From: Candidatus Poribacteria bacterium | GTDB taxonomy: Bacteria > Poribacteria > WGA-4E > WGA-3G | Direction of reading: 5' to 3' | Length of the DNA stretch: 64,000 nt | Assembly: GCA_963663765.2 (NCBI GenBank) | Contig: CAXXUA010000015.1 | Location: 480,001 to 544,000, forward strand | Part shown: piece after piece, positions 1-64,000 of the stretch | Position numbering within the stretch: position 1 is the first letter of the stretch | Layout: the number at the start of each line of letters is the position of its first letter | Notes under the pieces: model-generated | The model's database searches: none | Told to the model about the DNA's origin: nothing | The model's input: only the letters and a program-made list of their open reading frames with translations | Made by a program: the position numbers and the translations under genes

Positions 1-810
1 ATGTGTTTTCCATCTTAAACTGTTTCTACTAAACGTAGCTGAACCGTTGCTTGTAACAAGCCCGCTGCCACTATGATCAACCTGTGCAGCCCAACTCTTT
101 ATCATCATGCCGATACCACCGTTTTTGAAATGAACGGTCAGGACAGCATTGTTCTCAACTGCTTGCTCTGCTGGAGGATAGGTGCCACCAAGGGGAACAT
201 GCGTTGTGTATCCATAGACTTTAGTAGCAGCACCATACAACCACAGCCAAATATCAAGAAAATGGATTGCTTGTTCTACAAGCATACCACCAGATTCAGC
301 TTTGACGAAAAGCCATGGATGACGTTCAGGTGAGAAATATCCGATTTGATTAGAATATGCCATCTGTAACGTTCCGAGTGTGCCATCTTCCAGTAATGAT
401 TTTAGTTTCATATAACCCGGATCAAACCGCATCATATAGGCAACCATCAGGAGCACACCAGAATCTTCGGCTGCAGCGACCATCGCGTCTCCTTCAGATA
501 CGTTGCAGCACATCGGTTTTTCCATCAATATATGTTTACCCGCTGCGGCAGCGGCACGTGTAATCTCAAGGTGTGGACGTGGATGCACGCAAACATCAAC
601 AGCATCAATATCCTTTCTGTCCAGCAGTTCACGATAATCTGTGTATGCGTCCGCGCCAAAACGTTCTGCTTGTTCATTAGCACCTAATTCATTGATATCA
701 GCAATTGCAACTATATCTGCGCGTCGGGTCGGTTCATGGTAATATGGAGAGTGGAGGTTACGAAAAATACCACCACATCCGATAATTCCAACTCTGATTC
801 TATCCATCAT
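1..810 (-). CDS. Gfo/Idh/MocA family oxidoreductase (3' end runs off window)
   Basis: Manual minus-strand translation from ATG 810: MMDRIRVGIIGCGGIFRNLHSPYYHEPTRRADIVAIAD (Rossmann motif), later CTHPRPH and LVEKPMA; GGAG RBS upstream; absent from ORF track because no stop in window. Confidence 0.9.
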   Translation of the reverse strand, partial: MMDRIRVGIIGCGGIFRNLHSPYYHEPTRRADIVAIADINELGANEQAERFGADAYTDYRELLDRKDIDAVDVCVHPRPHLEITRAAAAAGKHILMEKPMCCNVSEGDAMVAAAEDSGVLLMVAYMMRFDPGYMKLKSLLEDGTLGTLQMAYSNQIGYFSPERHPWLFVKAESGGMLVEQAIHFLDIWLWLYGAATKVYGYTTHVPLGGTYPPAEQAVENNAVLTVHFKNGGIGMMIKSWAAQVDHSGSGLVTSNGSATFSRNSLRWKTH

Positions 811-1543
811 TTTCTCCTTTCTGAGCACTTACTTTTAAGATTGGAGGTGTTTTATCTTCATCTAACAAAGCAAGTGCTTCTGCAATAACAACATGCTGTC
901 CTGTTGCATTGTTAGGTTCTCCCAATGGGTGTCCAAAACCATAGGGTACGACCAAAGCACGTGGGGGTTTGACCCTCTTAGCAATGCTTTCAATGAGTGC
1001 TATTGAAACCGTACAAATCCCAATTGCTTCAACCGCACGTTGTATCAATCCTACAGATTGATTACACATCGGTCAAACTGGTGTGAGAAATGCAACATTA
1101 ACGCCATCTGATTTCAGAATCTGTGCAACTTCAGGTGCTGTATTCTCAATAAGTTGTTTCGGTTTAGTAATTGACCCCATAAAACTGAAATGTCTATGAT
1201 TTAGTTCTCCGATTATATTGTCTCTTTCTAATTCCCGAAATCTATCAAGCGGGAATACGAGATTTGCATCTGTTTCCATCCCTGTTTCATCATAGGCATC
1301 GCTTCTATGTCCGATTATCAAATCTTGTGTGTTTGTTGAATTTGGAATCTCCCGAAACGTACAATCATTCTTTCCATAACCTTCTTGTCCAGAGAGATAA
1401 TAACCTGCAGTCGTAATGAGTGCAACTTTACATACATTCAGAGGCATAGACATCGGTGTGTGAGGTGACGATAAAAATCTCTCACCTGGATAAAACTGCA
1501 TAAAGAAGCGATATATTCTATCAAGTGTTCGTAATGATACCAT
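800..1543 (-). CDS. GrdB/PrdB-like (glycine/proline reductase selenoprotein B family) selenoprotein, in-frame UGA at 1073-1075
   Basis: ORFs 1073..1543 and 800..1069 share a frame: FLTPV-TGA-PMCNQSVGLIQRAVEAIGI gives a UxxC motif; KVALITTAG, NLVFPLDRFRELE and HFSFMG match the family. Confidence 0.88.
1041..1066 (-). promoter_or_regulatory. Putative bacterial SECIS hairpin
   Basis: Minus strand TGT-A-ATCAATC-TGTAG-GATTGAT-ACA stem-loop; G-containing apical loop about 17 nt 3' of the UGA. Confidence 0.7.
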
Positions 1544-1996
1544 AGTTTATTCTGCAAAAATTTAGAGATTATCTGTCAGGGTTATTCAGTTTTCCTAATA
1601 TTTGAATTTTTAAAAATAACCACGCGGTAGGAGCGACCCAGTGAATGCCAACAGGCATTCATACCGTTGATTTCTTGATTTGAAAATCCTTGTTCAGACA
1701 TAAAACTAAAGGGAATTAGTCGTTTTGGGATTCAATAAGACTGCTATAAGCCTATACAATAAGACTGCTATAAGCCTATACATAGAGTGGATTTATGGCT
1801 TGTTTTAATTACAATATATGATACAATCAATACCTTCGCCAATAATAGACATTCTTCCAGATTGTGCATGTAGTTGTAGCACATTCTGCCAGATTGTGCG
1901 TGTAGTTGTAGCACATTCTGCCAGATTGTGCATATAAATTATTCTGACAGATTGCTGATATAGTCATTTCTATTGTCAAATTAGACGCTATGATAA

Positions 1997-2369
1997 CAGG
2001 GTTATTCAGTTTTCAATATTTTTGATAATATTTTACTATGTCGTTAATTTTATGTGTTGCCATCTTGTCCGTGTCTTTAGTCCCGTAGGGACGATATGTT
2101 TATAGAAAAATGTTATCTACCCCTCTTGAGTTCCGTAGGAACGGCATAGAAGAATAAACATATCGTCCCTACGGAACTAAAGAACTGGGGAGGGCATTCG
2201 TTTTCTATAAACATATCGTCCCTACGGGACTAAAGACCGATGTTCAGGATTCAATAATCTAAAATTGATGTCTAAAATTGATGTATAAGGTGCAGTTAGG
2301 AAACTGCATTTGGGTATTAACTTTCAGTAAATCAAAATAACAGAAAACTTTTAAAATTGAATAACCCTG
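1997..2369. mobile_element. MITE with ISAs1-type ends carrying GTCCCGTAGGGAC REP-like hairpins
   Basis: Ends CAGGGTTATTCAGTTTT / AAAATTGAATAACCCTG match the ISAs1 IRs at 45921 and 47235; shorter inverted relative at 55137-55358. Confidence 0.8.
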
Positions 2370-2607
2370 ACCAAAACGGAACTTTCTTTGCTCCAGCGGA
2401 GCAATATGTTTATAGGCACATTGTCAGCCCGTATCCCCGCTCCAGCGGAGCGGTATGTTGGAGCCGCACATAACACTCCGCTGGAGCACATCATTTTCTC
2501 CAGTTTCACAATTGGACTAAACTCGGAGAAAAATAGACGTTCTGTTGAATAATCAACTTCTACAAGATGATAATTGTCCAAACTATAGTAGACGTTATGA
2601 TAATTAA

Positions 2608-2731
2608 ACAGGACTTACGCAAAAAAGGTAGGCGTGCTTTGTAAGCGCGCTGGAAACCCATAAAAACGCTGATAATTGCATCATTTTCAACATAAATTTT
2701 GATTAAATCAAGAAAACTGCGTAAGTCCTGT
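2608..2731. mobile_element. MITE with ACAGGACTTACGCA terminal inverted repeats
   Basis: ACAGGACTTACGCA ... TGCGTAAGTCCTGT; related ends near 5760, 12060, 19351, 42637, 52063, 56651-56835. Confidence 0.7.
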
Positions 2732-2999
2732 TAAAAATACTTCAACGAAAACCTGAAGTAATTTTTATTTATGTAATTCTAACAATATCACAGAGCAATG
2801 GTAAATCAACACTATATACTCATTCAACTGAAGCACTCAAAAATGGCGAAGGTATTGATACAATATTGATAAGTATTAGGGGTTGTCAACCCTCTAAATG
2901 AACTAGAAAAAAGAGTTGTTTTTTCTGATGTTCAACTTATCTGATTATTGTATCAGAATTCATCAGAAAAAACAACTCCTAAATCAATAGGAGTATCTG

Positions 3000-3893
3000 A
3001 TGGATTTGATCAAAGTAATGGAACGATTCCCTAATCAAGGGGCGTGTATTGAACATCTTGAGGGGATACGTTGGGGAAATAAGTCCAGTTGTCCGTAGTG
3101 TGAAGGTAAACACACCTAAAACGCAAAATAAGAACGGCAGAGGAAGCATTAGACGCTGGCACTGTGGAGATTGTGGTGCATCGTTCAAAGTGACCAGTGG
3201 CACAATCTTTCAAGGCACAAAGATACCGCTGCAGAAGTGGTTTTTAGCGATTGTGCTGATGGTAAATGCAAAGAAAAGTTTATCAAGTTGCCAACTTGCA
3301 CACGATTTAGGGATGCAACAACCTGCTGCATGGTGTATATTGATGAAGATACGCGTAGAAATGGCGAAAAATTCATCGTTATTAGAAGGGATCGTTGAAG
3401 CTGATGAAACTTACATCGGGGGAAACGCAAGAAGGATTATGACCGAGACGAAGATGAACCCCGTAAACGCTGTCGTGGCACAATGAAAGACGCTGTTATC
3501 GGTTGCTGGTGGCACGCAATGGATACGTTGTTGCTGAAATGATACCTGACATCTCTGGTGAAACGATTGCGAACTTTATACGCGAAAATGTGGATACGAA
3601 AAATGCGACACTCTATACGGATCAATTTACAGGATATAATATCATCGGGAAAGATATGAAACACGAAACTCTGAACCGAAGTTAACAATGGAAAGCAGGT
3701 GAACTTCATACGAACACGATTGAAGTGTTTTGGTCATTTGTCAAACGCGCTTGGTATGGTAGTCACCATCACTATACTATTCAACTGGATATACGCCTAT
3801 GTATCTGGCAGAGACATGCTATAAGTATAACTTTAGGAGCATTGACATCTTTGAAAAGTTTGTAAATGAAAGTGTAAGTTTCAACAGACAGTA
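3000..3893 (+). pseudogene. IS1595-family transposase, degraded
   Basis: MDLIKVMERFPNQ..CIEHLE.IRWG start, Zn-ribbon CGDC, GTIFQGTKIPLQKWF, VEADETYIGG, LYTD, HTNTIE.FWS; split by stops and frameshifts. Confidence 0.88.
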
Positions 3894-3960
3894 ATTTTGA
3901 AATAAGATTTTATGCTTTAATGTGGCGTATCCTTATGCAATTCCATGAGTTCTATATTAA

Positions 3961-4358
3961 CGAGTTGTGCTAAATAACTATATGTTAATCATTGTTTCAC
4001 ATAAGCATGACGTTTTGCTGGTGTCCTTCATAGTTTGAAACGATCTTCAGTCCCGACAAATGCCATACGGGGAATGCCTTAATGGCATTCATACCCGGGG
4101 AATGCCAAAAGGCATTCATACCGTTGATTTCTTGATTTGGCGCATTTGGCGTTGATTTGGTAGGGACGATATGTTTATAGAAAAACGTCATAGTACATCC
4201 TCTTTAGTCCCGACAAATGCCATACGGGGAATGCCTTAATGGCATTCATACCGTTGATTTGGCGCATTTGGCGTTGATTTGGTAGGGACGATATGTGTGC
4301 ATTATAAACCTAATATATGTAAAAACTTTGAAAACAATGGGTTAACTGACACAAGTCG
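3961..4358. mobile_element. MITE (CGAGTTGTGCTAAATAAC ... GTTAACTGACACAAGTCG) with nested REP and GGGAATGCC modules
   Basis: Imperfect terminal IRs; relatives at about 41981-42165 and 42287-42455. Confidence 0.65.
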
Positions 4359-4469
4359 TTAAGATTGTAATTAATATAACAGAGGTTAACTAAACTTTGC
4401 AACTAAATCATTATAATGTCTATTCTATCATACTTGTGCTTATTTTCTCAATATATTCCTTATCTACCC

Positions 4470-4660
4470 CAGGGTTATTCAGTTTTCCTAATATTTGGAT
4501 TTTTCAAAAAAGAAACCCCGCGGTAGGAGCGACCCGGGGAATACCAAAAGGCATTCATACCCGGGGAATGCCATACGCGCATTCATACCGTTGATTTCTT
4601 GATTTGCCGGTCGCGATTTTCTCAGGAAACAGCAAAAATGCATAAAACTGAATAAACCTG
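4470..4660. mobile_element. ISAs1-type MITE with 9-bp target duplication
   Basis: IRs CAGGGTTATTCAGTTTT / AAAACTGAATAAACCTG; TATCTACCC at 4461-4469 and 4661-4669. Confidence 0.85.
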
Positions 4661-4686
4661 TATCTACCCCGCGTATGAGTGACCTA

Positions 4687-4722
4687 AGAATCCCCCATGC
4701 TTTAGCGGGGAGAGTATGTCAA
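4687..4722 (+). mobile_element. IS200/IS605-type right-end remnant
   Basis: GAATCCCCCATGCTTTAGCGGGGAGAGTATGTCAA: hairpin followed by TCAA; its TCA supplies the stop codon of ORF 4719..5036. Confidence 0.55.
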
Positions 4723-5036
4723 GACTTATCTAATGGATCAAGAGAAGACAGATCAGAATTGATAGGTTGAAAAATTCGCCAAGTGCTTCCTGGACCTTTG
4801 GAAATATTTTCGGCAAGTCCTTTTTCTTGTAAGTATCTCAATGCTGTTTTAATAGGGTTTGTTTTGGCGGTAGATAAAAGACCCCCCTGTGATTCATGAT
4901 ACTGGAAGACCGCTTTGTCAATTTCGCGTCTACTGATTGTTTTTCCTGCGAATAATTCTAAAATCAGTTTTTTGGCAATTTTAGGTTTAAGGCGTGTATC
5001 TTTATATTTGTAATTATTATTCATTTTTACTTCCAT
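4719..5036 (-). CDS. Small basic winged-helix-like protein, possibly C-terminally truncated
   Basis: ORF track; LILELFAG...ALRYLQEKGLAENIS..GSTWRI wHTH-like pattern; GGAA/ATG context; preceded by island motif at 5092-5119. Confidence 0.55.
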   Translation of the reverse strand: MEVKMNNNYKYKDTRLKPKIAKKLILELFAGKTISRREIDKAVFQYHESQGGLLSTAKTNPIKTALRYLQEKGLAENISKGPGSTWRIFQPINSDLSSLDPLDKS

Positions 5037-5091
5037 TGTTTTGTAGTGTTATAAGATAATAGACAATATCAGATTCCTTGTACATATTAAA

Positions 5092-5119
5092 GACACGATT
5101 TAGAAAGGAAAAGGGTGCA
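5092..5119 (-). promoter_or_regulatory. Island motif (putative ECF promoter)
   Basis: Reverse complement TGCACCCTTTT-CCTTTCTAAA-TCGTGTCTTTAAT pointing at ORF 4719..5036. Confidence 0.65.
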
Positions 5120-5282
5120 TAACGTGGAAATTAATGGGTTGCTTACTAACGCAACAATTACCGCTCTTTTACCTGATTTACTTCGGTGTGCAAGTTATAC
5201 CGCGTATCAACCACCATTGCTCTCCGCATTCCGAGATGATTTGATACAAATCGCTACCATCACTGTTTGAAAAAGACCCTAT

Positions 5283-6371
5283 GTTCAATCCTACACAATT
5301 AAAAACGTTCCTGATATGAATACCGAATGTTCTGTGGATGAACTTGTTTGGTAGTTATCCATTGCCAATTTTGAGAAAATCCTATCTCAACTCCTTGAAA
5401 ATGTGACTCCGCGTGAACAAATGATTATTTGCGATTGCAACTCTCTAACCCTTCAATAATCTTCATGTTAGTAAATTTAGTAAATATTTTCTTATTATGC
5501 ACCCTTTTCGATCTAATACTGTGTCTTTAATTATGAAGGTATCAATAATCTTCATGTTAGTAAATTTAGTAAATATTTTCTTATTATGCACCCTTTTCGA
5601 TCTAATACTGTGTCTTTAATTATGAAGGTATCAATAATCTTCATGTTAGTAAATTTAGTAAATATTTTCTTATTATGCACCCTTTTCGATCTAATACTGT
5701 GTCTTTAATTATGAAGGTATCAAATACCTTTGTTTGGGAAAATCAAAACCAAGCATTATTGCGTAAGTCCTATCGTTTATCAATAACTTGAGAACATTGC
5801 ATCATATTTAATGTTCTTGTTATTGTTGTCCATAAAGGAAGACATGAAAAGTTTACAAAAAGGTAAATGTGAGAAGTTTCCAAGAACACCCGTGGATAGT
5901 TTCCTTGAGTCGTTGCGATTTGCGAAGGCAAAACCGCATATTCCGAAAGGTGCATGTCTTTTAGGTATCGGTACAGGAGATGGTGCTTTCTTACGACACC
6001 TCAATGGACATTTCCACATCGGCGTTGGAATTGATGCAAATCTAACCGAATCCGTTGAATTTGCGGATTATCATCTTGTGAAAGGATACTTTCCACACGA
6101 CTTTGACACAAACAAAACCTTTGATGTCATTACGATGTTGGCGACTGTTGAACATATACCGATGGGGATGCTCCCAAAAGTCGTGGATATGTGTTGGGAT
6201 TACTTCAAACCAGGTGGGCACGTTATTATTACTGTGCCTCATCCTCGTATGGATGGACTTCTGGATTTCCTGAAAAAAACCAGGATAGTCGAAGGTTTCT
6301 CTATGCATGAACATTACGGTTTTGATCCTGAATGTCTGCCAGATGTTTTAACCGTTGGCAACTTGTCCAAA
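5283..6371 (+). repeat. ~1-kb direct repeat, copy 1 (copy 2 at 11682-12673)
   Basis: Near-identical from GTTCAATCCTACAC to CAACTTGTCCAAA; contains the promoter repeats and the methyltransferase. Confidence 0.95.
5454..5722 (+). repeat. 3 x 89-bp tandem repeat, each unit holding the island motif (5498, 5587, 5676)
   Basis: Units start at 5454, 5543, 5632; only two units in the second copy (motifs at 11888, 11977). Confidence 0.95.
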
Positions 6372-6386
6372 CTATCGGAAATATAA
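5811..6386 (+). pseudogene. Class I SAM-dependent methyltransferase, damaged copy
   Basis: Near-identical to 12112..12726, but motif I reads LLGIGTG (D>G), there is a 1-nt loss near 6345 and the C-terminus is truncated at the repeat boundary. Confidence 0.75.
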
Positions 6387-6448
6387 GATGCCTTGATGCA
6401 TCTATATTCTATTCAACTTTAAGTATGAAAGAATAAAGGAGAATTATT

Positions 6449-7090
6449 ATGTTTAAAAAAGAACGTAGAATCCAACTCGCCATCGTTTTCTTAGTAGGAA
6501 TGTTCATTCTCGGTGGTACCCTGCTCAACATCGCCAACGGAGGAGAGAAGGTCCATGATATTGACATTGATGAAGATGGAAATGTTGATGTTGTGGTCAC
6601 CGTTACAACTGATATAAGTATTGAAGATGAAGACGAACATCAAAATGCAAAACCTGAAGATTTAGCTACCTTCTCCGCGCCTACACCCTACTGGTATTTA
6701 GCAGATGATTTAACAAATGGGGGAGGATCAGTTTCCGTGAGTGGAACCCGTATTGATGATGACGGAAATGAAATTGGGAAGGTTTCCGTTTATGGTGGTG
6801 TTTCTGTCTCCGTAGACTTTGACAATCTTAATGTGACATCCTATTATTGGGCTTACGCGTCCAGCAACGTCTCTGGCGACAACAATGATTGGGATGAACA
6901 TCACACTTGGGTTCAGGTTCCCGGTAAGAATAAATCCTTCCATTCGTATTCTACAATGGATACTACCACCTATGTGGAAACCATTCCAGAGTTCTTTGAT
7001 AATCTTGAAGACAAGGTTATGGGGGCATACGCTATGCTAAGTACGAAAGGTGCACGAATCGAGGTCGAATTTAAGGCTGAGGGTCAATAA
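6449..7090 (+). CDS. Secreted acidic hypothetical protein (cassette gene A)
   Basis: N-terminal signal/TM segment; RIDDDGNEIGKVSVYGG resembles RLDDDGNTLGSVAVAGG in 38835..39440; AAGGAG RBS. Confidence 0.8.
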   Translation: MFKKERRIQLAIVFLVGMFILGGTLLNIANGGEKVHDIDIDEDGNVDVVVTVTTDISIEDEDEHQNAKPEDLATFSAPTPYWYLADDLTNGGGSVSVSGTRIDDDGNEIGKVSVYGGVSVSVDFDNLNVTSYYWAYASSNVSGDNNDWDEHHTWVQVPGKNKSFHSYSTMDTTTYVETIPEFFDNLEDKVMGAYAMLSTKGARIEVEFKAEGQ

Positions 7091-7563
7091 TGGACTGTCT
7101 ACGTGTTCTCGTAACCCTTTTCATTATTACACTGAGTTTCTACCCGCAGACCGGGTGTAAACAGAAGGGGGACACTACGTCCCCCTCCACATCACAACCA
7201 AGTGAAGATAATAAAAAGAAGCTCGTGGAAATAACAGTTGGTGGCAAAGTCTGGAAAGTTGATCCAAATCTCTCCTATCAAGCGACAGGTGTGTGGACAA
7301 ACCCGAAACCAAGATTACTTAGTGATGAAGAAAGAGAACGGATCCAGGAAATACCCGCATTGATCCAAACATTGAAAATGCAGATTGATGAACTTGACAA
7401 GGAAATGAGATACCTTGAACGTATTGAAGAAACACAGATAAAAATTCGTTATAACTTCGGAAAATCACCCGATCTTTCACCTAAAGGCAATAGAGAAATA
7501 ATTGATTTAGGTGAATTCCCAATGGAAATGGAAAATCCTAAGAAAATACCCACAGAACAATAG
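7090..7563 (+). CDS. Lipoprotein, hypothetical (cassette gene B)
   Basis: Lipobox-like QTGC; GGKVWK..P.LSYQATGVWTNP and DLGEFPMEMENP shared with 38220..38735. Confidence 0.82.
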   Translation: MDCLRVLVTLFIITLSFYPQTGCKQKGDTTSPSTSQPSEDNKKKLVEITVGGKVWKVDPNLSYQATGVWTNPKPRLLSDEERERIQEIPALIQTLKMQIDELDKEMRYLERIEETQIKIRYNFGKSPDLSPKGNREIIDLGEFPMEMENPKKIPTEQ

Positions 7564-7571
7564 GAGCTATC

Positions 7572-8600
7572 ATGAAATCCTTTATTAGATTCCTCTGCTT
7601 ATGCATGCTTTTACTACTTCCATTTGCAACACATGCAAGGAACACCGCAGAGTTCGCTGGGGAAGTTATCTTTAAAAATCGAGGGAAAGAAGAACTTTAC
7701 AACGAGCTTTGGATTACCCATATTGAGGACCCAGGGAACGCACGGCTGCTTTATAAACACAATGAGGGAGAAAGGATCATTAAATATGCCATACAGAAAG
7801 ATGGTCCCAACATCGCCATTTCTGCAGGACGTATACCATATGACATTTTCCTAATTAATAGAAATCAACTGAGCAAAGGAGCACGCAACCTTACAAATAA
7901 AAGATTTAATGATATTTGGAGTGTTGACATCTCATCCAACGGAGATATTCTCTTTAGAAACTCACATCCAGTTCCCTTTCCAGAAGTGATTGTAGGGCTT
8001 TATCTCATGCCAAATGATGAAGTCAAAAAGGTAAAACCACAAGCTACACTATTAAAAGAAGGGTCAATAAACTTTGTCCGTTGGTCGCCCGATAACGAAC
8101 ATTTTATATATTTAGATCGGTTTGCCACGGGTCTTTATCTTTACAATCTCCGCACCGGAGAAGATACACTTATCACCAAAGATAATGTGCAGTCTACTCT
8201 CTTATATCCTGCTTTCTCACCGGATGGCAAAAAGCTTGCTTTTATTTATCAACCTAAGATTGAACCTGGTTTTGAACTTGACGTTATTTCACTTGAGACC
8301 CTGTATCCCCAGTTGCTCCCAAATGACCCTAATGGAGATTTGAGATTTAGTCGCATCAAATGGCCTGCGGAAAAGTATCTTGTCTATAGCAAACACGATA
8401 GTCAGAGACAGTCAACAAAAGCAACGCATTTCGTAATCCGCATTGATGGAGGGCCTCCAGAACAAATATTAGAGGGTATGGAGAAGATGTTTGAAAATGG
8501 ACTACCAGTTTTTAAGTTGGGAAACACAACGTTCGCTGTTGAACCCACAAACCGACTAACAACCGTATGGGGAAAACTCAAAACACGCAACCTAAAGTAG
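7572..8600 (+). CDS. TolB-like/PD40 beta-propeller with C-terminal VEP..RLTT.WGKLK tail
   Basis: Signal peptide; WSPD and PAFSPDGKKLAF repeats. Confidence 0.85.
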   Translation: MKSFIRFLCLCMLLLLPFATHARNTAEFAGEVIFKNRGKEELYNELWITHIEDPGNARLLYKHNEGERIIKYAIQKDGPNIAISAGRIPYDIFLINRNQLSKGARNLTNKRFNDIWSVDISSNGDILFRNSHPVPFPEVIVGLYLMPNDEVKKVKPQATLLKEGSINFVRWSPDNEHFIYLDRFATGLYLYNLRTGEDTLITKDNVQSTLLYPAFSPDGKKLAFIYQPKIEPGFELDVISLETLYPQLLPNDPNGDLRFSRIKWPAEKYLVYSKHDSQRQSTKATHFVIRIDGGPPEQILEGMEKMFENGLPVFKLGNTTFAVEPTNRLTTVWGKLKTRNLK

Positions 8601-8658
8601 ACCTAAAACAAGTCAGCAAACGTCAATCATAGGTGCTGCCCGCCCCGGGTCCTAAAAT

Positions 8659-11124
8659 ATGAATGTAAAGTCGCTAATACCACACCTTCAGAATGTTTTC
8701 ACACTTTCTCGGTGTGCAGCACTTCTGCTGTGTAGCAGCATCCTCTTTTTAGCGTTCTGGATACGTATCCAAGGTGTTGATCGAATCCCAGACAAGCAAT
8801 TTACCGATACCGACGGTTATTTCTTTTATGATCAAGCTCAACTCATCACCGAACACGGCACCCTGCCAGACCGGGATATGTCCCGTTGGGTTCCTATCGG
8901 TAAGGATTTGACACAGACACTCCCGTTCTATGGTTACGTGCTTGCATATTCCCACAAAGTGATCGCACGTTTCTTCCCAAAAGTTTCACTGTATCATGTT
9001 TGCATCTATATGCCTGTAGTCTGTTTTATCCTTGGACTCGGGGTGTTGATGTTCTTTTTTTATCATCAGTTTGGGCTACTCTTTTCGGGCATCATCGGTG
9101 TCTTATTAGCAACGCTTCCTGGGGCGATTGACCGAAGCGCAGCCGGTTTTGGTGACCGAGACAGTTGGTGCCTCTTAATTGGCATTCTTGCGATAACCAC
9201 TTATCTCCAAGCACTTCAGGTACAACATCCTCTTCACAGACTCTATTGGACACTTGCAAGTAGCTTCAGCGTCTGTATCGGAGGGTTATCTTGGGTAGGA
9301 TTTAGCATTTTCCTCGTCATTATCATGAGTGTTGAACTCTGGCGGTTTCTCACTTCTGAAAAAGAAGAAGGATTAGGATATTACGCTTTATGGACGTTAA
9401 CTTATGTTCTCCTGCTTATACTCGGTTCTCCTGTCTATCGTGGCGGAGGCGGCGGTTTTACGACACATCTTTTCACCTATGTGATAATACCGCCACTAAC
9501 ACTTTTGGCAATACGCACTTGCCGCTATCTGATACTCACAAAGTCAGCTTTTTCAAAACATCTCTTACAACATTCCCGAAACATAGCCTTCATTCTGATA
9601 ACTATTACACTTACACTTGCACTCTTTACTGTCTTGAGAAAACTTAATACATTTGACACACTACTACCTTTCAGTCAAAACAAACTCATGCAAAGTATTG
9701 GAGAATTACAAAGCCCCAATTACAAGTTTTGGTATATTAAGTTCGGCGGGGTCTTTCTGTGCGGCAGCATCGGATTTCTTCTCACAGGAATACATCCCCG
9801 AAACAGATTCGGGCACCTTCTTTTGGCTATTCCGCTCAGTCTGTTTATCCTCACAACTTTTTACCGAGAACCTGTTAATTTACTTTACATGAGGCTATTT
9901 AAAACTTCGCTTGGTAACACGCTCTTTTTTGCTGCAGTTGGTAGTGTTGGGATCGGTTTTCTGATACATGCATGGCAACGCAAAATACATCTACCAAAAG
10001 ATATTCTTTACGTTGCGTTTTGTGCATGGTTTTTTTGTTGGGTTGCACTTACACGGGACGCTAAACGGTACGACTTTTTTATTGGCGTTGCCGTCGCTTT
10101 CTTTACTGCGGTAGTTATACATGCACTCGCAAAGAGGCTCAGTGAGAAAACAATAAGTTTCCAGTTCACACCCCTATCCTTAAAATCAAATAGGGTACAA
10201 ACTGTTTTTACCACCAGCATTGCGGTTGCGGTGTTATCTTTGTTGTTATTCTGGTCCCCTGCTGGAGCACACACAAGATGGTCACGCCCCGCTGCTGTAC
10301 ACTTCCGAAATCCGCTCCCCGGAGACGGACCAATGGCAAAAACTATCAATTGGATTGCAAATACACTTGAAGAAACTGATGTTGTCGCCGCAAACTGGGA
10401 ATACGGAAATCAACTCAACGTACTCGGTGAAGTCAGAACAATTATCAGTCCCGATCACTACCTTCCTCACTGGATCCATCTCTTTTTTCGACACGTCTAT
10501 GCAGCACAATCTGAAAATGAAGCATTAGAATTTCTTTACACACACGAAGCAACACACTTAATGTTTAATCAAAGGGACGTTCTCAACACGGGCACTTTTT
10601 CAGAACTTGGGAGTGATTTACATAAAGACCGGTTTTTCATACCTCAACATCTACAGTTGTCAAATTCAGAAACTGGAAAAACAAAACATCTCATAAATAC
10701 TGATAATACACCATTTAACAAGATAGATGTGGAGCCTAAGGAATCCCCGTTAACCCTCACAGCACACACAAAAGATGGGCAAAAAGTAACACTTCCCTAT
10801 GTAGCGTTCATAGGTTATCTCAAAGAAAAAACACCGAATACCGTAGATGGTAAAAATGGCGGAGTTATCCTCTATTTAGATCCCAGACGAAATCTCCAAA
10901 AAGCATATTACCTATCTCACATCGGTTGGAATAGTCTCATTGTTAGATTATACATTCGGGGAGAACCTTCCAATGCGTTTGAGCCCATATATACCCAAAG
11001 AGAGGATATAAGAGATCAAAAAATGGTACGATTTGACTTCACCAAAATTTGGAAGATTCGGTATCCACCCAACATCAAAAAGAAACCGAAATATCTTGAA
11101 ACAGAACCGTCTGAAGGGTATTGA
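8659..11124 (+). CDS. STT3/PglB/AglB-like oligosaccharyltransferase (GT-C fold)
   Basis: Many TM helices; TDTDGY, DRSAAGFGDRD, SIGEL, DAKRY and AANWEYGNQL align in order with PglB NDGY, R..G..DxD, TIxE, R375 and WWDYG motifs. Confidence 0.8.
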   Translation: MNVKSLIPHLQNVFTLSRCAALLLCSSILFLAFWIRIQGVDRIPDKQFTDTDGYFFYDQAQLITEHGTLPDRDMSRWVPIGKDLTQTLPFYGYVLAYSHKVIARFFPKVSLYHVCIYMPVVCFILGLGVLMFFFYHQFGLLFSGIIGVLLATLPGAIDRSAAGFGDRDSWCLLIGILAITTYLQALQVQHPLHRLYWTLASSFSVCIGGLSWVGFSIFLVIIMSVELWRFLTSEKEEGLGYYALWTLTYVLLLILGSPVYRGGGGGFTTHLFTYVIIPPLTLLAIRTCRYLILTKSAFSKHLLQHSRNIAFILITITLTLALFTVLRKLNTFDTLLPFSQNKLMQSIGELQSPNYKFWYIKFGGVFLCGSIGFLLTGIHPRNRFGHLLLAIPLSLFILTTFYREPVNLLYMRLFKTSLGNTLFFAAVGSVGIGFLIHAWQRKIHLPKDILYVAFCAWFFCWVALTRDAKRYDFFIGVAVAFFTAVVIHALAKRLSEKTISFQFTPLSLKSNRVQTVFTTSIAVAVLSLLLFWSPAGAHTRWSRPAAVHFRNPLPGDGPMAKTINWIANTLEETDVVAANWEYGNQLNVLGEVRTIISPDHYLPHWIHLFFRHVYAAQSENEALEFLYTHEATHLMFNQRDVLNTGTFSELGSDLHKDRFFIPQHLQLSNSETGKTKHLINTDNTPFNKIDVEPKESPLTLTAHTKDGQKVTLPYVAFIGYLKEKTPNTVDGKNGGVILYLDPRRNLQKAYYLSHIGWNSLIVRLYIRGEPSNAFEPIYTQREDIRDQKMVRFDFTKIWKIRYPPNIKKKPKYLETEPSEGY

Positions 11125-11166
11125 TAAAATTAGTTATGGTGCTATTTGCGTTAATTGGGTTGTGAA

Positions 11167-11701
11167 CATGATGAGAAAATCTAAAATCTGGTTTGTCATA
11201 GCGACTCTTATCGTTGTTGTTATAGGTATTGTTTATGTCAGCACTCAGAGGAAACCTGAATTACGTAGTTCAAGAGGTTTTGCATGGGTTAAACATTGGG
11301 ACGAACTTGAACTTGGCACAGTCAAAAAAAATTATCAACGCTACACCGTTGACGAAATGCGGATACTGTGGGATGTAAAACTACATGATAAGTTTGGTAG
11401 TTATTCAGGCAAAGCGCATGCCGAGACTGTCTACCCATGGGATGCATATCTTGCACGCCTGCTGGAATTAGGACATCCTTTTATTGACTTATCGGACTAT
11501 GAGAGTGCTTTAGACACACGGATGAGTCTTTTAATTCGAACACGAACCTACTGGCAAACGATGAATAGAGATGAAAGAGACGCATATATTAACACACTCG
11601 GATTGTCCCCGGATGCATCATGGGAAAAGTATGAGGAGTCACTGATAAAACAGATCGTTGTTTACCGTATCAATTGGTGGCGTTCAATCCTACACAATTA
11701 A
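11167..11701 (+). CDS. Membrane-anchored hypothetical protein, truncated paralog of 15299..15934
   Basis: 11275-11686 near-identical to 15484-15895; likely start MMRKSKIW; ends where the 1-kb repeat begins. Confidence 0.7.
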
Positions 11702-12673
11702 AAACGTTCCTGATATGAATACCGCATGTTTGGTGGATGAACTCGTTTGGTAGTTATCCATTGCCAATTTTGAGAAAATCCTACCTCAATTCCTTGAAAA
11801 TGTGACTCCGCGTGAACAAATGATTATTTGCGATTGCAACTCTCTAACCCTTCAATAATCTTCATGTTAGTAAATATTTTCTTATTATGCACCCTTTTCG
11901 ATCTAATACTGTGTCTTTAATTATGAAGGTATCAATAATCTTCATGTTAGTAAATTTAGTAAATATTTTCTTATTATGCACCCTTTTCGATCTAATACTG
12001 TGTCTTTAATTATGAAGGTATCAAATACCTTTGTTTGGGAAAATCAAAACCAAGCATTATTGCGTAAGTCCTATTGTTTAACAATAACTTGAGAACATTG
12101 CATCATATTTAATGTTCTTGTTATTGTTGTCCATAAAGGAAGACATGAAAAGTTTACAAAACGGTAAATGTGAGAAGTTTCCAAGAACACCCGTGGATAG
12201 TTTCCTTGAGTCATTGCGATTTGCGAAGGCAAAACCGCATATTCCGAAAGGTGCATGTCTTTTAGATATCGGTGCTGGCGATGGCGCTTTCTTACGACAC
12301 CTCAATGGACATATCCACATCGGCGTTGGAATTGATGCAAATCTAACCCAATCCGCTGAGTTTGAGGATTATCATCTTGTGAAAGGTTACTTTCCGGACG
12401 ACTTTGACACAAACAAAACCTTTGATGTCATTACGATGTTGGCGACTGTTGAACATATACCGATGGGGATGCTCCCAAAAGTCGTGGATATGTGTTGGGA
12501 TTACCTCAAACCTAGTGGTCAGGTTGTTATCACAGTACCTCATCCTCGTATGGATGGACTTCTGGATTTCCTAAAAACTTGCAGGATAGTTGAGGGATTC
12601 TCCATGCATCAGCATTACGGATTTGACCCTGAATGTCTTCCAGATATTTTCAACCGTTGGCAACTTGTCCAAA
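11682..12673 (+). repeat. ~1-kb direct repeat, copy 2
   Basis: Matches 5283-6371; island motifs at 11888 and 11977. Confidence 0.95.
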
Positions 12674-12726
12674 GAGAACGTTGGGGATTTGGATGCAATA
12701 ACCTTTTTCTTTTTGGAAAACGTTGA
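12112..12726 (+). CDS. Class I SAM-dependent methyltransferase (Methyltransf_11/23-like)
   Basis: LLDIGAGDG motif I, GID, FDVITMLATVEH, LKPSGQVVITVP; true start possibly MKSL at 12145. Confidence 0.88.
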   Translation: MFLLLLSIKEDMKSLQNGKCEKFPRTPVDSFLESLRFAKAKPHIPKGACLLDIGAGDGAFLRHLNGHIHIGVGIDANLTQSAEFEDYHLVKGYFPDDFDTNKTFDVITMLATVEHIPMGMLPKVVDMCWDYLKPSGQVVITVPHPRMDGLLDFLKTCRIVEGFSMHQHYGFDPECLPDIFNRWQLVQRERWGFGCNNLFLFGKR

Positions 12727-12881
12727 CTGTTATCCCTGCTCTGCAGGTGAAATTTATAACTATTGCTTATTTTTTAATTCGAAAAATTCAGTGGAAAACA
12801 TAAAATTGAATACATGCAAATCACAAACGCATTGTTTTCCACGGACCGCCACAAAAACAAAGTGGCAAGGAGAATAACAAA

Positions 12882-13796
12882 ATGAAAAGAAGATTCGTTG
12901 AATGCGCTATCCTTTTAGGTATTGTGATGTCTGTCATGCTTTTTGCACAGACACAAGATGGATTAGGACATAGTGCCTGTATGCACCTCCCTGTTTTTTA
13001 TGTTGATTCAGCGGGATGCAATATTGGAGACGGGAGCGGAGATGATCCGAGAGGTTTAGATTTTCAAACTATGGGCGGTTATGAATTTCAAACTATGGGC
13101 GGTTATGAATATAGTCACAGTCACATAAGCACTGGTCATGGATGGTATTACCAAGGCGGATTGTTGAATCTTGCAGATCAGGAAGCAACGAATAATCCGA
13201 GTAGTATTAATCACCCAGGTGACACTACTAAACAAAAGATTTATAAAATGGATGTTATAACTGTATGCTTAACTAATGTCTCTACTGCTAGTGCAAGTAT
13301 AACTCCGTCTCTTAGCTATGCTGATGCCTTGCCCCAAAAGGACGATAATATCCAAGGAACAGGAACAATAGAACTTTCGTTCTCAGGTGTGTGCTATCAT
13401 GAGATCCGTTCGAATGGGAAAAATCGCCGATGGTGTGTTGAAAATACAAGAGGAAGTACCCTATGGGGACCTAAAACAGAGGTGATTTGGGTTAAGATTA
13501 GGATATTAGAACACGCCTCAAAAAGAGAAGGTTCTTTCGGTGGAGGACTTGGAGGAGCCTACGGAAGTATTTCATCTGGGTACTCTCACAGTGATCAGGT
13601 GACCGAAAAAAATATTCATGCCCGGTCCTTTGGAATAAATGCTAAGCTCCGAGGTCAGCATTTTGACAATGTTATAGAGAAACAAGACAAATTTTCTTAC
13701 GCATACGGGAGTCTTGAGTCTGCAAATTCTGGTGATGTCTGCAGCACATATCTAGGTATTGATGATCATCAATGTCCAGGCTCGGGTTCGCAATGA
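12882..13796 (+). CDS. Secreted hypothetical protein, Gly/Ser/Cys-rich
   Basis: Signal peptide; AAGGAG RBS; internal FQTMGGYE duplication; followed by hairpin. Confidence 0.78.
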   Translation: MKRRFVECAILLGIVMSVMLFAQTQDGLGHSACMHLPVFYVDSAGCNIGDGSGDDPRGLDFQTMGGYEFQTMGGYEYSHSHISTGHGWYYQGGLLNLADQEATNNPSSINHPGDTTKQKIYKMDVITVCLTNVSTASASITPSLSYADALPQKDDNIQGTGTIELSFSGVCYHEIRSNGKNRRWCVENTRGSTLWGPKTEVIWVKIRILEHASKREGSFGGGLGGAYGSISSGYSHSDQVTEKNIHARSFGINAKLRGQHFDNVIEKQDKFSYAYGSLESANSGDVCSTYLGIDDHQCPGSGSQ

Positions 13797-13834
13797 AGGT
13801 TGGAACATCTCAAATAATAAACAAAACTCTACCT

Positions 13835-13862
13835 TTGGGACGGGTACTAAATCCCGTCCCAA
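13835..13862 (+). terminator. Stem-loop after secreted-protein gene
   Basis: TTGGGACGGG-TACTAAAT-CCCGTCCCAA perfect stem, no U-tract. Confidence 0.5.
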
Positions 13863-13932
13863 CGTATCAATAGGAGCAGTGTAGGACTGACAACCTATAA
13901 GACAGGCACCTTATAATTCTGAGGAACCCAAA

Positions 13933-15312
13933 ATGAATAAACAGATGATTTTGACAACCATAATATCGCTCATTGTGGTTATAGGCGTTGTTCTCTATAT
14001 TAGCAATAAAAATAAAGACTCGCAACTTGGTATAGAAAAACAGCTCAAGTCAAAGCTGCACGAACACATCGCGCCCGATGGGACTTTTATAGAACATCGC
14101 CATACTTACACACAAAACGAACTATCAGAAAATATCGTGACAACGCGCCAGGTACTCGCTGCAAAGTCCCCCATCCAACGGGCGTGGGAACGTCTTGACC
14201 TTGAAGAAATCCGACGAAAATATCAACCCTATACAGTTGCTGAAATGCATGAAATGTGGTCGTCTGGTTATAGAAGCCAATTTGGCCCCAATTATCCATA
14301 TCAACTTGATGAGACTTATCCACAAGATGAATGGCTTGAACGTAATTTGGCACTTGGACAACCATTTTCTAGTTGGTCAGACTATAGAATGGTGTTGCAG
14401 CGACGCATATACATGATAGACCATGAAAATCAATGGCGGGTAGCAAATGAAGACAGAAAAGAATACATGCGTAAAGCACTTGATTTGCCATCTGATATAG
14501 ATACTTGGGAGGAATATGAAGAAGCATACCTTAAGTTCTTTATTGTTGCCTCAAACGCAGAACTACAAGCAGAAGAAGCAGATCCGAGTATTTTAGGTGG
14601 TACCACAAGAACCGATGGAACGTTCACTCCTTTTAAAGAGAATACTGTGTATGCTCACATCAATCCTAAAAGTGGTTATGTAAAGTTCACAGGTGTGTCG
14701 TTAAATGAGAAAGAAGAAAAGGAACTGGCAACGTATGGTGTTGTCCCTGAAGGGATTAAAGTCATCTATACGGATGAGGGTGGAAAGCCTTTACCATCGG
14801 ACACACCATCTCCGCGTTTCTATGAACGTGATATGGCATCGTTGGAAAAATCGCTAAACCTCCTGCAACAGCAGATAGAAGAGCATGAACTGTTGTTAGA
14901 GTTGGACGCGCAGCTCGATCCTCCTAATATAGCAACGCAAACTGATCCCGTGCCACACGAACACCCACAGGATCATGAACATGACCACGGACATGAAACA
15001 CCTCAAACCCCTGATGAAAAACCCGAACAGCAACGCCGGCAGCCCGATGCAAAACGGACACCACCGCCGCGAAAAATACCGCCTGAACTCCGTAAACCCG
15101 ATGCGGTCAATCAGTGGTTTAAAGAACTGCAGTTACTCCATGGTGGTCAATTACCGAAAGATTTGCAGGAACTCCGAAAAATCATTACGGAATTGGAAAA
15201 GATCAGGGAAGAAGGTGAAGCGATCATGAAGCCACCCGAACGCCCAAAACGCCCGACACCACCTTTGCCACCTGAAGGAAGTCCACCACCTCCACCGAAT
15301 GAAGATGATTAA
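13933..15312 (+). CDS. Membrane-anchored hypothetical protein with His- and Pro-rich C-terminus
   Basis: N-terminal TM; W..LDL....YQ.YT..EM..W and YP...L..G.PF....DY blocks shared with 15299..15934. Confidence 0.82.
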   Translation: MNKQMILTTIISLIVVIGVVLYISNKNKDSQLGIEKQLKSKLHEHIAPDGTFIEHRHTYTQNELSENIVTTRQVLAAKSPIQRAWERLDLEEIRRKYQPYTVAEMHEMWSSGYRSQFGPNYPYQLDETYPQDEWLERNLALGQPFSSWSDYRMVLQRRIYMIDHENQWRVANEDRKEYMRKALDLPSDIDTWEEYEEAYLKFFIVASNAELQAEEADPSILGGTTRTDGTFTPFKENTVYAHINPKSGYVKFTGVSLNEKEEKELATYGVVPEGIKVIYTDEGGKPLPSDTPSPRFYERDMASLEKSLNLLQQQIEEHELLLELDAQLDPPNIATQTDPVPHEHPQDHEHDHGHETPQTPDEKPEQQRRQPDAKRTPPPRKIPPELRKPDAVNQWFKELQLLHGGQLPKDLQELRKIITELEKIREEGEAIMKPPERPKRPTPPLPPEGSPPPPPNEDD

Positions 15313-15934
15313 GGTAGTGGGTTTTGCAAGAAACACAGTGAAAACTCCAATAATAAGGTTCGTTATTGTCATCATAAGCGTTGCTACTGTGTGTTTCATC
15401 TATTTCAGGACGCAGAAGGTAGAGGCACCCTCACCAGTAAACGTTACCGAACAAGAACACAACCTAAAATTGCAAGGTGTTAAAGGTTTTGCATGGTTTA
15501 AAAATTGGGACGAACTTGACCTTGCCACAGTCAAAAAATACTATCAACGCTACACCATTGATGAAATGCGGATACTGTGGGATGTAAAACTACATGGTAA
15601 GTTTGGTAGTTATTCAGGCAAAGCGTATGCCGAGACTGTCTACCCATGGGATGCATATCTTGCACGCCTGCTGGAATTAGGACATCCTTTTATTGACTTC
15701 TCGGACTATGAGAGTGCTTTAGACACACGGATGAGTCTTTTAATTCGAACACGAACCTACTGGCAAACGATGAATAGAGATGAAAGAGACGCGTATATAA
15801 ACATACTCGGATTGTCCCCGGATGCAACATGGGAAAAGTATGAGGAGTCACTGATAAAACAGATCGTTGTTTACCGTATCAATTGGTGGCGTTCAGGTGG
15901 TATGGACCCTTTCTCAGAGTTGGAATTCCGATAG
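15299..15934 (+). CDS. Membrane-anchored hypothetical protein, same family as 13933..15312
   Basis: N-terminal TM; shared motifs; overlaps the stop of the upstream gene. Confidence 0.8.
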   Translation: MKMIKVVGFARNTVKTPIIRFVIVIISVATVCFIYFRTQKVEAPSPVNVTEQEHNLKLQGVKGFAWFKNWDELDLATVKKYYQRYTIDEMRILWDVKLHGKFGSYSGKAYAETVYPWDAYLARLLELGHPFIDFSDYESALDTRMSLLIRTRTYWQTMNRDERDAYINILGLSPDATWEKYEESLIKQIVVYRINWWRSGGMDPFSELEFR

Positions 15935-15979
15935 GTTACCTATTTATTGTTGTCGTCACGATTTCTGATTGTAATAAAA

Positions 15980-16729
15980 ATGAAACATTTATTAACACTT
16001 ATCGGTTTCCTTGTCGTCATCGGGTTCAGTATAACTGTATTTTTTGTCCTCGGACGTTGGCGAGGTTCTGAAGCAATAAATATACCTAATGTCCCCGGAC
16101 AACAAATAGAAGGCACTGCTCAGGATATAAAAACGCAGAAACGCACACCGCGAAAGCAGAACCCTATCCAGAAAAGCAATGATAAGACCTCTAACGACCC
16201 AGAAGACTTCTACCGTGTTATTATTGAAAATAACATATTTCGCCCTCTGAACTGGAAACCGACACAACCAGAACCAACGTATACATTGCTTGGGACCGCT
16301 ATTACACCAGATGGTAATTCCGCTACTGCATACATAACTGAGCGGAAAACCAAACAGTTTTACGCGGTGAAGATAGGTGAGAAGATAGGTGATGCCGTCG
16401 TCAAAAAAATTCAGACGAAGCAGGTTACGTTAGACAAAAACGGTAAGATGTTGAGTCTTTCTATGGTTTCTGTCCCGTTTCTCAGCCGGACCGGCAGTCG
16501 TAGCAGTCCAGCCTATCGCGCACCACAGCCGCAGCCGCAAATGGTATCCAAAAGTAGCAACTCACACCGCACACAACCACGTACGACGAAGGACCAAGAA
16601 CGTCAAGCATGGCGCGATATGCAAAAGGAACGGATAGCAGAAATGAAAAAAATGGCTGAAAAACTCCGTACTACCTCAGAGGAGGAACGCAGACGGATGC
16701 GGGAACATCTTGAACAACAGAAACGTTAA
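15980..16729 (+). CDS. GspC/PilP-like (T2SS protein C HR domain) membrane protein
   Basis: N-terminal TM; YTLLGT...ATAYI.....QFYAVKIGEKIGDAVVKKIQ.KQVTL pattern; ATG at 15980 (ORF track starts at 15947). Confidence 0.65.
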   Translation: MKHLLTLIGFLVVIGFSITVFFVLGRWRGSEAINIPNVPGQQIEGTAQDIKTQKRTPRKQNPIQKSNDKTSNDPEDFYRVIIENNIFRPLNWKPTQPEPTYTLLGTAITPDGNSATAYITERKTKQFYAVKIGEKIGDAVVKKIQTKQVTLDKNGKMLSLSMVSVPFLSRTGSRSSPAYRAPQPQPQMVSKSSNSHRTQPRTTKDQERQAWRDMQKERIAEMKKMAEKLRTTSEEERRRMREHLEQQKR

Positions 16730-19274
16730 AATCCCAGATAAGACAAAACACAAAACATATCAAATGAACCACTCTTTGCTCTCTCGTATCGGTGCATTAA
16801 TCTTGTTCGTCGCAATTATATTTATAACGTTTTGGATCCGTATACAGGGCGTAGAACGTATTCCAGATGGACAATTCACTGCAAATGATGCCTATCTCTA
16901 CTATTGGAACGCACAAAGAATCGCTGAACTCGGACATCTCCCTGCTATTGACGAACACCGTTGGCTGCCTCAAGGGAGAGACGTAAGTCAAACGCTTGCT
17001 TTTTACTCGTACATCTTGGTTTACGCGCACAAAATTATAGAACCTTTCTTTTACAAAGTGTCCCTCTATGATGTCCAACTTTATGCCCCTGCAGTCTGTT
17101 TTACGCTTGGACTCGGTATCTTAGCACTATTTCTCATCCGCACAGTCGGTTTTCTCTTTGCTTTTATTGTTACCGTGCTACTAGCAACGTTACCGGGTTG
17201 TGTGGATAGAAGTGCCGCTGGCTTTAGTGATAGAGATGCATGGTGTTGGTTATTAGGTACCCTTGCTGTTGTCTCTTATCTCTGGAAAGAAACGATACCT
17301 CTAAATCCCCCTGATAAGGGGGACAAAGGAGGTTCCACTCCTGATAAGGACAAAGACGATGTTATCCCTGTCAATGGAGACAAGGGTGATTCTATTTCTA
17401 TCACGTGGAGAAGATTGATCGGTAATTGGCGTAGGTACATTGCTACTGCCCTGTGCGGGTTTATCGTTTTCTTAGGCGGTCTTTCATGGGAAGGGTTCGG
17501 CGTATTTCTCTTAGTCATTCTCTTGACTGAGCTTTGGAAGTTCTGCACTACCGACACAGAAAAGGGTTTGCTTGAGTATGCAATATGGGTGGCAATGTTC
17601 GTACCATGGCTCTATCTCGCTTCACCTGTATATCAGCGCGGGCAGTTTTTCGCTGCACATCTTACTGCCCTTGTGTTGGTGCCACCGCTTGTTGTTCTCA
17701 GCCTCCGAGGAACGCGATATCTCCTGCTTCACTTCTTTAGACCGATCCGACCCCATGCAAGAAAACTCGCGGGACTTCTTACACTTCTGGCAATTGCTAT
17801 TGGTGGATTTTACGTTTTTTTCCAAGTTGATACATTTGCAAGTACTGCGCTCCCGTTTAGTGAAAACCGACTGATGCAACAGACAACCGAACTATACAAC
17901 CCAAGTTTTAGCTATTGGGTGTCACGATATGGTGGCGTGTTTGTTCTGGGCAGTATCGGATTAGTCGGTACATGCTTCCATTTGTGGAAATGGGAAGGTC
18001 TCCTTTTGGCTACTGCACTTTCCATGTTTTCATCCACTACTTTCCTGCAAATTCCACTAACAGGTTTAATAGGTGTTACTCTATGTGATGCGTTGTTCTT
18101 TGCTTCGTTAGGTCTTGCGGTCATCGGTATCGGTTTTGCGTGCATCCGAAAAGTAACTACCCAAAACGAATATGCCTTTATCGGAACCATCGTATGGTTT
18201 CTGTTATGGGTCGGTTTATCAAGGGACGCGTTACGTTACGACTTCTTTATCGGAGTTCCATTAGCAATCGGTACCGCAGTTATTCTGGTCCGTTCGATCA
18301 CGTCTAGAAAACTTATTCTCATCAGCAATAAGCCCATTCATCCTAAACTCATAACAGTCGCGTTTGCAATTGGCATGTTGGTTCTGCTTCTGTTTTTGCC
18401 ACCCGCCGGTGGCTTTGCAAAGAGTACAATCCCAGCTGCCAGTACACGTCCCTTGGTACCTGGGAGGGGGAGTTTGCCGCAGGCATATACATGGATGAAG
18501 AACAAACTGCCCGAAGATACAACGGTGATCGCAGCAAACTGGGGATACGGCAGTCAACTCAACGTTTTCGGTGGTGTAAAAACCATCGTTGACCAGGACC
18601 ATTTTATCCAACACTGGATATATCTTTACTATCGGCACGTTTATTGCGCGCAATCTGAACAAGAAGCTTTAGAATTCCTCAAAACACACAATGCAACCCA
18701 TCTGATGTTAATCGCCAGTGACCTAATACCGGGGGCAAGGAAGGTTTCCTTTGTCGGTAGTGATGAAGACTTTGATAGACACTTTGATCTGCATGAGTTA
18801 GCGTTGCTGCCTACTACCCTTGGAACACAGTATACTCTTGCACCAAGAAGACATCAAGAGCGTTTCATACCACCGACAACCTTAACTTCTATTGATATAG
18901 TTGGGACAGATGCTGAGAATTTGTCTGTGACTGCCCGTTTCAAAGATGATGAAACAATCCAACTTCCTTATATTGCTTATGTTGGAAGTCAACAGGTTAT
19001 CCCACAGCAAACAGTTGATACTGAAAAAGGTGGGGTTGTGCTATTATTTGATTCACACAAAATCCTTCGCAATAGTTTTTTTATCAACGATATTGGTTGG
19101 AACAGTCTCGCTGTCAAGTTATTTATACGCGGTGAACACTCTGATGCTTTTGAAAACGTGCATACAATCACCCCACAAGGTATAGATGTCCCACCTGAAA
19201 TCAAAATATGGAAAATCAATTATCCACCAGACATCAAAAAGAAGCAGAAATACCTTGAAACAAATTTCCAATAA
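16710..19274 (+). CDS. STT3/PglB/AglB-like oligosaccharyltransferase, paralog of 8659..11124
   Basis: FTANDAY, DRSAAGFSDRD, QTTEL, DALRY, AANWGYGSQL; likely start at ATG 16764. Confidence 0.8.
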   Translation: MNNRNVKIPDKTKHKTYQMNHSLLSRIGALILFVAIIFITFWIRIQGVERIPDGQFTANDAYLYYWNAQRIAELGHLPAIDEHRWLPQGRDVSQTLAFYSYILVYAHKIIEPFFYKVSLYDVQLYAPAVCFTLGLGILALFLIRTVGFLFAFIVTVLLATLPGCVDRSAAGFSDRDAWCWLLGTLAVVSYLWKETIPLNPPDKGDKGGSTPDKDKDDVIPVNGDKGDSISITWRRLIGNWRRYIATALCGFIVFLGGLSWEGFGVFLLVILLTELWKFCTTDTEKGLLEYAIWVAMFVPWLYLASPVYQRGQFFAAHLTALVLVPPLVVLSLRGTRYLLLHFFRPIRPHARKLAGLLTLLAIAIGGFYVFFQVDTFASTALPFSENRLMQQTTELYNPSFSYWVSRYGGVFVLGSIGLVGTCFHLWKWEGLLLATALSMFSSTTFLQIPLTGLIGVTLCDALFFASLGLAVIGIGFACIRKVTTQNEYAFIGTIVWFLLWVGLSRDALRYDFFIGVPLAIGTAVILVRSITSRKLILISNKPIHPKLITVAFAIGMLVLLLFLPPAGGFAKSTIPAASTRPLVPGRGSLPQAYTWMKNKLPEDTTVIAANWGYGSQLNVFGGVKTIVDQDHFIQHWIYLYYRHVYCAQSEQEALEFLKTHNATHLMLIASDLIPGARKVSFVGSDEDFDRHFDLHELALLPTTLGTQYTLAPRRHQERFIPPTTLTSIDIVGTDAENLSVTARFKDDETIQLPYIAYVGSQQVIPQQTVDTEKGGVVLLFDSHKILRNSFFINDIGWNSLAVKLFIRGEHSDAFENVHTITPQGIDVPPEIKIWKINYPPDIKKKQKYLETNFQ

Positions 19275-19421
19275 GATAAACAGGCATGACAGTTAATATT
19301 ATCATTTTTATCTACTCTTATTACCCCTACAAAGCGCACCTACCATTTAGTGCGTAAGTCCTGATTAGAAAAAAAGGAGAATCTGAGTCCATCTGAACGT
19401 TAGGTAAATAGGGGCAGACAT

Positions 19422-22328
19422 TCATCTAACAGAACGTATGGTAGCGGTCCTGGCTTCTGAAGGGTTTTCTTCAAGCGATGTGTGAAATATTCCGCGTTCT
19501 TCGGTACCGATGTAAAGTTTATCTTGGCTGGCAGAAAGAGATATAACCTTATTAGGAATATTACTTAAGATTTGTTCCCAACTACCGCGAGGATCTAAAC
19601 TGTAAACACCCGTACCGCCAATACCATAAAATTTTGATCCGTTCATAGCAAATTTATCTATGACCACAGATGTTCCGTTATGATCCGTTATGATACGCCA
19701 ATGTTCCCCAGTTTGTGAAATCATCGCACCTTTATCAGTTGCAACACAGACCGTCGCCCCTAAAAATGTAATATCCTTAATTTGGGAATAATTTGATGGA
19801 ATATTTGGTGTAATGTCTCGCCAACTTTTTCCACCATCAATGGATTGGTATAACTTACCATCCCGTTTACCTACGTAGACAACTTCCACTGAGACTGCTA
19901 ATTTAAATCCTCTGTCCAAACCTTTATTAATAAATTTGTTCATATCTGTTAATCCCGTGTCTATCACTTCTGTGTTACCGAGTGTCCATTTGAAAAGTCG
20001 CCGCATGTATTCTATGTAGAAAGTTTCACCGCTCACAGCGATTGCTCCTAATTTCTGTTTTCTTTCAGTATTTGATAAATTTATGTTGTTCAAATCCTCA
20101 CTGTTTGTCCACAGTGTTGGGTCATAAATTCTATGAACCATTGAGAACACACCATCGTTAGTTCGTAAACGAAAAATGCGTAGTTCCTTTACTTGAGGTA
20201 TAATTCCGTAAAGAACGTTGTTGGCAATTATCAACTTTGAGTCAGTAAAATGATTATCAAGTTGATCTCCGATACTTGTTAGTTCTGGCGTAAACTCGCC
20301 ATAATCAATGCGAACTTCTTCCCACGAGTTTCCATTATCAGCAGATTTGTAAAATCCTGTTCCGGTATATACATAGAGCTTGTTATCAAAAACAACTATA
20401 TCTCGTACTTTGGTTTTCACCATACCATTTGTAAATGGATGCCATGAGTCACCACCATCAGTTGTGCGGAGAATACCTGAAGTACCCACCTTGTAAAAAG
20501 TATTATCGTTTACTGCTAAGACTGTAGAATAAGTTGATGGAAGTAAGTTTATATTAAGTCCGAGGTTTGTCCAAGTTTGACCGTTATCTTTCGATCTGAA
20601 CGTTGGAATACCTAATACTAAAAGCGTTTTATCAACAGCAGAAATCTTTGTAGGACCCATAAACAACGGTCCTGTGTTAACATCTATATCTTTAGGTGTT
20701 ATTTCGCGCCACGTAGAACCTAAGTCGACTGAATGGTAAATCTTGCGATACTTATTGTTGGGTGAGTTTGATTCCAAATATTCAGGACTAAGAAAATCTG
20801 AACCTGTCACGACATACAGATTGTTGTCAAAAACTGCCATTGAGTGAACAGTATTTTGTGGGTCCACTGACAATCGATCCCACAATCCAGAATTTAAGCG
20901 ATAAAGACCTTGGTTTGTTCCAATAAAAACAGAGTCGCTAATCTTAGCAACTGCAGAAATTTTCTTTCCTATCAACCCATTATTCAGAGGTATCCACTTT
21001 TTACCAGCATCAGTTGATCGAAAAACGCCTTCATTTCTCAAAGCAAGGTACATTAAAAAGTTTTCTTGTGTATTACCTCTTATTACTAATCCAACAGCAT
21101 CTCCGTTTGGTCGAGCACAGAATTTATTCCAAGTCTCGCCATCATCCTTTGAAGCCAATATCTCATTCGTATTGACAGAATAGATAACGCCACGATGTTC
21201 AGTTATGGGTGAGCGATAAGTGTTAATAGGTATATTTGTATTGATATTCATCCATGCAGTATTATCTTTCGTTAACCTATAAATACCTGTTCTTGAAACT
21301 GCGTGGATGTTATTATCTGAAGTCGCGAAGATATTAGATAAAGGAGACCCTTCTGGTCCATTTGCTTGTGTCCACTGAACAGCTGATGAATTAAGCGTGT
21401 TTTCTTGAACATTGGCTGCTAAGTCGGCATCAGAAGCAATTGTACCAGCCCCTTCATTTTTAATGTTGGTAACACTTCTTCCAATATTGTTTCGTACAGC
21501 TGGGTTCGAAACAATATCAATGTGTATAGGTGATTCCACTATTTCAACAGTCGGTTCAGAGAGGGCGTCAAAATTATACAGCATCTGAAAGTGCGCAATA
21601 TATTGGTTCATTGCTCCAAGTAATAACATAACCAACACAGCAGCTGTACCTAAAGCTGCCCACGGTAGCACAGGTTTTGCTACGGGTGGCGTGGGTTTTA
21701 TATCAGCAATTTTCTGCATGATATTCTCTGTTAGATCAGTAGATAATTGCACACCACCAAGATGTTCGGTGATTAAAAGTTCTCCTTCTGCTTTCAAACG
21801 GTTTCGCGCCCGTCGAATCTTGCTCTTAATTGTGTTCACGGATACACCTAAGGTTTTACCTATATCCTGTGCAGTCATTTCGCCGAGATAATAGAGGGAC
21901 ATTACTGTACGTTCACTCTCTGGTAATTTCTTCAACAACGCTTTGACGATTGTGCTGTTGTTCTCGGCAGCTTCTTTTTCCCGTTGTTCCGATTCATAAT
22001 GGTTATAAAAAGTCTTTTCTATTCCTTCCACTGCAGTATCCTCTATAGATTGTATTGGGGTTTTGTTCCTTTGAAGCCAATTGATACAAAGCCGTGTCGT
22101 GATAACATATATCCATCCATCAAATTGTTTTGGATTTTTAAGTGTAGATAGTTTTTTATATACTTGGATAAAGGTATCTTGGGTAATTTCTTCAGCAATG
22201 TGGTAGTCCCCAATCTTTTTCCAAGCGATCGCGTGAACTTTCTTTTGGTACTTTTGCACTAAAAGACTAAACGCTTCTTCTTCACCATTCAAAATTCTTT
22301 GAATTATTTGAACATTACTTTCTTCCAT
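19422..22328 (-). CDS. ECF sigma factor fused via a TM helix to an extracytoplasmic BNR/Asp-box beta-propeller
   Basis: Sigma region 2 (AEEITQDTFIQVY, FDGWIY), region 4 (LPESERTVMSLYY..IGKTLGVSVNTIKSKI), TM WAALGTAAVLVMLLLG, multiple S.D.G..W boxes. Confidence 0.92.
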   Translation of the reverse strand: MEESNVQIIQRILNGEEEAFSLLVQKYQKKVHAIAWKKIGDYHIAEEITQDTFIQVYKKLSTLKNPKQFDGWIYVITTRLCINWLQRNKTPIQSIEDTAVEGIEKTFYNHYESEQREKEAAENNSTIVKALLKKLPESERTVMSLYYLGEMTAQDIGKTLGVSVNTIKSKIRRARNRLKAEGELLITEHLGGVQLSTDLTENIMQKIADIKPTPPVAKPVLPWAALGTAAVLVMLLLGAMNQYIAHFQMLYNFDALSEPTVEIVESPIHIDIVSNPAVRNNIGRSVTNIKNEGAGTIASDADLAANVQENTLNSSAVQWTQANGPEGSPLSNIFATSDNNIHAVSRTGIYRLTKDNTAWMNINTNIPINTYRSPITEHRGVIYSVNTNEILASKDDGETWNKFCARPNGDAVGLVIRGNTQENFLMYLALRNEGVFRSTDAGKKWIPLNNGLIGKKISAVAKISDSVFIGTNQGLYRLNSGLWDRLSVDPQNTVHSMAVFDNNLYVVTGSDFLSPEYLESNSPNNKYRKIYHSVDLGSTWREITPKDIDVNTGPLFMGPTKISAVDKTLLVLGIPTFRSKDNGQTWTNLGLNINLLPSTYSTVLAVNDNTFYKVGTSGILRTTDGGDSWHPFTNGMVKTKVRDIVVFDNKLYVYTGTGFYKSADNGNSWEEVRIDYGEFTPELTSIGDQLDNHFTDSKLIIANNVLYGIIPQVKELRIFRLRTNDGVFSMVHRIYDPTLWTNSEDLNNINLSNTERKQKLGAIAVSGETFYIEYMRRLFKWTLGNTEVIDTGLTDMNKFINKGLDRGFKLAVSVEVVYVGKRDGKLYQSIDGGKSWRDITPNIPSNYSQIKDITFLGATVCVATDKGAMISQTGEHWRIITDHNGTSVVIDKFAMNGSKFYGIGGTGVYSLDPRGSWEQILSNIPNKVISLSASQDKLYIGTEERGIFHTSLEENPSEARTATIRSVR

Positions 22329-22352
22329 TAAATAACTCCATCGGTTAATCTA

Positions 22353-22508
22353 ATACCAATTCAAATAAATCTTGTCTCATTAAGGAATTCTACTTTTTAC
22401 TGGCAGGGGGTTACTCTCTTCGGTAGGAGCGACCTCACGGTCGCGACCGTGAGGTCACTCCTACCAGATTTCCGCTGCTAATGAGACATTAGCACATGAA
22501 AATGTTAT
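22353..22508. mobile_element. MITE with IS630-type ends in the 5' leader of the sigma gene
   Basis: Same unit as the 50795-51233 repeat; TACCAATTC end resembles the IS630 IR near 43951-43970. Confidence 0.7.
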
Positions 22509-22556
22509 TACACAACAGTTTTATTTAAACAGACTATTATCTACTTTTAATATTAA

Positions 22557-22584
22557 GACACAGTTTTTGGTCAAAAAGGGTGCA
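22557..22584 (-). promoter_or_regulatory. Island motif upstream of the ECF sigma gene (putative autoregulatory promoter)
   Basis: Reverse complement TGCACCCTTTT-TGACCAAAAA-CTGTGTCTTAAT. Confidence 0.72.
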
Positions 22585-22691
22585 AAAAAGAAAAAAAGAT
22601 TATAAAAACATAAAAATAATATTTGTTTGTGGTGGCAAAATAATATAATAAAGCAATTGATACTATCAGTCAAGTTCAAAGGTTCAAAGAA

Positions 22692-22938
22692 CAGGGTTAT
22701 TCAGTTTCATAATTTTTGGATTTTTCCAAAAAGAACCCCGCGGTAGGAGCGACCTCCCGGTCGCGATTTTCTCAGAAAACGACTAAAATGCTAAAAACTA
22801 AATAACCCTGGTTCAAAGGCAGGGTTATTCAGTTTCATAATTTTTGGATTTTTCCAAAAAGAACCCCGCGGTAGGAGCGACCTCCCGGTCGCGATTTTCT
22901 CAGAAAACGACTAAAATGCCAAAAACTAAATAACCCTG
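22692..22938. mobile_element. Two tandem ISAs1-type MITEs
   Basis: CAGGGTTATTCAGTTT...AAACTAAATAACCCTG twice, separated and flanked by GTTCAAAGG-like duplications. Confidence 0.85.
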
Positions 22939-22945
22939 GTTCAAA

Positions 22946-23666
22946 GGGGTGTGTAAAGTTTTTGCACAGAGGTACTAACTTTTGTTCTCTTTAGTCCCGT
23001 AGGGACGCAATGTTTATAGAAAGACGTTATCACATCCCCTCTCTTTAGTTCCGTAGGAACGACATAGAAGGATAAACATATCGTCCCTACCAAATCAACG
23101 CCAAATGCGCCAAATCAACGGTATGAATGCCATTAAGGCATTCCCCGTATGGCATTTGTCGGGACTAAAAAGACGTGGGGATATGTATTTCTATAAACAT
23201 ATCGTCCCTACGGGACTGAAGAATATGGTTAATATTAACAATATTTCTTTATATTGACACCTAATGAAGTTTGAGAATCAAAATCGGCAGTTGAATTCGT
23301 AGGGGTTGGGTTCCCCAACCCGTTTGGTTATTAAGTTTGCGTAGATCGGGCGTGGCAACCACGCCCCATAGGCGTCAATTTAAGGATTTTCACCTCTTGT
23401 GGGAGGGGTTTTCAACCCCGATTTTTTAGTGCATTTCCGCTCAAATTGAGGTTGAAATCCCCTCCCACAAGAAAAATGACAACAATATTTTCTTAAATTG
23501 ACGCCTATGGGGTGTGGCAACCACGCCCCTACGAATATACAACTTGAACGTCAAAACTCATTATGGCTCTGTGTCCCGCAATCTCTCATTTAATCAGTTG
23601 GGGCGGGCACAGAGCCCCGCCCTACAATGAAGAATGAGTAGTTTGTGCAAAAACTTTACACACCCC
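22946..23666. mobile_element. Composite MITE (GGGGTGTGTAAAGTTTTTGCAC IRs) with nested REPs and a nested CATAGGCGTCAATTTAAG MITE (about 23367-23509)
   Basis: Perfect terminal IRs; TTCAAA on both sides; relative at about 55360-56503. Confidence 0.8.
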
Positions 23667-23847
23667 TTCAAAGAAATTGCTTTCATTACACCAGAAGAAT
23701 TCAATTCTCCAACAGTCGTAAAACTATTGGTCCAGTAGAACTTACTAACCCCAGAACTGTCAATTTTGGGATTATTATAGGTTTCAACCGTACTTTACCA
23801 ACATTCATTATGCTGAACACTTAACGATTCTGACAAATTTCACTTTT

Positions 23848-23875
23848 TGCACCCTTTCCACCTTTTCACTGTGTC
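23848..23875 (+). promoter_or_regulatory. Island motif upstream of the peptide operon
   Basis: TGCACCCTTTC-CACCTTTTCA-CTGTGTC; spacer unrelated to other copies but the same length. Confidence 0.72.
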
Positions 23876-24004
23876 ATGAATTATGGAAGCTGATTTACCT
23901 AATGACAAAACGTAAGTTTTGGACATTGTCAATAGGAAACTTCCATAGTATTAGCACAGTCATTAACGGACGAAATGACCGGAAAAGAAAGGAGGTGAAC
24001 CCTA

Positions 24005-24253
24005 ATGTATAAAAGATTACGCAATAAAATTAGCGAATTTATCAACTCTGAAGAAGGAAAAGTAGGAGTCAAAACTTCGTTATCATTTGGTTTGGTAGGC
24101 GGAGGATTACTGCTAATGCAAACAATGTTTCCTCTCGCTGCTAAGGCGGGATATGAGTGTTGGAGTAATGATAATTGTGCAGATGACGAAAAATGTGTTT
24201 TTTTTCAAGATGAGTATACAGGTGAATGGTACTCTGAGTGTGTTGATGTCTAA
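24005..24253 (+). CDS. Small precursor: Flp-pilin-like leader, hydrophobic segment, acidic 4-Cys C-terminal peptide
   Basis: Strong AAGGAGGTG RBS; FINSEEG leader; core GYECWSNDNCADDEKC...EC. Confidence 0.8.
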   Translation: MYKRLRNKISEFINSEEGKVGVKTSLSFGLVGGGLLLMQTMFPLAAKAGYECWSNDNCADDEKCVFFQDEYTGEWYSECVDV

Positions 24254-24272
24254 CACGTGATTAAATCATTTC

Positions 24273-24309
24273 AAATGGTTCCGCTGCTTTGAACAGTGGA
24301 ACCAATTTT
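24273..24309 (+). terminator. Stem-loop/terminator after the peptide gene
   Basis: TGGTTCCGCTG...CAGTGGAACCA stem followed by ATTTT. Confidence 0.6.
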
Positions 24310-24412
24310 ATTGTGTTAAATGAAAGCACGGAATTTGTTTATCAATGTAAAATACACAACGTTCTTAATGATAGGTATGTAATAAATATTCTGGAAACTA
24401 TGGTGAAATTTA

Positions 24413-24638
24413 GAGTTATTTACACATTCCGGATTTGTAGGAGGGAACTCCGATTCCCGATTACGAGTTATTTACACATTCCGGATTTGTAGGAGGGAAC
24501 TCCGATTCCCGATTACGAGTTATTTACACATTCCGGATTTGTAGGAGGGAACTCCGATTCCCGATTACGAGTTATTTACACATTCCGGATTTGTAGGAGG
24601 GAACTCCGATTCCCGATTACGAGTTATTTACTCCTACA
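24413..24638 (+). repeat. 4 x 52-bp tandem REP-like repeat (GTAGGAGGGAACTCCGATTCCCGA core)
   Basis: Identical units at 24413, 24465, 24517, 24569; closes with CTCCTAC. Confidence 0.92.
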
Positions 24639-24692
24639 GGTAGGGTGTACAATTATTTCAATAATTCACCATAAAAGGAGAAACGCTTCAAA

Positions 24693-25694
24693 ATGAAACG
24701 AACATTTGTGTATATTATATTAGGGACTATGTTATTCAACGGCCTATTATTTAGTAACGTACAAGCTGCTGAACATTCTGTTCTTTCCTTTCTTTCTAAC
24801 GAGAAAGGGGATTTTGACATATTCATCATAGATACTGACGGTAGAGTCCGTGAACGGATTGTAACGGATGCGATGAGAAAAAGTTCGCTCACATGTTCTC
24901 CTAAAGGTTATCTTTTTGCTTATTCATCAAATGAAAACGCTAATCTTGATATTTATAAAATGGATATTAGGAATAAAATATCAATACAGTTGACACTGCA
25001 TCCTGAGAGGGATCTATGGCCATCTTGGTCCCCTAATGGACAATGGATTGCCTTTGTCTCTGATCGGGAAGGAACTCAAGATATTTATAGAATGGATGCT
25101 GACGGTTCCAACTTAATAAGATTAACTGACCAAGGACACAACGGGATACCCTCTTGGTCTCCTGATAGTCGGTTGATCGCTTTTGATTCTGATAGGGAAG
25201 AAAATCATTCTATCTATAGCATGAATGCTGATGGTGGACAGTTAAAACAACTGACAGAGGATCTACCACTGGGACCAGGTTGTACGTGGTCACCAGATGG
25301 AAAACAGATTGCCTATGCTGCAGGAGATTTTAGCGCAGAAGGTGTTGATATTTTTACAATTGATGTCAATGAAAAAAATATCACCAAATTAACTAACATG
25401 GGGAGAGGAATCCGATCTGGTAATCCCGTATGGTCACCCGATGGTGACTTGATTGCCTATTCAATTGTGGAGGTCGAAGAGTGGCCAAACCCCGCTAACG
25501 GATTCAGACTTATTTTTGGCGACAGCACAATTTATCTCGTGGATAGCACAGGTAATGGTGATGAAAAACCGCTTAAAGAGACAACGGGTCTTTCCAACGA
25601 TCATGTGCCTGTCTGGATACCAAAAGGTTTTTTCTCAGTTTCACCAGATAAAACTAAACAGATAATCACCTGGGGAAAACTCAAACAACCATAA
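24693..25694 (+). CDS. TolB-like PD40 beta-propeller with WGKLK tail
   Basis: Several PSWSPDG..IAF.SDR repeats; signal peptide; C-terminus IITWGKLKQP. Confidence 0.9.
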   Translation: MKRTFVYIILGTMLFNGLLFSNVQAAEHSVLSFLSNEKGDFDIFIIDTDGRVRERIVTDAMRKSSLTCSPKGYLFAYSSNENANLDIYKMDIRNKISIQLTLHPERDLWPSWSPNGQWIAFVSDREGTQDIYRMDADGSNLIRLTDQGHNGIPSWSPDSRLIAFDSDREENHSIYSMNADGGQLKQLTEDLPLGPGCTWSPDGKQIAYAAGDFSAEGVDIFTIDVNEKNITKLTNMGRGIRSGNPVWSPDGDLIAYSIVEVEEWPNPANGFRLIFGDSTIYLVDSTGNGDEKPLKETTGLSNDHVPVWIPKGFFSVSPDKTKQIITWGKLKQP

Positions 25695-25734
25695 GTATTA
25701 GAAAACCAACCCAACTATAGTTTTAACATAAAAT

Positions 25735-26868
25735 ATGTCTTACTACGAATACTATCTCATTATTCTAACGCTTATTTTTTGTGGATACGCCTGTTACACA
25801 GATATAAAAACACAGAAAATTCGTAATATTTGTTCTTTCGGACTTCTTTATGCTGGAATACTCAGCCAACTTATGGCGTGGTACCTTGGCAAAACAACAC
25901 CGTTTAACATATCCGGGCTGTTTCTTGGAAGTGGAATCGCAGCATTTACTTTTTATTGGTTCGGTATTTTCTCACCAGGGGATTCCAAGCTCTTTTGGGG
26001 TCTCTGTATGATTTTTCCACCGCCACTTTTTGCGCTCTTGAATGGAACAGCAAGTTTTCCACCATTGATACTTGCACTTAATATCATCATTCCTTACACA
26101 ATAGGAGTCCTGGGATATCTACTGTTAAAATTATTTATGGGACACAATAAGTTGGAGTTCCTAAGTAATCTCCTTTTGAAAACCCTTCAAAAAGAGATAC
26201 TTTTACAGCGAATCTTCAACTTATTGCTTTTAATAGGTATAGGTTCTACGATTACTTATATTTCTAAATTGTTTGAATGGGAAATAAATAGACCCTTACA
26301 GATCGGTTTGGTCTTAATGACATTTATGTCAGCACGAAAATTGCTGTCACGTTTGCCCAAAACGCAGATCTATTATGCGGTAATTGGATTCGCTTGTATT
26401 TGGATTTCATTAAAAGCAAGCACATCAATAACAGGAGTTATCTACAGTATTGCTTTTTTCTTATTTTTATATTTTGTCATTTTCGTCATTGCTAAACAAT
26501 TGGTTCTTGGATTAGCAATGACGTTGGAGCGAAATATTGATATAGAAAACCTAAAAATCGGTATGATCCCAGCAGAGCAAATCATTCAGAAAACACTTCA
26601 AGACGGTGTTGCCTGTTATGAAAAACAACAAGCAACATTTTCAAGTGGAATAATGGATAACATTATTATTTCACCCAGTGCTACCGGTCTTAGTAAGGAA
26701 GAGATAGCAGAATTGAAAAAACTGGCAGATCAGGGGGAGTTCATAAAGTATAAAAACAAAATCAAAATCCAACCTGACATTTGCTTTGCACCAGTTATCA
26801 CTGTTGGGGCATTACTAACTATTCTCTGCCAAGGTCCGTTTTATCTCAAATTAGCACAAATATTTTAA
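25735..26868 (+). CDS. Peptidase A24 family (prepilin/preflagellin-type aspartic peptidase) with extended membrane C-terminus
   Basis: Catalytic Asp motifs YTDIKTQKIRN and SPGDSKL; LKIGMIPAE and C-terminal FAPVI resemble FlaK/PibD-like peptidases. Confidence 0.82.
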   Translation: MSYYEYYLIILTLIFCGYACYTDIKTQKIRNICSFGLLYAGILSQLMAWYLGKTTPFNISGLFLGSGIAAFTFYWFGIFSPGDSKLFWGLCMIFPPPLFALLNGTASFPPLILALNIIIPYTIGVLGYLLLKLFMGHNKLEFLSNLLLKTLQKEILLQRIFNLLLLIGIGSTITYISKLFEWEINRPLQIGLVLMTFMSARKLLSRLPKTQIYYAVIGFACIWISLKASTSITGVIYSIAFFLFLYFVIFVIAKQLVLGLAMTLERNIDIENLKIGMIPAEQIIQKTLQDGVACYEKQQATFSSGIMDNIIISPSATGLSKEEIAELKKLADQGEFIKYKNKIKIQPDICFAPVITVGALLTILCQGPFYLKLAQIF

Positions 26869-26914
26869 AGTTATAAAAGGGAGGGGATGGTGGATTATAC
26901 AATTAAATCTACAT

Positions 26915-27203
26915 TCTGAGTTGTAGGAGGGAACTCCGATTCCCGACTATCAAAGTTTTTGGTCGCGATCTGAGTTGTAGGAGGGAACTCCGATTCCCGA
27001 CTATCAAAGTTTTTGGTCGTGATCTGAGTTGTAGGAGGGAACTCCGATTCCCGACTATCAAAGTTTTTGGTCACGATCTGAGTTGTAGGAGGGAACTCCG
27101 ATTCCCGACTATCAAAGTTTTTGGTCGCGATCTGAGTTGTAGGAGGGAACTCCGATTCCCGACTATCAAAGGTTTTGGTCACGATTCAGAGATCGCTCCT
27201 ACA
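26915..27203 (+). repeat. 5 x 57-bp tandem REP-like repeat
   Basis: Unit CTGAGTTGTAGGAGGGAACTCCGATTCCCGACTATCAAAGTTTTTGGTCRYGAT. Confidence 0.92.
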
Positions 27204-27247
27204 ATTAAGATGTCCAATTATTTCCATATTTCACCATAATGTATATT

Positions 27248-29107
27248 ATGAAACGTACAATCTTTGTTCTAATCGTATTAACTATAGTTGTTACTTTACC
27301 GCCTTTTTACACACAATGGGTAGAATCTCAAAGGTTAAAACAGATACAAACAATTAAGCATCAAGCACGACCAATTTTGGGGCAACCGTTGCAACAGGTT
27401 TTATCTGAACTCAAAAGAAACGAACCGCCTTCAACGGTTATTCTATATACTGGTAACACAAAAAGCCATCTTGAACCGTGCGGGTGTTACCAAGAACAAG
27501 CTGGTGGATTATCAAGGCGGGCTGAAGTTATAAAACAAATTCGACAATGTGGATATCCAACAATTGTCGTTGATGCCGGAAACATATTCGACGGACAAGA
27601 GAAAATAGACGTACAACGCGCCAAAACGAATATGAAAGCATTAGCAGAAATGGACTACGCAACAGTCGCACTGAGTCACACCGATCTCACTTACGATGAC
27701 GATTATCTTATACAACAAAAGAATGTGGCTACGTTCCCATTCTTAGCACCCAATGAAACACAAACGGACTTCACAGAACCTTATGTTACCAAACAAGTTG
27801 GTCAACATACCATCGCATTTGTCGCAGGGAAGGCATCGAAACAAGCCGTATCTGAAGCGGACATTATTGTGGCGTTAGGCAATCCCCGAAAACTTGACAA
27901 TATTGACGTGATAATTCTACCAAACGAAGTAGAAGCATTGGGATCTGGTACCCAGACATTATATGTTGGTTCTAAAGTTGAAGGTAAGACATTAGGTGTA
28001 TTGGCACTGTGGTTAGATACAAATGGTGAAATTACAAATCATTACACAGCGCACATAGCATTGACTGGTGAAGTCGGTGAATCGGAATTAATCCGCAAAA
28101 TGTTAACCGAGTTTTACAAAAGCACAGCCGAAGAAAATAAAAAGTCTGGTCTACCACTCTTTGCCGAACAAGCATTAGAAAAACAGAACAGCGAGTATAT
28201 CTCAGCAAATACTTGCAAAGGTTGCCACGAACAAGAATATCTACAATGGTCAGCAACACGCCACGCTTTCGCTTATCAAACGCTTCTAAAAAAGGAACGT
28301 TACTTTGATCCGAATTGTGTCGCTTGCCATACAACAGGATTCGGTTATGCTACAGGTTACCAGATAGGGGATCAAGACTCAACGCTCAAAGGCGTGCAAT
28401 GTGAAACTTGCCACGGTCCAGGCAAACAACATGCAGGCAATCCCAAGAAAAGCAATATCCGCAGTGGTAAAGATATGTCACTTTGTCTACAGTGCCATGA
28501 TGCAGAACATTCACCAGGCTTTGCAGATGTGGTCACATTGCATACAAAAGATGTCGACCATAGCCGAGCACCGATGAACTTAGAAGAACTTTTAAAATCC
28601 CGAATAGAGCGAATGGGAAAACCAACACTTGAACTCTTTGTAATGAGTTACTGCCCTTTCGGTATCCAAGCAGAAGAAAAACTCATCCCGATTGTCAAGA
28701 AATTCGGTGACAAAATCGACTTCAAACTGCGGTTTATTGCACAAGAAAAGGATGAACTTTCTTCACAAGACATAACACCTTTTGTCAGTTTGCATGGTTA
28801 TCCAGAAGTAGCAGAAAATATGCGGCAGCTACTCATCGCACGAGAATATCCAGAGCAACTTTTAGTTTATCTCCTATGTCGTGGTAAAAAGTTGAACAAA
28901 AGTTGGGAAGATTGTGCAAAGAAACTCGGTATTGATGTGGAAAAAATAAATCGTTTGTTTAATACACCTGAGGCAGAGCAGCTGTTCAGGGAAAACATCA
29001 AACGTGCTGCTGAATTAGGTATAAAAGCATCACCAACGATTTTTGTAGATGGACAAAAATTCCCAACGAGTCAACTACTACGTGCAAGCGGAACACCTTG
29101 CCAGTAA
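27248..29107 (+). CDS. Fusion: 5'-nucleotidase/metallophosphoesterase-like N-domain, tetraheme cytochrome c (c554-like), thioredoxin-fold (DsbA/GILT-like) domain
   Basis: ILYTGN..SHLEPCGC....GG..RRA and VDAGN; CKGCH, CVACH, CETCH, CLQCH; LELFVMSYCPFG, SLHG..E..EN, GIKASPT. Confidence 0.85.
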   Translation: MKRTIFVLIVLTIVVTLPPFYTQWVESQRLKQIQTIKHQARPILGQPLQQVLSELKRNEPPSTVILYTGNTKSHLEPCGCYQEQAGGLSRRAEVIKQIRQCGYPTIVVDAGNIFDGQEKIDVQRAKTNMKALAEMDYATVALSHTDLTYDDDYLIQQKNVATFPFLAPNETQTDFTEPYVTKQVGQHTIAFVAGKASKQAVSEADIIVALGNPRKLDNIDVIILPNEVEALGSGTQTLYVGSKVEGKTLGVLALWLDTNGEITNHYTAHIALTGEVGESELIRKMLTEFYKSTAEENKKSGLPLFAEQALEKQNSEYISANTCKGCHEQEYLQWSATRHAFAYQTLLKKERYFDPNCVACHTTGFGYATGYQIGDQDSTLKGVQCETCHGPGKQHAGNPKKSNIRSGKDMSLCLQCHDAEHSPGFADVVTLHTKDVDHSRAPMNLEELLKSRIERMGKPTLELFVMSYCPFGIQAEEKLIPIVKKFGDKIDFKLRFIAQEKDELSSQDITPFVSLHGYPEVAENMRQLLIAREYPEQLLVYLLCRGKKLNKSWEDCAKKLGIDVEKINRLFNTPEAEQLFRENIKRAAELGIKASPTIFVDGQKFPTSQLLRASGTPCQ

Positions 29108-29179
29108 TTTATGCTTAATTTGTTATTTTCCTGCGTTTTTCACCAATTTTTAGATAAAATTCAAATATTTTATGCCTTA

Positions 29180-29207
29180 TGCACCCTTTTCGGTCTAAAA
29201 CTGTGTC
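29180..29207 (+). promoter_or_regulatory. Island motif
   Basis: TGCACCCTTTT-CGGTCTAAAA-CTGTGTC upstream of 29313. Confidence 0.7.
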
Positions 29208-29312
29208 TTTAATTATAGAGGCTATTTCATACTGATGCGTTGATTCAGAGTTTGCATCATTGGACAACATAAAGTTTTATCTTAACAATATTTCACAAAG
29301 GAGATATAATTA

Positions 29313-29675
29313 ATGATAAAAAGACCTTTGAAAATAATACGCGCCTATCAAGGTGAATTCTTACTCACAGTCATTGTTATGGTCACAATTTTCAGCTTTA
29401 TGACGCTCTTCGGACATGGGTTATCTGATGCGACTCTTTCAAACGAAGCCCCATCTGGTCTGATACCCATAATCAAGCCTGAGTGCATAACAAGACAGGA
29501 CTGTGAAAAACCATACATTATCTGTCCAACCCCAAGAATATCGTGTCCCCAAAAGACGGAAAAAATTGGTAACCATATTATTCCTGACCGGGGGATCATC
29601 AACCCCGCATTAACCGAACCTTGCCAACAAGACACATTAAGTTCGCAAGGAGACACACAAATAAGGAGTTATTGA
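29313..29675 (+). CDS. Small exported Cys-containing protein
   Basis: AAGGAG RBS; hydrophobic N-terminus; C-x5-C-x6-C-x6-C. Confidence 0.65.
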   Translation: MIKRPLKIIRAYQGEFLLTVIVMVTIFSFMTLFGHGLSDATLSNEAPSGLIPIIKPECITRQDCEKPYIICPTPRISCPQKTEKIGNHIIPDRGIINPALTEPCQQDTLSSQGDTQIRSY

Positions 29676-29676
29676 C

Positions 29677-30417
29677 ATGACAAAACAATTACACTGGGCA
29701 ATAGGCGGACTCGCGCTTCTTATAGTCGGTTTCGTGGCATTACAATTATATCTGTATGTTGACATAAAACGGTTCAAAGAGGAAATTGCCGGTCCAGAAC
29801 CCAAAACGGAAACAGAAACCGAACAACTCCCCGAACAGGTGCAAGTGCCTGAAGAGGATAACAGACCACCATCGCCAGATTACGGAGGTAAGTATGAGTG
29901 GCACGGGGATCATTGGCACAGAGTTGATCAACCACCCGTACAACCTGAACCAGATCCAAAAAGACATACCGGTCCTTTGACATACCACAAGGAACTTTTA
30001 GATAAGCATCCTGTTGAGGCACTGCGGCAACAGGCACGGGAATTAGGGCATTGGAGTGCTGAACATATTCCACCGTTTCCGCCAGATGACAATGAGGCAG
30101 CAGAATTCGCACGAGAACTGTATCTCTACAGATACCATAAGTGGACAGGACAGACCGACACCCCTGACTATCTGAAGGCTCTAGAGGCACAGAGTGTAAT
30201 ATTTCATGCACTTAAGGACCGGGAAAATAATTCCCCCTGGGAACTTGCCCGATACCACGATTTGATGAAATTAGTATGGCCCGATACGACGACTGACCCA
30301 TTTCCACACGTCCGTCATCCGACAACCTTCAAAGAGGGGATCAACCCATTAACAGCCCGTCCTTTACTCCCTTTTGAACTTGAGATGTCAAATCTAAAAA
30401 CAGAGGAAAACGACTGA
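29677..30417 (+). CDS. Membrane-anchored hypothetical protein with HGDHWH motif
   Basis: N-terminal TM, Pro-rich linker, WHGDHWH (His-triad-like); AAGGAG RBS. Confidence 0.8.
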   Translation: MTKQLHWAIGGLALLIVGFVALQLYLYVDIKRFKEEIAGPEPKTETETEQLPEQVQVPEEDNRPPSPDYGGKYEWHGDHWHRVDQPPVQPEPDPKRHTGPLTYHKELLDKHPVEALRQQARELGHWSAEHIPPFPPDDNEAAEFARELYLYRYHKWTGQTDTPDYLKALEAQSVIFHALKDRENNSPWELARYHDLMKLVWPDTTTDPFPHVRHPTTFKEGINPLTARPLLPFELEMSNLKTEEND

Positions 30418-30434
30418 TACACAAAGGAGATATC

Positions 30435-32072
30435 ATGCAAAGAATATTCACAGTCCTCACACTAACTTGTTTAACACTCACGTTTTTTGTGTCGTACGCC
30501 GCATACGCTGACTTTAACGGTGATGTTGATGTCGCAGAAAAGAACATAACAACCGACAAGGATGATGCTGATACACAATATAATGTTATGCAGAATGCCA
30601 ATATCCTATATCTTCTGGCGAAATCGGAATATGAGGCAAACGAAACAAAAATTAAAAGAGGTAAGAATGTCACCGCAGTCAAATTGCTGGCTGCAACCGT
30701 GTCTGTGTATGTAAGCGGTACTCTGACTGCACCCGTAGCCGTGAGTACCCTTGTAGATATGCTGGACTTGTCAGCGTCGATAGACGATTCAACAACGCTC
30801 CTTGACGCGTATGAAACCGCGATCTCCAGAAAATACAACGAGGTAGAACAGTTTGATATTCTCTCGATTGCGTACAATATCACGTATGACATCTATATTG
30901 AGGTGCTCGCTGAACATACAGGATGGACTGAATCCTATCTCTCCACGTACATTGAAAACGAATATAATCGTAGACAGGGGATACAACATAACGGTAGTAC
31001 TACTCCCAGTGATAAGCATGGGATCGAGGGGAAAAAAGAATGGGGCGAATATGATGATACATTCCCCTCATATCCTTGTGAAGGTCCCTGTACAGTGAGT
31101 TTCATGACACCAACGAGTGAACACGTAATACAATGTGGTTCCTCCGACGATCCTGGCACTAGTAAGGTTGGAGGATGCTGGTTTCGTTACCATTCTTGCG
31201 ATATCTATGAGAAAGCAATACACACACCAGGACGATGTGAGGGAAAGCTGTGGGATGAGGCATGGACTCGGGGACCTAATGGAGAATCTGTCCCATTTTG
31301 GAGGTTAATTGACTGCGGCGAGTGGACGCGAGTGTGTTTACTCCACGTGGGCGGTCATGCCTTCCCTCTTACTCCAGGTGACAACAACTTCAATATGTTT
31401 CACTTCCTTAATATCTATAACGATGATGGCACTATACAAACCTCTACACAGGCGTACAACAACCTAATCATAGAAGAGCAGACGATCCCATCAAATTCAA
31501 ATCAACTCTGTTCAGCCTGTAATGAAACTTATACATCCAGTGAGACAAGCGAGTGCTCAACTTGTTCAAGTGATGGAGACGAGTCAGCATCTACCGATGG
31601 TTCTTCCGATTGCGCCTCATGTACGAGTACGAACGAGTGTTCTGCGTGCTATACAACTGAGACATCCACTCTTGCAAGTGAAGCCAACACGGAGACTGTG
31701 TCCACAAGTACATCAACGCCTACCGCGCCCGGTTTATATCCTGTGGGGGCATCTTTAGCGACTGTGAACGGTCAAGAGATGCCTTCATTAGCACCGGGTG
31801 ACTCACATACTGCCAAGTTGATTACGAAATCAGGTGGATATGCAATAGTGCATTGGTATTTATTGCCACCTGGGGATAGTAGAACTTACGGTGATGAGTT
31901 GTTTCCGACAACTTACGCGCAAGGTTCTACTGTTGAGACAGAGGTAACCTTTAGTTTTACGTTTCCTTCTAGTGCCGTAGGTGTGTATAAACTCACAGCA
32001 TACATTTATCCGCATTCCAGCGCATCGGATCAGACATGTTATGAGTATAGTTACCTCATTTATGTTTCCTGA
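30435..32072 (+). CDS. Secreted multi-domain Cys-rich protein with C-terminal beta-sandwich-like domain
   Basis: Signal peptide, helical N-part, His/Cys motifs, four CxxC in a Ser/Thr-rich linker. Confidence 0.82.
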   Translation: MQRIFTVLTLTCLTLTFFVSYAAYADFNGDVDVAEKNITTDKDDADTQYNVMQNANILYLLAKSEYEANETKIKRGKNVTAVKLLAATVSVYVSGTLTAPVAVSTLVDMLDLSASIDDSTTLLDAYETAISRKYNEVEQFDILSIAYNITYDIYIEVLAEHTGWTESYLSTYIENEYNRRQGIQHNGSTTPSDKHGIEGKKEWGEYDDTFPSYPCEGPCTVSFMTPTSEHVIQCGSSDDPGTSKVGGCWFRYHSCDIYEKAIHTPGRCEGKLWDEAWTRGPNGESVPFWRLIDCGEWTRVCLLHVGGHAFPLTPGDNNFNMFHFLNIYNDDGTIQTSTQAYNNLIIEEQTIPSNSNQLCSACNETYTSSETSECSTCSSDGDESASTDGSSDCASCTSTNECSACYTTETSTLASEANTETVSTSTSTPTAPGLYPVGASLATVNGQEMPSLAPGDSHTAKLITKSGGYAIVHWYLLPPGDSRTYGDELFPTTYAQGSTVETEVTFSFTFPSSAVGVYKLTAYIYPHSSASDQTCYEYSYLIYVS

Positions 32073-32101
32073 CAAAGTGAATCTATAGTTGTTTTTCACA
32101 T

Positions 32102-32138
32102 AGGCAGGTATCCTTTTTGGATATCTGCCTTTTTTCTT
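32102..32138 (+). terminator. Rho-independent terminator (duplicated at about 35519-35556)
   Basis: AGGCAGGTATCC-TTTTT-GGATATCTGCCT followed by a T-run. Confidence 0.8.
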
Positions 32139-32389
32139 CGGAATTAGTCGTTTTGGACTTGAAAAGTTGTCAAAAAGTGCGATAACCCCTATTTATAGTG
32201 AATTCTATAATTACTTACACACTTTTGTAATTTCATCAATAGACATTTCGGGATTGTATTCGCGTTTACGCACAATATTAGCAAAATCTTTCTCAAGCGG
32301 AACACCTTGTCAATAAAATTTGCTTAGTTTGTTATCTTCCTGCGTTTTTTCACCAATCTTTATATAAAATTCAAATATTTTATGCCGTA

Positions 32390-32416
32390 TGCACCCTTTC
32401 GGTCTAAAACTGTGTC
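32390..32416 (+). promoter_or_regulatory. Island motif (9-nt spacer)
   Basis: TGCACCCTTTC-GGTCTAAAA-CTGTGTC upstream of the TIR gene; lies within a copy of 29085-29213. Confidence 0.65.
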
Positions 32417-32483
32417 TTTAATATATGAAGTGTGACTCTATTTCACAAACATATATTTGAATATTCAACAAACAAAAAATCAA

Positions 32484-33029
32484 ATGAATAATCAACACAA
32501 AGTATTTATCAACTTCTGCCATACTGAAGATCGGCACTATCAGGAACGATTTGAAGAATTGTTTTTAGATGTCTACAGCATCATAGTGTCAAGGTCTATC
32601 AAAATAGGAGACTTTGATAGTACGACATTCTCAACAGAACGCATTCGTCAGCACATACGGGAAAAATATCTCCGAGATTCCACAGTGACTGTTGTGTTGA
32701 TCGGTGCTAATACATGGCATCAGAAATCTGTAGACTGGGGGATCAGCTCCAGTATACGTCAAACAGAATACAACACCCGCTCTGGACTTTTAGGGATTTT
32801 GCTACCGACATATCCAAGACCCCCCGGTAAACACTACGATCCCCGCACAATCCCGCCAAGACTATACGATAACGTCGCATGTGGATTTTCCAAAATCTAC
32901 AGTTGGAACGAGGAACCTTATACCGTCCTGTCCTGGATACATTATGCTCACATACGGAGAACAGAGATACTGCCTAACAACTCACGTGCTCCGTTAACAA
33001 ATAACTTGTCGGGCGAAAGGTGGAACTAA
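32484..33029 (+). CDS. Thoeris ThsB-like TIR domain protein (DUF1863/MTH538-like), catalytic Glu replaced by Gly
   Basis: HKVFINF, IREKYLRDSTVTVVLIG..TW..K.VDWGI..S, GLLGILLP, PPRLYDN. Confidence 0.85.
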   Translation: MNNQHKVFINFCHTEDRHYQERFEELFLDVYSIIVSRSIKIGDFDSTTFSTERIRQHIREKYLRDSTVTVVLIGANTWHQKSVDWGISSSIRQTEYNTRSGLLGILLPTYPRPPGKHYDPRTIPPRLYDNVACGFSKIYSWNEEPYTVLSWIHYAHIRRTEILPNNSRAPLTNNLSGERWN

Positions 33030-33098
33030 ATTGAATGTGCGATACGCGCACGTGTGAACATCTTAACCTTTGACACATTTACAACTGTTTTCACATCT

Positions 33099-33126
33099 TG
33101 CACCCCTTCCGACATAACACTGTGTC
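33099..33126 (+). promoter_or_regulatory. Island motif
   Basis: TGCACCCCTTC-CGACATAACA-CTGTGTC. Confidence 0.65.
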
Positions 33127-33241
33127 TTTAATTGTGAAAGGTGTCATATATCGCTATTGCGGGAATCTATTTCACATATTTGGTGTTAAACCCTAAATTT
33201 AATTAGGAACTCAAACTTGTACTGATATTGGAGGTAATCAA

Positions 33242-33580
33242 ATTGCAAAATTAGGAGACGTAATTTTTGTAGGCGCTTCTGGAAAGAAATACAACTTTAT
33301 AGTTTATACCACGGATACAAAATTCAACGACGTTGGAGCTGTATATATTTTCACGAAACGTCTTCGGAAGTCCGACGGTAGTTACAAATATACACCTCTG
33401 TACATTGGTCAAACTAATTCACTTAAAGATAGAATCCCATCACACGAAGAGTGGCCCTGCGTAAGGAGGCACGGAGTCAATTCTATCTGTATACATATTG
33501 ATGAGAGCAAATCCTCTCGTTTAGTGAAAGAGAAAGACTTGATCGATAGAGGAAGTTCACCTCCTCCATGCAACGATTAG
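33242..33580 (+). pseudogene. Copy of the 40942..41280 GIY-YIG-like gene with ATG changed to ATT
   Basis: Same 339-nt frame and GGAGG RBS; starts ATT GCA instead of ATG ACA. Confidence 0.7.
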
Positions 33581-33734
33581 TGATAGTCATTCACCATAAA
33601 CAGAAAAAGAGTTTTCAAATCGTATATAGTCTATTTTTAGGCTGCTGTTTACCTATGTGCACGTGTGCTGAATGGCATGCGTACGTTCGGAGTTTTAGTT
33701 CCGATCACACTTAGAATCATAAAGGAGAACAACT

Positions 33735-34352
33735 ATGTATATTCTAACTGAAAAAAATGAGATAATTTATACTAAGAATTATTGGATAGGTTTTGAAGGA
33801 AACAAGCTTAATGCTTATTCAGCTTTTTTAGAGGAAAGAAAGGCTGGTCATAAAATTCTTATCGGCCGCTTTGAGGATGAAACTGAAGCAGAAATGGCAC
33901 TCAAAGATATATTTAATGCCATATATCAGGAGAACAAAATTTGGAGTGCAGCAGAGTATAAGGACGAAAAAGATTATACGATTCCAGATGATACGGCTTC
34001 AGATGATGCGACTTCAGACGATACGCCTATGTCTGACTGGCCTAAATGGGAACAAGATGTAGGAGAAATTATAGTTGAAATATATGAGATTAGAGATCCT
34101 TCAGGTCAAATGTTATTCAAACCAAAAGATCTTACAGATTTCTATCCTCATCTAAGAAGCATGTGGCCAGAAAATAACCATATAGGTGCAACTGTTAGCA
34201 AGAAGTTAGCTGATTTAGTAACTCGTGGAGTACTTGAAAAGCCAACCTATAGCCAGTATCGGATTGTTGAAGGTGAACTTTTATTTCTGCATTTGAAATT
34301 ACGAGTCTCAAATCAAAAAATCGATGAGTTGAAAAAACAACTTGACAATTGA
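33735..34352 (+). CDS. Hypothetical protein with C-terminal DpnI-like (Dam-replacing) winged-helix domain
   Basis: F...DL..FYPHL...WPENNHIGATVSKKLADL..RGVLE resembles the DpnI C-terminal wH consensus; AAGGAG RBS. Confidence 0.6.
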   Translation: MYILTEKNEIIYTKNYWIGFEGNKLNAYSAFLEERKAGHKILIGRFEDETEAEMALKDIFNAIYQENKIWSAAEYKDEKDYTIPDDTASDDATSDDTPMSDWPKWEQDVGEIIVEIYEIRDPSGQMLFKPKDLTDFYPHLRSMWPENNHIGATVSKKLADLVTRGVLEKPTYSQYRIVEGELLFLHLKLRVSNQKIDELKKQLDN

Positions 34353-34529
34353 TAGCAAATACCCATGAATACTCTTTATTTCAACAACAAATGGCCGCAC
34401 CTCATGCACACGTGTGCCACTGCAGCACATGTGCGCATGTGATGCGGTACGGAAACCGAATTGGAGGATTGACGCACCCACAAATCTATAGTATACTATC
34501 CCCAACCCCACACGAAAGTAAGCACACAC

Positions 34530-34994
34530 ATGGCAATAAAGAAATCACAACTCTACCCATCATTATGGGAAAGCTGCAACAAACTCCGCGGTGGAATGGA
34601 TGCATCGCAATACAAAGACTATATTCTTACGCTCTTATTTATGAAATATGTCTCCGACAAGGTAGAGAGAAATCCTCGCGAGGTAATAATAGTAGCAGAA
34701 GGCGGTAGTTTCTCCGATATTGTGAAATTGAAAGGTGACAAGGAGATTGCTGATAAGATTAACAAAATTATTGATAAATTCGCTGAGGCAAACGAACAGA
34801 TAAGTGACTTTAATCAAGCTGATTTCAATGACGATAGTAAACTTGGTAAAGGCAAAGAGATGGTGGATCGCTATACCGGTCTCGTGGAAATCTTCAACAA
34901 TCTCGACCTCAGTGCCAATTGCGCTGCAGGAGATGACCTACTCGGTGATGCTTACGAATATCTTATGAGAGAACTCATATTGAGTAAAACATAA
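34530..34994 (+). pseudogene. hsdM: Type I restriction-modification HsdM N-terminal fragment
   Basis: MAIKKSQLY.SLWESC..LRGGMDASQYKDYIL.LLF.KYVSD...DDLLGDAYEYLMR, then abrupt end without the MTase domain. Confidence 0.88.
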
Positions 34995-35164
34995 AGATGT
35001 TGTAAAATAGGGAAAGAAAAGGGGATACTTTACGTCCCTTTATTGTCACTTCAGATATTCATATTATGAGAGGTGTTATTATGACCGACAAGACACAAAA
35101 ACAACCGAAATACAAAAGTATTCCGAAGCAGGTTCCCCGTTAGGAAATTCAGAACGAAAGCCTT

Positions 35165-35495
35165 TAGCTCAAGTTTATCTTTGACGTATACCAGCAGCAC
35201 AGGTTCTGTGTCCATGACTGCCACTGCCAATGCACCGATTTTCGGTGCGGATCTGTATATATATTTTCTAGATCGCACCTATGATTGGAGGAATGAATAT
35301 GGCACGAAAATCGATTGGACTTCTGGGTATAGCAATGCGATGACGTATTCATTACCAGTAAATTATTCATTTCCGGTATCTGCTGCATCTGGGACGTATA
35401 AGTTCACGTTACATGTGTATCCATTTAATAACAGTGGATCGGGTGTTGCGTGGGGTGTTCCGTATGATGTTTTTGAAAATGTTACTGTTGACTGA
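35165..35495 (+). pseudogene. Orphan C-terminal domain related to the end of 30435..32072
   Basis: YSFPVSAASGTYKFTLHVYP vs FTFPSSAVGVYKLTAYIYP; followed by the same 170-bp terminator segment; no convincing start. Confidence 0.6.
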
Positions 35496-35770
35496 AAACT
35501 ATTGCCTTGAAAACTATCAGGCAGGTCTCCTTTTTGGGTATCTGCCTTTTTTCTTTGGAATAAGTCGTTGTGGACTTGAAAAGTTGTCAAAAAGTGCGAT
35601 AACATCCTATTTATAGTGAAATCTAAAAATACTTACACATTTTTATAATATCATCAATAGACAAATCGGGATTGTATTCGCGTTTACGCTTAACGCTCTT
35701 CCGTCAAATCCCCATACTTTAGTTTGTTGATTGTAGACGGAAACCAAAATCGTAATTTGTCAAAACATTC

Positions 35771-35799
35771 TTGACATTTTCACTAAAACTTGCGATACT
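35771..35799 (+). promoter_or_regulatory. Sigma70-type promoter
   Basis: TTGACA-17 nt-GATACT with no ORF downstream. Confidence 0.6.
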
Positions 35800-35805
35800 C
35801 TTTTT

Positions 35806-36099
35806 CGCAGTCGGCATGGGTTCTGATTGATAGTGAAACAATCAGGTAAAAGCCTTGCAATTCAATACTGCTAAAGTTTTCAAAAACATCTATTGCACGT
35901 TTAGGATAGACGCATTGAAAACGCTCACCCGTTTGAAAATCACGTGTCAAAAACAAATAGTTGTCTTCGGCAAGTGGTTAGCTTAGCAACCACTGTGGAG
36001 ACGGATTAAGACGTAGCTCTGATCGACACTGTCTATGAAACACAGGTTTCCCCTGCCTTTAGGTAGTGGGTACTATGACAATGATATAGACAACACAAG
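35806..36099 (+). ncRNA. Putative orphan IS605/TnpB omegaRNA-like RNA
   Basis: Several hairpins; 3' part CCCCTGCCTTTAGGTAGTGGGTACTATGAC (ends 36079) nearly identical to the right end of the tnpB element at 44591-44620. Confidence 0.5.
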
Positions 36100-36178
36100 C
36101 GAATAACTTGTGCATCCACTGCAAGATATTCTGTCATACCGTTATTGCAAATTGGTATCTATGTGTTGAGCGAACAAT

Positions 36179-37264
36179 TCACTGTTTCAACTTTCCCCAG
36201 AGCGTCGTCACTCGGTTCTTATGTTCAACATCAAACGGTACTTCGCTCGTTGTCCAATCAAATAATGACACGCCCCTTCCTTGCATATCCAAAATTTTTA
36301 CCTCAGGCCCACCGTCAAAAGGTATTGCGTAAGTATGATATGAAAAATTTGGCCTGAGAAACGCTCCACCGTAAGCTGTATAAACGATGTGCTCTCCATC
36401 GGGTGACCATTTTAGGTCTAAGAAGTCAAAGTGAGGTGAAAGGTTTCTTATAACCCTCAAAGGACGTATATTACTAACTGAGAAAATACTAATTTCATGT
36501 GCCGGTCCGAAAAACCTATAAGCAAAAGCAAGCTTTTTACCATCCGGTGAAAAGGCAGGCATACTCCCATCTTTGCTTACACGTATAACTTCTCCGGTTT
36601 TGGTCTTGAGAAGAAAAATGCCTTCGGCAGTATCATAAGCGATATGAGCTTTGTCTGACGACAAAACGACGCGGTGTGCCTCAACTTCTTTTATCAATGT
36701 TTCTCTTATAGGCGGCACATCGATTTGTGGTAATTGTGTTATTAATTGTTGTATTTCAGTAAAAATAGAGGTGGTTGGGTTGTCTATTTCATATTTTTGA
36801 AATAGATAGATCCCGCTCATTGGCGGAGGATTTGTGCGAAGTTTACCATCAAGGTCTCTGGCAAGCAGATAGTTTGTGAAGATGACATCTCCGTGTTGTG
36901 AGATGTCAACATCAAGAATCTCATTAAATCGCTGATGTGTTAGGAGTTGTCCTTCCTGATGGATATTATCTGTATCTATAAGATAAATATCAAATGTTAA
37001 ATCCTGCTGATCGTATTCGGTCAGAGTAGCGATATAAGGACCATTCTTTTGAACAGAGAACCCGCGAATATTGTATTCGTGTCTAAATAGCAATCGGGCG
37101 TTACTCACATCTGTCACATCGGTAATCCATAGTTCATTGAGGTTATCAGGATGTCTATAAACAACCTCACCTGTCACTTCGGCATCTATCGTTGCTGGGA
37201 GGAACACACACACACCCAGAAAAAGAATTATGGCAATATATCTCATTTTTTTAGTTTTCCCCAT
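36179..37264 (-). CDS. TolB-like beta-propeller with WGKLK tail
   Basis: PAFSPDGKKLAF, WSPDG; paralog of 7572..8600; start probably at MRYIA. Confidence 0.85.
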   Translation of the reverse strand: MGKTKKMRYIAIILFLGVCVFLPATIDAEVTGEVVYRHPDNLNELWITDVTDVSNARLLFRHEYNIRGFSVQKNGPYIATLTEYDQQDLTFDIYLIDTDNIHQEGQLLTHQRFNEILDVDISQHGDVIFTNYLLARDLDGKLRTNPPPMSGIYLFQKYEIDNPTTSIFTEIQQLITQLPQIDVPPIRETLIKEVEAHRVVLSSDKAHIAYDTAEGIFLLKTKTGEVIRVSKDGSMPAFSPDGKKLAFAYRFFGPAHEISIFSVSNIRPLRVIRNLSPHFDFLDLKWSPDGEHIVYTAYGGAFLRPNFSYHTYAIPFDGGPEVKILDMQGRGVSLFDWTTSEVPFDVEHKNRVTTLWGKLKQ

Positions 37265-38211
37265 AGTGTCGTTAGTCTATTTATAGGTTCAACAGGATAC
37301 GTAGTTGTCTTCCAATAATCAAACATTGGTACACCGTGTTCAAACATATCTAAAATTATTTCGTAGGATCCTCCATCAACAGGAATCGCTATGTTGTTAT
37401 AGGCAGTCCCTTTATTGAAGAGTTTCTTGCCGTATGTTGTATAAACGATATGTCTCCCATCGGGTGACCATTTGAGACCGAGGAATGCCGCGTGAGGCAC
37501 AAAATCTTTTGTAATCTTCAAAGAACGTAAGGTGTCAATTGAGATAATCTCAAGTTCATGTGTGATCCCTAAAAACCTGTGAATAAGTGCAAGATTTTTA
37601 CCATCCGGAGAGAACGCAGGCATACTCGCACCTTTGTTAACTCGGAAGTCCTCCCCAGTATTGATGTTAAGAAGGAAAATACCTTCTGAAGTATCATAAG
37701 ATACATAATTACCGTTTGGTGACCAGACAAGATTATTGGCGTTAACTTTTTTTAACTGTTTTATCTGCGGAATTGTCTTTTTTATTTCGCTTCTTGAAAT
37801 GAGGTAAATACCGCGCGTACGTGCATCCAGATTTTTACCAGTGAATACAATATCTCCGCGTTGCGAAATACTCACATTTAAAATATCAGAATACCTTAAT
37901 TGTGTAAGATTGTGTTCTTCTACAAGAATAGAATTTGTATCAAACAGGTATAATTCAGCTAGCCAAGGTTTGTCTTCACGTGCAGAAACAGTAGCAATAT
38001 AAGCACCGTTTTTTTGAACTGAGAGTCCATATATCGCTTGTTTCATTTCAAAAAGTAGACGCGGGTTATTTGTATCATTAAAATCAACGATCCATAATTC
38101 GTTGGTATTGTCTGGATGAACAAAAACTACCTCACCATTAACTTTCGCTTGCGTTGTAAGCGGAAAGAGAACAATCAACCAAAGATATAAAGTTGTGAGT
38201 AGACATTTCAT
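37243..38211 (-). CDS. TolB-like beta-propeller with WGKLK tail
   Basis: GEVVF....NELWI, PAFSPDGK, PVEPINRLTTLWGKLKK. Confidence 0.85.
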   Translation of the reverse strand: MKCLLTTLYLWLIVLFPLTTQAKVNGEVVFVHPDNTNELWIVDFNDTNNPRLLFEMKQAIYGLSVQKNGAYIATVSAREDKPWLAELYLFDTNSILVEEHNLTQLRYSDILNVSISQRGDIVFTGKNLDARTRGIYLISRSEIKKTIPQIKQLKKVNANNLVWSPNGNYVSYDTSEGIFLLNINTGEDFRVNKGASMPAFSPDGKNLALIHRFLGITHELEIISIDTLRSLKITKDFVPHAAFLGLKWSPDGRHIVYTTYGKKLFNKGTAYNNIAIPVDGGSYEIILDMFEHGVPMFDYWKTTTYPVEPINRLTTLWGKLKK

Positions 38212-38219
38212 GATTACAC

Positions 38220-38735
38220 CTATTTTTCTAAATGAACTTTCGTTGGGTTTTCCATTTCCATTGGGAATTCACCTAAATCAGTTATCTTGTCGGCTGAAAA
38301 ATCGGACGGTTTAGGTAACGGATAAGGTGGTTTACCAAAACTATAACGAACTTTTATTTCTGGTTGGTCAATACGTTGTAGGAAGTTTAGTTCCTTGTCA
38401 AGTTTATCAAGTTGCGTTTTCAATGTTGCAATATCATCTGTAATAACTTGTATCCGACTCTTTTCAGCATCTGTTAACGGACGCGGGTCTGGGTTGGTCC
38501 AAACACCTGTCGCTTGATAGGAAAGTTTCGGATTGATTTTCCAAACCTTTCCGCCAATTGTCACCTCTGTGGTCAACTCCTTATTTTCATCATTATGGTC
38601 TTTATTTTCTTCCTGTTGAGTTGGTGTAGATGTGGACGTAGTGTCTCTATTTTGTTCACATCCTATCTGCGATAAGATGACTATTGATAGTGTGAAAAAA
38701 CAGATGAAACGAATATTACACATAATATACCTCAT
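38220..38735 (-). CDS. Lipoprotein, paralog of 7090..7563 (cassette gene B)
   Basis: QIGC lipobox-like; shared GGKVWK and LSYQATGVWTNP blocks. Confidence 0.82.
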   Translation of the reverse strand: MRYIMCNIRFICFFTLSIVILSQIGCEQNRDTTSTSTPTQQEENKDHNDENKELTTEVTIGGKVWKINPKLSYQATGVWTNPDPRPLTDAEKSRIQVITDDIATLKTQLDKLDKELNFLQRIDQPEIKVRYSFGKPPYPLPKPSDFSADKITDLGEFPMEMENPTKVHLEK

Positions 38736-38834
38736 ATCATTTATAATTTGAACTAAAATAGTAACTTACAATCTATGAAACTATGTTGTGGATGGGACAA
38801 CATGCCCCATCCTGTTTACAGCATAACATTAGAA

Positions 38835-39416
38835 TTAAATACCTGATGCATTAATTCTGACATTCACTCGAACACCTTGAATTCCCAATGCTGCAGAAGT
38901 AGATGCAGATCCATTGCCAGCATCGTCAAAATCAATGGTATGCTGATCCCACGCCATCATCCAATCGGGATCATTTCCTCCTAATGCTGCATCACCAGGA
39001 CCACGAGCATGATTTACTTGTGGTCTACCGGGCAACCGAACCCATGCATTTCCACGACCCTGCTCAGCGTCTACGAGTGTGCTTAACGCTAAAGCCCAAT
39101 AATTAACTTCCCAATTCTCATCCGCATCTTCGGTGATATCCGCACCGCCTGCGACAGCAACGGATCCAAGTGTATTCCCATCATCATCAAGACGATCTAC
39201 TTGTAACCAAACTAATGCGTTCTTATTAATCAAATCTACATCCCAACCTTGGACGACATTTTCATAGGGACCCCCTTTTATAAATTCAAGCTCAACGCCC
39301 CCTCCCGGATTGACAATTTCTCCGATGGCATTATTGAGAATGATGTTACCGAAAACGAATGCCCCTACGAACATTAACGCTATGATTATGCTGTTTCTGA
39401 ATTTCCTATTTTGCAT
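38835..39416 (-). CDS. Secreted protein, distant paralog of 6449..7090 (cassette gene A)
   Basis: Start MQNRKF after AAGGAG; similar signal (FVGAFVFGNIILNNA), DDDGN motif, YWA.A, WV..PG. Confidence 0.8.
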   Translation of the reverse strand: MQNRKFRNSIIIALMFVGAFVFGNIILNNAIGEIVNPGGGVELEFIKGGPYENVVQGWDVDLINKNALVWLQVDRLDDDGNTLGSVAVAGGADITEDADENWEVNYWALALSTLVDAEQGRGNAWVRLPGRPQVNHARGPGDAALGGNDPDWMMAWDQHTIDFDDAGNGSASTSAALGIQGVRVNVRINASGI

Positions 39417-39642
39417 GTTAGTTCTCCTTTTGTTATCCAAGTCTCAATTTGCGAAATATAAAGCAAGCAAAGTGTTAACTTTTTATTGCTTATTTTTACA
39501 AATTGCGACTCAGGTCTACTCATATAAAACAAATATCAGCTTTAAACTATTATTTCAGAACTGAAAGTACCAACTAAAATGAACACTATAAAAACGGTAA
39601 CCTTCCAAAACAAATTGATAGTGACATAATAGCATTTTCTCT

Positions 39643-40044
39643 TTTCATAATTAAAGACACAGTTTAATCTCAAAAGGGTGCATAATACGCAAAAAGTTAA
39701 CATTACAAGACTTACGCGTTTCCCCCTTGATAAGGAGTAGAGGGTTAAAAGATATTATTTTGGTGTTTTAAACCCTTTTATCAGTGGGACTTTAAGAATA
39801 AATGCGTAAACCCCGCATCATTTATAGTAAATTATGGAATTAATTACACGCTTGCACAGGTAGGAGCGACCCGGGGAATGCCATTGGGCGAATGCGCGTA
39901 TGGCATTCCCCATGATTCATACCCTTTATTTGGAGGTCGCTCCTACCAAATAAATGAATAGGATACTGTCATGACAGCCAATTTTCACCATATTTTGCGT
40001 ATTATGCACCCTTTTGAGATTAAACTGTGTCTTTAATTATGAAA
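39643..40044. promoter_or_regulatory. Pair of back-to-back island motifs forming a ~52-bp perfect inverted repeat
   Basis: 39643-39694 is the reverse complement of 39993-40044 (TTTTGCGTATTATGCACCCTTTTGAGATTAAACTGTGTCTTTAATTATGAAA). Confidence 0.85.
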
Positions 40045-40146
40045 TGACTTTATGTCTTGTTATTTAGGAAACACATGTTAACAATCGTCACATACAGGTT
40101 GTTTTTCAATTTATATTTGGATACATTTTTACAAACAAAAAATCAA

Positions 40147-40692
40147 ATGAAGAACCAACACAAAGTATTTATCAACTTCTGCCATACTGAAGATCGGCAG
40201 TATCAGGAACGATTTGAAGAATTGTTTTTAGATGTCTACGGCATCATAGTGTCAAGGTCTATCAAAATAGGAGACTTTGATAGTACGACATTCTCAACAG
40301 AACGCATTCGTCAGCACATACGGGATAAATATCTCCGAGATTCCACAGTGACAGTCGTGTTGATCGGTGCTAATACATGGCATCAGAAATCTGTAGACTG
40401 GGGGATCAGCTCCAGTATACGTCAAACAGAATACAACACCCGCTCTGGACTTTTAGGGATTTTGTTACCAACATATCCAAGACCCCCCGGTAAACACTAC
40501 GATCCCCGCACAATCTCGCCAAGACTATACGATAACGTCGCATGTGGATTTTCCAAAATCTACAGTTGGAACGAGGAACCTTATACCGTCCTGTCCTGGA
40601 TACATTATGCTCACATACGGAGAACAGAAATACTGCCTAACAACTCACGTGCTCCGTTAACAAATAACTTGTCGGGCGAAAGGTGGAACTAA
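40147..40692 (+). CDS. ThsB-like TIR protein, second copy (also E>G)
   Basis: Near-identical to 32484..33029. Confidence 0.85.
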   Translation: MKNQHKVFINFCHTEDRQYQERFEELFLDVYGIIVSRSIKIGDFDSTTFSTERIRQHIRDKYLRDSTVTVVLIGANTWHQKSVDWGISSSIRQTEYNTRSGLLGILLPTYPRPPGKHYDPRTISPRLYDNVACGFSKIYSWNEEPYTVLSWIHYAHIRRTEILPNNSRAPLTNNLSGERWN

Positions 40693-40797
40693 ATTGAATG
40701 TGCGATACGCGCACGTGTGTCATCGCAGCACATGTGCGCGTATCACACATGTGAACAACTATAGTTTTTTGACACATTTCCAATTGTTTTCACATCA

Positions 40798-40825
40798 TAC
40801 ACCCTTTCCGACATAATACTGTGTC
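40798..40825 (+). promoter_or_regulatory. Island motif variant
   Basis: TACACCCTTTC-CGACATAATA-CTGTGTC. Confidence 0.55.
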
Positions 40826-40941
40826 TTTGAATTGTGAAAGGTGTCATATATCGCTATTGCGGGAATCTATTTCACATATTTGGCGTTAAACCCTAAATTT
40901 AATTAGGAACTCAAACTTGTACTGATATTGGAGGTAATCAA

Positions 40942-41280
40942 ATGACAAAATTAGGAGACGAAATTTTTGTAGGTGCTTCTGGAAAGAAATACAACTTTAT
41001 AGTTTATTCCACGGATACAAAATTCAACGACGTTGGAGCTGTATATATTTTCAAGAAACGTTATCGGAAGTCCGACGGTAGTTACAAATATACACCTCTG
41101 TACATTGGTCAAACTAATTCACTTAAAGATAGAATACCATCACACGAAGAGTGGCCCTGCGTAAGGAGGCACGGAGTCAATTCTATCTGTATACATCTTG
41201 ATGAGAGCAAATCCTCTCGTTTAGTGAAAGAGAAAGACTTGATTGATAGAGGAAGTTCACCTCCTCCATGCAACGATTAG
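40942..41280 (+). CDS. Small GIY-YIG-like nuclease-family protein
   Basis: GAVYIF...LYIGQT.SLKDRI..H and late E.DLI; GGAGG RBS. Confidence 0.7.
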   Translation: MTKLGDEIFVGASGKKYNFIVYSTDTKFNDVGAVYIFKKRYRKSDGSYKYTPLYIGQTNSLKDRIPSHEEWPCVRRHGVNSICIHLDESKSSRLVKEKDLIDRGSSPPPCND

Positions 41281-41325
41281 TGATAGTCATTCACCATAAA
41301 CAGAAAAAGAGTTTACAAATCGTAT

Positions 41326-41845
41326 CTAGTGTTTAGTCAACATACTATTGTAGGTCACGATTCGGAGATCGCTCCTACAGAAATCTTGTGTATTGTGTGT
41401 ATTGTAGGAGGGAACTCCGATTCCCGACTTCTTTTTAGACCCATCAATAAACACGTGACTAAGCACTAGTGTTTAGTCAACATACTATTGTAGGTTGAGA
41501 TTCGGAGATCGCTCCTACAGAAGTCTTGTGTATTGTGTGTATTGTAGGAGGGAACTCCGATTCCCGACTTCTTTTTAGACCCATCAATAAACACGTGACT
41601 AAGCACTAGTGTTTAGTCAACATACTATTGTAGGTTGAGATTCGGAGATCGCTCCTACAGAAGTCTTGTGTATTGTGTGTATTGTAGGAGGGAACTCCGA
41701 TTCCCGACTATCAAGGCGTTCAGTCGAGATTCGGAGATTGCTCCTACAGAAGTCTGGTGTATTGTGTATTGTGTGTATTGTAGGAGGGAACTCCGATTCC
41801 CGACTACTTTTTAGACCCATCAATAAACACTTGACTAAGTGGTTC
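41326..41845 (+). repeat. Tandem 140-bp MITE/REPIN units with CTAGTG-TTAGTC ends
   Basis: Units start at 41326, 41466, 41606 (third is expanded); contain GTAGG...CTCCTAC hairpins. Confidence 0.85.
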
Positions 41846-42823
41846 ACTCTTTAAGTATTTACGATATATCTTCAATTGATGATCTACTGCTTAAACAGAT
41901 GACTACTGGGTTCTTCAGCATTGAACTTTTATTTTATGCTAAAATTAATTGCCGAAAGAACCACTAAGCACTAATATATACGAGTTGTGCTAAATGACTT
42001 TATGTAAACCATTGTTTCACATAAGCATAACGTTTTGCAGGTGTCCCTAATTGCAGGTGTCCCTAATAGGTTGAAACGATCTTCAGTCCTGTAGGGACTA
42101 AATGTTTATATATCATACCCAATATATGTAAATTTAGTATAAACATTTAGTTAACTGGCACAAATCAGGATATTGCTCAATTTACGTTAAATTACTAATT
42201 GGTAAAATTGGTAATTTTTTCTTCGGAAAAACCCAGTCATAGACAAGAGTCGTGTACAGAAAAAATTACCAATTGCCTGAAAGTAGCGACTTGTACTAAA
42301 TAACTATTTATTAAACATTACTTCACATAGACAAGAGGATTTAACCGTCCTTCTTTTGCTTTGGATGATCTTTAGTCCCGTAGGGACGAAATGTTATATA
42401 CCATACCCAATATATGTGAATTTAGTATAAACATTTAGTTAACTGGCACAAGTCGTTAAATTAGGTAATTCTATCTAACTCACCTTGGTAGGCGGGGAAT
42501 GCATACCGTGTGAGAAATATTTATTACCGATTTAATATTTAATAATTTAATCTTCATTTAAGCGCGCTGGAAACCTAAAATATGCTGATAATTACATCAT
42601 TTTTAACATACTTCTTGATTAAATCAAGAAAACTACGTAAGTCCCGTATTCATAAAGTACAAGACGCGAAATGACAGAATTGAGAAAATTACATTCCATT
42701 ACCATATTGAGTATGATATAATAACACAAGTTGCTAACTACAAAGTCTTAACTTGGAAACACTATCTATAATCAAATAAAGCTGATAATTAGCTTATATA
42801 TTGTAGGGCAAACTTAGGTTATA

Positions 42824-43970
42824 ATACCATTTCCAATAGATTTATTCTCATTATTATTGTATAATATTTGACAAATTTTATTTAGAGAAAGGTAGTTTTC
42901 TATGAACAAAAAAGTTCCTGATATTACAGAAAGTGTTAAAGAACTAAAATCCCTCATGAGCACCGCTAAGGATACGACTGAAAAAGACAAAATTCGTATG
43001 CTCTATCTACTAAAAAGCGGTGAAGCGAAAAATCGTATAGGTGTAGCCGCTTTGCTCGGTATGTGCCGAGAAACGATTGGCCAATGGTTATCCAAGTATG
43101 AAGCAAGGGGACTTGAGCAGTTGTTAGAACGCCGTTATGCTCCGGGACGCAAACCCTTTATGACACCCGATCAACTTGAGACACTCCGAGAAAAATTGAA
43201 CGAACCAGAAGGTTTTAGCAGTTATGTTGAGATCCACCGATATGTCATTGAGACGTTTGGAGTTGAGATAAGTTATCAGGCGATTTATGCACTGGTGCAT
43301 GATAGATGGCATGCGAAACTCAAAGTGCCACGCAAAAGTCATATAAAAAAAACGCCGATGCAGCAGATGAGTTCGTAAAGAACTTTTCATCAGAAGTATT
43401 CTCTGCTATTTCAGAAAAGCGTTCCACTGGTCAGCGTGTTCGCCTTTTCTGTGAAGATGAAACCAGATATGGCACTTTATCGGACACTCATAGACGGATT
43501 ACCGCACGGGGTGTCAAACCTGTTGCCAAAATAGATTATACTTATGAGGCAGTTTATCTATATGGAGCTGTTGAACCCCTTACGGGCAAAGGGTGTTTTC
43601 TTGAACTCCCTTATCTGAATGCAGCCTGTTTCCAGATCTTTATAGACCATCTCAGTGAGACTTTTCCCGATACCCTAAATGTGGTGATCCTTGATAATGG
43701 TCGGTTCCATCACGCAAAAGCGTTGAAAGTGCCTGAAAACGTTGTCCTACACTTTCTACCTCCTTATTGTCCGGAATTGAACCCGATTGAGCGTCTGTGG
43801 CAAGATATCAAAGCAAAGTTATTTAGCAAAACATATCAAACCTTGAAACACATGCAAGAAAGCATCACACACATACTATCTGATTATTCTAACGATGTCA
43901 TCGCAAAAATCACAGGGTTCTCGTATTTTATAAAAACTGCTAATGAGATATAATCAATTAGAATTGGTAT
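42824..43970 (+). mobile_element. IS630-family insertion sequence
   Basis: Imperfect IRs ATACCATTTCCAATAGATT / AATCAATTAGAATTGGTAT; two overlapping transposase ORFs. Confidence 0.88.
42902..43953 (+). CDS. IS630 transposase, -1 frameshift at A8 (43345-43352)
   Basis: HTH ORF 42902..43378 plus DDE ORF (FCEDETR, ILDNGRFH, LPPYCPELNPIERLW). Confidence 0.9.
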
Positions 43971-43979
43971 AACATTACT

Positions 43980-44597
43980 ATGAGTATGTTTCGTGAACAC
44001 TGGATTGGTGGTTTGACCGCTTACAGTGCTTTCTTTATTATATCGCTTATAGTAACAATTGCCATTTCTGTTGTTTACAGTAAACCGTTTGATTGGAATC
44101 CAACGATTTCATTGGAACCCCTTCAAGTCCTTGGATGCTTCATTGTTTCGTTGCTATTTGGCTTATGGCCGGATGTAGATATAAAAAGCAAAAGCCAAAA
44201 GATATTTTATACTGTCCTATTTGTCTTAAATGCGTTGCTTATTGTTGTTTTTCAAATGTACTTATTAGCATCAATTATAGGTTGCTTAGCCATGCTTCCT
44301 ATTTTAAGTAAGCATCGTGGTTGGACTCATTCAAAAATTACAATGTTCCTGCTCCCAAGTCTTTTTCTTGTGATTCCAATATATGTGAATTATCCTGATT
44401 GGGGTGAAAGATGGGAAACATTACCAGATTTATATGAATCTTTACTGACATGGGAGCACCTTCCTAATAGACTTCGCATTGGTTTTCCGTATTATCTTGC
44501 TGGTCTGATTGGTTATGCGTCACATCTCTATCTTGATGGCATCTTGTTCCGTTCACGTAAAGCCCAACAGCGGAAAGTACGGTCGAACAGGTCATAG
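43980..44597 (+). CDS. Membrane-bound metal-dependent hydrolase (YdjM/DUF457-like)
   Basis: H near N-terminus, WPDVD, HRGWTHS, SHLYLD. Confidence 0.85.
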   Translation: MSMFREHWIGGLTAYSAFFIISLIVTIAISVVYSKPFDWNPTISLEPLQVLGCFIVSLLFGLWPDVDIKSKSQKIFYTVLFVLNALLIVVFQMYLLASIIGCLAMLPILSKHRGWTHSKITMFLLPSLFLVIPIYVNYPDWGERWETLPDLYESLLTWEHLPNRLRIGFPYYLAGLIGYASHLYLDGILFRSRKAQQRKVRSNRS

Positions 44598-44700
44598 CAC
44601 CCACTACCTAAAGGTAGGGGCTTGTGCTTCGTAGCAGTTAGCCTTATTTCTAAGGTCTTACATCTGCTCCACAACGGGATCATAAGCAGCCCGCAAGATA
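44571..44700 (-). ncRNA. TnpB omegaRNA / transposon right end
   Basis: 3' of tnpB: GCCCCTACCTTTAGGTAGTGGGTGCTATGAC hairpin ending at 44591, then candidate guide CTGTTCGACCGTACTTTCCG; 5' boundary approximate. Confidence 0.65.
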
Positions 44701-45779
44701 TTGATAGCAGCGTTTATGTCTCTATCGTGTTCAGCATTGCAGTTTTGACATATCCACTGTCTATCATTGAGACAAAGGTTTTTATTAGAGTGTCCGCAGG
44801 TGCTACATGTTTTTGTTGTAGGTGTCCATTGCCGGACTTGAAGGAAAGTTTTAGTATGTTTGAAACACTTGAATTCCAACACTTGAATAAACTGATAAAA
44901 CGCAAGGTCACTAATTTTTCGTCCCCAGAGTCGCTTCATACCATCAAGGTTCAACGTTTCAGTGACGATAGTATCAAAACGTCTGCAAAGGTCTGTAGCG
45001 ATTTTCCATTGCCAATCAAGCCGTTGGTTATTGATTTTGATGTGGAGCCTTGCGAGTATTCTGATAGCACGATACCAGTTATTAGAACCTTTGATTTTAC
45101 GGCTCACGGCTTTATTCAGTTTGCGGAGGTGTTTCAAGGATTTTCTCAAGAATTCAGGTGCGGTTATTTTTTCACCATTACTCAAAGTCAAAAATGTTTT
45201 CAGTCCGAAGTCTATACCCACGCTCTCACCTGTTTGTTGCATAGGTTCGGTAGAAGTATCATCTGTGACGATATAAAGCCAGTATTCACCAGCACTATCA
45301 CGGAGTATCTGGATATAGCGGACATTTCCGTGCCAGTGTCGGTGTTGGTAAAAAGAAAACCTGCGTTTGTCAAACTTCAGAGATTGTGTGGGTTCGTCCC
45401 ACGATTTAAAGGAGATACGCACACGTCCATTTTCAAGTTTATAGCCTGTTTGGAATTTGGCAGAACGATAACGATGTTTGCGCTTGAATTTAGGAAGTCC
45501 GCCTTGACACGCAAAGAAACGTTGGTATGCGTCATGGATACGGATAATCGCAGCATCCAAAGTGTCACGTGGTATCCATGCCCAGTGTTTTTTAGTCCGT
45601 TTCAACAACTTGGTAAGATGCGGTTGGAGTCTATACCTGCCAGCATATTTACCATATCTGCGGTAATAACGTTTTTCCAAACGAAGAAAGTGGTTGTGGA
45701 CATCAGCGAGATCGTCAAGCAGGTTGCCCAAGCGTTTGTTTTTAGAATGGTTGCGTATCTTATATTTATAGGTTCGCAT
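44658..45779 (-). CDS. tnpB: RNA-guided endonuclease TnpB (IS605/IS1341 type)
   Basis: RTYKYKI start, GIDFGL, VTETLN, CSTC/CQNC zinc finger, HDRDINAAINI. Confidence 0.93.
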   Translation of the reverse strand: MRTYKYKIRNHSKNKRLGNLLDDLADVHNHFLRLEKRYYRRYGKYAGRYRLQPHLTKLLKRTKKHWAWIPRDTLDAAIIRIHDAYQRFFACQGGLPKFKRKHRYRSAKFQTGYKLENGRVRISFKSWDEPTQSLKFDKRRFSFYQHRHWHGNVRYIQILRDSAGEYWLYIVTDDTSTEPMQQTGESVGIDFGLKTFLTLSNGEKITAPEFLRKSLKHLRKLNKAVSRKIKGSNNWYRAIRILARLHIKINNQRLDWQWKIATDLCRRFDTIVTETLNLDGMKRLWGRKISDLAFYQFIQVLEFKCFKHTKTFLQVRQWTPTTKTCSTCGHSNKNLCLNDRQWICQNCNAEHDRDINAAINILRAAYDPVVEQM

Positions 45780-45920
45780 AGTTTACTCCAGCATAGTTCC
45801 CAATACGATTTGGTTGTGGTAGAGACCACGTCAGGAGACGTGGATCGTATTCTCTACCACCTATGCTGATAGTAGTTTAAGATATTGACATATATTTGTC
45901 AAGAAAAAAGAGCGGGCAGG

Positions 45921-47235
45921 CAGGGTTATTTAGTTTTAGGAGTTTTGGTTGTTTTTTATCACAATCGTTAATATTTTTGGATATGCAGATATAGCGTGAT
46001 TTATCGCGCTATATCTGCTATACTTCACCTAAAAAATCTTACCTTTGAGGTGAAAAATGCCAGAGAAAAACTCTCGACACTTGTTAGATAGATTAGCAGA
46101 AATCCAAGACCCGCGCAACAATAAAGGAAAACGACACCCATTGAAATCAATCATCGGACTTAACATTATTGGTTTTATGACTGGACATAAAGGATATACA
46201 TCCATCGCAACTTGGGCCCGAACCCAACCAGACCTCGCAAGAACACTCGGTTTTACACATAAGAAAACACCTTGTCCCGCAACAATACATAATGTTCTAA
46301 AAGATTTAGATGCTGATGCTGTTGAAAAGACATTTACAGACTGGGTAGAAGACGTTTGTCAAAGTCGACCTGATTTAGAAGGTTGTCTTGACGCAGTCGC
46401 TATAGACGGTAAAACGATGCGTGCCAGTAAGAAAAGTGGTGCGACAATAAGCCATTTACTCTCTGTTGTGTCTCATGAGTTAGGCGTCACACTTACACAA
46501 AAAGGTGTCAGTGATAAAACCAACGAAATACCGATCTCAACAGAGATCCTCAAAAACTTTGATGTGAGTGGTAAAGTCATCACAACAGACGCACTTTTGA
46601 CACAGCGACCATTCTGCCACGCCATCATAGAGGGTAATGGAGACTATGTGCTCCCTGTCAAAAAGAACCAACCGGACCTTTACGATGAGATCCAAAAACT
46701 CTTTCAAGACGTTCCAGACACGCTTTCTGATAACACACCACATCCTAAATTGGGAGCCCCTATTTACACTCACGAGACTTCTGAAAAATCACATGGTAGA
46801 ATAGAGACAAGGTGTTTGAAAGCAAGCACAAGTCTCAACGCATATCTGGATTGGCCAGGTATAGCACAAGTGTTCCAATATCGTTATACTTACAAAAATA
46901 CGAAAACAGGAGAAGAAAAAACCAAAATCCATTATGGTATTACAAGTCTGACACCCGAAGAAACTTCTGCCCAACGTTTACTTGAGCTACGCCGTGGGCA
47001 TTGGTCAATAGAGAACAAGTCGCATTGGATGCGTGATACACAACTTGGAGAAGACGCATCGTCTGTCCGATGCGGTGCTATTCCACAAATCATGGCTGCT
47101 TTGCGAAATACAGCATTAGCAGTGTTGCGATTTGCTGGGATAACGCGTATAGCAGATGAGATAAAATACTTAGCTTCAAAACCTAAACTCGCAGTTAACT
47201 TGATAACTGAGAGTTTTTAAAACTAAATAACCCTG
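45921..47235 (+). mobile_element. ISAs1-family insertion sequence with 9-bp TSD
   Basis: IRs CAGGGTTATTTAGTTTTA; GCGGGCAGG at 45912-45920 and 47236-47244. Confidence 0.95.
46057..47220 (+). CDS. ISAs1 transposase
   Basis: DPR..KGKRHPL, AIDGKT.R, KTNEI, TDAL..Q, VKKNQ, HGRIE.R, HWSIEN..HW.RD..LGED. Confidence 0.95.
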   Translation: MPEKNSRHLLDRLAEIQDPRNNKGKRHPLKSIIGLNIIGFMTGHKGYTSIATWARTQPDLARTLGFTHKKTPCPATIHNVLKDLDADAVEKTFTDWVEDVCQSRPDLEGCLDAVAIDGKTMRASKKSGATISHLLSVVSHELGVTLTQKGVSDKTNEIPISTEILKNFDVSGKVITTDALLTQRPFCHAIIEGNGDYVLPVKKNQPDLYDEIQKLFQDVPDTLSDNTPHPKLGAPIYTHETSEKSHGRIETRCLKASTSLNAYLDWPGIAQVFQYRYTYKNTKTGEEKTKIHYGITSLTPEETSAQRLLELRRGHWSIENKSHWMRDTQLGEDASSVRCGAIPQIMAALRNTALAVLRFAGITRIADEIKYLASKPKLAVNLITESF

Positions 47236-47282
47236 GCGGGCAGGAGACCCAAACCTAAAGGATTGGGTCTCCTGCCCGAAGA

Positions 47283-48596
47283 TTGATGAAATTAGTTAAA
47301 CATAATATACAACGTTTGCGAAACAATTCCTTAATAAAGACTCTCTACACTTTCGTTAAAGAACATAATATTGAACTCTACATTGTAGGTGGTAGTGTTA
47401 GGGATTTACTGCTTAATCGTTTTATAACAGATTATGATTTCACATTGGAATCTAATGTTTTTCAGTATGCAAAGATGTTTGCTGATAGCATACATGCCCC
47501 CATCGTTCCACTTGAAGAAAATCCTCCCACAGTCAGGATAATTATAAGAAGTACAAGTTCTATTACTCCTGATTTCTACATTGATTTTGCACAATATCGC
47601 GCAGCATCACTTATAAAAGACTTACAACTACGCGATTTAACAATAAATGCAATTGCGATTCCATTTGTTTCGTTTATGGAATCAAACAATTATGAGATAA
47701 TAGATCCATGTAATGGATTAAAAGACTTGGAAATGCGTCTACTCCGTTTTCCAAGTGAACAGGTTATCCTTGATGATCCACTGCGATTGATGAGAATATA
47801 TCGTTTCGCTGCACAGTTAGACTTTCAATTCTCTGAAGAATCTGAAACGTTAGTTGAACAGCACAAACGACTTCTTTCAGAAACTTCAATAGAAAGAGTT
47901 CGTGATGAACTACTAAAAGTATTCAACGTTGAGAATGCCCAAAAATATTTACAGCAGATGTATGATATTGGGTTGCTATCAATTGTCTTTCCACAGTTGG
48001 AGCAAAGAAGAATGAATTGGGATCCGTTAATATACTATGAGGAAGAACTAATACCAAATCAAATACCTGATTATGACTTTGATATGCAAATCTATCTGCA
48101 TGACGAATTAGGTATATACACTTCTCGCTACTGTTTGTTAAAACTTTGTCTAATTCTTACTGAGGATTTCGGTGACGTTGGCAATAAGTTACGACTCAGT
48201 AAGAAATCAGTTAAGTTTATAAAATCTCTATTTGCAGGAATCAAACATATTTCAGATAGAAGCATGACAAGAAAAGACATAATTGACTTTTTGAGAATTG
48301 CATCAACAGATTGGTGGGGTGTCATATTATATTCAATAGCTAATCAGTCTATATCTCATGAGACAATAGAGAAAATATCAGATATTTATTTTGACCATTT
48401 CCTTCCAATTGTTGAACAAGGTCGACTGATTACTGGAGAGGATTTGATAAAGAGATTTAACTTGAATGAAGGCAAGGAAATTGGTGAACTATTGAAACAG
48501 ATTGAGGATATGCAGTTTTATGGTGAAATTAGGTCACGAGAAGATGCTCTTGCTACTGTAGAAGTATTAATTCATGAACGAGATTTTGCAATTTAA
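47283..48596 (+). CDS. CCA-adding enzyme / poly(A) polymerase family nucleotidyltransferase
   Basis: VGGSVRDLLL, DYD, RDLTINAIA, DDPLRLMR..RFAAQL, ERVRDEL. Confidence 0.92.
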   Translation: MMKLVKHNIQRLRNNSLIKTLYTFVKEHNIELYIVGGSVRDLLLNRFITDYDFTLESNVFQYAKMFADSIHAPIVPLEENPPTVRIIIRSTSSITPDFYIDFAQYRAASLIKDLQLRDLTINAIAIPFVSFMESNNYEIIDPCNGLKDLEMRLLRFPSEQVILDDPLRLMRIYRFAAQLDFQFSEESETLVEQHKRLLSETSIERVRDELLKVFNVENAQKYLQQMYDIGLLSIVFPQLEQRRMNWDPLIYYEEELIPNQIPDYDFDMQIYLHDELGIYTSRYCLLKLCLILTEDFGDVGNKLRLSKKSVKFIKSLFAGIKHISDRSMTRKDIIDFLRIASTDWWGVILYSIANQSISHETIEKISDIYFDHFLPIVEQGRLITGEDLIKRFNLNEGKEIGELLKQIEDMQFYGEIRSREDALATVEVLIHERDFAI

Positions 48597-49276
48597 TCAA
48601 TTTCATGTTTAGGTAATAACTTTGGGATTAGAGAAACCAGTACAATGAGTACTCCTGCAGCTGAAAGATATAATATCGTCTTTGACAAATCACCTTCGCC
48701 ACTAACAATTGCGCCGCCGATTTGCACATAGGCTATCGTTCCCGGTAACATAAAAATCGCAGAAACAAGTACATAAGTGAGAAACTTAATTTTTGTCAGT
48801 CCATAAGCATAGTTTTGCAGATTAAATGGGAAAATAGGAACTAACCGCGTGAACATAAGTATACGCCATCCTTCCTGTTCAACCTTCTCATCAATCCTTT
48901 TAAATAGACTAAAACCTGAAACCCACCGCTCAACGATATCGCGGGCAATGTAACGTGCCACAAGGAAAGCCAACGAAACGCCAATCGTCGCACCAATCCA
49001 AACATAAACGACACCAAGAATTGGACCGAAAGCAACACCAGAGATTACAGTTACAGGTAATCCTGGCAAAAAGAACAGTGTCGCGACAATGTAAAGACCG
49101 ATATACACTATCGGTGCGACAATCCCGAAGCCTGAAACCCAATCTTTGATTTTGTGTACGTTCTCAAGTTTAATGTACTGTGTAACACCGTAATGTCGTA
49201 ATAGCAGATAGATCGCAACTAGTACACAGATTACAATAGAAAACTTAATCAGTTTGCTTTTCATTGATGTTGACAA
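48593..49276 (-). CDS. TVP38/TMEM64 (VTT/DedA) family membrane protein
   Basis: FLPG....SG.AFG, RLVPIFPFNLQNY..GLT. Confidence 0.92.
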   Translation of the reverse strand: MSTSMKSKLIKFSIVICVLVAIYLLLRHYGVTQYIKLENVHKIKDWVSGFGIVAPIVYIGLYIVATLFFLPGLPVTVISGVAFGPILGVVYVWIGATIGVSLAFLVARYIARDIVERWVSGFSLFKRIDEKVEQEGWRILMFTRLVPIFPFNLQNYAYGLTKIKFLTYVLVSAIFMLPGTIAYVQIGGAIVSGEGDLSKTILYLSAAGVLIVLVSLIPKLLPKHEID

Positions 49277-50723
49277 TTGCCTTCAAATAGGCTTTTATTC
49301 TGTTGCGGTATCGTGCTGGAATTCTATTATTCTCTATTGCATTTTCATAGTCTTGCTGTGTTGCCAGAACAACCTTACTAAATGGTAGATAGTTCGGTTC
49401 GTTAGCATCGTTATTTACCCTTCCAGTGAATACCCGTGTAATGATTTCAGAGTCAGATTCATTTTCTGTTATTATTTCTAAAGCATTCCCATCGTTATTT
49501 AATCGGGGCACATTACCATCTGTAAGAGGTTTTAACGGATTGTTTTCGTTTTCAGTTGACGTGATACCATTTGATGTAGGTGTAAAATCGGAGTTTGTGT
49601 TTGTTTCTTGTGAACCTTGAACTTCTGTATTTCCAGTTTCTTGTCCGTGCGAGCCGTCACTGTGTGCCATTCCTCCAGAGTGATGATTAGTTTTAATGCT
49701 TGCTAATGCAATTTGTTTTCGGTTTTCTACAAGCATGTCTTCAAGTTGGTTCAGTCTATTTGCATGTTTTAAAGCATTTGCAATTTCCAGTAACACGTCT
49801 GAAGGTACTGTTGTTCCTTGGATCTGATCTAATTTCTGTTTTAATTCGCTATTGGGATCATTTTCAGAAAGTCTTGAAAAGAGTTTTTGTAGCTCTGACA
49901 GAAGTTCGGGGGTAAGTTGCTTTTGTGCAGCTAATCTTTCAAATTCCTCTGCAAGTGCGGTGGTATCCATGTTCTTGAAGTGTTGAGTTGTTTTTACTGC
50001 CGCAGTAATTGCTGACACATCTGGATATTCTGATTTCTGTTTTTGGATTTCTCTATTTAATTCACTGAGTGACTCTTGGACGTTTGTAATAAAATTGGTG
50101 TTTTTCAGTTGATTGACGGTCTTTGTAATCTCATTTTGAATATGTGTATTCTTAATACTATGACTTTCGTTGATTAGTTTTGCAATTGTCTGGTTTATTG
50201 CATCACGTTCTGAAACTGCTATTGGTTCAGGGAGTTCATATTGTTGGGGTATCGCAAAAGATAGTCCAATGAGTAGCAGCGGAATTGGAAGCCATTTTAC
50301 GAATTTTGGTGGCGTAAAACGCATGAACTCACTTACACCTAAGTTCTCTATTCTTGATGTGGAATCACACATTTGAAGATATGCTATTTCATCGGTTTTA
50401 TTATTCTTAATGGATTCCAAGGATGTTATAACTCTACCCTTGAGACGCATGTTTGTATCAATAGAATTAGCAATCTCAGATGACGTTTTACGTTGAATCA
50501 TACCCATTAAGAAACCAAAACCTACTGCACCTAAAATAAGAAAGAGAGAGAGTATCAAAGTTGAAAATGGAAGAATAAAAAAGCGAGTTCCTATATAAAA
50601 CATGGCAAGTAAGCACATTGCGATAAAGAGTAGTCTTATCACTTGCTGATAGACTGTATGTCTAAACGCACGATTTTGACATGATTTTATGTAATTTAGG
50701 ATGGAGCGTTGTTGGGATTCCAT
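49245..50723 (-). CDS. Membrane protein with long coiled-coil region
   Basis: N-terminal TM helices, helical body, C-terminal IPARYR..IKAYL as in proteins of vWA/MoxR loci. Confidence 0.75.
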   Translation of the reverse strand: MESQQRSILNYIKSCQNRAFRHTVYQQVIRLLFIAMCLLAMFYIGTRFFILPFSTLILSLFLILGAVGFGFLMGMIQRKTSSEIANSIDTNMRLKGRVITSLESIKNNKTDEIAYLQMCDSTSRIENLGVSEFMRFTPPKFVKWLPIPLLLIGLSFAIPQQYELPEPIAVSERDAINQTIAKLINESHSIKNTHIQNEITKTVNQLKNTNFITNVQESLSELNREIQKQKSEYPDVSAITAAVKTTQHFKNMDTTALAEEFERLAAQKQLTPELLSELQKLFSRLSENDPNSELKQKLDQIQGTTVPSDVLLEIANALKHANRLNQLEDMLVENRKQIALASIKTNHHSGGMAHSDGSHGQETGNTEVQGSQETNTNSDFTPTSNGITSTENENNPLKPLTDGNVPRLNNDGNALEIITENESDSEIITRVFTGRVNNDANEPNYLPFSKVVLATQQDYENAIENNRIPARYRNRIKAYLKAIVNINEKQTD

Positions 50724-50794
50724 TTTATTCTTGTCCTATGCATTGGAAGAAACTACATCTGGATAATACTAATGCTTCTTTGAATAATGTACTA

Positions 50795-51233
50795 ATACCA
50801 ATTCTAATAAATCTTGTCTCATTAAGGAATTCTACTGTTTACTGGCAGGGGGTTACTCTCTTCGGTAGGAGGGACCTCCCGGTCGCGACCGTGATGTCGC
50901 TCCTACCAGATTTCCGCTGCTAATGAGACATTATTATACCAATTCTAATAAATCTTGTCTCATTAAGGAATTCTACTGTTTACTGGCAGGGGGTTACTCT
51001 CTTCGGTAGGAGGGACCTCCCGGTCGCGACCGTGAGGTTGCTCCTACCAGATTTCCGCTGCTAATGAGACATTATTATACCAATTCTAATAAATCTTGTC
51101 TCATTAAGGAATTCTACTGTTTACTGGCAGGGGGTTACTCTCTTCGGTAGGAGGGACCTCCCGGTCGCGACCGTGAGGTTGCTCCTACCAGATTTCCGCT
51201 GCTAATGAGACATTATCACATGAAAATGGTATA
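50795..51233. repeat. 3 x ~141-bp tandem IS630-type MITE with internal GTAGG REP hairpin
   Basis: Unit TACCAATTCTAATAAATCTTGTCTCATTAAGG...TAATGAGACATTA; final end AAAATGGTATA. Confidence 0.88.
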
Positions 51234-51237
51234 ACAA

Positions 51238-52029
51238 TTGCATATTTCCTTAAGTAACGGTATAATAGCGCAAAAAGATAAGGGTGTCAAGTTGAAATCA
51301 TATTTACAAGAAATAAAAACAAAATATCTACAAGGTTGGGAACGGCAAACGACGGTCATATTACTTGCATCTGGTGTGATTTTAACAACGCATAGAAAAT
51401 TTAGTCGTACCGGTTTTTATCGCGCACATTTAGCTGAGTATTTTGAGTATTTACCATTGGCTGCAAGCCTTCCTTACTATTACTGGTTTCTGTCAACAGC
51501 AGTGACTTTATTAGTGATTCCAATCATCATTGCAGTTGTTGGATCGAATCAGAGACTGCGTGATTATGGAATGAGATTAGGTAGACAGAAACTGGGTTGG
51601 TTGATTACGGCGGCAGCTTGGATATTGATGATCCCTATAGTATTTATTGCAATAAAACTTCACGAACCTTTCTTATATAAATATCCGTTCAGTAAGGTTG
51701 TTGCGAAGAGTTGGGTTACATTTGTTCCATATCAACTTGCTTATGGTGTCTATATGTTCTCATGGGAGTTTTTCTTCCGAGGATTTATGTTGTTCGGTTT
51801 AGAAAAACGATTTGGGAACTATAGTATCTTGATTCAGACGATTCCGTTTGCGGTCATGCACTTTTCTAAGCCGTTACCAGAAGCACTTGGTTCAGTCATT
51901 GCGGGTATATTGTTGGGTGTACTTGCACTTGAAACTCGATCATTTGTGTATGGTGCTGCAATTCATTGGTTGGTTGCAATGACGATGGATACGTTATGTG
52001 TTCTTTTACGTAGTTCAGTGTTGGTATAG
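51238..52029 (+). CDS. CPBP/Abi (CAAX protease-like) intramembrane metalloprotease
   Basis: WEFFFRG, FAVMH, final H motif; start uncertain (possibly TTG 51292). Confidence 0.88.
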   Translation: MHISLSNGIIAQKDKGVKLKSYLQEIKTKYLQGWERQTTVILLASGVILTTHRKFSRTGFYRAHLAEYFEYLPLAASLPYYYWFLSTAVTLLVIPIIIAVVGSNQRLRDYGMRLGRQKLGWLITAAAWILMIPIVFIAIKLHEPFLYKYPFSKVVAKSWVTFVPYQLAYGVYMFSWEFFFRGFMLFGLEKRFGNYSILIQTIPFAVMHFSKPLPEALGSVIAGILLGVLALETRSFVYGAAIHWLVAMTMDTLCVLLRSSVLV

Positions 52030-52184
52030 TGATGTAAAGATGCATAGGCGTCAATTTAAGAACAGGACTTACGCACCCAACGGTACGCGGGGAATACCTA
52101 AATAAGCATGCGCGTATGGCATGCTCCATGATTCATACCCGAAGAATACCATAAGGTATTCATACCGATGATTACTTGATTTTG

Positions 52185-52672
52185 TGCTTTGTAAGCGCGC
52201 CCCCCAACTACCCCCCAACTGCAGGCGTGCTTTGTAAGCGCGCCCCCCAACTGCCCCCTAACTGCAGGCGTGCTTTGTCCGCGCACCCCCAACTGCCCCC
52301 CAACTGCAGGCGTGCTTTGTCCGCGCACCCCCCAACTGCCCCCTAACTGCAGGCGTGCTTTGTAAGCGCGCCCCCCAACTGCCCCCCAACTGCCTCCCAA
52401 CTGCCTCCCAACTGCCCCCCAACTGCAGGCGTGCTTTTTAAGCGCGCCCCCCAACTGCAGGCGTGCTTTGTCCGCGCGCGCCCCAACTGCCTCCCAACTG
52501 CAGGCGTGCTTTTTAAGCGCGCCCCCCAACTGCAGGCGTGCTTTGTCCGCGCGCGCCCCAACTGCCCCCTAACTGCAGGCGTGCTTTGTCCGCGCGCCCC
52601 CCAACTGCCTCCCAACTGCAGGCGTGCTTTGTCCGCGCACCTCCCATGGTAGGCGTGCTTTGTAAGCGCGCT
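52185..52672. repeat. C-rich modular array of CTGCAGGCGTGCTTTGT(AA/CC)GCGCGC units
   Basis: About 10 units separated by CCCCAACTG-type submodules; ends in GTAGGCGTGCTTTGTAAGCGCGC. Confidence 0.9.
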
Positions 52673-53093
52673 GGCACATCATATCCCAACAGAGCGCTTA
52701 CAAACCACGCCTACAATCTGAAAAATATTTATTACCCGATTAATAAATTAATCTTCATTTAGTTTGTGTCCGCATCTGCACAAACTAAAAGTTTGATGCT
52801 CAAATTGTCCAAATAATTATATGTCTTACTATAATCGGGGTTGAAAACCCCTCCCACAAAAGGTCAAAATCCTTAAATTGACCCTTATAATACGGTTAGA
52901 AACCGCACCTACCGGTCTGGGTGTATAGCAGGTGTTAACAATTTGCAGGAAACATCTAAAACTGAATATTCCTGAACATACTAAGCGAACAATTGCATAA
53001 TTTCAACGATTGTGTTATACTCAGCATATATTATGAAAATCACCAGTAATTTGAAGCGTAATTTACGATTTTCTAACCAAAGTAACAGTCAAT

Positions 53094-54329
53094 ATGAGTA
53101 AGGAGTCATGGATGCCAGAAAAGAAGTACAAGGTACGTGCAGCACATTGTGATTATCGTGCAACTGAAGAAGAAATTTACAATACACTTCGCCGCATCAC
53201 GGATCCGCTAACGCAATCTTGGAAGCCGATAGAGAACGCTAAAAAGATTGTAATCAAATTTAATATGATGAAACCGCATGAGCGAATTGTTTATTTTGAG
53301 GGTCGCCGTCGAGAACTTGTCGATGATGCGGTCTGCCGTGCTGTGTTGCGGTTACTCAAAGAACATACCACGGCTCAACTTGTAGCAACTGATACGAACC
53401 CGTATACGCACGGAAACCGTATGCCGCCAGGTTTCAACTATGAGCATCATCTCAAGGAATTTGGTGTAGATTTTGTTGATTCTAATTTACCACCATTTAT
53501 GGTATATGATGTTCCAGGTGGCGGTTCAATGTTTGACCGTTACACATTGAGTGCATGTTTTGCTGAGGCAGATGCAGTGGTTTCAGTAGCGAAGATGAAA
53601 AACCATGCATTTATGGGTATCACACTTTGTACAAAAAACCTATTTGGTTTGCCTCCTATGATACTTCCTGAAGGGCGTACACGGAGTTATTATCATCATT
53701 TAATTCGTCTGTCTTATGTACTACCCGACCTTGCAATGATAACAAAACCGTGTCTGAATATTATAGATGCATTGACAGGTCAGTGGGGACGCGAATGGGG
53801 AGGTGAAGGTAGAATCTGTAATGCGTTGATAGCAGGGGATCATCCGATTTCTACTGATACCGTCGGGATACATCTGATGGGACATGATCCTAAATCCGAT
53901 TGGCCTACTCCCCCTTTCAAACGCGATCGGAACCATATCCTTATCGCTGCACAACGGGGATACGGTACTGTTGATTTAGATGAAATAGATTGGGACAGTG
54001 AAGTTACATCACCACTTGCGGAATTTGATTCTGTAGAGACTGATAGTCCTGAAAGGGTTTCTAATTGGCGACAAACGACATGTGAACAGGGATTGGTCTA
54101 TCTTGAAAACCAGAAACAGATGATAGATAAATATCAGGATAATTATATCTATTTGCAGGGGGGAGAAGTTGTTTGGAGTGGTCCTGATCCATCGAATCTT
54201 GGTAGTCGTCGAAAACTAAGTGGAGATAAGAAGGACAGCGCATTATGGCTCAAACTTGTAGATGCTGAAGAATATGAAGGTGAACGATTTAACGTTTATG
54301 AAGAATGTCTGAAAACCTTTGTAGCATAA
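53094..54329 (+). CDS. DUF362 domain protein
   Basis: IVIKFN, ADAVVSVAKMKNH...ITLCTKNLFG, LNIIDAL.G. Confidence 0.85.
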   Translation: MSKESWMPEKKYKVRAAHCDYRATEEEIYNTLRRITDPLTQSWKPIENAKKIVIKFNMMKPHERIVYFEGRRRELVDDAVCRAVLRLLKEHTTAQLVATDTNPYTHGNRMPPGFNYEHHLKEFGVDFVDSNLPPFMVYDVPGGGSMFDRYTLSACFAEADAVVSVAKMKNHAFMGITLCTKNLFGLPPMILPEGRTRSYYHHLIRLSYVLPDLAMITKPCLNIIDALTGQWGREWGGEGRICNALIAGDHPISTDTVGIHLMGHDPKSDWPTPPFKRDRNHILIAAQRGYGTVDLDEIDWDSEVTSPLAEFDSVETDSPERVSNWRQTTCEQGLVYLENQKQMIDKYQDNYIYLQGGEVVWSGPDPSNLGSRRKLSGDKKDSALWLKLVDAEEYEGERFNVYEECLKTFVA

Positions 54330-54357
54330 GGTCGTAACAATAAAATTGGATATACCG

Positions 54358-55098
54358 ATGAGTATCACTGAAGCAGAAAAAAAGCAATTGGATGAGCAAG
54401 GGTGTATTGTCATACCTAATGTGCTTTCTGAAGAAGAAATTGAGATGTATAGAAAAGATATTCTTCGGTTGGCATACCAAGAGAGAAATGATGGAAAAGC
54501 ACTACGTCATACAGAGGGTTATGGTCAACATGTGCGTTGGTTGACAAATAAGGGTGAGATTTATGAGCGGCTTGTTGCTCATCCGAAGGTGATGCCGTTT
54601 TTTGAACATCTACTCGGTTCGGATTACACACTGAGCACTCTAACTTCAAACATCATAGAACCGGGTGCACCTGACGGGGGATACCATGTTGATAATATCT
54701 TAGGAGGGTTACCTGAACCGCTTCCAAGTATTCCTTTAGTTGCGAACAGTCTATGGTTACTTGATGACTTTACACCAGAAAATGGTGGTACTCGGCATGT
54801 GCCTGGTATCCACTTACAGCAGATAAAACCTCCTCCCGGAAAAAATTACCATCCCGATGAAGTGCGACTTTCCGCACCAAAAGGGTCAGTATTCCTTTTT
54901 AATGGGGCTTTATGGCATTCGACTGGAGCGAACAAGACTGATAGACAACGTATTGCCTTGATCTGTTTCTGTTGTCGGTCGTTTGTTAAGCCGATGTTTG
55001 ACTTTGTGCATCATTTAAAACCGGAAGTCGTTGAACGTGCTTCTCCAACTATGCGTCGTATCTACGGTTTTGATTCCCAACCGAGACCACCTGATTAA
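54358..55098 (+). CDS. Phytanoyl-CoA dioxygenase (PhyH) family protein
   Basis: HVD, WLLDDFTPENGGT..VPG.H, LWH..GAN....R; ATG at 54358 preferred. Confidence 0.92.
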   Translation: MSITEAEKKQLDEQGCIVIPNVLSEEEIEMYRKDILRLAYQERNDGKALRHTEGYGQHVRWLTNKGEIYERLVAHPKVMPFFEHLLGSDYTLSTLTSNIIEPGAPDGGYHVDNILGGLPEPLPSIPLVANSLWLLDDFTPENGGTRHVPGIHLQQIKPPPGKNYHPDEVRLSAPKGSVFLFNGALWHSTGANKTDRQRIALICFCCRSFVKPMFDFVHHLKPEVVERASPTMRRIYGFDSQPRPPD

Positions 55099-55136
55099 AT
55101 TCCATTCCTTTGTTTCAAGATATAAAGGATAATACT

Positions 55137-55358
55137 CAGGGTTATTCAGTACTAAAAGTTTTCTGTTATTGAGATTTACTGAAAGTTAATACCCAAATGA
55201 GGTTTCCTAACTGCACCTTATACATCAATTTTAGATTATTGAAACATGAACATCGGTCTTTAGTCCCTACGGGACTAAAGAACTGGACAAGATGGCAACA
55301 CATAAAATTAACGACATAGCAAAATAATATCAAATATATTGAAAACTGAATAACCCTG
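55137..55358. mobile_element. ISAs1-type MITE
   Basis: CAGGGTTATTCAGT / ACTGAATAACCCTG; internally deleted inverted relative of 1997-2369. Confidence 0.8.
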
Positions 55359-55359
55359 G

Positions 55360-56503
55360 AGGGTGTGTAAAGTTTTTTCACAAACTGTTCATTCTCCATT
55401 GCAGGCGTGCTTTGTAAGCGCACCCCACCTGCAGGCGTGCTTTACAAGCGCACCCTGTGCTCACCTGCCCCCCACTGCATGCGTGCTTTGCAAGCGCTCC
55501 ATAACAGACGCACCCCCTACCTGCAGGCGTGCTTTGTAAGCGCGCCCTGTGCTCACCTGCCCTCCCACTGCAGGCGTGCTTTGTAAGCGCGCCCTGTGCT
55601 CACCTGCCCTCCCACTGCAGGCGTGCTTTGCAAGCGCTCCATAACAGACGCCCCCCACCTGCAGGCGTGCTTTGTAAGCGCGCCCTGTGCTCACCTGCCC
55701 TCCCACCTGCAGGCGTGCTTTGTAAGCGCGCCCTGTGCTCACCTGCCCTCCCACTGCAGGCGTGCTTTGCAAGCGCTCCATAACAGACGCCCCCCACCTG
55801 CAGGCGTGCTTTGTAAGCGCGCCCTGTGCTCACCTGCCCTCCCACCTGCAGGCGTGCTTTGTAAGCGCGCCCTGTGCTCACCTGCCCTCCCACTGCAGGC
55901 GTGATTTGCAAGCGCGCCCTGTGCTCACCTGCCCCCCACTGCAGGCGTGCTTTGCAAGCGCGCCATAACAGACGCACCCCCCACCTGCAGGCGTGCTTTG
56001 TAAGCGCACCAGAACAGATGTGCCCCCACTGCAGGCGTGCTTTGTAAGGGCGCTCCCCACCTGCACAGGCGTGCTTTGTAAGCGCGCTCTTGTAACAGAC
56101 ACCGAGTGTGTAAAGTTTTTGCACAATCTACTCATTCTCCATTGTAGTGCGGTGTCTCTGTACCCCGCTTTTGTTTTCACTCATCAGATATAAAGAAAAC
56201 CATCCAGTTTCTATCAAATATTGCTTGCCGTTAGGGAACTGTGGACATCGTAGGGGCGAGGTCTCCTCGCCCGCATTAGCCTCTGTTCGGGCGGGGAGAC
56301 CCAGCCCCATAGGCGTCAATTTAAGGGTTTTGACCTCTTGTAGGAGGGGTTTTCAACCCCGATTTGAGAGAAATTGAACATAAAATCGGGGTTGAAAACC
56401 CCTCCCACAAGAGAAAATGCCAACACTTTTTTCTTAAATTGACCCCTATGGGGCGGGGAGACCCAGCCCCTACGGCATAGTAACCAAAACTATACACACC
56501 CCT
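55360..56503. mobile_element. Composite MITE with internal CTGCAGGCGTGC tandem array (about 55398-56090) and nested MITE (about 56308-56449)
   Basis: GGGTGTGTAAAGTTTT ... AAACTATACACACCCC ends; same families as 22946-23666. Confidence 0.75.
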
Positions 56504-57184
56504 GACTAAAAAGCAACTTGACTTTGACTATGGTATTGTGTCATAATTGATTAATTCTTTGTTATGCTATTCCAAGTTGCTACCTACAAGATATTAAGCA
56601 GATAGTTGTGAGCTATTTCAATAAGTCATTGATTCTCAACTATTTATTATACAAGACTTACTCAGTTTTCTTGATTTTATCAAGAATTATGATGAAAATG
56701 ATGTAATTATCAGCATTTTTATTGATTTCCAGCGCGCATACAAAGCACGCCTACCGTTGGAGAAATATTTTATTACCGAATTAATAAATTAATCTTCATT
56801 AGGCATTCACCGCCAACCGTTTTTGCTTAAGTCCTGCTGGGGTTACAAACCCCTCCTACAAGTGTGTTCATAAATAGGTGGAAACTTGTGAAATATTATT
56901 ACTTGAAATTTTTCATATTCTTTGGTATTCTTTTAATGAAATTATATACGTAATTATTGTTCTTTATCTCACTCTTATGTATTGATTTACTTTTGATAGT
57001 AGGTGGCATATCATGACAAATTCCTTTACCAAAGACTTTTTTACCCCGACTATACATACGTATCTGATTATGGGAATAGTAGTGGTTCAAATCGTTTTCG
57101 ATTCCATATATAATGAGTATTTCAAAGGCACCGAACACAGTGGATTTTTATATTTCATAATAAAAGGAGACGTATTGGAATTCA

Positions 57185-57670
57185 ATGAATCGGAAAAAGG
57201 AGGCAGAGAAGGTGTCAAATACAATTTCCAATGACTTAGTACTCCTGACTATACCGATGCGTCGAGATATGGAGCTTGCAGCAGCACAATTGGCTTCAGT
57301 CATAGCTGAATCTATGAGTTTTTATGAGCAGCAAGTAGAAGAAATTCAAATGGCAACGATTGAAGCTTGTATAAATGCATTTGAACATAGCAAGAGTCCA
57401 GATCAGCAGGTATTTACTAAGTTTATAATGAGGTCAGATGAGTTGGAAATCAAGATTACAGATCAAGGAGTTGGTTTTTCTCATGACAATCGTGCGCAAC
57501 AGAGAAACAATAAGCCAGATATACATCCAGAGATGCGGAAACGCGGATGGGGGTTGGAAATAATTCATGCACTGATGGATAGTGTGAATATTAGTAGTAA
57601 CAACAACGGTACAACTATTTCAATGGTAAAATGTAAGAATGAAACAGATCAGGAAGATGGACAGGAATGA
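57185..57670 (+). CDS. RsbW-like anti-sigma factor / Ser kinase (HATPase_c_2)
   Basis: EACINAFEH, ITDQG.GF, RGWGL.II..LMD. Confidence 0.9.
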   Translation: MNRKKEAEKVSNTISNDLVLLTIPMRRDMELAAAQLASVIAESMSFYEQQVEEIQMATIEACINAFEHSKSPDQQVFTKFIMRSDELEIKITDQGVGFSHDNRAQQRNNKPDIHPEMRKRGWGLEIIHALMDSVNISSNNNGTTISMVKCKNETDQEDGQE

Positions 57671-57754
57671 CTTAACAGTGATAATTGAAATGGTTTATCT
57701 GGGAACCGTGTGATTTTCTGCATTTGAAATTCTCATTTTGAAGGAGGAAAAAGT

Positions 57755-58099
57755 TTGGCAAACAAATTTGATATTCAGATTCGTGCTGAAAAACAGTACG
57801 CTATATTAGAAACAGCCGGATATTTGAACGATGCACTCGGAGAACGACTTTCAAAAGAAGCACAAGAACTCATTGAAAAAGGCTATACACAGTTAGTAAT
57901 CAATTTGGACAAAACAGCATTAATTAACAGCATAGGTATTTCCATTCTCATAGAAATTATTGAAGCTCTTGAGCAACGTGATGGTACATTAAACTTTTGC
58001 GGTTTATCTGCTACCCAAGAACGGACCTTTAGAATGATGGCAATAGCGAAATACGCGGGTATCTTCCCAGATGAAAAATCTGCAATTGCCAATTTTTGA
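57755..58099 (+). CDS. STAS-domain anti-sigma factor antagonist (RsbV-like)
   Basis: GYLN, LVINL...LINSIGISIL. Confidence 0.9.
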   Translation: MANKFDIQIRAEKQYAILETAGYLNDALGERLSKEAQELIEKGYTQLVINLDKTALINSIGISILIEIIEALEQRDGTLNFCGLSATQERTFRMMAIAKYAGIFPDEKSAIANF

Positions 58100-58224
58100 T
58101 CTCCAATAAATAAAACACATAACCTTATTACACTTAACTGTTTCAACCACCGTTCTTGATTCTAACGGGTCAAATGGATTGAACCCCTAACCTAAGTTAA
58201 GAAGATCAGAAGGAACAATCCGCC

Positions 58225-60105
58225 ATGCACCTAAGCACAGCAGAAGAAACTATACAAAGGTTAATATTTAGTTTATCAGAACTGGAGAATTTAGGACAAA
58301 CACTAATCTCTGGTCGTAGTAATTTTAATATATCCAGTAAGACATATCTCCGCATCACACTCGGTACTCTTCAGGTAACAGGGGGAGCTATCCTGAGTTA
58401 CCAATCAACAGATAATTCTTTAACCATTACCGCCTCAACTCCAGAGGTAGATGTTCCCACGATAGAAATTGAACCACACGAAATTACAAGTCTGTTAGAA
58501 TGTTCCTTTGTTGATTTAGACAATGCACCTGATGATCTTCAAGAATTTATTGATAGAAACGAGCAGAGTCTTAATTGTAATTCAATCCATCAACTTTGGG
58601 TGCCTTTAAAGATACAAGACGAATTACTTGGAATTCTGAGTTTAGGTAAGTTTTTAGGTCGTTCTAAGTTTGAAGAATGGGAGCAGGAACTTCTAACCAT
58701 ACTTGCACACCAAATATCAATTGCGATTGCGTACTCTCGAAATGAAGAACGTATTCAGAGTGAGAAGTTTCGTCTGTTTATGTTAGCAGAAAGTGCACCG
58801 CAAATTTGTCAACTTTTACAGCCTGAAGATGCTGCGGAACAGGTAGTCCACCAAGCAGTAGCACTGTTAGATGCTAACGTTGGTGCATTGATGCTTATGC
58901 AATCGGAGGAACAAAATCTTGAGTTACGATATGTTTTCCCACCTGATATCATGGACTCCGATGGAGAAGAAAACGAAAATAAAAGCAACCTATTAGTACC
59001 ATTAAATGGTAGTGATAATGACACATCTGAGCTACAATCAATAACGTCAGTAGAGATGTTAGCAAATGTAGTAAAAGAAGGAAGAACACACCAATGTTCT
59101 GCTAATGCGGACAAACTTTTTGGTGGTAGAACTCTGATGGCGGGTCCAATACAGGGACGTGACGGGGATATATTAGGTGTTCTTGTAGTTGGAGACAAAG
59201 AAGAACGGGGTGGGAGTATTACCAACTTCACATTTGAAGATGAGACCTTACTTGACTCTTTTGCTAAGCAAGCAGGTGTTGCAATAGAAAATGCGCATCT
59301 GCATCAGGAAGCACTTGAAGCACGCCATTTGCAAGCAGAGATGGAGGAAGCTCGAAAAATTCAAGAGAACCTTATTCCAGATACACTCCCAGAAATACCT
59401 GGGTATGAGGTTGCAGGATACTACGAACCTCGTGGACCAGTTGGAGGCGATTATTTCGACTGCATAGAACTTACAACAGGAGGGTGGGGACTTGCTATTG
59501 CTGATGTATCAGGGAAAGGTATGCAGGCAGCACTCTTGATGGCAACACTCCGTGCAGGTCTTTTGTCTGAATTATCGAGAGTTCGCACTGAAAACATACC
59601 TATAGATATGAAGAATGAATTGACTGACATGGCAATGACCTTAAATTCACTGCTCTATGTCAGCGGAACGGAAGAAAAATACGCTACATTCTTTTATTCC
59701 CATCTAAATCCTGAAACAGATACTGTCACATCGTTGAATGGAGGACACAACCCTCCATTGATAGTTAAAAGCAATGGAGACATAGTATGGCTTGGTGAAG
59801 AGGTGGGTGGATTGCCGCTGGGTATGTTTCCAAATGATATGGTGCCTCTGATCGCAAAATACGAAGCTGAGCAGTTTAAACTCGAATGTGGTGATGTAAT
59901 CATCTTCTATACTGATGGCGTAACCGAAACTGTGAACATAGAGGACGAGTTTTATGATGAAGAACGTCTTGAACAATTCGCAAAATCTTGCAACGAAAAA
60001 GATGCTGCATATATATGCAACTTTATACATCAGTCAGTAATAGACTTTCAGGGGGATGCAGATCAATTTGATGATTTGACCTTGCTTGTACTACGAAAAA
60101 AATAG
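58225..60105 (+). CDS. GAF-domain SpoIIE/RsbU-type PP2C phosphatase
   Basis: Two GAF-like domains; VGGDYFD, IADVSGKG, YTDGVTE, DDLT. Confidence 0.93.
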   Translation: MHLSTAEETIQRLIFSLSELENLGQTLISGRSNFNISSKTYLRITLGTLQVTGGAILSYQSTDNSLTITASTPEVDVPTIEIEPHEITSLLECSFVDLDNAPDDLQEFIDRNEQSLNCNSIHQLWVPLKIQDELLGILSLGKFLGRSKFEEWEQELLTILAHQISIAIAYSRNEERIQSEKFRLFMLAESAPQICQLLQPEDAAEQVVHQAVALLDANVGALMLMQSEEQNLELRYVFPPDIMDSDGEENENKSNLLVPLNGSDNDTSELQSITSVEMLANVVKEGRTHQCSANADKLFGGRTLMAGPIQGRDGDILGVLVVGDKEERGGSITNFTFEDETLLDSFAKQAGVAIENAHLHQEALEARHLQAEMEEARKIQENLIPDTLPEIPGYEVAGYYEPRGPVGGDYFDCIELTTGGWGLAIADVSGKGMQAALLMATLRAGLLSELSRVRTENIPIDMKNELTDMAMTLNSLLYVSGTEEKYATFFYSHLNPETDTVTSLNGGHNPPLIVKSNGDIVWLGEEVGGLPLGMFPNDMVPLIAKYEAEQFKLECGDVIIFYTDGVTETVNIEDEFYDEERLEQFAKSCNEKDAAYICNFIHQSVIDFQGDADQFDDLTLLVLRKK

Positions 60106-60117
60106 GAAACCCAAAAC

Positions 60118-61080
60118 ATGCAACAGAATACAGAAGGACGTAAATACCTAAATCCAACAGTTCTCGCTCAAATTGGGAATCTTGAACTTATTGCAAAATT
60201 TGTTGTTGAGGGTTTCATCTCAGGTTTACACAAAAGTCCTTACCACGGCTTTAGCGTTGAATTCTCGCAATATAGACAATATATGCCAGGTGATGATACG
60301 AAACACATAGATTGGAAAGTCTACGGCAGGACTGACAGATATTATATCAAACAGTTTGAAGAAGAGACGAATTTGAATTGCTATATACTGTTGGATACCA
60401 GTGAATCTATGTCGCATCCTTCCCCGGAAGACTTAGAAGAGATAGAAGCAGTGACACAAACTGAGTCAGAAAGTGTTGTTGGACCACTTTCCAAACTCCG
60501 CTATGCCAGTTTTCTAATAGCATCACTTTCCTATTTCATGGCTAAGCAACGAGATGCAGTTGGGTTTGCATATTTTGATGAGAAAGTACATCAGTATCTG
60601 CCTGCCCGTAGCAGTGCTTCCCACATGCATACTATATTACTAACTCTGGAAAACTTACAGACAGCAAAAGAAACAAAAATTGGTGAACCATTACATCAAA
60701 TAGCTGAAAGGTTGACGAAACGCGGATTGGTCATTCTGATTTCCGATCTTTTTGATGAGAACCCAGATGAAGTGATAGAAGGACTTGAACACCTACGTTA
60801 CGATGGTCACGAAGTCATTGTCTTTCATCTGCTTTCTCAACAAGAGGTAGACTTTGAGTTTGAAAGATTGATCCGTTTTGTGGATTCAGAAACCGACCAA
60901 GAAATTATTACAACACCGCAAGTGATACGAGACAGTTATCTGAGCAATTTTAATGATTTTATTCATCACTATAGGACGACTTTGAACCAATCGGATATAG
61001 ATTACAATCTATTAAACACATCAACACCGATTGACAGAGCACTTTCATCATATCTTGCCAAACGTCAAGGTTTTATATAG
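60118..61080 (+). CDS. DUF58 family protein
   Basis: GLHKSPYHGFSVEFSQYRQY.PGDD...IDWK, KQFEEETN, LDTS.SM. Confidence 0.93.
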   Translation: MQQNTEGRKYLNPTVLAQIGNLELIAKFVVEGFISGLHKSPYHGFSVEFSQYRQYMPGDDTKHIDWKVYGRTDRYYIKQFEEETNLNCYILLDTSESMSHPSPEDLEEIEAVTQTESESVVGPLSKLRYASFLIASLSYFMAKQRDAVGFAYFDEKVHQYLPARSSASHMHTILLTLENLQTAKETKIGEPLHQIAERLTKRGLVILISDLFDENPDEVIEGLEHLRYDGHEVIVFHLLSQQEVDFEFERLIRFVDSETDQEIITTPQVIRDSYLSNFNDFIHHYRTTLNQSDIDYNLLNTSTPIDRALSSYLAKRQGFI

Positions 61081-61125
61081 AACTAGCTAAGCACTGTAAA
61101 AGGAATATAAAAGGAGAAAAACACG

Positions 61126-63222
61126 ATGGGTTTATTAGCAGGTGCGTTTGCAATTGCAGGTGCTGTTGGTGCATCAATTCCGCTAATTATTCACTTATTA
61201 AATAGGGAACGTGCCCGAAGACTGGTTTTCAGTACAGTTCGTTTTATTCAGATGTCGCACCAGACAAACGTACAACGTCATAGATTAAAACGTTGGTTGC
61301 TATTGTTGATGCGAATTTTGATGTTAATTCTCCTCGGTCTTGCTTTTGCACGTCCATTCTTCGCTGAGGATCCAGCAACTGCACCAGAATTAGGTGGTGT
61401 CCGTAATGCAGTGATTATCATGGATACATCTTATAGTATGCAATATGAAGATGTATTAGCTCGTGCGAAAAATGAGGCAACTGATCGACTTGGCAATATG
61501 GAAGCAGCGGATGCAGTAGCACTTATTTTCTCAGCAGATAAAGCACGTCAGGTTCTACCAATTGACTCCGAACATAATCACCTCAAAACTGCGATTGAAA
61601 ACGTTGTACCTACCAACTATACTACAGATTACCTTGATGCGATCCAAACTGCAGATGAAATACTAAAGACAGTTTCGGTAGGTCAAAAGCAGATTTTCCT
61701 TATCGGAGACTTACAGAAAAGTGGTTGGGAGAACTTCCTTGAAACTGACAAACTTAGTTCCGATGTAGACATCGAATTTGTCAATATAGGTGAAGAACAA
61801 CCTAATAATCACGCAGTTACCGATATCAATGTCCCTCCTGTTATTTTGATCGATCAAAAAGACACAGAATTGGTGGCACGTGTCCATAACTATAGTAGTG
61901 AACGTGTTGAAAACCTTGATGTGAGTTTATTCATAGATGATAAAAAAGTAGAAACAACCAAATTGGACATTGAACCTGAAGACAGTTCTGATGCTGTGTT
62001 CAAAGTCAAAATAGATCTGCAAAACGAATCATCCCATACAGGTTGGGTTGAAATAAATACTGACGCATTGAAAATTGACAACAAACGTTATTTTACTGTG
62101 CAAAGTATGAAATCTATAAATGTCCACTGTGTTAATGGTGAGCAGAACAGGTCTGACATTGAAGATGAAACATTCTTTCTCACAAGAGCACTAAGAAGTG
62201 TTGGTGATGTAGGCGCTCCGATTGATTATTCGGAATCAAATTCAATTCCTACTGCAGATAACCTGAAGCGTTACGATGTCGTAATAGTTGCTAATGTAAG
62301 CACAATAACGGAGAGTGAATCAGAAAGGCTTAAAACTTATGTGAATGGTGGGGGTGGACTTATCATCACACTTGGAGATAGAATAGATACTGGTGTGTAT
62401 CAACAATTTTTGGGTGGAGCAGAGAATTCTTTGTTACCATGCACAATTATGCAAGCGGTCGGTGATCCTATTGGTAAAGATGATTTCAAAGTAATTGCAA
62501 GTGTTGATTTTCGTCATCCGATATTCACTCCGTTTAGCAATCCGAACCACGGCGATTTTGCTAAAGGTAGATTTTATCGCTATTATCAAACTGTACCTAC
62601 ATCAGATGCAACAGTGATGGCTGCGTTTGATGATGGTAACCCGACATTACTTGAAAAAACCTACGGTAATGGACGCGTGCTATGCTACACCTCAACAATT
62701 GATCGAGAATGGAATGATTTACCAATACACGGTGTCTATCTTCCGTTTCTTCATGAAACCGTAAAATATCTTGCACTAAAACAGGTAGGAAAAGTACCAG
62801 ATTATTATGTTGGAGATACAATAGAATACAACGGTTCTCAAGAAAGTGCTGGAAAAGAGGTTGCAGTTTTCAATCCTGATCGTAAAGAAGATAGGTTGGT
62901 ATTAAATGAGCAGGGAAGTCTTTTCTATGAGAACACAGAAAATCCAGGAATCTTTTCAGTACATAGGTCTGGTGAGAAACCTCAATATTTTGCCATTAAT
63001 GTGGATACAGCAGAGTCAGACTTAACCCCTCGCAATCCAGAAGAATTGACCAGTATGCTTGTTGGTACTGCAGAAACAAACCGTATACCGACTGAACTTA
63101 CACCAGATGTTGTCCGACAATATGAAGCAGATGTTGAGAGAAACCAAAGTCTCTCGACTTATCTGCTGTTAGCAGTTTTTGCCCTTGCAATTTCAGAGAT
63201 GTTCTTGGCAAACCGCGTGTAG
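61126..63222 (+). CDS. BatA N-terminal / vWA / glutamine-amidotransferase-like domain membrane protein
   Basis: PLIIHLLNR...FSTVRF, ARP, MIDAS DTSYSM, C-terminal TM. Confidence 0.88.
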   Translation: MGLLAGAFAIAGAVGASIPLIIHLLNRERARRLVFSTVRFIQMSHQTNVQRHRLKRWLLLLMRILMLILLGLAFARPFFAEDPATAPELGGVRNAVIIMDTSYSMQYEDVLARAKNEATDRLGNMEAADAVALIFSADKARQVLPIDSEHNHLKTAIENVVPTNYTTDYLDAIQTADEILKTVSVGQKQIFLIGDLQKSGWENFLETDKLSSDVDIEFVNIGEEQPNNHAVTDINVPPVILIDQKDTELVARVHNYSSERVENLDVSLFIDDKKVETTKLDIEPEDSSDAVFKVKIDLQNESSHTGWVEINTDALKIDNKRYFTVQSMKSINVHCVNGEQNRSDIEDETFFLTRALRSVGDVGAPIDYSESNSIPTADNLKRYDVVIVANVSTITESESERLKTYVNGGGGLIITLGDRIDTGVYQQFLGGAENSLLPCTIMQAVGDPIGKDDFKVIASVDFRHPIFTPFSNPNHGDFAKGRFYRYYQTVPTSDATVMAAFDDGNPTLLEKTYGNGRVLCYTSTIDREWNDLPIHGVYLPFLHETVKYLALKQVGKVPDYYVGDTIEYNGSQESAGKEVAVFNPDRKEDRLVLNEQGSLFYENTENPGIFSVHRSGEKPQYFAINVDTAESDLTPRNPEELTSMLVGTAETNRIPTELTPDVVRQYEADVERNQSLSTYLLLAVFALAISEMFLANRV

Positions 63223-63266
63223 TTAGTGTATTTGCGTATTTTAGATTAGGAGGATATAGCAAACAA

Positions 63267-64000
63267 ATGGGTCCTGAAACGAATGATAGAATTGAAGTTC
63301 CAGATATTGTCTCAGAGAAAGAATGTCAATTCTTTGTAGAAAACGGTTACCTTGTCGTTCCGAATCTTCTATCCGAAAGTGAAATTGATGAACTTCGGAA
63401 AGATACAGTCAGACTTGCACGTGGTGGATATGAAACTAATAACATGAAACCACTACCAGAAAACGTTACAGACGAAGAAGCAATCGGCAGAATACTCTGC
63501 ATTCATCAACCACATTTTGTTAGTGATACAATTGAGAATTATGTCAAACACCCAAAAATCTGTGGGATATTAAGTCAAATCACCGCTGCGCATCTACCGT
63601 TTTGGGATGGCAGTGTTAAGTGTATGCAGTCAATGCTTTTCGTCAAACCGCCCAATTTTCAAGGACAAGCGTGGCATCAAGATGAGATTTATATTCCAAC
63701 GCGTGACCGTTCGTTAATCGGTGCATGGATTGCAATGGATGATGCTACAGTAGAAAATGGGTGTCTATGGGTATTACCAGGTTCACATCGGCAAGGCTAC
63801 TTATATCCACAACGCAACCATGAAAATCCTGACGAGTTTGACTTCACACCTGAGAGTTTTGGTTTTGACGGTACAATAGAGGTGCCCGTAGAGGTAACAA
63901 CGGGAACACTTGTCTTCTTCAACGGTTATTTACTGCATCGTTCTCGCAAAAATCGTGGTAACACATTTAGACGTGTTCTTGTCAACCACTACTGTAATTC
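63267..64000 (+). CDS. PhyH family dioxygenase (runs off window)
   Basis: AGGAGG RBS; FFVENGYLV, QSMLFVKPP..QGQAWHQDE, GAWIAMDDAT.ENGCLWVLPGSH, LLHRS. Confidence 0.9.
   Translation, partial: MGPETNDRIEVPDIVSEKECQFFVENGYLVVPNLLSESEIDELRKDTVRLARGGYETNNMKPLPENVTDEEAIGRILCIHQPHFVSDTIENYVKHPKICGILSQITAAHLPFWDGSVKCMQSMLFVKPPNFQGQAWHQDEIYIPTRDRSLIGAWIAMDDATVENGCLWVLPGSHRQGYLYPQRNHENPDEFDFTPESFGFDGTIEVPVEVTTGTLVFFNGYLLHRSRKNRGNTFRRVLVNHYCN

Follow-up and report, generated by a model that had tools for sequence, protein, structure and literature searches.

A modular island in a Candidatus Poribacteria genome with a predicted promoter motif of its resident membrane-tethered ECF sigma factor

The window analyzed here, a 64,000-nucleotide stretch of a Candidatus Poribacteria genome, carries an island (5092–40825) in which copies of one bipartite motif, referred to below as sites, stand before a series of gene blocks. 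At its left edge, a site on the minus strand (5092–5119) faces the gene for a 105-aa winged-helix-like protein (4719–5036, minus strand; the GMT-wHTH match is weak, with E = 0.003). This gene belongs to the core module described below and has a positional ortholog in relatives: 77–84% orthologs occur in four of them, and there the gene lies after the sigma gene and before that of a small ECF. Three tandem 89-bp units (5459–5722, plus strand) with one site each (5498–5525, 5587–5614 and 5676–5703) are followed by a first cargo block (5811–11701, plus strand), which encodes a methyltransferase, a secreted 213-aa protein, a 157-aa lipoprotein-like protein, a WGxLK-ended β-propeller, an STT3-like 821-aa protein and a truncated copy of the gene at 15299. 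Two more tandem units of the 89-bp type (11860–12024, plus strand; sites 11888–11915 and 11977–12004), situated within a duplicate of 5283–6371, are followed by a second cargo block (12112–19274, plus strand) encoding a methyltransferase, three secreted or anchored proteins, a GspC-like protein and an STT3-like 854-aa protein. For the 821-aa protein, an alignment matched yeast STT3 (E = 1e-4), and the single sequence gave no PDB sequence match.

The center of the island holds the gene for the resident ECF sigma factor (19422–22328, minus strand; 968 aa). A predicted autoregulatory site (22557–22584, minus strand) lies 228 nt upstream of it, with a palindromic repeat (22353–22512) in between; the copy before the sigma gene described in the earlier note is thus confirmed, and it is also found before the genes of the five closest relatives, while about ten more distant sigmas of the island clade have lost it. 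The next site (23848–23875, plus strand; predicted +1 near 23885) faces a peptide operon, of which the first gene (24005–24253, plus strand) encodes an 82-aa precursor-like peptide with a conserved leader (FxxxEEG, AKA end) and a variable Cys-rich core. A terminator-like hairpin (24276–24304) follows the peptide gene, and the remainder of this core operon (24693–29107, plus strand) encodes a TolB-like propeller, an A24 prepilin-peptidase-like protein and a UshA-like/cytochrome c554/DsbA fusion; relatives have these genes at 70–80% identity and in an unchanged order.

Further to the right, the site at 29180–29207 (plus strand) combines an upstream flank denoted e with a downstream flank X and precedes a recurrent cassette (29313–32072, plus strand) of a 120-aa Cys-rich secreted protein, a 246-aa membrane-anchored protein with an HGDHWH motif, and a 545-aa variable secreted protein. 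The predicted fold of the 246-aa protein (pLDDT 86) had no fold match, the best Z of 5.1 covering the N-terminal helix only, and the protein atlas returned no usable match for either this or the 545-aa protein. The site at 32390–32416 (plus strand) carries the same upstream flank e and a different downstream flank Y, and faces a ThsB-like TIR gene (32457–33029, plus strand). That at 33099–33126 (plus strand) faces a copy of the 112-aa gene at 40942, with ATT as its first codon, followed by a 205-aa gene and an HsdM fragment (34530–34994), a gene order that is the same on one contig of a relative (G002:C18). A minus-strand cargo block paralogous to the first (36179–39440) encodes a secreted 201-aa protein, a lipoprotein-like protein and two WGxLK propellers; the site at 39656–39682 (minus strand) faces its 38835–39440 part and is a 55-nt inverted copy of the site at 40005–40031 (plus strand), which faces a second TIR gene (40057–40692). 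The last site (40798–40825, plus strand), a TACACCC variant, faces a 112-aa GIY-YIG-like gene (40942–41280). No tRNA was found in the window.

All 14 motif copies listed in the earlier note are present, in position and strand, with three of them on the minus strand, and a pattern fitting all 14 had no match in 150 order-3 Markov simulations of the window. The full consensus as originally written holds for 8 of the 14, and fails for the copies at 5092, 22557, 23848, 32390, 33099 and 40798. The motif is non-palindromic. As had been claimed, every window site is outside called genes and points toward an ORF on the same strand; in addition, none of 50 further sites, nearly all in relatives, lies in an ORF of at least 150 codons. 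The spacer had been described as variable in sequence and conserved in length: the length is indeed fixed, as TGCACCC and GTGTC occur in this genome 6 times at a spacing of 15 and 13 times at 16, with 0–1 occurrences at every other spacing from 10 to 23, but its sequence does not always vary, being identical among five copies. Similarly, the absence of copies after 41 kb is correct within the window but not genome-wide. A matrix scan of the genome gave 20 sites with a score of at least 33, all of a single variant, namely the 14 in the window and 6 more on contigs C3, C5 and C6 (the next score was 20.7, and the maximum in a reversed-genome control 21), while a 21st site on C7 is interrupted by an insertion sequence. 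The proposed regulon is therefore not confined to 36 kb. A looser pattern of the motif matched at background level in all 121 genomes and was dropped.

Nor can the 14 copies be counted as independent sites. Those at 5498, 5587 and 5676 and at 11888 and 11977 are tandem 89-bp units within a segmental duplication, those at 39656 and 40005 share a 55-nt inverted repeat (98%), those at 33099 and 40798 share a 1.2-kb duplication, and those at 29180 and 32390 have about 95 nt upstream in common. Because the copies arose partly by duplication, we count 11 promoter regions from about 7 lineages. Six sites with flank e have three different downstream flanks, which diverge 5–9 nt after GTGTC; such flank mosaics break at the putative promoter, which would therefore also mark points of gene swapping. 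One flank, judged by eye, resembles a dif site, a lead that was dropped because other flanks do not.

Turning to the resident sigma factor, its sigma2 region spans residues 23–89 and its sigma4 region residues 128–179, followed by a single segment, starting near residue 220, that is hydrophobic in the hydropathy profile, and by an outer part that appears to be a BNR/Vps10-type propeller, with matches to BNR, Vps10 and YCF48 profiles. Folded without an alignment, the protein gave a pLDDT of 34, and Pfam reported no zinc-finger anti-sigma domain in it. The genome has 21 such paralogous membrane-tethered ECFs, of which 20 were analyzed and the 21st is frameshifted, and each genome examined has 21–43 matches to the family. 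Cys81 is found in 111 of 113 family members; at the sigma4 cysteine position, 39 of 113 carry Cys and the resident sigma carries Ala. A related motif sits singly, 25–50 nt before most family sigma genes, with no shuffling seen there. In this genome, 12 of the 20 paralogs analyzed have a site with a score of at least 15 and 4 more have weaker variants 34–37 nt upstream. We note that 77 of the 113 upstream regions themselves served to seed the scoring matrix, so that site presence is biased, and that the matrix left both alternatives possible at the two bases considered below.

These two variable bases covary with individual residues of the sigma factors. Of 113 family members, 80 have a strong site (33 with scores below 15 were dropped). 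Among these 80, the alignment column of 190 with the highest mutual information with the variable −35 base is residue 172, with Arg accompanied by −32C in 50 of 50 cases and other residues by A in 23 of 30, and for the variable −10 base it is residue 83, with Asn accompanied by −13T in 20 of 20 cases and Asp by C in 33 of 35. In a new set of 70 usable rows (10 of 80 were dropped), Arg went with −32C in 16 of 19 cases and other residues with A in 42 of 51, while Asn went with −13T in 3 of 3 and other residues with C in 60 of 67. Tests corrected by a quick tree (the relaxed set dropped 17 of 113 rows) were not significant, with three pairs changing the same way, none opposite and four unchanged for Arg/−32C (p = 0.25), and two to three the same way and none opposite for Asn/−13T. 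We take residues 172 and 83 of the family to correspond to Phe175 and Asn84 of RpoE, with the register set by the RpoE sequence. The RpoE pairs Phe175/−32 and Asn84/−13 are named as specificity determinants in the part of Todor et al. drawn on here (PMC7776599).

The predicted specificity residues of the resident sigma are Asn83 (codon 22080–22082) and Arg172 (codon 21813–21815), and it is the only one of the 20 analyzed paralogs in this genome with both; the frameshifted one has neither. TGCACCC with GTGTC lies upstream of 13 of the 15 sigmas with both residues and, starting from the motif, both residues occur in all 7 family sigmas behind it in which the positions are readable, 2 of them new. 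Three sigmas (L008, L040 and L076) have the full site despite having no Arg. The residue code indicates the resident sigma as the reader of the motif in this genome, and the original wording of a promoter for "this sigma or its paralog family" is supported in calling it an ECF promoter and can be narrowed to the resident sigma. Taken together, the related pair upstream of most paralogs, the covariation of the variable bases with specificity residues, the retention of the site before 10 of 10 close peptide-gene orthologs and the absence of sites from long ORFs support the promoter reading. We thus conclude that TGCACCC-N15/16-GTGTC is probably an ECF −35/−10 pair, one variant of the family promoter, that is read mainly by the resident sigma.

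A pyrimidine-purine step is present at +9/+10 in 58% of 91 sites, which is weak as an indication of a start site, and sigma-70-type sites in the divergent region number 12 against 6.6 ± 2.5, without clear enrichment. A contig from an RNA library stops at position 23887, 2 nt from the start predicted for the peptide gene; we left this uncounted because contigs cannot show a start. The RNA-library runs contain only 5–6% of the words, and all four runs aligned consist of contigs.

The close relatives of the island genes are in Ca. Poribacteria. Relatives retain the core module (sigma, peptide operon and winged-helix gene), and their cargo differs. The five genomes with a full-length sigma ortholog of at least 67% identity have 10–19 sites and the other 35 have 0–10 (median 3), with four identical, atypical matches in one genome (G013) left in these counts; another (G009) has neither the sigma family nor the site. 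The strict motif occurs in 35 of 39 and 49 of 54 genomes of two genera, and the peptide module in only 10 of 39. That the motif is far commoner than the module would be expected if the promoter were shared, with one or more other paralogs reading it as well as the resident sigma, for example the near-universal Arg/Asp clade or the Lys/Arg84 clade preferring GTATC, so that it served a family-wide response and not a private regulon. The family promoters differ by one or two bases only, and sites persist without a predicted cognate among the sigmas examined in two genomes: in G003, a single contig at 93% completeness, there are 10 sites, and 0 of 26 family sigmas have both residues, and G051 has 3 strict sites and Asn in 0 of 25 examined sigmas (of 26). 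However, the 20 sites of this genome all keep a single variant, whereas CGTC prevails at its remaining strong paralog sites, base and residue covary at the contact positions, and the orphan sites could have arrived recently or be in decay, as two of those in G051 read TGCACAC. We therefore regard a shared promoter as rather unlikely.

The break of flank mosaics at the motif, together with the differing order and orientation of cargo among relatives, could also mean that the motif is mainly the recombination site of a cassette system with a dedicated, Xer-like recombinase, its promoter-like appearance being secondary. Xer-like genes are found near the module in G002, G008 and G055, and the core module of the first is on G002:C18, which carries ParA and an Xer-like recombinase and is apparently a 58.9-kb circle, as its ends abut within 4 nt on two relatives. 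Against this, the related motif before most family sigmas is single, unshuffled and tracks the DNA-reading residues; no tyrosine or serine recombinase was found among the 53 window ORFs scanned, this genome's Xer-like homologs being on other contigs; and crossovers anywhere in the shared 35–40-bp repeat would give the same picture, making this reading very improbable. It is scarcely credible that the motif serves a different regulator from the module, either the 105-aa winged-helix protein or the small 209-aa ECF. Both are encoded behind a site in several relatives, but the former has an ortholog (at least 61%) in 12 of 39 relatives versus sites in 35, the latter does not occur in the window (its closest homolog, at 47%, is on C5) and its G008 copy shows Asp or an Asp-like context at the Asn84 equivalent, and the motif is not palindromic and follows the residues of the large sigma.

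Returning to the resident sigma as the main reader, the system is, as judged from sequence, a real, mobile and modular ECF regulon, with its start sites and co-induction predicted. A signal at the outside propeller would free the cytoplasmic sigma2–sigma4 part, probably by proteolysis, by analogy with other sigma/anti-sigma fusions, and the freed sigma would initiate transcripts roughly 10 nt beyond GTGTC, both at the sigma gene itself (providing positive feedback) and at the peptide operon and every cargo block. The output would be mostly at the cell surface, comprising secreted and anchored proteins, propellers, and STT3-like and other glycosyltransferases, together with a few defense-type genes. 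The sigma/peptide core would act as a mobile module, and the shared 35–40-bp promoter may double as a crossover point for duplicating and swapping cargo, most simply through ordinary recombination, so that each new block would come wired to the sigma. More speculatively, and with more doubt than confidence, we suggest that the island may be a "promoter-jointed" cassette system, in which a mobile one-protein surface sensor has its cognate promoter as the preferred recombination joint, and blocks of variable secreted proteins, together with STT3-like glycosyltransferases of their own, are continually acquired, duplicated and exchanged under one switch. Sponge symbionts might thus vary their glycosylated surface, and an undescribed prepilin-leader peptide would be the fixed core product and perhaps also the signal.

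For a sponge symbiont that is abundant but uncultured, these results provide a regulon and a promoter code that can be tested; our literature search found no papers joining Poribacteria and ECF terms. Whether ECF paralogs of the same group in one genome are redundant or specialized is left open in the part of Casas-Pastor et al. considered here (PMC7826278). With 21–43 matches per genome and promoters whose bases vary with two contact residues, the present family allows a direct test of specialization, and offers a set of possibly orthogonal sigma–promoter pairs. Should the promoter also serve as the swap point, a regulon could be built by recombination, without evolving each site anew.

The island resembles an integron in that exchangeable gene blocks form an array and a repeat marks each of their boundaries. 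Unlike in integrons, the repeat here forms the 5′ end of the block and is a predicted promoter, such that blocks bring their own promoter, orientation is mixed, and there is no integrase among the window ORFs scanned. Among ECF sigma factors, and drawing here and below on parts of the cited papers, the ECF57 group of Planctomycetes (Casas-Pastor et al. 2021, PMC7826278; review PMC8999054) likewise has a membrane-spanning C-terminal extension, often a β-propeller, is expanded in one phylum, and has been proposed to be released from the membrane (PMC7826278, PMC8999054). Some ECF57 members have a WD40-like propeller, and the resident sigma matches BNR/Vps10/YCF48 propellers. However, as described there, ECF57 is found in Planctomycetes only, while our family is from Poribacteria; it has about two transmembrane helices versus one predicted segment here, and a conserved Cys pair in sigma2 and sigma4 versus no sigma4 cysteine in the resident sigma; and its promoters are reported as unconserved, whereas those here are well conserved and paralog-specific (PMC7826278). 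IutY (ECF243) and SCO4117 (ECF52), with which we compare by description, differ in sensor domain and targets, but also signal across the membrane through one protein, and their activation by proteolysis offers a model for activation here (PMC8999054). Closest in regulatory logic are the autoregulatory systems of Todor et al. 2020 (PMC7776599), which, in the part of that study used here, share with the island a bipartite −35/−10 site before the sigma's own gene, covariation at the Asn84/−13 and Phe175/−32 pairs, and local regulons that are transferred horizontally together with the sigma. When Arg occupies the Phe175 position, its partner is −32C in our family and −32T in that study, the locally clustered regulon has 11 promoter regions here and three or fewer there, and, unlike in those systems, the sigma here is a 968-aa membrane fusion with 20–40 paralogs per genome and the promoter appears to mark swap points (PMC7776599).

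All 14 sites that the earlier note had placed between 5092 and 40825 are present in the window sequence exactly at those positions, while the full consensus proposed for them fits only 8 of the 14, the rest deviating from it. The core they hold in common is TGCACCC, a spacer of 15 or 16 nt, GTGTC and then an AT-rich stretch. A pattern matching all 14 sites occurred in none of 150 simulated windows (order-3 Markov), and across the whole genome the TGCACCC/GTGTC core is found 6 times at spacing 15 and 13 times at spacing 16, with at most one occurrence at each other spacing from 10 to 23. The confinement of the motif to one island holds for most copies and not for all: a genome scan with a matrix derived from nine of the window's sites (cut-off score 33, reversed genome as control) returned 20 sites scoring at least 33, of which 14 lie in the window and the other 6 on contigs C3, C5 and C6, with the next-best score at 20.7 and the control reaching 21. 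An additional site on C7 is interrupted by an insertion sequence with ends CAGGACTTACGCA (C7:108480-109600), and the same kind lies between site and sigma in a relative's genome (G012, locus L049). Five window sites belong to identical 89-bp units in two tandem arrays (near 5498-5676 and 11888-11977) within a duplicated segment, and three further pairs have flanks in common, so the 14 sites are not independent; they reduce to 11 promoter regions and about 7 lineages.

The resident sigma (19422-22328, minus strand) combines sigma2 and sigma4 domains with one hydrophobic segment near residue 220 and a BNR/Vps10-type propeller, and the genome holds 21 paralogs of this type. Strong related sites lie upstream of 12 of the 20 analysed paralogs; most combine TGCAACC or TGCACCC with GCGTC or ACGTC, usually 25-50 nt ahead of the start. 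At four other paralogs a weaker variant stands at 34-37 nt. Within the genus, 35 of 39 genomes carry the strict motif, as do 49 of 54 in a second genus (reversed-pattern controls, 0-2 per genome). All of the 50 sites inspected in retrieved loci lie outside long ORFs; 10 of them are followed by a sigma gene and 20 by the gene of a protein whose N-terminus is hydrophobic. The site is also retained at all 10 close peptide-gene orthologs and absent from two distant copies. Judged from sequence, the motif is very probably the promoter of this ECF sigma family. Fused ECFs of another family are preceded by a motif of their own, TTTTTTAAACC-N-TCTCT (C11:45900-79481, C6:276016, C13:379590 and C5:603526 of this genome).

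For covariation we paired 113 sigma domains of the family with the DNA upstream of their genes, taking 20 from this genome and 93 from relatives; the 80 with a strong site were used. Among these, the variable -35 base is best predicted by residue 172 (Arg with C in 50/50, other residues with A in 23/30) and the variable -10 base by residue 83 (Asn with T in 20/20, Asp with C in 33/35). A new test set from seven genomes (70 usable of 80 new rows) agrees at both the -35 base (Arg with C in 16/19, others with A in 42/51) and the -10 base (Asn with T in 3/3, others with C in 60/67). In the RpoE register these positions presumably correspond to Phe175/-32 and Asn84/-13. Both pairs are named in PMC7776599, with Asn84/-13 shown there by mutagenesis, although in that code Arg175 goes with -32T, whereas Arg goes with C in the Poribacteria family. 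Sigmas with both residues have the exact island variant upstream in 13 of 15 cases, and the five genomes with an ortholog at 67% or above hold 10-19 sites each, against a median of 3 in the other 35.

Kin, however, share both base and residue, and contrasts on starred tree branches are few: for Arg/-32C, three go the same way, none the opposite way and four are unchanged (p 0.25); for Asn/-13T, two to three go the same way and none the opposite. One relative (G003) has 10 sites, yet none of its 26 sigma matches has both residues, and another (G051) has 3 strict sites, yet Asn is absent from the 25 examined of its 26 sigma matches. Furthermore, about ten island-clade sigmas have lost the site, and it persists at three that lack the Arg. 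Because of these mismatches and these lost and kept sites, other paralogs may read the motif too or, alternatively, sites may outlive their sigma. In this genome, where only the resident sigma among the analysed paralogs has both residues, we still regard it as the probable main reader.

The motif also coincides with sequence joints. Six of the genome's 20 sites have one common upstream flank (at least 94 nt) and three different downstream flanks, likeness between unlike site pairs ends 5-9 nt past GTGTC, and C3:134513 combines, on its upstream side, the flank seen at the 89-bp units with, on its downstream side, that of 29180. Crossovers within the common 35-40 bp suffice to explain this, a dedicated enzyme being unneeded, and no recombinase gene was among the 53 window ORFs scanned; thus, we regard the motif primarily as a promoter and secondarily as a recombination joint. 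An integron identity was rejected on both features tested.

Downstream of the window sites lie the peptide operon, two methyltransferases, two ThsB-like TIR genes, an HsdM fragment and propellers with a WGxLK terminal motif, and many of the proteins have an N-terminal hydrophobic segment. WGxLK-type ends, possibly a sorting signal, occur in 119 of 4683 called genes genome-wide (in the window, 7572-8600 and 36179-38211). Two STT3-like proteins (8659-11124, 16710-19274) score below the NCBIfam cut-off (E 2e-11 and 8e-14), and an alignment search matched yeast STT3; at its WWDYG position they have NWEYG and NWGYG, which may reflect a different acceptor. STT3-like genes usually stand last in a cargo block. 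In relatives, the gene most often found behind the motif encodes a lineage-specific anchored family (86 homologs; window 29677-30417) whose HGDHWH motif resembles a histidine triad; its confident structure model found no match in a fold search.

In the RiPP-like operon (24005-29107; also at loci L038:12074-19074 and L039:608-14857) the peptide lies beside an A24 peptidase gene, and the four loci found via this peptidase carry the name Ca. Poribacteria. Across 70 homologous peptides, a conserved leader (FxxxEEG, then a signal-like stretch ending AKA) is joined to a variable Cys-rich core; we take FxxxEEG to be like a prepilin cleavage site. In G008, GT4 glycosyltransferases with a weakly PqqD/ScfB-like N-terminus flank the peptide copies, these PqqD-like-GT4 fusions and sugar-supply genes forming the cargo there. 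We found no paper joining prepilin peptidase, RiPP and glycosyltransferase.

In relatives the core module runs from the peptide operon and sigma, back to back and each preceded by a site, to a further site, the winged-helix gene, a small ECF and a GspC-like gene, with neighbours that vary among genomes. The window differs: it has 14 kb of cargo between sigma and winged-helix gene, lacks the small ECF and carries its GspC-like gene elsewhere. Contig C18 of G002 (58.9 kb) is apparently circular, since its two ends meet to within 4 nt when placed on either of two other genomes; it carries ParA, a type I restriction system and an Xer-like recombinase. Cargo varies: G012 has GT2, PMT-type and STT3-like glycosyltransferases with fucose pyrophosphorylase, and G051, G003 and G006 have tandem blocks in which anchored proteins accompany variable secreted ones. 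At L044 (G051:C3:1748001-1768000) the motif-headed tandem blocks resemble a polymorphic system, the secreted proteins differing N-terminally with a common C-terminal tail, and the array ends with an STT3-like gene. A CRISPR-Cas-like block (by eye) adjoins module, Xer-like gene and ParA at L255:9620-17751 (G055:C7).

The island has DDE_3, IS605/TnpB and DDE_Tnp_1 transposase genes at its right edge (42902-47220) and a broken transposase-like remnant at its left (3049-3865). Dense palindromic and tandem short-repeat patches (22330-23800, 41300-42700, 50800-52700, 55100-56800) are very abundant in DNA runs; near-identical RNA-library runs are sponge metagenomes (a small share). A GrdB-like gene in two ORFs (800-1543), possibly with selenocysteine read-through, adjoins an oxidoreductase.

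The gene content behind the sites points to a role in making or reshaping a glycosylated cell surface. By analogy with IutY and SCO4117, as described in PMC8999054, the sigma would be activated by release from the membrane. In the mostly open-access literature we found no paper on Poribacteria and ECF and no closer system. In layout the resident sigma is similar to ECF57, from which it differs in three features given in the accessible account of that group (the phylum, two helices and a cysteine pair); ECF57 promoters are reported there as not conserved (PMC7826278). In its working, the putative regulon would be like a standard autoregulated ECF regulon.

Follow-up and report, generated by a model that had tools for sequence, protein, structure and literature searches.

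Two STT3-like transferases with a rewritten WWDYG motif and their paralogs in Candidatus Poribacteria

Gene content of the two cassettes

The window analysed here, a 64-kb stretch of a contig from Candidatus Poribacteria, holds two genes for STT3-like GT-C transferases, termed A and B, each embedded in a cassette that opens with a methyltransferase gene (Table 1). Poribacteria are uncultured and in part sponge-associated. In both cassettes, the proteins encoded between the methyltransferase and the transferase carry hydrophobic N-termini resembling signal peptides or membrane anchors, as read directly from the sequence.

Table 1. Features of the two cassettes and of related regions in the window
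Feature	Position	Strand	Description
Upstream region of cassette 1	5283-5810	+	copy 1 of duplication; includes 89-bp internal repeat
Methyltransferase MT1	5811-6386	+	191 aa; Methyltransf_23 2.9e-13; no hydrophobic N-terminus
p6449	6449-7090	+	213 aa; N-terminal hydrophobic anchor; no known family
p7090	7090-7563	+	157 aa; signal or lipoprotein-like N-terminus; no family above cut-off
p7572	7572-8600	+	342 aa; signal-peptide-like N-terminus; PD40/TolB-type beta-propeller repeat
STT3-like GT-C transferase A	8659-11124	+	821 aa ORF
Motifs of A	aa 51-55; 159-168; 347-351; 466-472		TDGYF; RSAAGFGDRD; IGELQ; RDAKRYD
WWDYG site of A	10393-10407 (aa 579-583)	+	NWEYG
DUFx-1	11168-11701	+	177 aa from MMRKSK; N-terminal TM helix, then all-alpha domain of unknown function
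Upstream region of cassette 2	11682-12111	+	copy 2 of duplication; DNA identity to copy 1
Methyltransferase MT2	12112-12726	+	204 aa; Methyltransf_23 2.2e-14
p12882	12882-13796	+	304 aa; secreted-looking; conserved signal-like N-terminus, DPR motif, no known family
DUFx-long	13933-15312	+	459 aa; TM helix, DUFx domain, Pro-rich C-terminal tail
DUFx-2	15299-15934	+	211 aa; helical AF2 model, pLDDT 79.9
GspC-like protein	15947-16729	+	260 aa; likely start ATG 15980
STT3-like GT-C transferase B	16710-19274	+	854 aa ORF from TTG; likelier start ATG 16764
Motifs of B	aa 59-63; 167-176; 392-396; 505-511		NDAYL; RSAAGFSDRD; TTELY; RDALRYD
WWDYG site of B	18537-18551 (aa 610-614)	+	NWGYG
ECF sigma factor fused to BNR/sortilin-type propeller	19422-22328	-	968 aa; convergent with B
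Second cassette-1-type set	36179-39440	-	one p6449-like, one p7090-like, two p7572-like; no adjacent STT3-like gene

In cassette 1, p7572 matches PD40 (3e-5, 24.3 bits against a cut-off of 20.9) and, weakly, TolB. The second set of such genes comprises a paralog of p6449 (38835-39440, 29% identical), a paralog of p7090 (38220-38735, 50% identical) and two paralogs of p7572 inside 36179-38211. No homologs of the cassette-1 proteins were found in the 73 poribacterial loci described below. Transferase A had initially been taken as the last gene of its cassette; it is followed by DUFx-1, a paralog of DUFx-2 and of the N-terminal half of DUFx-long, with DNA at 11275-11574 being 96% identical to that at 15484-15783.

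The two methyltransferases are class-I SAM enzymes with 88% identical proteins, and the similarity extends over ~1.1 kb of DNA (5283-6371 versus 11682-12673, ~95% identical), with 95.7% identity between 5283-5634 and 11682-12024 and 94.8% over 807 nt between 5566-6371 and 11867-12673. The shared methyltransferase is evidently the product of a recent duplication or gene conversion. The initial annotation was right that the same methyltransferase opens both cassettes, but the repeat loses its weight as a sign of functional coupling: since the DNA is ~95% identical while A and B share only 43% of their residues, it provides no independent evidence, and we rejected it as such. MT1 is possibly a truncated copy, because its C-terminus departs from the family consensus, as judged against MT2 and the representative of cluster c9.

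In cassette 2, p12882 belongs to a fast-evolving family whose orthologs occupy the corresponding position in 12 loci. ESM Atlas searches were of no help with either p12882 (best score 0.77, unnamed clusters) or DUFx-2, and the AF2 model of DUFx-2 found no match in the PDB (best E 4.7). Besides a TM helix and a small beta domain, the GspC-like protein has an invariant FYRxIIxNNIFRPLxW box and ends in a charged tail. It matches PF11356 (T2SSC; 2.8e-5, 24.4 bits) and NF041515 (GspC_delta; 2.1e-7, 31 bits) below their cut-offs of 27 and 150, and the likeness to GspC is confined to one small domain. The 3' end of its gene overlaps the called TTG start of B; the downstream ATG is the likelier start of B because the alignment with its relative P0121 (91% identical) begins only at B residue 19. 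Scanning 5000-19600 for promoters and terminators proved uninformative, with 28 promoter-like signals against 35.5 expected and 17 terminator-like signals against 11.7.

Fold and motifs of the transferases

In a full-length alignment, A and B share 43% of their residues (363/854). A profile built from 79 relatives matched 18 PDB entries, all of them oligosaccharyltransferase (OST) catalytic subunits, including human STT3A (3e-40), AglB (2e-21) and PglB (1.4e-9), and gave no match to ArnT or PMT; phmmer with A returned no PDB match. The AF2 model of B (pLDDT 90.7, pTM 0.92) retrieved only AglB, STT3 and PglB structures at Foldseek ranks 1-19 (top hit 7e9s, 8.9e-17; PglB structures 6gxc, 5.2e-14, and 3rce, 6e-13), followed below the OSTs by DPY19 (1.9e-8), ArnT (rank 25, 6e-4) and Pmt4 (8.7e-3). 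Both profile and structural model thus assign A and B to the STT3/AglB/PglB fold family, the identity first proposed for them; OSTs come out on top rather than ArnT or PMT, which the initial annotation had named as the contrary outcome, and the motifs correspond in the alignments. Comparison with PF02516, which it had suggested as a check, was negative by hmmscan (Pfam, E <= 0.1) for A and B themselves but placed 31 of 38 relatives above the gathering cut-off, among them P0001, 87% identical to A, with 61.6 bits against 24.5. The top NCBIfam model for both is TIGR04154, the archaeal STT3 associated with archaeosortase A, which sets a precedent for OST paralogs linked to a dedicated protein-processing system. 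However, at 42.8 bits (A) and 51 bits (B) the scores reach roughly a tenth of the curated 450-bit cut-off, and neither the window nor the recurrent neighbour families showed an archaeosortase or exosortase gene.

The catalytic set is present in A as D53, R159, D166, D168, E349 and R470, and in B as D60, R167, D174, D176, E394 and R509. The roles of the catalytic, metal and lipid-phosphate residues were assigned from passages of a review (PMC7226087). In OSTs, both Trp and the Asp of WWDYG bind the +2 Ser/Thr of N-X-S/T. The family profile aligns with human STT3A at all of these sites (tDay/FDPY, RSaaGFaDRD/RSVAGSYDNE, vgElq/VSEHQ, AkRy/MVRL and AAwWdyGsq/MSWWDYGYQ), and phmmer with B places AANWGYGSQL on AAWWDYGYQI of yeast Stt3. 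Hence, both the claim of intact catalytic motifs and that of a rewritten WWDYG site, NWEYG in A and NWGYG in B, are borne out. The residue following this site is Ser or Asn here, as opposed to Tyr in STT3/AglB. In OSTs, a DK or MxxI motif also contributes to the +2 pocket. The DK-motif region of B holds D628, D630 and R642; phmmer aligns TIVDQDH...YYR of B with LVDNNTW...VGK of yeast, setting R642 on K586, and Arg occupies this position in 60 of 70 relatives. At the position of D628, where 69 of 70 relatives keep Asp, A has a serine (S597).

Among the known systems, archaeal AglB and eukaryotic STT3 (OST catalytic subunits, CAZy GT66) agree with A and B in fold and domain order and are their top profile and structural matches. 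Common to both sides are an Asp in EL1, a Glu in EL5, the D-x-D/E motif, the Arg that binds phosphate, and W, Y and G of WWDYG; an Arg also aligns with the DK-motif Lys. The poribacterial proteins differ in having other residues for the first Trp and the Asp of WWDYG, in their bacterial host and in the many paralogs per genome. PglB of the Campylobacter type carries WWDYG together with a MxxI motif and is encoded in the pgl glycan-assembly locus. It too is bacterial, consists of a single subunit and adopts this fold, but it is remoter in sequence than STT3/AglB, and its glycan-assembly locus contrasts with the small cassettes of exported proteins found here.

Paralogs across Poribacteria and variation of the WWDYG site

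The 73 genome loci fetched, which are those most similar to B and no random sample, all derive from Candidatus Poribacteria, with up to eight loci per MAG, and all organism-named relatives seen are poribacterial as well. The family thus represents a phylum-wide paralog expansion reaching beyond the two genes of the window, of which A and B appear to be two old paralogs within a large STT3/AglB-type GT-C subfamily. The initial annotation had considered cassette-dedicated OST paralogs unusual for a bacterium; this was correct, and the scale was underestimated. A full-text search found no literature linking Poribacteria with STT3, oligosaccharyltransferase or N-glycosylation.

Residues were counted in 70 full-length poribacterial relatives (mean identity ~45%) using the numbering of B. 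D60 (68/68), R167, D174 and D176 (each 69/69), and E394 and R509 (each 70/70) are invariant, as are W611 and G614 within the WWDYG site (each 70/70). WWDYG is regarded as the signature of every N-oligosaccharyltransferase. Here, its first position is never Trp (0/70) and is occupied by N (38), H (18), D (4), I (3), K (2), R (2), Q, T or G (1 each), and its third position by G (26), S (12), D (11), N (7), P (5), E (4), T (3), R or I (1 each). These positions have entropies of 1.97 and 2.60 bits, compared with a median of 1.34, and their neighbours are near-invariant.

NWSYG-SRLNV occurs in 10 of the 11 rows of the clade holding the c14-STT3-MT cassettes, IWDYG in all three members of the c12-STT3-GspC-PMT_2 type, HWPYG in all three of the C39-STT3 type and NWGYG in six of seven close B orthologs, indicating that the WWDYG variant tracks paralog lineage and gene context. 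At closer range the picture is more mixed: the cassette clade of B displays NWGYG, TWGYG, HWEYG, QWDYG, DWDYG, HWTYG, HWGYG and HWGNG, and proteins 63-87% identical to A carry NWEYG, NWTWG or NWGRG. Such variation among close relatives would be explained by relaxed constraint equally well as by diversification. Of 33 relatives placed further away in the tree, 18 retain WWD. A search for homologs of P0168, aimed at the nearest WWDYG-bearing relatives, returned one Poribacteria protein, one fungal STT3 and two entries labelled 'asparagine N-glycosylation enzyme membrane subunit Stt3', the others being unnamed metagenomic proteins.

In the tree, which was built with FastTree only and gave long-branch warnings, B and 13 loci form one starred clade. 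The order p12882-DUFx-GspC-like-STT3 is found in 12 of these 13 loci, the thirteenth ending at a contig edge, and is kept down to ~50% enzyme identity; the cassette initially proposed around B therefore recurs in 12 other poribacterial loci. Neighbour families were derived from our own ORF calling and single-linkage clustering, and their counts exclude a WD40-repeat family joined to the STT3 cluster by a chimeric ORF (L053, 2596-3375). By these counts, a homologous methyltransferase lies near 12 of the 70 paralogs, a CDP-alcohol phosphatidyltransferase adjoins nine, and a same-strand ECF sigma factor falls within the neighbour window of five. A 235-aa GT2 is found at most three same-strand genes downstream of 16 paralogs, four of them in the clade of B, and has its top NCBIfam matches in AglJ (4.4e-46) and a dolichyl-phosphate hexose transferase (2.8e-30).

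Acceptors, donors and competing explanations

The strict conservation of the metal, acceptor-carboxamide and lipid-phosphate residues indicates that A and B are most likely active enzymes, which would act at the inner membrane's outer face, taking sugar from polyprenyl-phosphate carriers. Each has a 13-helix membrane domain and a C-terminal periplasmic domain of the OST type. With the WWDYG residues that hydrogen-bond the +2 Ser/Thr replaced and lineage-variable, and the surrounding residues fixed, we infer that acceptor recognition has been rewired and diversified, such that each paralog may serve a different acceptor other than N-X-S/T. The initial annotation had listed N-X-S/T sites in p6449 and p12882, but these do not exceed chance: none of eight cassette proteins has more such sites than residue shuffles, with three in p6449 against a shuffle mean of 1.9 (P = 0.29) and one in p12882 against 2.3. 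No conserved acceptor Asn was found in the p12882 family, the NVS site included. The best acceptor candidates would be the exported or membrane-anchored products of the same small operon; for B, this means p12882, which is secreted, together with the GspC-like protein and the DUFx proteins. Complex prediction for B (19-854) with the GspC-like protein (12-175), run without controls, returned no verdict either way (score 0.00).

The gene neighbourhoods of the other paralogs hint at the nature of the donor. Three-component periplasmic glycosylation modules, such as ArnC/ArnT, GtrB/Gtr and CsbB/YfhO, consist of a polyprenyl-phosphate GT2, a flippase and a GT-C. The small GT2 following the GT-C in 16 of 70 cassettes, with matches to AglJ, PpgS and ArnC, recalls this arrangement, whereas the GT-C here is of the STT3 type, its match to ArnT being weak (6e-4), and no flippase gene was recognised. 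By analogy with these cassettes, the donor may consist of polyprenyl monophosphate carrying a short or single sugar, as a product of the AglJ-type GT2, and the small cytoplasmic methyltransferase may modify the donor sugar. A donor other than HexNAc would be consistent with the data. Homologs of the GT2 and of the CDP-alcohol transferase are absent from the 64-kb window, so for A and B the donor would come from elsewhere in the genome.

On balance, we lean towards viewing A and B as GT-C transferases that are active in the periplasm and whose acceptor recognition has been altered in a lineage-specific way, perhaps to suit the envelope proteins encoded beside them. A more specific form, a poribacterial toolkit in which each STT3-type transferase would be re-tuned to a private cassette-encoded envelope protein or small Cys-rich exported peptide and supplied with a polyprenyl-monophosphate sugar, is possible but tentative. 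Rather doubtful, in our estimate, is an active GT-C whose acceptor lies outside the cassette, be it a lipid, peptidoglycan, a polysaccharide or a broad set of proteins, with the co-encoded proteins acting as accessories or scaffolds or being merely co-regulated. Its attraction lies in the loss of the +2 Ser/Thr readers, the sole feature tying the fold to peptide sequons, and in cassette proteins that are wholly different between paralog types and, for cassette 1, also occur without a transferase (36179-39440). Systems that modify lipid A, teichoic acids or O-antigens moreover also pair a GT2 with a GT-C, and a PMT_2-type GT-C stands beside three of the 70 paralogs. However, D60 and E394, the Asn-carboxamide clamp in OSTs, are invariant, the periplasmic peptide-binding domain is kept whole, including W611, Y/F613, G614 and the Arg at the DK-motif Lys, and the gene order around B has been maintained over a wide range of enzyme identity.

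The conserved catalytic residues, the Asp that 11 of 70 relatives have as third motif residue and the WWD of the more distant ones would also suit ordinary N-oligosaccharyltransferases with a merely relaxed sequon, glycosylating Asn in many periplasmic proteins, with the paralogs being redundant. We regard this as unlikely, as the first Trp is missing from all 70 and the lineages keep distinct motifs and neighbours, which redundancy would not predict. Loss of transferase function, turning the proteins into decaying copies, lipid-linked-sugar hydrolases or structural membrane proteins, seems quite improbable. Positions 610 and 612 do vary among close orthologs, A has Ser at the Asp628 position, and split ORFs of the family occur in several loci; yet the 70 paralogs, despite their low mean identity, have ten invariant residues of catalytic or structural importance, A and B are full-length open frames, the structure model of B is confident, and the split ORFs may stem from misassembly of the MAGs.

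Under the favoured reading of active transferases with altered acceptor recognition, a lineage that keeps its catalytic machinery while varying its sequon readers would show how acceptor choice evolves within the OST fold. It could point to glycosylation, of protein or otherwise, that is free of the N-X-S/T rule, and would provide glyco-engineering with naturally occurring scaffolds of new site specificity. Should each paralog indeed have a private acceptor, this would amount to an undescribed form of sequon-independent, cassette-dedicated protein glycosylation in bacteria and to a natural library of OST acceptor specificities. The many copies per genome are a sign of something important for the poribacterial envelope.

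Two cassettes and their surroundings

Reading of the open reading frames (ORFs) places two tight gene series on the forward strand between 5.8 and 19.3 kb, each headed by a class-I SAM methyltransferase (MT1, MT2) and each encoding an STT3-like GT-C transferase (A, B). The two transferases share 43% identity over their full length. For B, ATG 16764 appears to be the more likely start, because the alignment with P0121, a relative of 91% identity, begins only at B residue 19. The 177-aa gene product, p15299 and the N-terminal half of p13933 are paralogs of one uncharacterised family, DUFx.

Features of the window, in window positions
Feature	Position	Strand	Remarks
Candidate GrdB-like selenoprotein	800-1543	-	Adjacent ORFs 1073-1543 and 800-1069; TGA 1073-1075
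Repeats	4044-4296		Intergenic; spaced 157 and 122 bp
MT1	5811-6386	+	First gene, run 1
p6449, p7090, p7572	Between MT1 and A	+	Run 1; hydrophobic N-termini in all three; p7572 has a PD40 propeller repeat (Pfam)
A	8659-11124	+	821 aa, run 1
DUFx gene	11168-11701	+	177 aa, after A, end of run 1
MT2	12112-12726	+	First gene, run 2
p12882	Between MT2 and p13933	+	Run 2
p13933	13933-15312	+	Run 2
p15299	15299-15934	+	Run 2
GspC-like protein	15947-16729	+	Run 2, just before B
B	16710-19274	+	854 aa, last gene of run 2
ECF-sigma/BNR fusion	19422-22328	-	Downstream of B, convergent
128-bp tandem pair	22692-22947		Intergenic; related to 4470-4660
PD40 propeller, A24 prepilin-peptidase-like membrane protein, multihaem cytochrome/DsbA fusion	24693-29107	+	In series
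ThsB-like TIR-domain proteins	32457-33029, 40057-40692	+	PF08937, 2.5e-14 and 5.7e-14
HsdM N-terminal fragment	34530-34994		
Second cassette-1-type set	36179-39440	-	One p6449-like (29% identity), one p7090-like (50%), two p7572-like PD40 proteins (35%, 32%)
DDE transposases	43306-43953, 46057-47220	+	

The putative selenoprotein forms one 247-aa frame if its TGA is read as selenocysteine, giving FLTPV-U-PMC with a UxxC redox motif; the upstream ORF part matches Pfam GRDB (selenoprotein B) up to profile position 345 of 347. The TIR, transposase and HsdM genes suggest a stretch rich in defence genes and mobile elements.

Family identity of A and B

A and B are STT3-like, as the initial annotation had proposed. 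Single-sequence searches gave a weak signal. The top NCBIfam model, TIGR04154 (archaeal STT3), scores 43 bits for A and 51 bits for B at a cut-off of 450, and phmmer against the PDB returned no match for A and one for B, the C-terminal domain of yeast Stt3 (E 0.0036), with AANWGYGSQL opposite AAWWDYGYQI. A profile of 79 relatives matched 18 distinct PDB sequences, all 18 of them oligosaccharyltransferase (OST) catalytic subunits, including human STT3A (3e-40), yeast Stt3 (6e-35), AglB (2e-21) and PglB (1.4e-9). Every motif named earlier pairs with a canonical one in this alignment: tDay with FDPY, RSaaGFaDRD with RSVAGSYDNE, vgElq with VSEHQ, AkRy with MVRL and AAwWdyG with MSWWDYG. AF2 modelled B with high confidence (pLDDT 90.7, pTM 0.92); the model's Foldseek ranks 1-19 in the PDB are AglB, STT3A/B, Stt3 and PglB, followed by DPY19 (1.9e-8), then ArnT (6e-4) and AftD. 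The Pfam scan detected no family, PF02516 included, in A or B at E ≤ 0.1; PF02516 exceeded its cut-off in 31 of the 38 relatives examined, one of them 87% identical to A. With OSTs as top structural and profile matches, paired motifs and PF02516 in relatives, the opposing outcome, a best match to ArnT/PMT and failed motif correspondence, was therefore not observed. Judged from these profiles and the predicted model, A and B genuinely belong to the STT3 structural superfamily.

An exhaustive search with B of 1.84 billion representatives returned 626 cluster representatives at E ≤ 1e-3, 119 of them at ≤ 1e-30, hence the group is well separated from mainstream STT3. A word-indexed search with A matched 612 proteins; among the 120 matches listed, 10 organism names were given, all 'Candidatus Poribacteria bacterium'. 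Across 185,579 species genomes, 409 stretches matched, 341 of which code for a relative; from the top 80 came 73 loci, every one from Candidatus Poribacteria records, spanning 39 assemblies with at most 8 loci per MAG. The bacterial STT3 homologues described by Lombard 2016 (PMC4973528) are few and nested in euryarchaeal AglB. No relevant paper emerged from full-text searches that paired Poribacteria with the terms STT3, oligosaccharyltransferase or N-glycosylation.

Catalytic residues and the WWDYG site

PglB is described as holding the metal and the Asn carboxamide with D56 and E319, with D154, D156 and R147 as metal ligands and R375 contacting the pyrophosphate; the WWD residues form hydrogen bonds with the +2 Ser/Thr hydroxyl, in a pocket completed by Lys of the DK motif or Ile of MxxI (PMC7226087). 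Over 70 full-length poribacterial relatives (B numbering), the equivalents D60, R167, D174, D176, E394 and R509 are invariant (68-70 of 68-70 sequences), as are W611, G614, N618 and D630. The first Trp of WWDYG occurs in 0/70, being replaced by N (38), H (18), D (4), I (3), K (2), R (2), Q, T or G (1 each), so that an intact catalytic set beside a rewritten motif, first noted for A and B, extends to their relatives. Position 3 carries G (26), S (12), D (11), N (7), P (5), E (4), T (3), R (1) or I (1). The entropies of positions 1 and 3 are 1.97 and 2.60 bits (median 1.34), and both columns are flanked by near-fixed A608, A609, W611 and G614. The motif is followed by S, T, I or N rather than by Tyr. 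R642 (Arg in 60/70) lies opposite the yeast DK-motif Lys in the phmmer alignment of B. At Asp628, A alone among the 70 has Ser; in the proteins nearest to A the residue is Gly, Ser or Asp.

In a FastTree phylogeny with 33 more distant representatives, rooted on a WWDYGYW group and carrying long-branch warnings, the 70 poribacterial sequences form a single clade (support 100, stem 0.91), with A and B in separate basal subclades of 14 rows each. On this tree the replacement of the first Trp is derived and common to the whole clade, since the clade sits among outside sequences of which 18/33 keep WWD. The motif is labile in the wider group too, as the other 15/33 deviate.

Within the clade, the motif appears to follow function in part, being stable in several lineages that are defined by gene context. 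NWSYG-SRLNV is found in 10/11 rows of the clade containing cassettes of a c14-cluster protein, STT3 and methyltransferase, IWDYG and HWPYG each in 3/3 of their lineages, NWDYG in the MacB-linked group, and NWGYG in 6/7 close B orthologs. It shifts, however, among deeper B-type orthologs (HWEYG, QWDYG, DWDYG, HWTYG, HWGYG, HWGNG) and among proteins ~70% identical to A (NWEYG, NWTWG, NWGRG). The overall pattern fits diversifying acceptor recognition, but relaxed constraint at the two variable sites is also possible.

Conserved neighbours and candidate acceptors

The cassette of B is a conserved one. In the FastTree phylogeny, B groups with 13 loci in a single clade, within which enzyme identity falls to ~50%; the order p12882, one or two DUFx, GspC-like, STT3-like recurs in 12 of those 13 loci, and the remaining one ends at a contig edge. 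For wider counts, ORFs were called and clustered in the 73 loci and the window; with an unrelated WD40 family joined via one chimeric ORF excluded, the STT3-like set at a minimum length of 600 aa numbered 70. Same-strand neighbours of these 70 paralogs include the GspC-like protein (20), a 235-aa GT2 at most three genes downstream (16), DUFx (14), methyltransferases (12), the p12882 family (11), small Cys-rich exported peptides (10), a CDP-alcohol phosphatidyltransferase (9), a MacB-type permease (9), a LolA-like/C39-peptidase/DUF1573 protein (6), an ECF sigma factor (5) and a PMT_2-type GT-C (3).

The best matches of the GT2 are polyprenyl-phosphate sugar synthases, judging from its top NCBIfam models (AglJ 4.4e-46, dolichyl-phosphate hexose transferase 2.8e-30, then PpgS and ArnC). 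It sits immediately 3' of the STT3-like gene in L007, L009 and L010, all from the clade of B, and 3' of a split copy in L051; neither this GT2 nor the CDP-alcohol transferase has a homolog in the 64-kb window. The STT3-like gene is broken into at least two ORFs in L003, L027, L051, L021, L031, L053, L056 and others, which may be pseudogenes or MAG assembly errors.

Both cassettes had been noted to start with a common methyltransferase. Both copies are present, but 5283-6371 and 11682-12673 share ~95% DNA identity, differing by one 89-bp repeat unit, and this recent repeat is no independent evidence of function. This pair and a second one (11275-11574 and 15484-15783, 96%) are recent duplications or conversions over much older paralogs, so a promoter region is probably common to both cassettes. 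Homologous methyltransferases beside other paralogs are the better argument for coupling. The C-terminus of MT1 is unlike that of MT2 and the family-typical RWxLxxxERWxxGxNxLFxF, and MT1 may be truncated.

Upstream of some paralogs (L003, L012, L013, L026, L028, L032, L067 and other related loci) lies a recurrent module in which a Cys/Gly-rich exported peptide of small size is joined by a ~650-720-aa WD40-repeat protein, a MacB-type ABC permease and the 342-aa uncharacterised protein c12, continuing into the STT3-like gene and then GT2 or CDP-alcohol transferase. Further cassettes carry small peptides ending in GGCNS, or the LolA-like/C39-peptidase/DUF1573 protein. Such modules suggest that small peptides are exported and processed alongside the transferase. 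The PD40/A24/cytochrome-DsbA series of the window is syntenic in L040 (3784-7916, 73-80% identity), with another STT3-like paralog ~2 kb beyond.

The cassette proteins themselves inform little on function. A search of 5.8 billion clustered proteins yielded just 23 relatives for DUFx; its AF2 model is helical, with no structural match in the PDB and no lead in the ESM Atlas. The fast-evolving p12882 was assigned to no known family. The GspC-like protein has one small domain in common with GspC, scoring under the Pfam and NCBIfam cut-offs, and its family has an invariant FYRxIIxNNIFRPLxW box. No homolog of the cassette-1 proteins occurs in the 73 loci, which were selected by similarity to B, and no STT3-like gene adjoins the second cassette-1-type set; A's cassette is therefore a putative one. 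The N-X-S/T sites listed earlier are not in excess: their counts are at or under shuffle expectation in 8/8 cassette proteins, and no Asn is conserved at the NVS of p12882 across its family.

A and B are probably active, given their invariant catalytic positions, and we do not class them as canonical OSTs because one defining feature, WWDYG, fails. Most likely, they would work at the periplasmic face, passing a sugar from polyprenyl phosphate to an acceptor recognised other than through a +2 Ser/Thr, for which the co-encoded envelope proteins would be the leading candidates.

Follow-up and report, generated by a model that had tools for sequence, protein, structure and literature searches.

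A minimal Candidatus Poribacteria locus that seems to encode an exported, disulfide-rich peptide with an HxsA3/HxsA4-type leader

What could a short cysteine-rich peptide with a leader first read as pilin-like be for, when it is encoded close to an A24-type peptidase and no pilus gene lies nearby? The question is raised by a sponge-symbiont Candidatus Poribacteria, in which an 82-aa open reading frame, a hairpin, a PD40 propeller, an A24-type peptidase and a tetraheme/thioredoxin-fold fusion follow one another (Table 1) within the 64-kb stretch of DNA that was analysed as a whole, hereafter the window. A first-pass annotation of positions 23848-29107 had proposed either a RiPP-like pathway for an exported, disulfide-bonded peptide or a minimal redox-modified pilin. 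The features that it listed are present at those positions, and the gene order sigma-BNR, peptide, propeller, peptidase and fusion occurs again in five complete loci and one partial locus of the same genus, a recurrence that is more than chance. No description of this gene set was found in the literature searched. The locus is a minimal member of a Candidatus Poribacteria family, and we favour, by a modest degree, a disulfide-rich peptide that is processed, exported and bound to its cognate propeller, where the cleavages, the oxidation, the localisation and the role are those that we infer.

Table 1. Positions of the features discussed, numbered along the window
Feature	Position	Strand	Remarks
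ECF-type sigma factor with one membrane segment and a BNR/sortilin-like propeller	19422..22328	-	divergent neighbour
Conserved upstream block, candidate promoter	23844..23889	+	7/7 orthologous upstream regions
Ribosome-binding site AGGAGGTG	23990..23997	+	7 nt upstream of ATG
Precursor ORF	24005-24253	+	82 aa
Precursor residues 1-18, putative cytoplasmic leader	24005..24058	+	ends in invariant E16-x-G18
Precursor residues 19-48	24059..24148	+	KVGVK, hydrophobic segment, AKA (signal-peptidase-like site)
Precursor residues 49-82 and stop	24149..24253	+	acidic 4-Cys core
Stem-loop 3' of the precursor gene	24276..24304	+	11-bp stem, z -3.5
Tandem array, 52 bp x4.2	between peptide gene and propeller gene		
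PD40 (TolB-like) beta-propeller, secreted	24693..25694	+	Pfam PD40 E 1.3e-30
Archaeal-type A24/GxGD membrane aspartyl peptidase with C-terminal Arc_PepC domain	25735..26868	+	Pfam, invariant Asp, FlaK match
Tandem array, 54 bp x5	between peptidase gene and fusion gene		
Membrane-anchored fusion: UshA-like (PCGC), tetraheme c554-like, DsbA-like fold (CPFG)	27239..29107	+	

A constant leader before a variable core

The precursor gene starts behind a ribosome-binding site at which AAAGGAGGTGA is identical in 7/7 orthologues. An island promoter had been placed further upstream; a sigma-70 promoter scan gave 26 sites against 21.5 +/- 4.5 expected, which is not beyond chance, and what stands of the claim is a block kept before the seven orthologous peptides, whose motif lies upstream of only 9/118 family peptides. 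The leader reads ..KISEFINSEEG, with G as residue 18 and K, not the E of pilins, at position +5; the hydrophobic stretch ends in AAKA, and the acidic core of 34 aa has the pattern C-x5-C-x5-C-x14-C, all as first described. The KVGVK that follows G18 is charged, unlike the same region in proteins that known class III signal peptidases cleave. Among seven orthologues, residues 1-48 are 83% identical versus 54% for the core. The stem-loop after the gene was also rightly recognised, and the same stem is kept in 6/6 orthologous loci. Tight packing of the genes was not borne out, given the two tandem arrays. These repeats and the terminator-like hairpin separate the genes of the locus, an observation that we counted against the explanation preferred here.

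Through the peptidase, 59 related loci were found, 58 of them titled Poribacteria and one 'uncultured bacterium'. Searching them for small ORFs with an F..SEEG-type leader, a check proposed with the first-pass annotation, returned 131 leader-bearing frames; their Cys cores are hypervariable, and most frames have a PD40 or Kelch propeller as neighbour. Peptides occur in 54 of the 59 loci, PD40 propellers in 34 and Kelch propellers in 11; such co-occurrence counts, and those from 80 more distant loci given below, are biased because the loci were found via the peptidase. Four residues do not vary among 94 family peptides, namely E16, G18 and two of the Cys. Across 117 peptides, A-x-A stands directly before the core in 73, the span from G to this site measures 30-31 aa in 89, the core has 4 or 6 Cys in 94, and its net charge is negative in 106 (median -5). 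A database search with the peptide profile matched 457 proteins, and the 120 that were listed bear no other source name than 'hypothetical protein'. The conserved A-x-A points to release of the core by signal peptidase, and the 82-aa ORF seems to be the precursor of an exported, disulfide-rich mini-protein.

The relatives carry extra genes: sugar-nucleotide genes, a methyltransferase and many tandem, hypervariable peptide-propeller pairs (up to 6 in one 21-kb locus). Most family loci also have two RRE-glycosyltransferases, GT4 enzymes with an N-terminal domain that matches the CteB RRE (PDB 5WGG, E 1.1e-15). The genome of the window has none of these enzymes, and its one peptide belongs to a single peptide-propeller pair. 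Since no enzyme that modifies peptides and carries a recognition domain turned up in this genome, 'RiPP-like' means here proteolysis and disulfides only.

The leader, its peptidase and their ancestry

The description of the leader as Flp-like, or derived from a pilin, was dropped: 0/94 family peptides match Flp_Fap, the genome has no Flp match either, and the small ORF is not the ordinary Flp pilin of a Tad locus. Judged by profile comparison, the leader is instead homologous to the N-terminus of the HxsA3/HxsA4 His-Xaa-Ser precursors (hhalign probability 98.3%, E 2e-14). HxsA3 is matched weakly by 59/94 Poribacterial peptides, and 24 archaeal and bacterial leaders of the Hxs type all have the corresponding E and G; HxsA2, HxsA3 and HxsA4 found no mention in the literature searched. 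In DPANN archaea and a few bacteria, HxsA3/HxsA4-type precursors adjoin homologues of the Poribacterial peptidase. Among 80 loci of distant peptidase homologues, mostly from DPANN archaea and subject to the bias stated above, 77 contain a peptidase homologue, 35 a precursor in which this leader precedes His-Xaa-Ser cores, and 46 also HxsB and HxsD-like genes. One Poribacterial locus (L103) brings together HxsD, HxsB, the peptidase and Cys-rich peptides; neither HxsB nor HxsD was found in the genome carrying the window. Leader and peptidase seem to link the gene set to an anti-phage system (HXS).

The peptidase was correctly assigned to the A24 type with both catalytic Asp, D23 and D83 being invariant in 43 homologues. 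Its Arc_PepC domain scores 33.2 bits (above the cut-off of 23.4) and its Peptidase_A24 domain 22 bits (below the Pfam cut-off of 26.5), and its GxGD motif reads SPGD. The best structural match of its model is FlaK (3S0X; Z 12.8, rmsd 3.8 A, 172/186 residues), the next one reaching 6.9. If signal peptidase already frees the core, it is not obvious why G18 should be cut as well.

The likeness to FlaK is among the arguments for a minimal pilin, in which the class III signal would be removed and residues 19-82 would assemble as a short fibre of the Flp-like or archaeal kind, its head disulfide-bonded. The same account could draw on the invariant G before the hydrophobic segment, on one database homologue of the peptidase that its source names 'Flp pilus assembly protein protease CpaA', and on the methyltransferase gene that 20 related loci have immediately before the peptidase. 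However, Flp_Fap is matched by none of the peptides, position +5 is K/R and not E, the core is predicted to lie on the propeller, and no assembly ATPase, platform or secretin gene appears among the recurring gene clusters, the only ones annotated, of the 139 related loci (59 + 80). Within the window there is no T2SS/T4P ATPase, platform or secretin gene, as had been remarked for the Tad/T4P genes, and the genome's sole set lies on another contig. With the conserved A-x-A, which implies release from the hydrophobic segment, the redox-modified pilin of the first-pass annotation becomes extremely unlikely.

The distribution of the peptidase bears on a simpler account. It is patchy (70/176 genomes, up to 9 copies), and in tallies of the listed Poribacteria genomes 65/70 with the peptidase also have peptides, and 14/79 peptide-positive ones have no peptidase at E<=1e-20. 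When five near-complete genomes of this last kind were rechecked, four had none at E<=0.01 and one a 27-aa remnant; several peptide matches in peptidase-less genomes contain stops. It follows that the peptidase is not always needed, or that those loci are decaying. The persistence of peptides in such near-complete genomes would suit a plain Sec-secreted Cys-rich protein, whose 48-aa N-terminus would as a whole serve as an extended signal peptide with a single cut, made by signal peptidase I; the A24-like protein would then clear the left-over signal peptide (as signal peptide peptidases do) or have another target. A-x-A, h-region and lysines do make up a canonical signal peptide, and signal-peptide RiPPs such as bufferins are described in the accessible part of PMC11626156. 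We nevertheless consider a plain Sec route improbable: E-x-G is invariant in 94 + 24 sequences with unrelated cores, leader type and peptidase family are found together all the way from DPANN archaea to Poribacteria, and this route gives no reason for either the invariance or the pairing.

The propeller, the fusion protein and the sigma factor

The TolB-like propeller first described has a PD40 fold; it is no TolB orthologue, with 156.8 bits against a cut-off of 343, and it has no Tol-Pal context. It belongs to a hypervariable paralogue family (94 members in 34 loci) and ends in ..ITWGKLKQP, a tag that closes 93/4630 long open frames of the genome. Folded together with the peptide core, it reached a complex score of 0.74 versus 0.01 for the best of 3 controls, from alignments made in this analysis and perhaps helped in part by memory of solved TolB-peptide complexes. 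Three runs gave 0.77, 0.74 and 0.73, with a partner pLDDT of at least 80 and contacts agreeing between runs to at least 85%; the pass mark is reached by 58/80 solved complexes and 2/110 mismatched pairs. Variability in the propeller peaks at the predicted interface (entropy 2.83 vs 1.96 bits elsewhere, p 2e-6), and among 8 orthologues 7/27 interface positions are invariant vs 137/268 others. Propellers in general often have variable loops on their top face, which counts against the argument from interface variability. The complex model and the variable interface make the propeller a probable binding partner, cognate to the core, and not an enzyme.

A bacteriocin with its immunity protein might look similar, the Cys-rich peptide being a toxin against competitors that the neighbouring propeller sequesters in the producer's periplasm. 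Tandem, hypervariable pairs, a predicted binding through a variable interface, and the patchy distribution and variable copy number noted above all fit such a pair, but no dedicated exporter recurs in the 59 related loci, the C-terminal tag of the propeller is of an export type common to many frames, and the genome of the window keeps one pair only. The cores are, moreover, strongly acidic, which is unusual for membrane-active bacteriocins, and we regard this possibility as unlikely.

The presumed tetraheme/thioredoxin-fold fusion does contain four CxxCH motifs and a DsbA-like fold, and its layout has three domains rather than two, the additional N-terminal one being UshA-like with an invariant PCGC motif. 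Its thioredoxin fold had been read as a thiol oxidoreductase, a reading to be corrected in that the motif is CPFG, with one active-site Cys and no CxxC. The fusion follows the peptidase in 44/59 related loci, and neither DsbB nor VKOR was found in the 97.8%-complete genome.

The divergent sigma-BNR neighbour (Pfam Sigma70_r2/r4 and Sortilin-Vps10/BNR) is a candidate regulator of the cluster. Its homologues occur in 32/59 related loci, often beside the 6-Cys 'W-x-S-x-C' peptide subtype, to which the peptide of the window belongs, and with the upstream block kept in 7 orthologues this could suggest an autoinduction loop, where the peptide is the ligand for the extracytoplasmic BNR propeller of the membrane-bound ECF sigma factor. 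Such a signalling module is quite unlikely, however. About 30 further open frames of the genome match sigma-BNR at E<=1e-10 (the five closest over full length) against one peptide, so that its link to the cluster is by position only; the partner given to the core in the complex test was the PD40 propeller and not the BNR domain, and the upstream motif is not general in the wider family.

A possible route for the peptide and its known counterparts

In the processed and propeller-bound peptide that we prefer, residues 1-48 would be a conserved processing and export module common to the HxsA3/HxsA4 His-Xaa-Ser precursors, made of a roughly 18-aa leader with the invariant E-x-G at its end, two lysines with a hydrophobic segment, and the A-x-A site. 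The hydrophobic segment would enter the inner membrane with the N-terminus inside, and the neighbouring FlaK-like GxGD peptidase, whose genomic association with this leader family is conserved, would cut on the cytoplasmic side, most probably behind G18, and so remove the leader. The acidic 34-aa core would then be translocated and freed by signal peptidase I after AKA, and its two disulfides would form with the aid of the membrane-anchored UshA-like/tetraheme/DsbA-like fusion. Finally, the core would settle on the top face of the cognate PD40 propeller, itself exported by its own signal peptide and carrying a C-terminal TWGxLK tag, and the end product would be a peptide-propeller complex in the envelope or outside the cell. 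The hypervariability makes conflict, defence or host interaction its probable biological role.

Several known systems share parts of this route. FlaK, PibD and TadV (MEROPS A24; PDB 3S0X) have, like the peptidase of the window, two conserved Asp, Arc_PepC and a G at the presumed -1 position. The peptidase of the window differs in falling under the Peptidase_A24 cut-off with a SPGD motif, in a presumed substrate that is charged after the G and has a second site of the signal-peptidase type, and in having no pilus or archaellum genes nearby. Glycosylation together with two disulfides is found in glycocins such as sublancin. SCIFF/CteB (PDB 5WGG) shares with the relatives of the cluster an RRE (in their two GT4 proteins) and a leader that is conserved before a variable, Cys-rich core. 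Compared with RRE-dependent RiPPs, the genome carrying the window lacks RRE proteins, a C39 exporter is missing, and the RRE of the relatives is fused to GT4 instead of a radical SAM or GT2 enzyme; the RRE profile has no similarity to the N-terminus of HxsB (probability 0.2%). TolB, whose peptide ligands are Pal and the colicin TolB box, is likewise a PD40 propeller with a small ligand on its face, as predicted for the window, whereas the propeller of the window is not its orthologue, has no Tol-Pal context and comes from a hypervariable paralogue family.

Bufferins (PMC11626156) and lipoprotein-pathway RiPPs (PMC13056109), as far as the accessible parts of these sources describe them, resemble the window in using a general secretion signal as leader, in their Cys cores and in periplasmic action; they differ in being MNIO-modified and in having no A24 peptidase, propeller partner or hypervariable tandem pairs. 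In the accessible text of PMC13128918, the canonical anti-phage HxsABCD of Pseudomonadota, where 99.7% of HXS systems are reported, has a precursor with a signal-like region that is matured, cleaved and exported, acts in the periplasm, and has an effector with a peptidoglycan-binding domain. The N-terminal signal-like region, the cleavage and the export to the periplasm would be shared by the window, and HxsABCD differs in its two radical SAM enzymes and HxsD and in the domain of its effector; that text names no peptidase, with 0 occurrences each of 'peptidase' and 'protease'. A further parallel is offered by the HxsA3/HxsA4-type cassettes (NCBIfam NF038309, NF038313, TIGR03978, TIGR03976), whose module of leader, hydrophobic segment and A-x-A is homologous to that of the Poribacterial precursor, and whose membrane peptidase next to the precursor is homologous to the Poribacterial one. 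Unlike them, the window has a core without His-Xaa-Ser repeats, and adds a propeller partner and a heme fusion.

Gene content and genomic setting

The gene set of the window, in which a small peptide gene is followed by genes for a PD40 propeller, an A24-type peptidase and a heme fusion protein, is real, conserved and undescribed, and we cautiously favour the reading that the Cys-rich peptide is processed and exported, and that its cognate propeller binds it. All the features first listed from the sequence alone were recovered from the ORF table and the sequence, and every gene proved real; the fusion, described at first as having a tetraheme and a thioredoxin-fold part, has a third, UshA-like domain. 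The window genes are not tightly packed, and two intergenic tandem arrays lie in the two long gaps of the set. The promoter postulated upstream of the peptide gene fared less well: a sigma-70 scan of the region gave no excess over shuffles, and a k-mer search for a promoter motif common to the whole family recovered the ribosome-binding region only.

Features of the locus and its surroundings in the window
Feature	Positions	Strand	Size	Remarks
sigma-BNR (ECF sigma factor fused to BNR propeller)	19422-22328	-		with membrane segment
128-bp repeat (x2.1) and several GC-rich hairpin elements	22681-23640			within the 1.7-kb sigma-peptide gap
Upstream block	23844-23889			kept in 7/7 orthologous regions
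AGGAGGTG	23990-23997	+		precedes the peptide ORF; read in the sequence
Peptide ORF	24005-24253	+	82 aa	no Pfam family match
Hairpin	24276-24304		11-bp stem	
Tandem array	24413-24631		52 bp x4.2	contains 19-base core
PD40 propeller	24693-25694			signal peptide; PD40 E 1.3e-30
C-terminal tag of propeller	25650-25694			
Membrane protein (peptidase)	25735-26868		377 aa	Arc_PepC match
Tandem array	26915-27185		54 bp x5	contains 19-base core
Fusion protein	27239-29107		622 aa	UshA-like, tetraheme, DsbA-like
Cassette of three ORFs	29313-32072		120, 246, 545 aa	3' of fusion gene; no family match
ORF with Thoeris ThsB-type TIR-like domain	32457-33029	+	190 aa	PF08937, E 2.5e-14

The arrays are perfect or near-perfect, and their core, GGAGGGAACTCCGATTCCC, occurs 238 times in the genome at 110 sites, often at a spacing of 40 bp; the largest array has 23 copies. 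Terminator-like sites in the scanned region numbered 17, with 4.8 expected. The sigma-BNR gene is one of a large set of paralogues: a further 30 or so open frames match it at E<=1e-10, the closest five over the whole length of sigma-BNR. Several whole or partial copies of the three-ORF cassette lie on contigs C3, C5, C6, C11 and C15, and one copy on C6 bears an 85-aa piece of the fusion C-terminus, 88% identical. The ThsB-type ORF, a defence-type gene, lies 3.4 kb downstream of the cluster. Rfam gave no match in the whole window at the gathering threshold; PADLOC defence models gave none for the four window proteins, and only generic methyltransferase and radical SAM matches for proteins from related loci.

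The synteny anticipated by the first-pass annotation was borne out in same-genus genomes, where the order sigma-BNR, peptide, propeller, peptidase and fusion is found again in six loci, five of them complete and one truncated, with a peptide identity of 66-73%. The hairpin 3' of the peptide gene is kept in all six of these loci. Its stem is the same in three orthologous loci (L027, positions 4143-4232, and L025 and L026); in one orthologue the loop is inverted (UUAGAGG vs CCUCUAA), apparently by a flip between the arms of the stem. The host genome (6.35 Mb, 97.8% complete) holds one peptide and one peptidase of the present type; a separate canonical A24 peptidase and a single T2SS/T4P gene set sit on other contigs, the latter on C4.

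A family of leader-bearing peptides in Poribacteria

Species-representative genomes were scanned with the peptidase alignment, which yielded 59 related loci, 58 titled Poribacteria and one 'uncultured bacterium'; restriction of the family to Poribacteria is not proven by these figures, because the scan patterns were specific. Small leader ORFs, predicted to accompany homologous peptidases, were indeed found there: a profile of eight peptides picked out 131 in the 59 loci, or 118 distinct peptides after start trimming. As a rule each peptide gene has a propeller gene after it, and as many as six such pairs lie within 21 kb.

Gene clusters recurring in the 59 related loci, from clustering of neighbouring genes
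Gene cluster	Loci (of 59)	Remarks
Peptidase	56	
Peptides	54	
Heme fusion	44	
Paired glycosyltransferases	43	48 adjacent pairs
PD40 propellers	34	94 genes
sigma-BNR	32	
Phosphohexomutase	23	
Methyltransferase	19	20 genes, directly 5' of peptidase
Nucleotidyltransferase	12	
Kelch propellers	11	replacing PD40
GHMP kinase	9	

A database search with the peptide profile gave at least 457 matches at E<=1e-3, and the 120 matches listed carry no source name other than 'hypothetical protein [Candidatus Poribacteria bacterium]'. Across 176 Poribacteria genomes, the peptidase occurs in 70, the peptides in 79 and both in 65, an overlap tallied by hand from the listed rows. Fourteen genomes carry peptides and no peptidase at E<=1e-20. 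A second look at five of them that are near-complete gave no match at E<=0.01 in four and a remnant of 27 aa in the fifth. Genomes of this kind count against the processed-peptide reading. Stops occur in several of the peptide matches from such genomes.

The family peptides share an invariant M1, E16 and G18 together with two invariant Cys. Among 117 peptides, A-x-A directly precedes the core in 73, the span from the Gly to this site is 30-31 aa in 89, and the core, with a median length of 35 aa, is acidic in 106 and has four or six Cys in 94 (an odd number in 19). The leader is conserved and the core variable, as in RRE-dependent RiPP precursors: within the orthologue group, identity is 83% over residues 1-48 and falls to 54% in the core.

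The Flp-like character first ascribed to the leader did not hold. Flp_Fap (PF04964) matched none of 94 peptides at E<=10, position +5 after the Gly is K in the window precursor, and the G/xxxxEY motif of Flp pilins is not present. The same profile had no match across the window genome and was detected in the control genome of Caulobacter. The absence of ATPase, platform and secretin genes from the window was confirmed, and in the annotated portion of the related loci, namely their recurring gene clusters, no such gene occurs. An identity as a Flp/Tad pilin was thus rejected, there being no profile match in the peptides or the genome.

The NCBIfam model HxsA3, for a precursor of the His-Xaa-Ser (HXS) anti-phage system, matched 59 of the 94 peptides, weakly and over the N-terminus; in the window peptide the match is confined to residues 2-50 and, at 15.9 bits, lies below the cut-off of 65. 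Direct alignment of the Poribacterial and Hxs leader profiles was far stronger (hhalign 98.3%, E 2e-14, 45 columns), the E-x-G being invariant in both sets and a [VA]-x-A site coming after the hydrophobic stretch in both. By profile comparison, then, the leader is of the Hxs type, an HxsA3/A4-type N-terminal module, and not of the Flp type.

Peptidase, propeller and redox protein

Neither of the two catalytic Asp of the peptidase noted at the outset, D23 (YTD) and D83 (SPGDSKL), varies among 43 close or 32 distant homologues; in the window protein the GxGD motif begins with S in place of G. The archaeal A24 C-terminal domain Arc_PepC (PF06819) is matched at 33.2 bits (cut-off 23.4), Peptidase_A24 (PF01478) at 22 bits, below its cut-off of 26.5, and no NCBIfam family is matched. 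With an AlphaFold model (pLDDT 71.6), a VIA-align search of 48,161 chains placed FlaK, a GxGD preflagellin peptidase, first (3S0X_B, Z 12.8, rmsd 3.8 A, 172 aligned; next 6.9), a Z below about 13 being a value that can reflect a common arrangement in helical proteins. Foldseek of the model against the PDB returned nothing at E<=0.001, and the sequence profile gave chance matches only against the PDB. Comparative evidence, namely the invariant E-x-G and the conserved adjacency of the genes, suggests that the enzyme may cleave a class III-type signal after the Gly. The need for two cuts is unexplained and counts against the processed-peptide reading. An A24 peptidase acting as a RiPP leader peptidase was not found in the RiPP literature searched, in which, judging by titles and abstracts, prepilin peptidases and RiPPs co-occur incidentally.

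The propeller resembles TolB, matching TIGR02800 at 156.8 bits. This is below the equivalog cut-off of 343 and there are no tol or pal genes near it, so a TolB identity was rejected. Its role as partner of the peptide is suggested by complex prediction. Residues 27-333 of the propeller folded with the core (residues 47-82) scored 0.74 (three runs: 0.77, 0.74 and 0.73), the best of three controls reaching 0.01; the partner had a pLDDT of at least 80 and the runs shared at least 85% of their contacts. Of 80 solved complexes 58 come up to this mark, as do 2 of 110 mismatched pairs, counts that are only rough because the author's own alignments were used. The predicted contacts come from all blades and thus point to the top face. 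Over 54 paralogues, variability at the 27 interface positions exceeds that elsewhere in the propeller (2.83 vs 1.96 bits, p 2e-6), with the caveat that loops are variable in general; among 8 orthologues, 7 of the 27 interface positions are invariant, against 137 of 268 others.

The propeller ends in ..TWGKLKQP, an instance of a C-terminal tag (consensus ..V-x-P-x-x-K-L-x-T-T-W-G-x-[LIV]-K-x-x) that closes 93 of the 4630 open frames of at least 150 aa in the genome; the tag occurs 104 times in all, 93 of them in the last 22 residues. Its position suggests a common sorting route, and it has the look of a sorting signal, so far undescribed, carried by secreted proteins of the lectin-like and propeller kinds.

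The thiol oxidoreductase assigned to the fusion was only partly upheld: a DsbA-like fold is present (DSBA E 6.7e-9; 3GN3 and 3BCI match weakly), but its CxxC is absent, the motif reading CPFG, with no second Cys, across 41 sequences. In these homologues C81 and C83 (PCGC), all four CxxCH and C472 of CPFG are invariant. The middle part is c554-like and tetraheme, and the UshA-like domain resembles the '(seleno)protein PCGU' type (NF041198, 212.9 bits, below the cut-off of 275), the 5'-nucleotidase metal-binding residues not being kept in the alignment. Since the fusion gene lies directly 3' of the peptidase gene in most loci and neither DsbB nor VKOR was found in the window genome, it is plausible that the fusion is a dedicated, heme-linked catalyst of the peptide disulfides; the single Cys and the PCGC leave its chemistry open.

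Relation to Hxs systems and leader-guided peptides

An exhaustive profile search with the peptidase gathered 1404 representatives at E<=1e-3, many of equal length and architecture; the source names for 2 of 17 cluster members among the distant homologues were 'Flp pilus assembly protein protease CpaA' and 'hypothetical protein'. Eighty loci of distant homologues are mostly from DPANN archaea, the bacteria among them being Anaerolineales, Desulfobacteraceae, Cytophagia, four candidate-phyla-radiation bacteria and one more Poribacterium. Their usual gene order is peptidase, HxsD-like protein (E 7e-11, below cut-off), the radical SAM enzyme HxsB (434 bits on TIGR03978, cut-off 370) and a precursor matching HxsA3 and HxsA4 (E 1e-12, below the cut-offs). 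The peptidase is present in 77 of the 80, the three enzymes together in 46, and a precursor in which the same leader precedes His-Xaa-Ser repeats in 35. One Poribacterial locus, L103, unites HxsD, HxsB, the peptidase and Cys-rich peptides. Among all open frames of the window genome, blastp with archaeal and Poribacterial HxsB queries found generic radical SAM proteins only (20-25% identity), and HxsD was not found.

In the related Poribacterial loci the modifying enzymes would be the paired glycosyltransferases. In each pair, the leading protein has an intact GT4 E-x7-E motif and a strong score, and the other a weak score and no first Glu. Pfam PqqD matches them weakly (7 of 30 and 2 of 31), and a profile of their N-terminal 100 residues matches the RRE of the SCIFF maturase CteB (PDB 5WGG, residues 4-84) at E 1.1e-15, which makes the family leader-guided as the term is used for RiPPs. 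This RRE has no similarity to the HxsB N-terminus (probability 0.2%), so that its descent from HxsB is not demonstrated. Literature searches, with supplements and most subscription journals outside their scope, found no paper on a Poribacterial glycosyltransferase with PqqD, none on Poribacterial cysteine-rich peptides describing the gene set, and none mentioning HxsA2, HxsA3 or HxsA4.

In Pseudomonadota, HXS blocks phage DNA entry by means of a radical SAM-matured, cleaved, periplasmic HxsA (PMC13128918); that paper names no protease and makes no mention of archaea. A wider scenario, which we put forward tentatively and regard as rather doubtful, is that Poribacteria turned the archaeal-type HXS branch into a diversifying envelope system. 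The GxGD protease would be the leader peptidase coupling cytoplasmic maturation to export, each hypervariable, disulfide-knotted peptide would lock onto its own co-diversifying propeller, and the surface or periplasmic complex would block phages or handle the sponge host.

If true, the GxGD prepilin-type protease would gain a second job, leader removal from exported ribosomal peptides, besides pilin and archaellin processing, such peptidase-precursor pairs being found in two domains (DPANN archaea and several bacterial groups, including Poribacteria). An experimentally proven anti-phage system, HXS, would likewise be linked to a large unannotated family of sponge symbionts. The tandem, co-varying peptide-propeller pairs would amount to a library, ready-made by nature, in which small disulfide-rich binders come with their receptors, and which could serve work on symbiosis, phage defence and protein engineering. 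The window holds the simplest version of the system, with a single gene each for peptide, propeller, peptidase and redox protein.

Set against known systems, the window core (GYECWSNDNC...) has no HxS repeat of the kind that marks HXS precursors. An RRE-bearing modifying enzyme, which defines RRE pathways, occurs in 43 of the 59 related loci, and no RRE-glycosyltransferase was found in the window or the rest of its genome. The window is thus a minimal, glycosyltransferase-less version of the Poribacterial family, and its gene set belongs to the leader-guided exported peptide systems, as a variant there.
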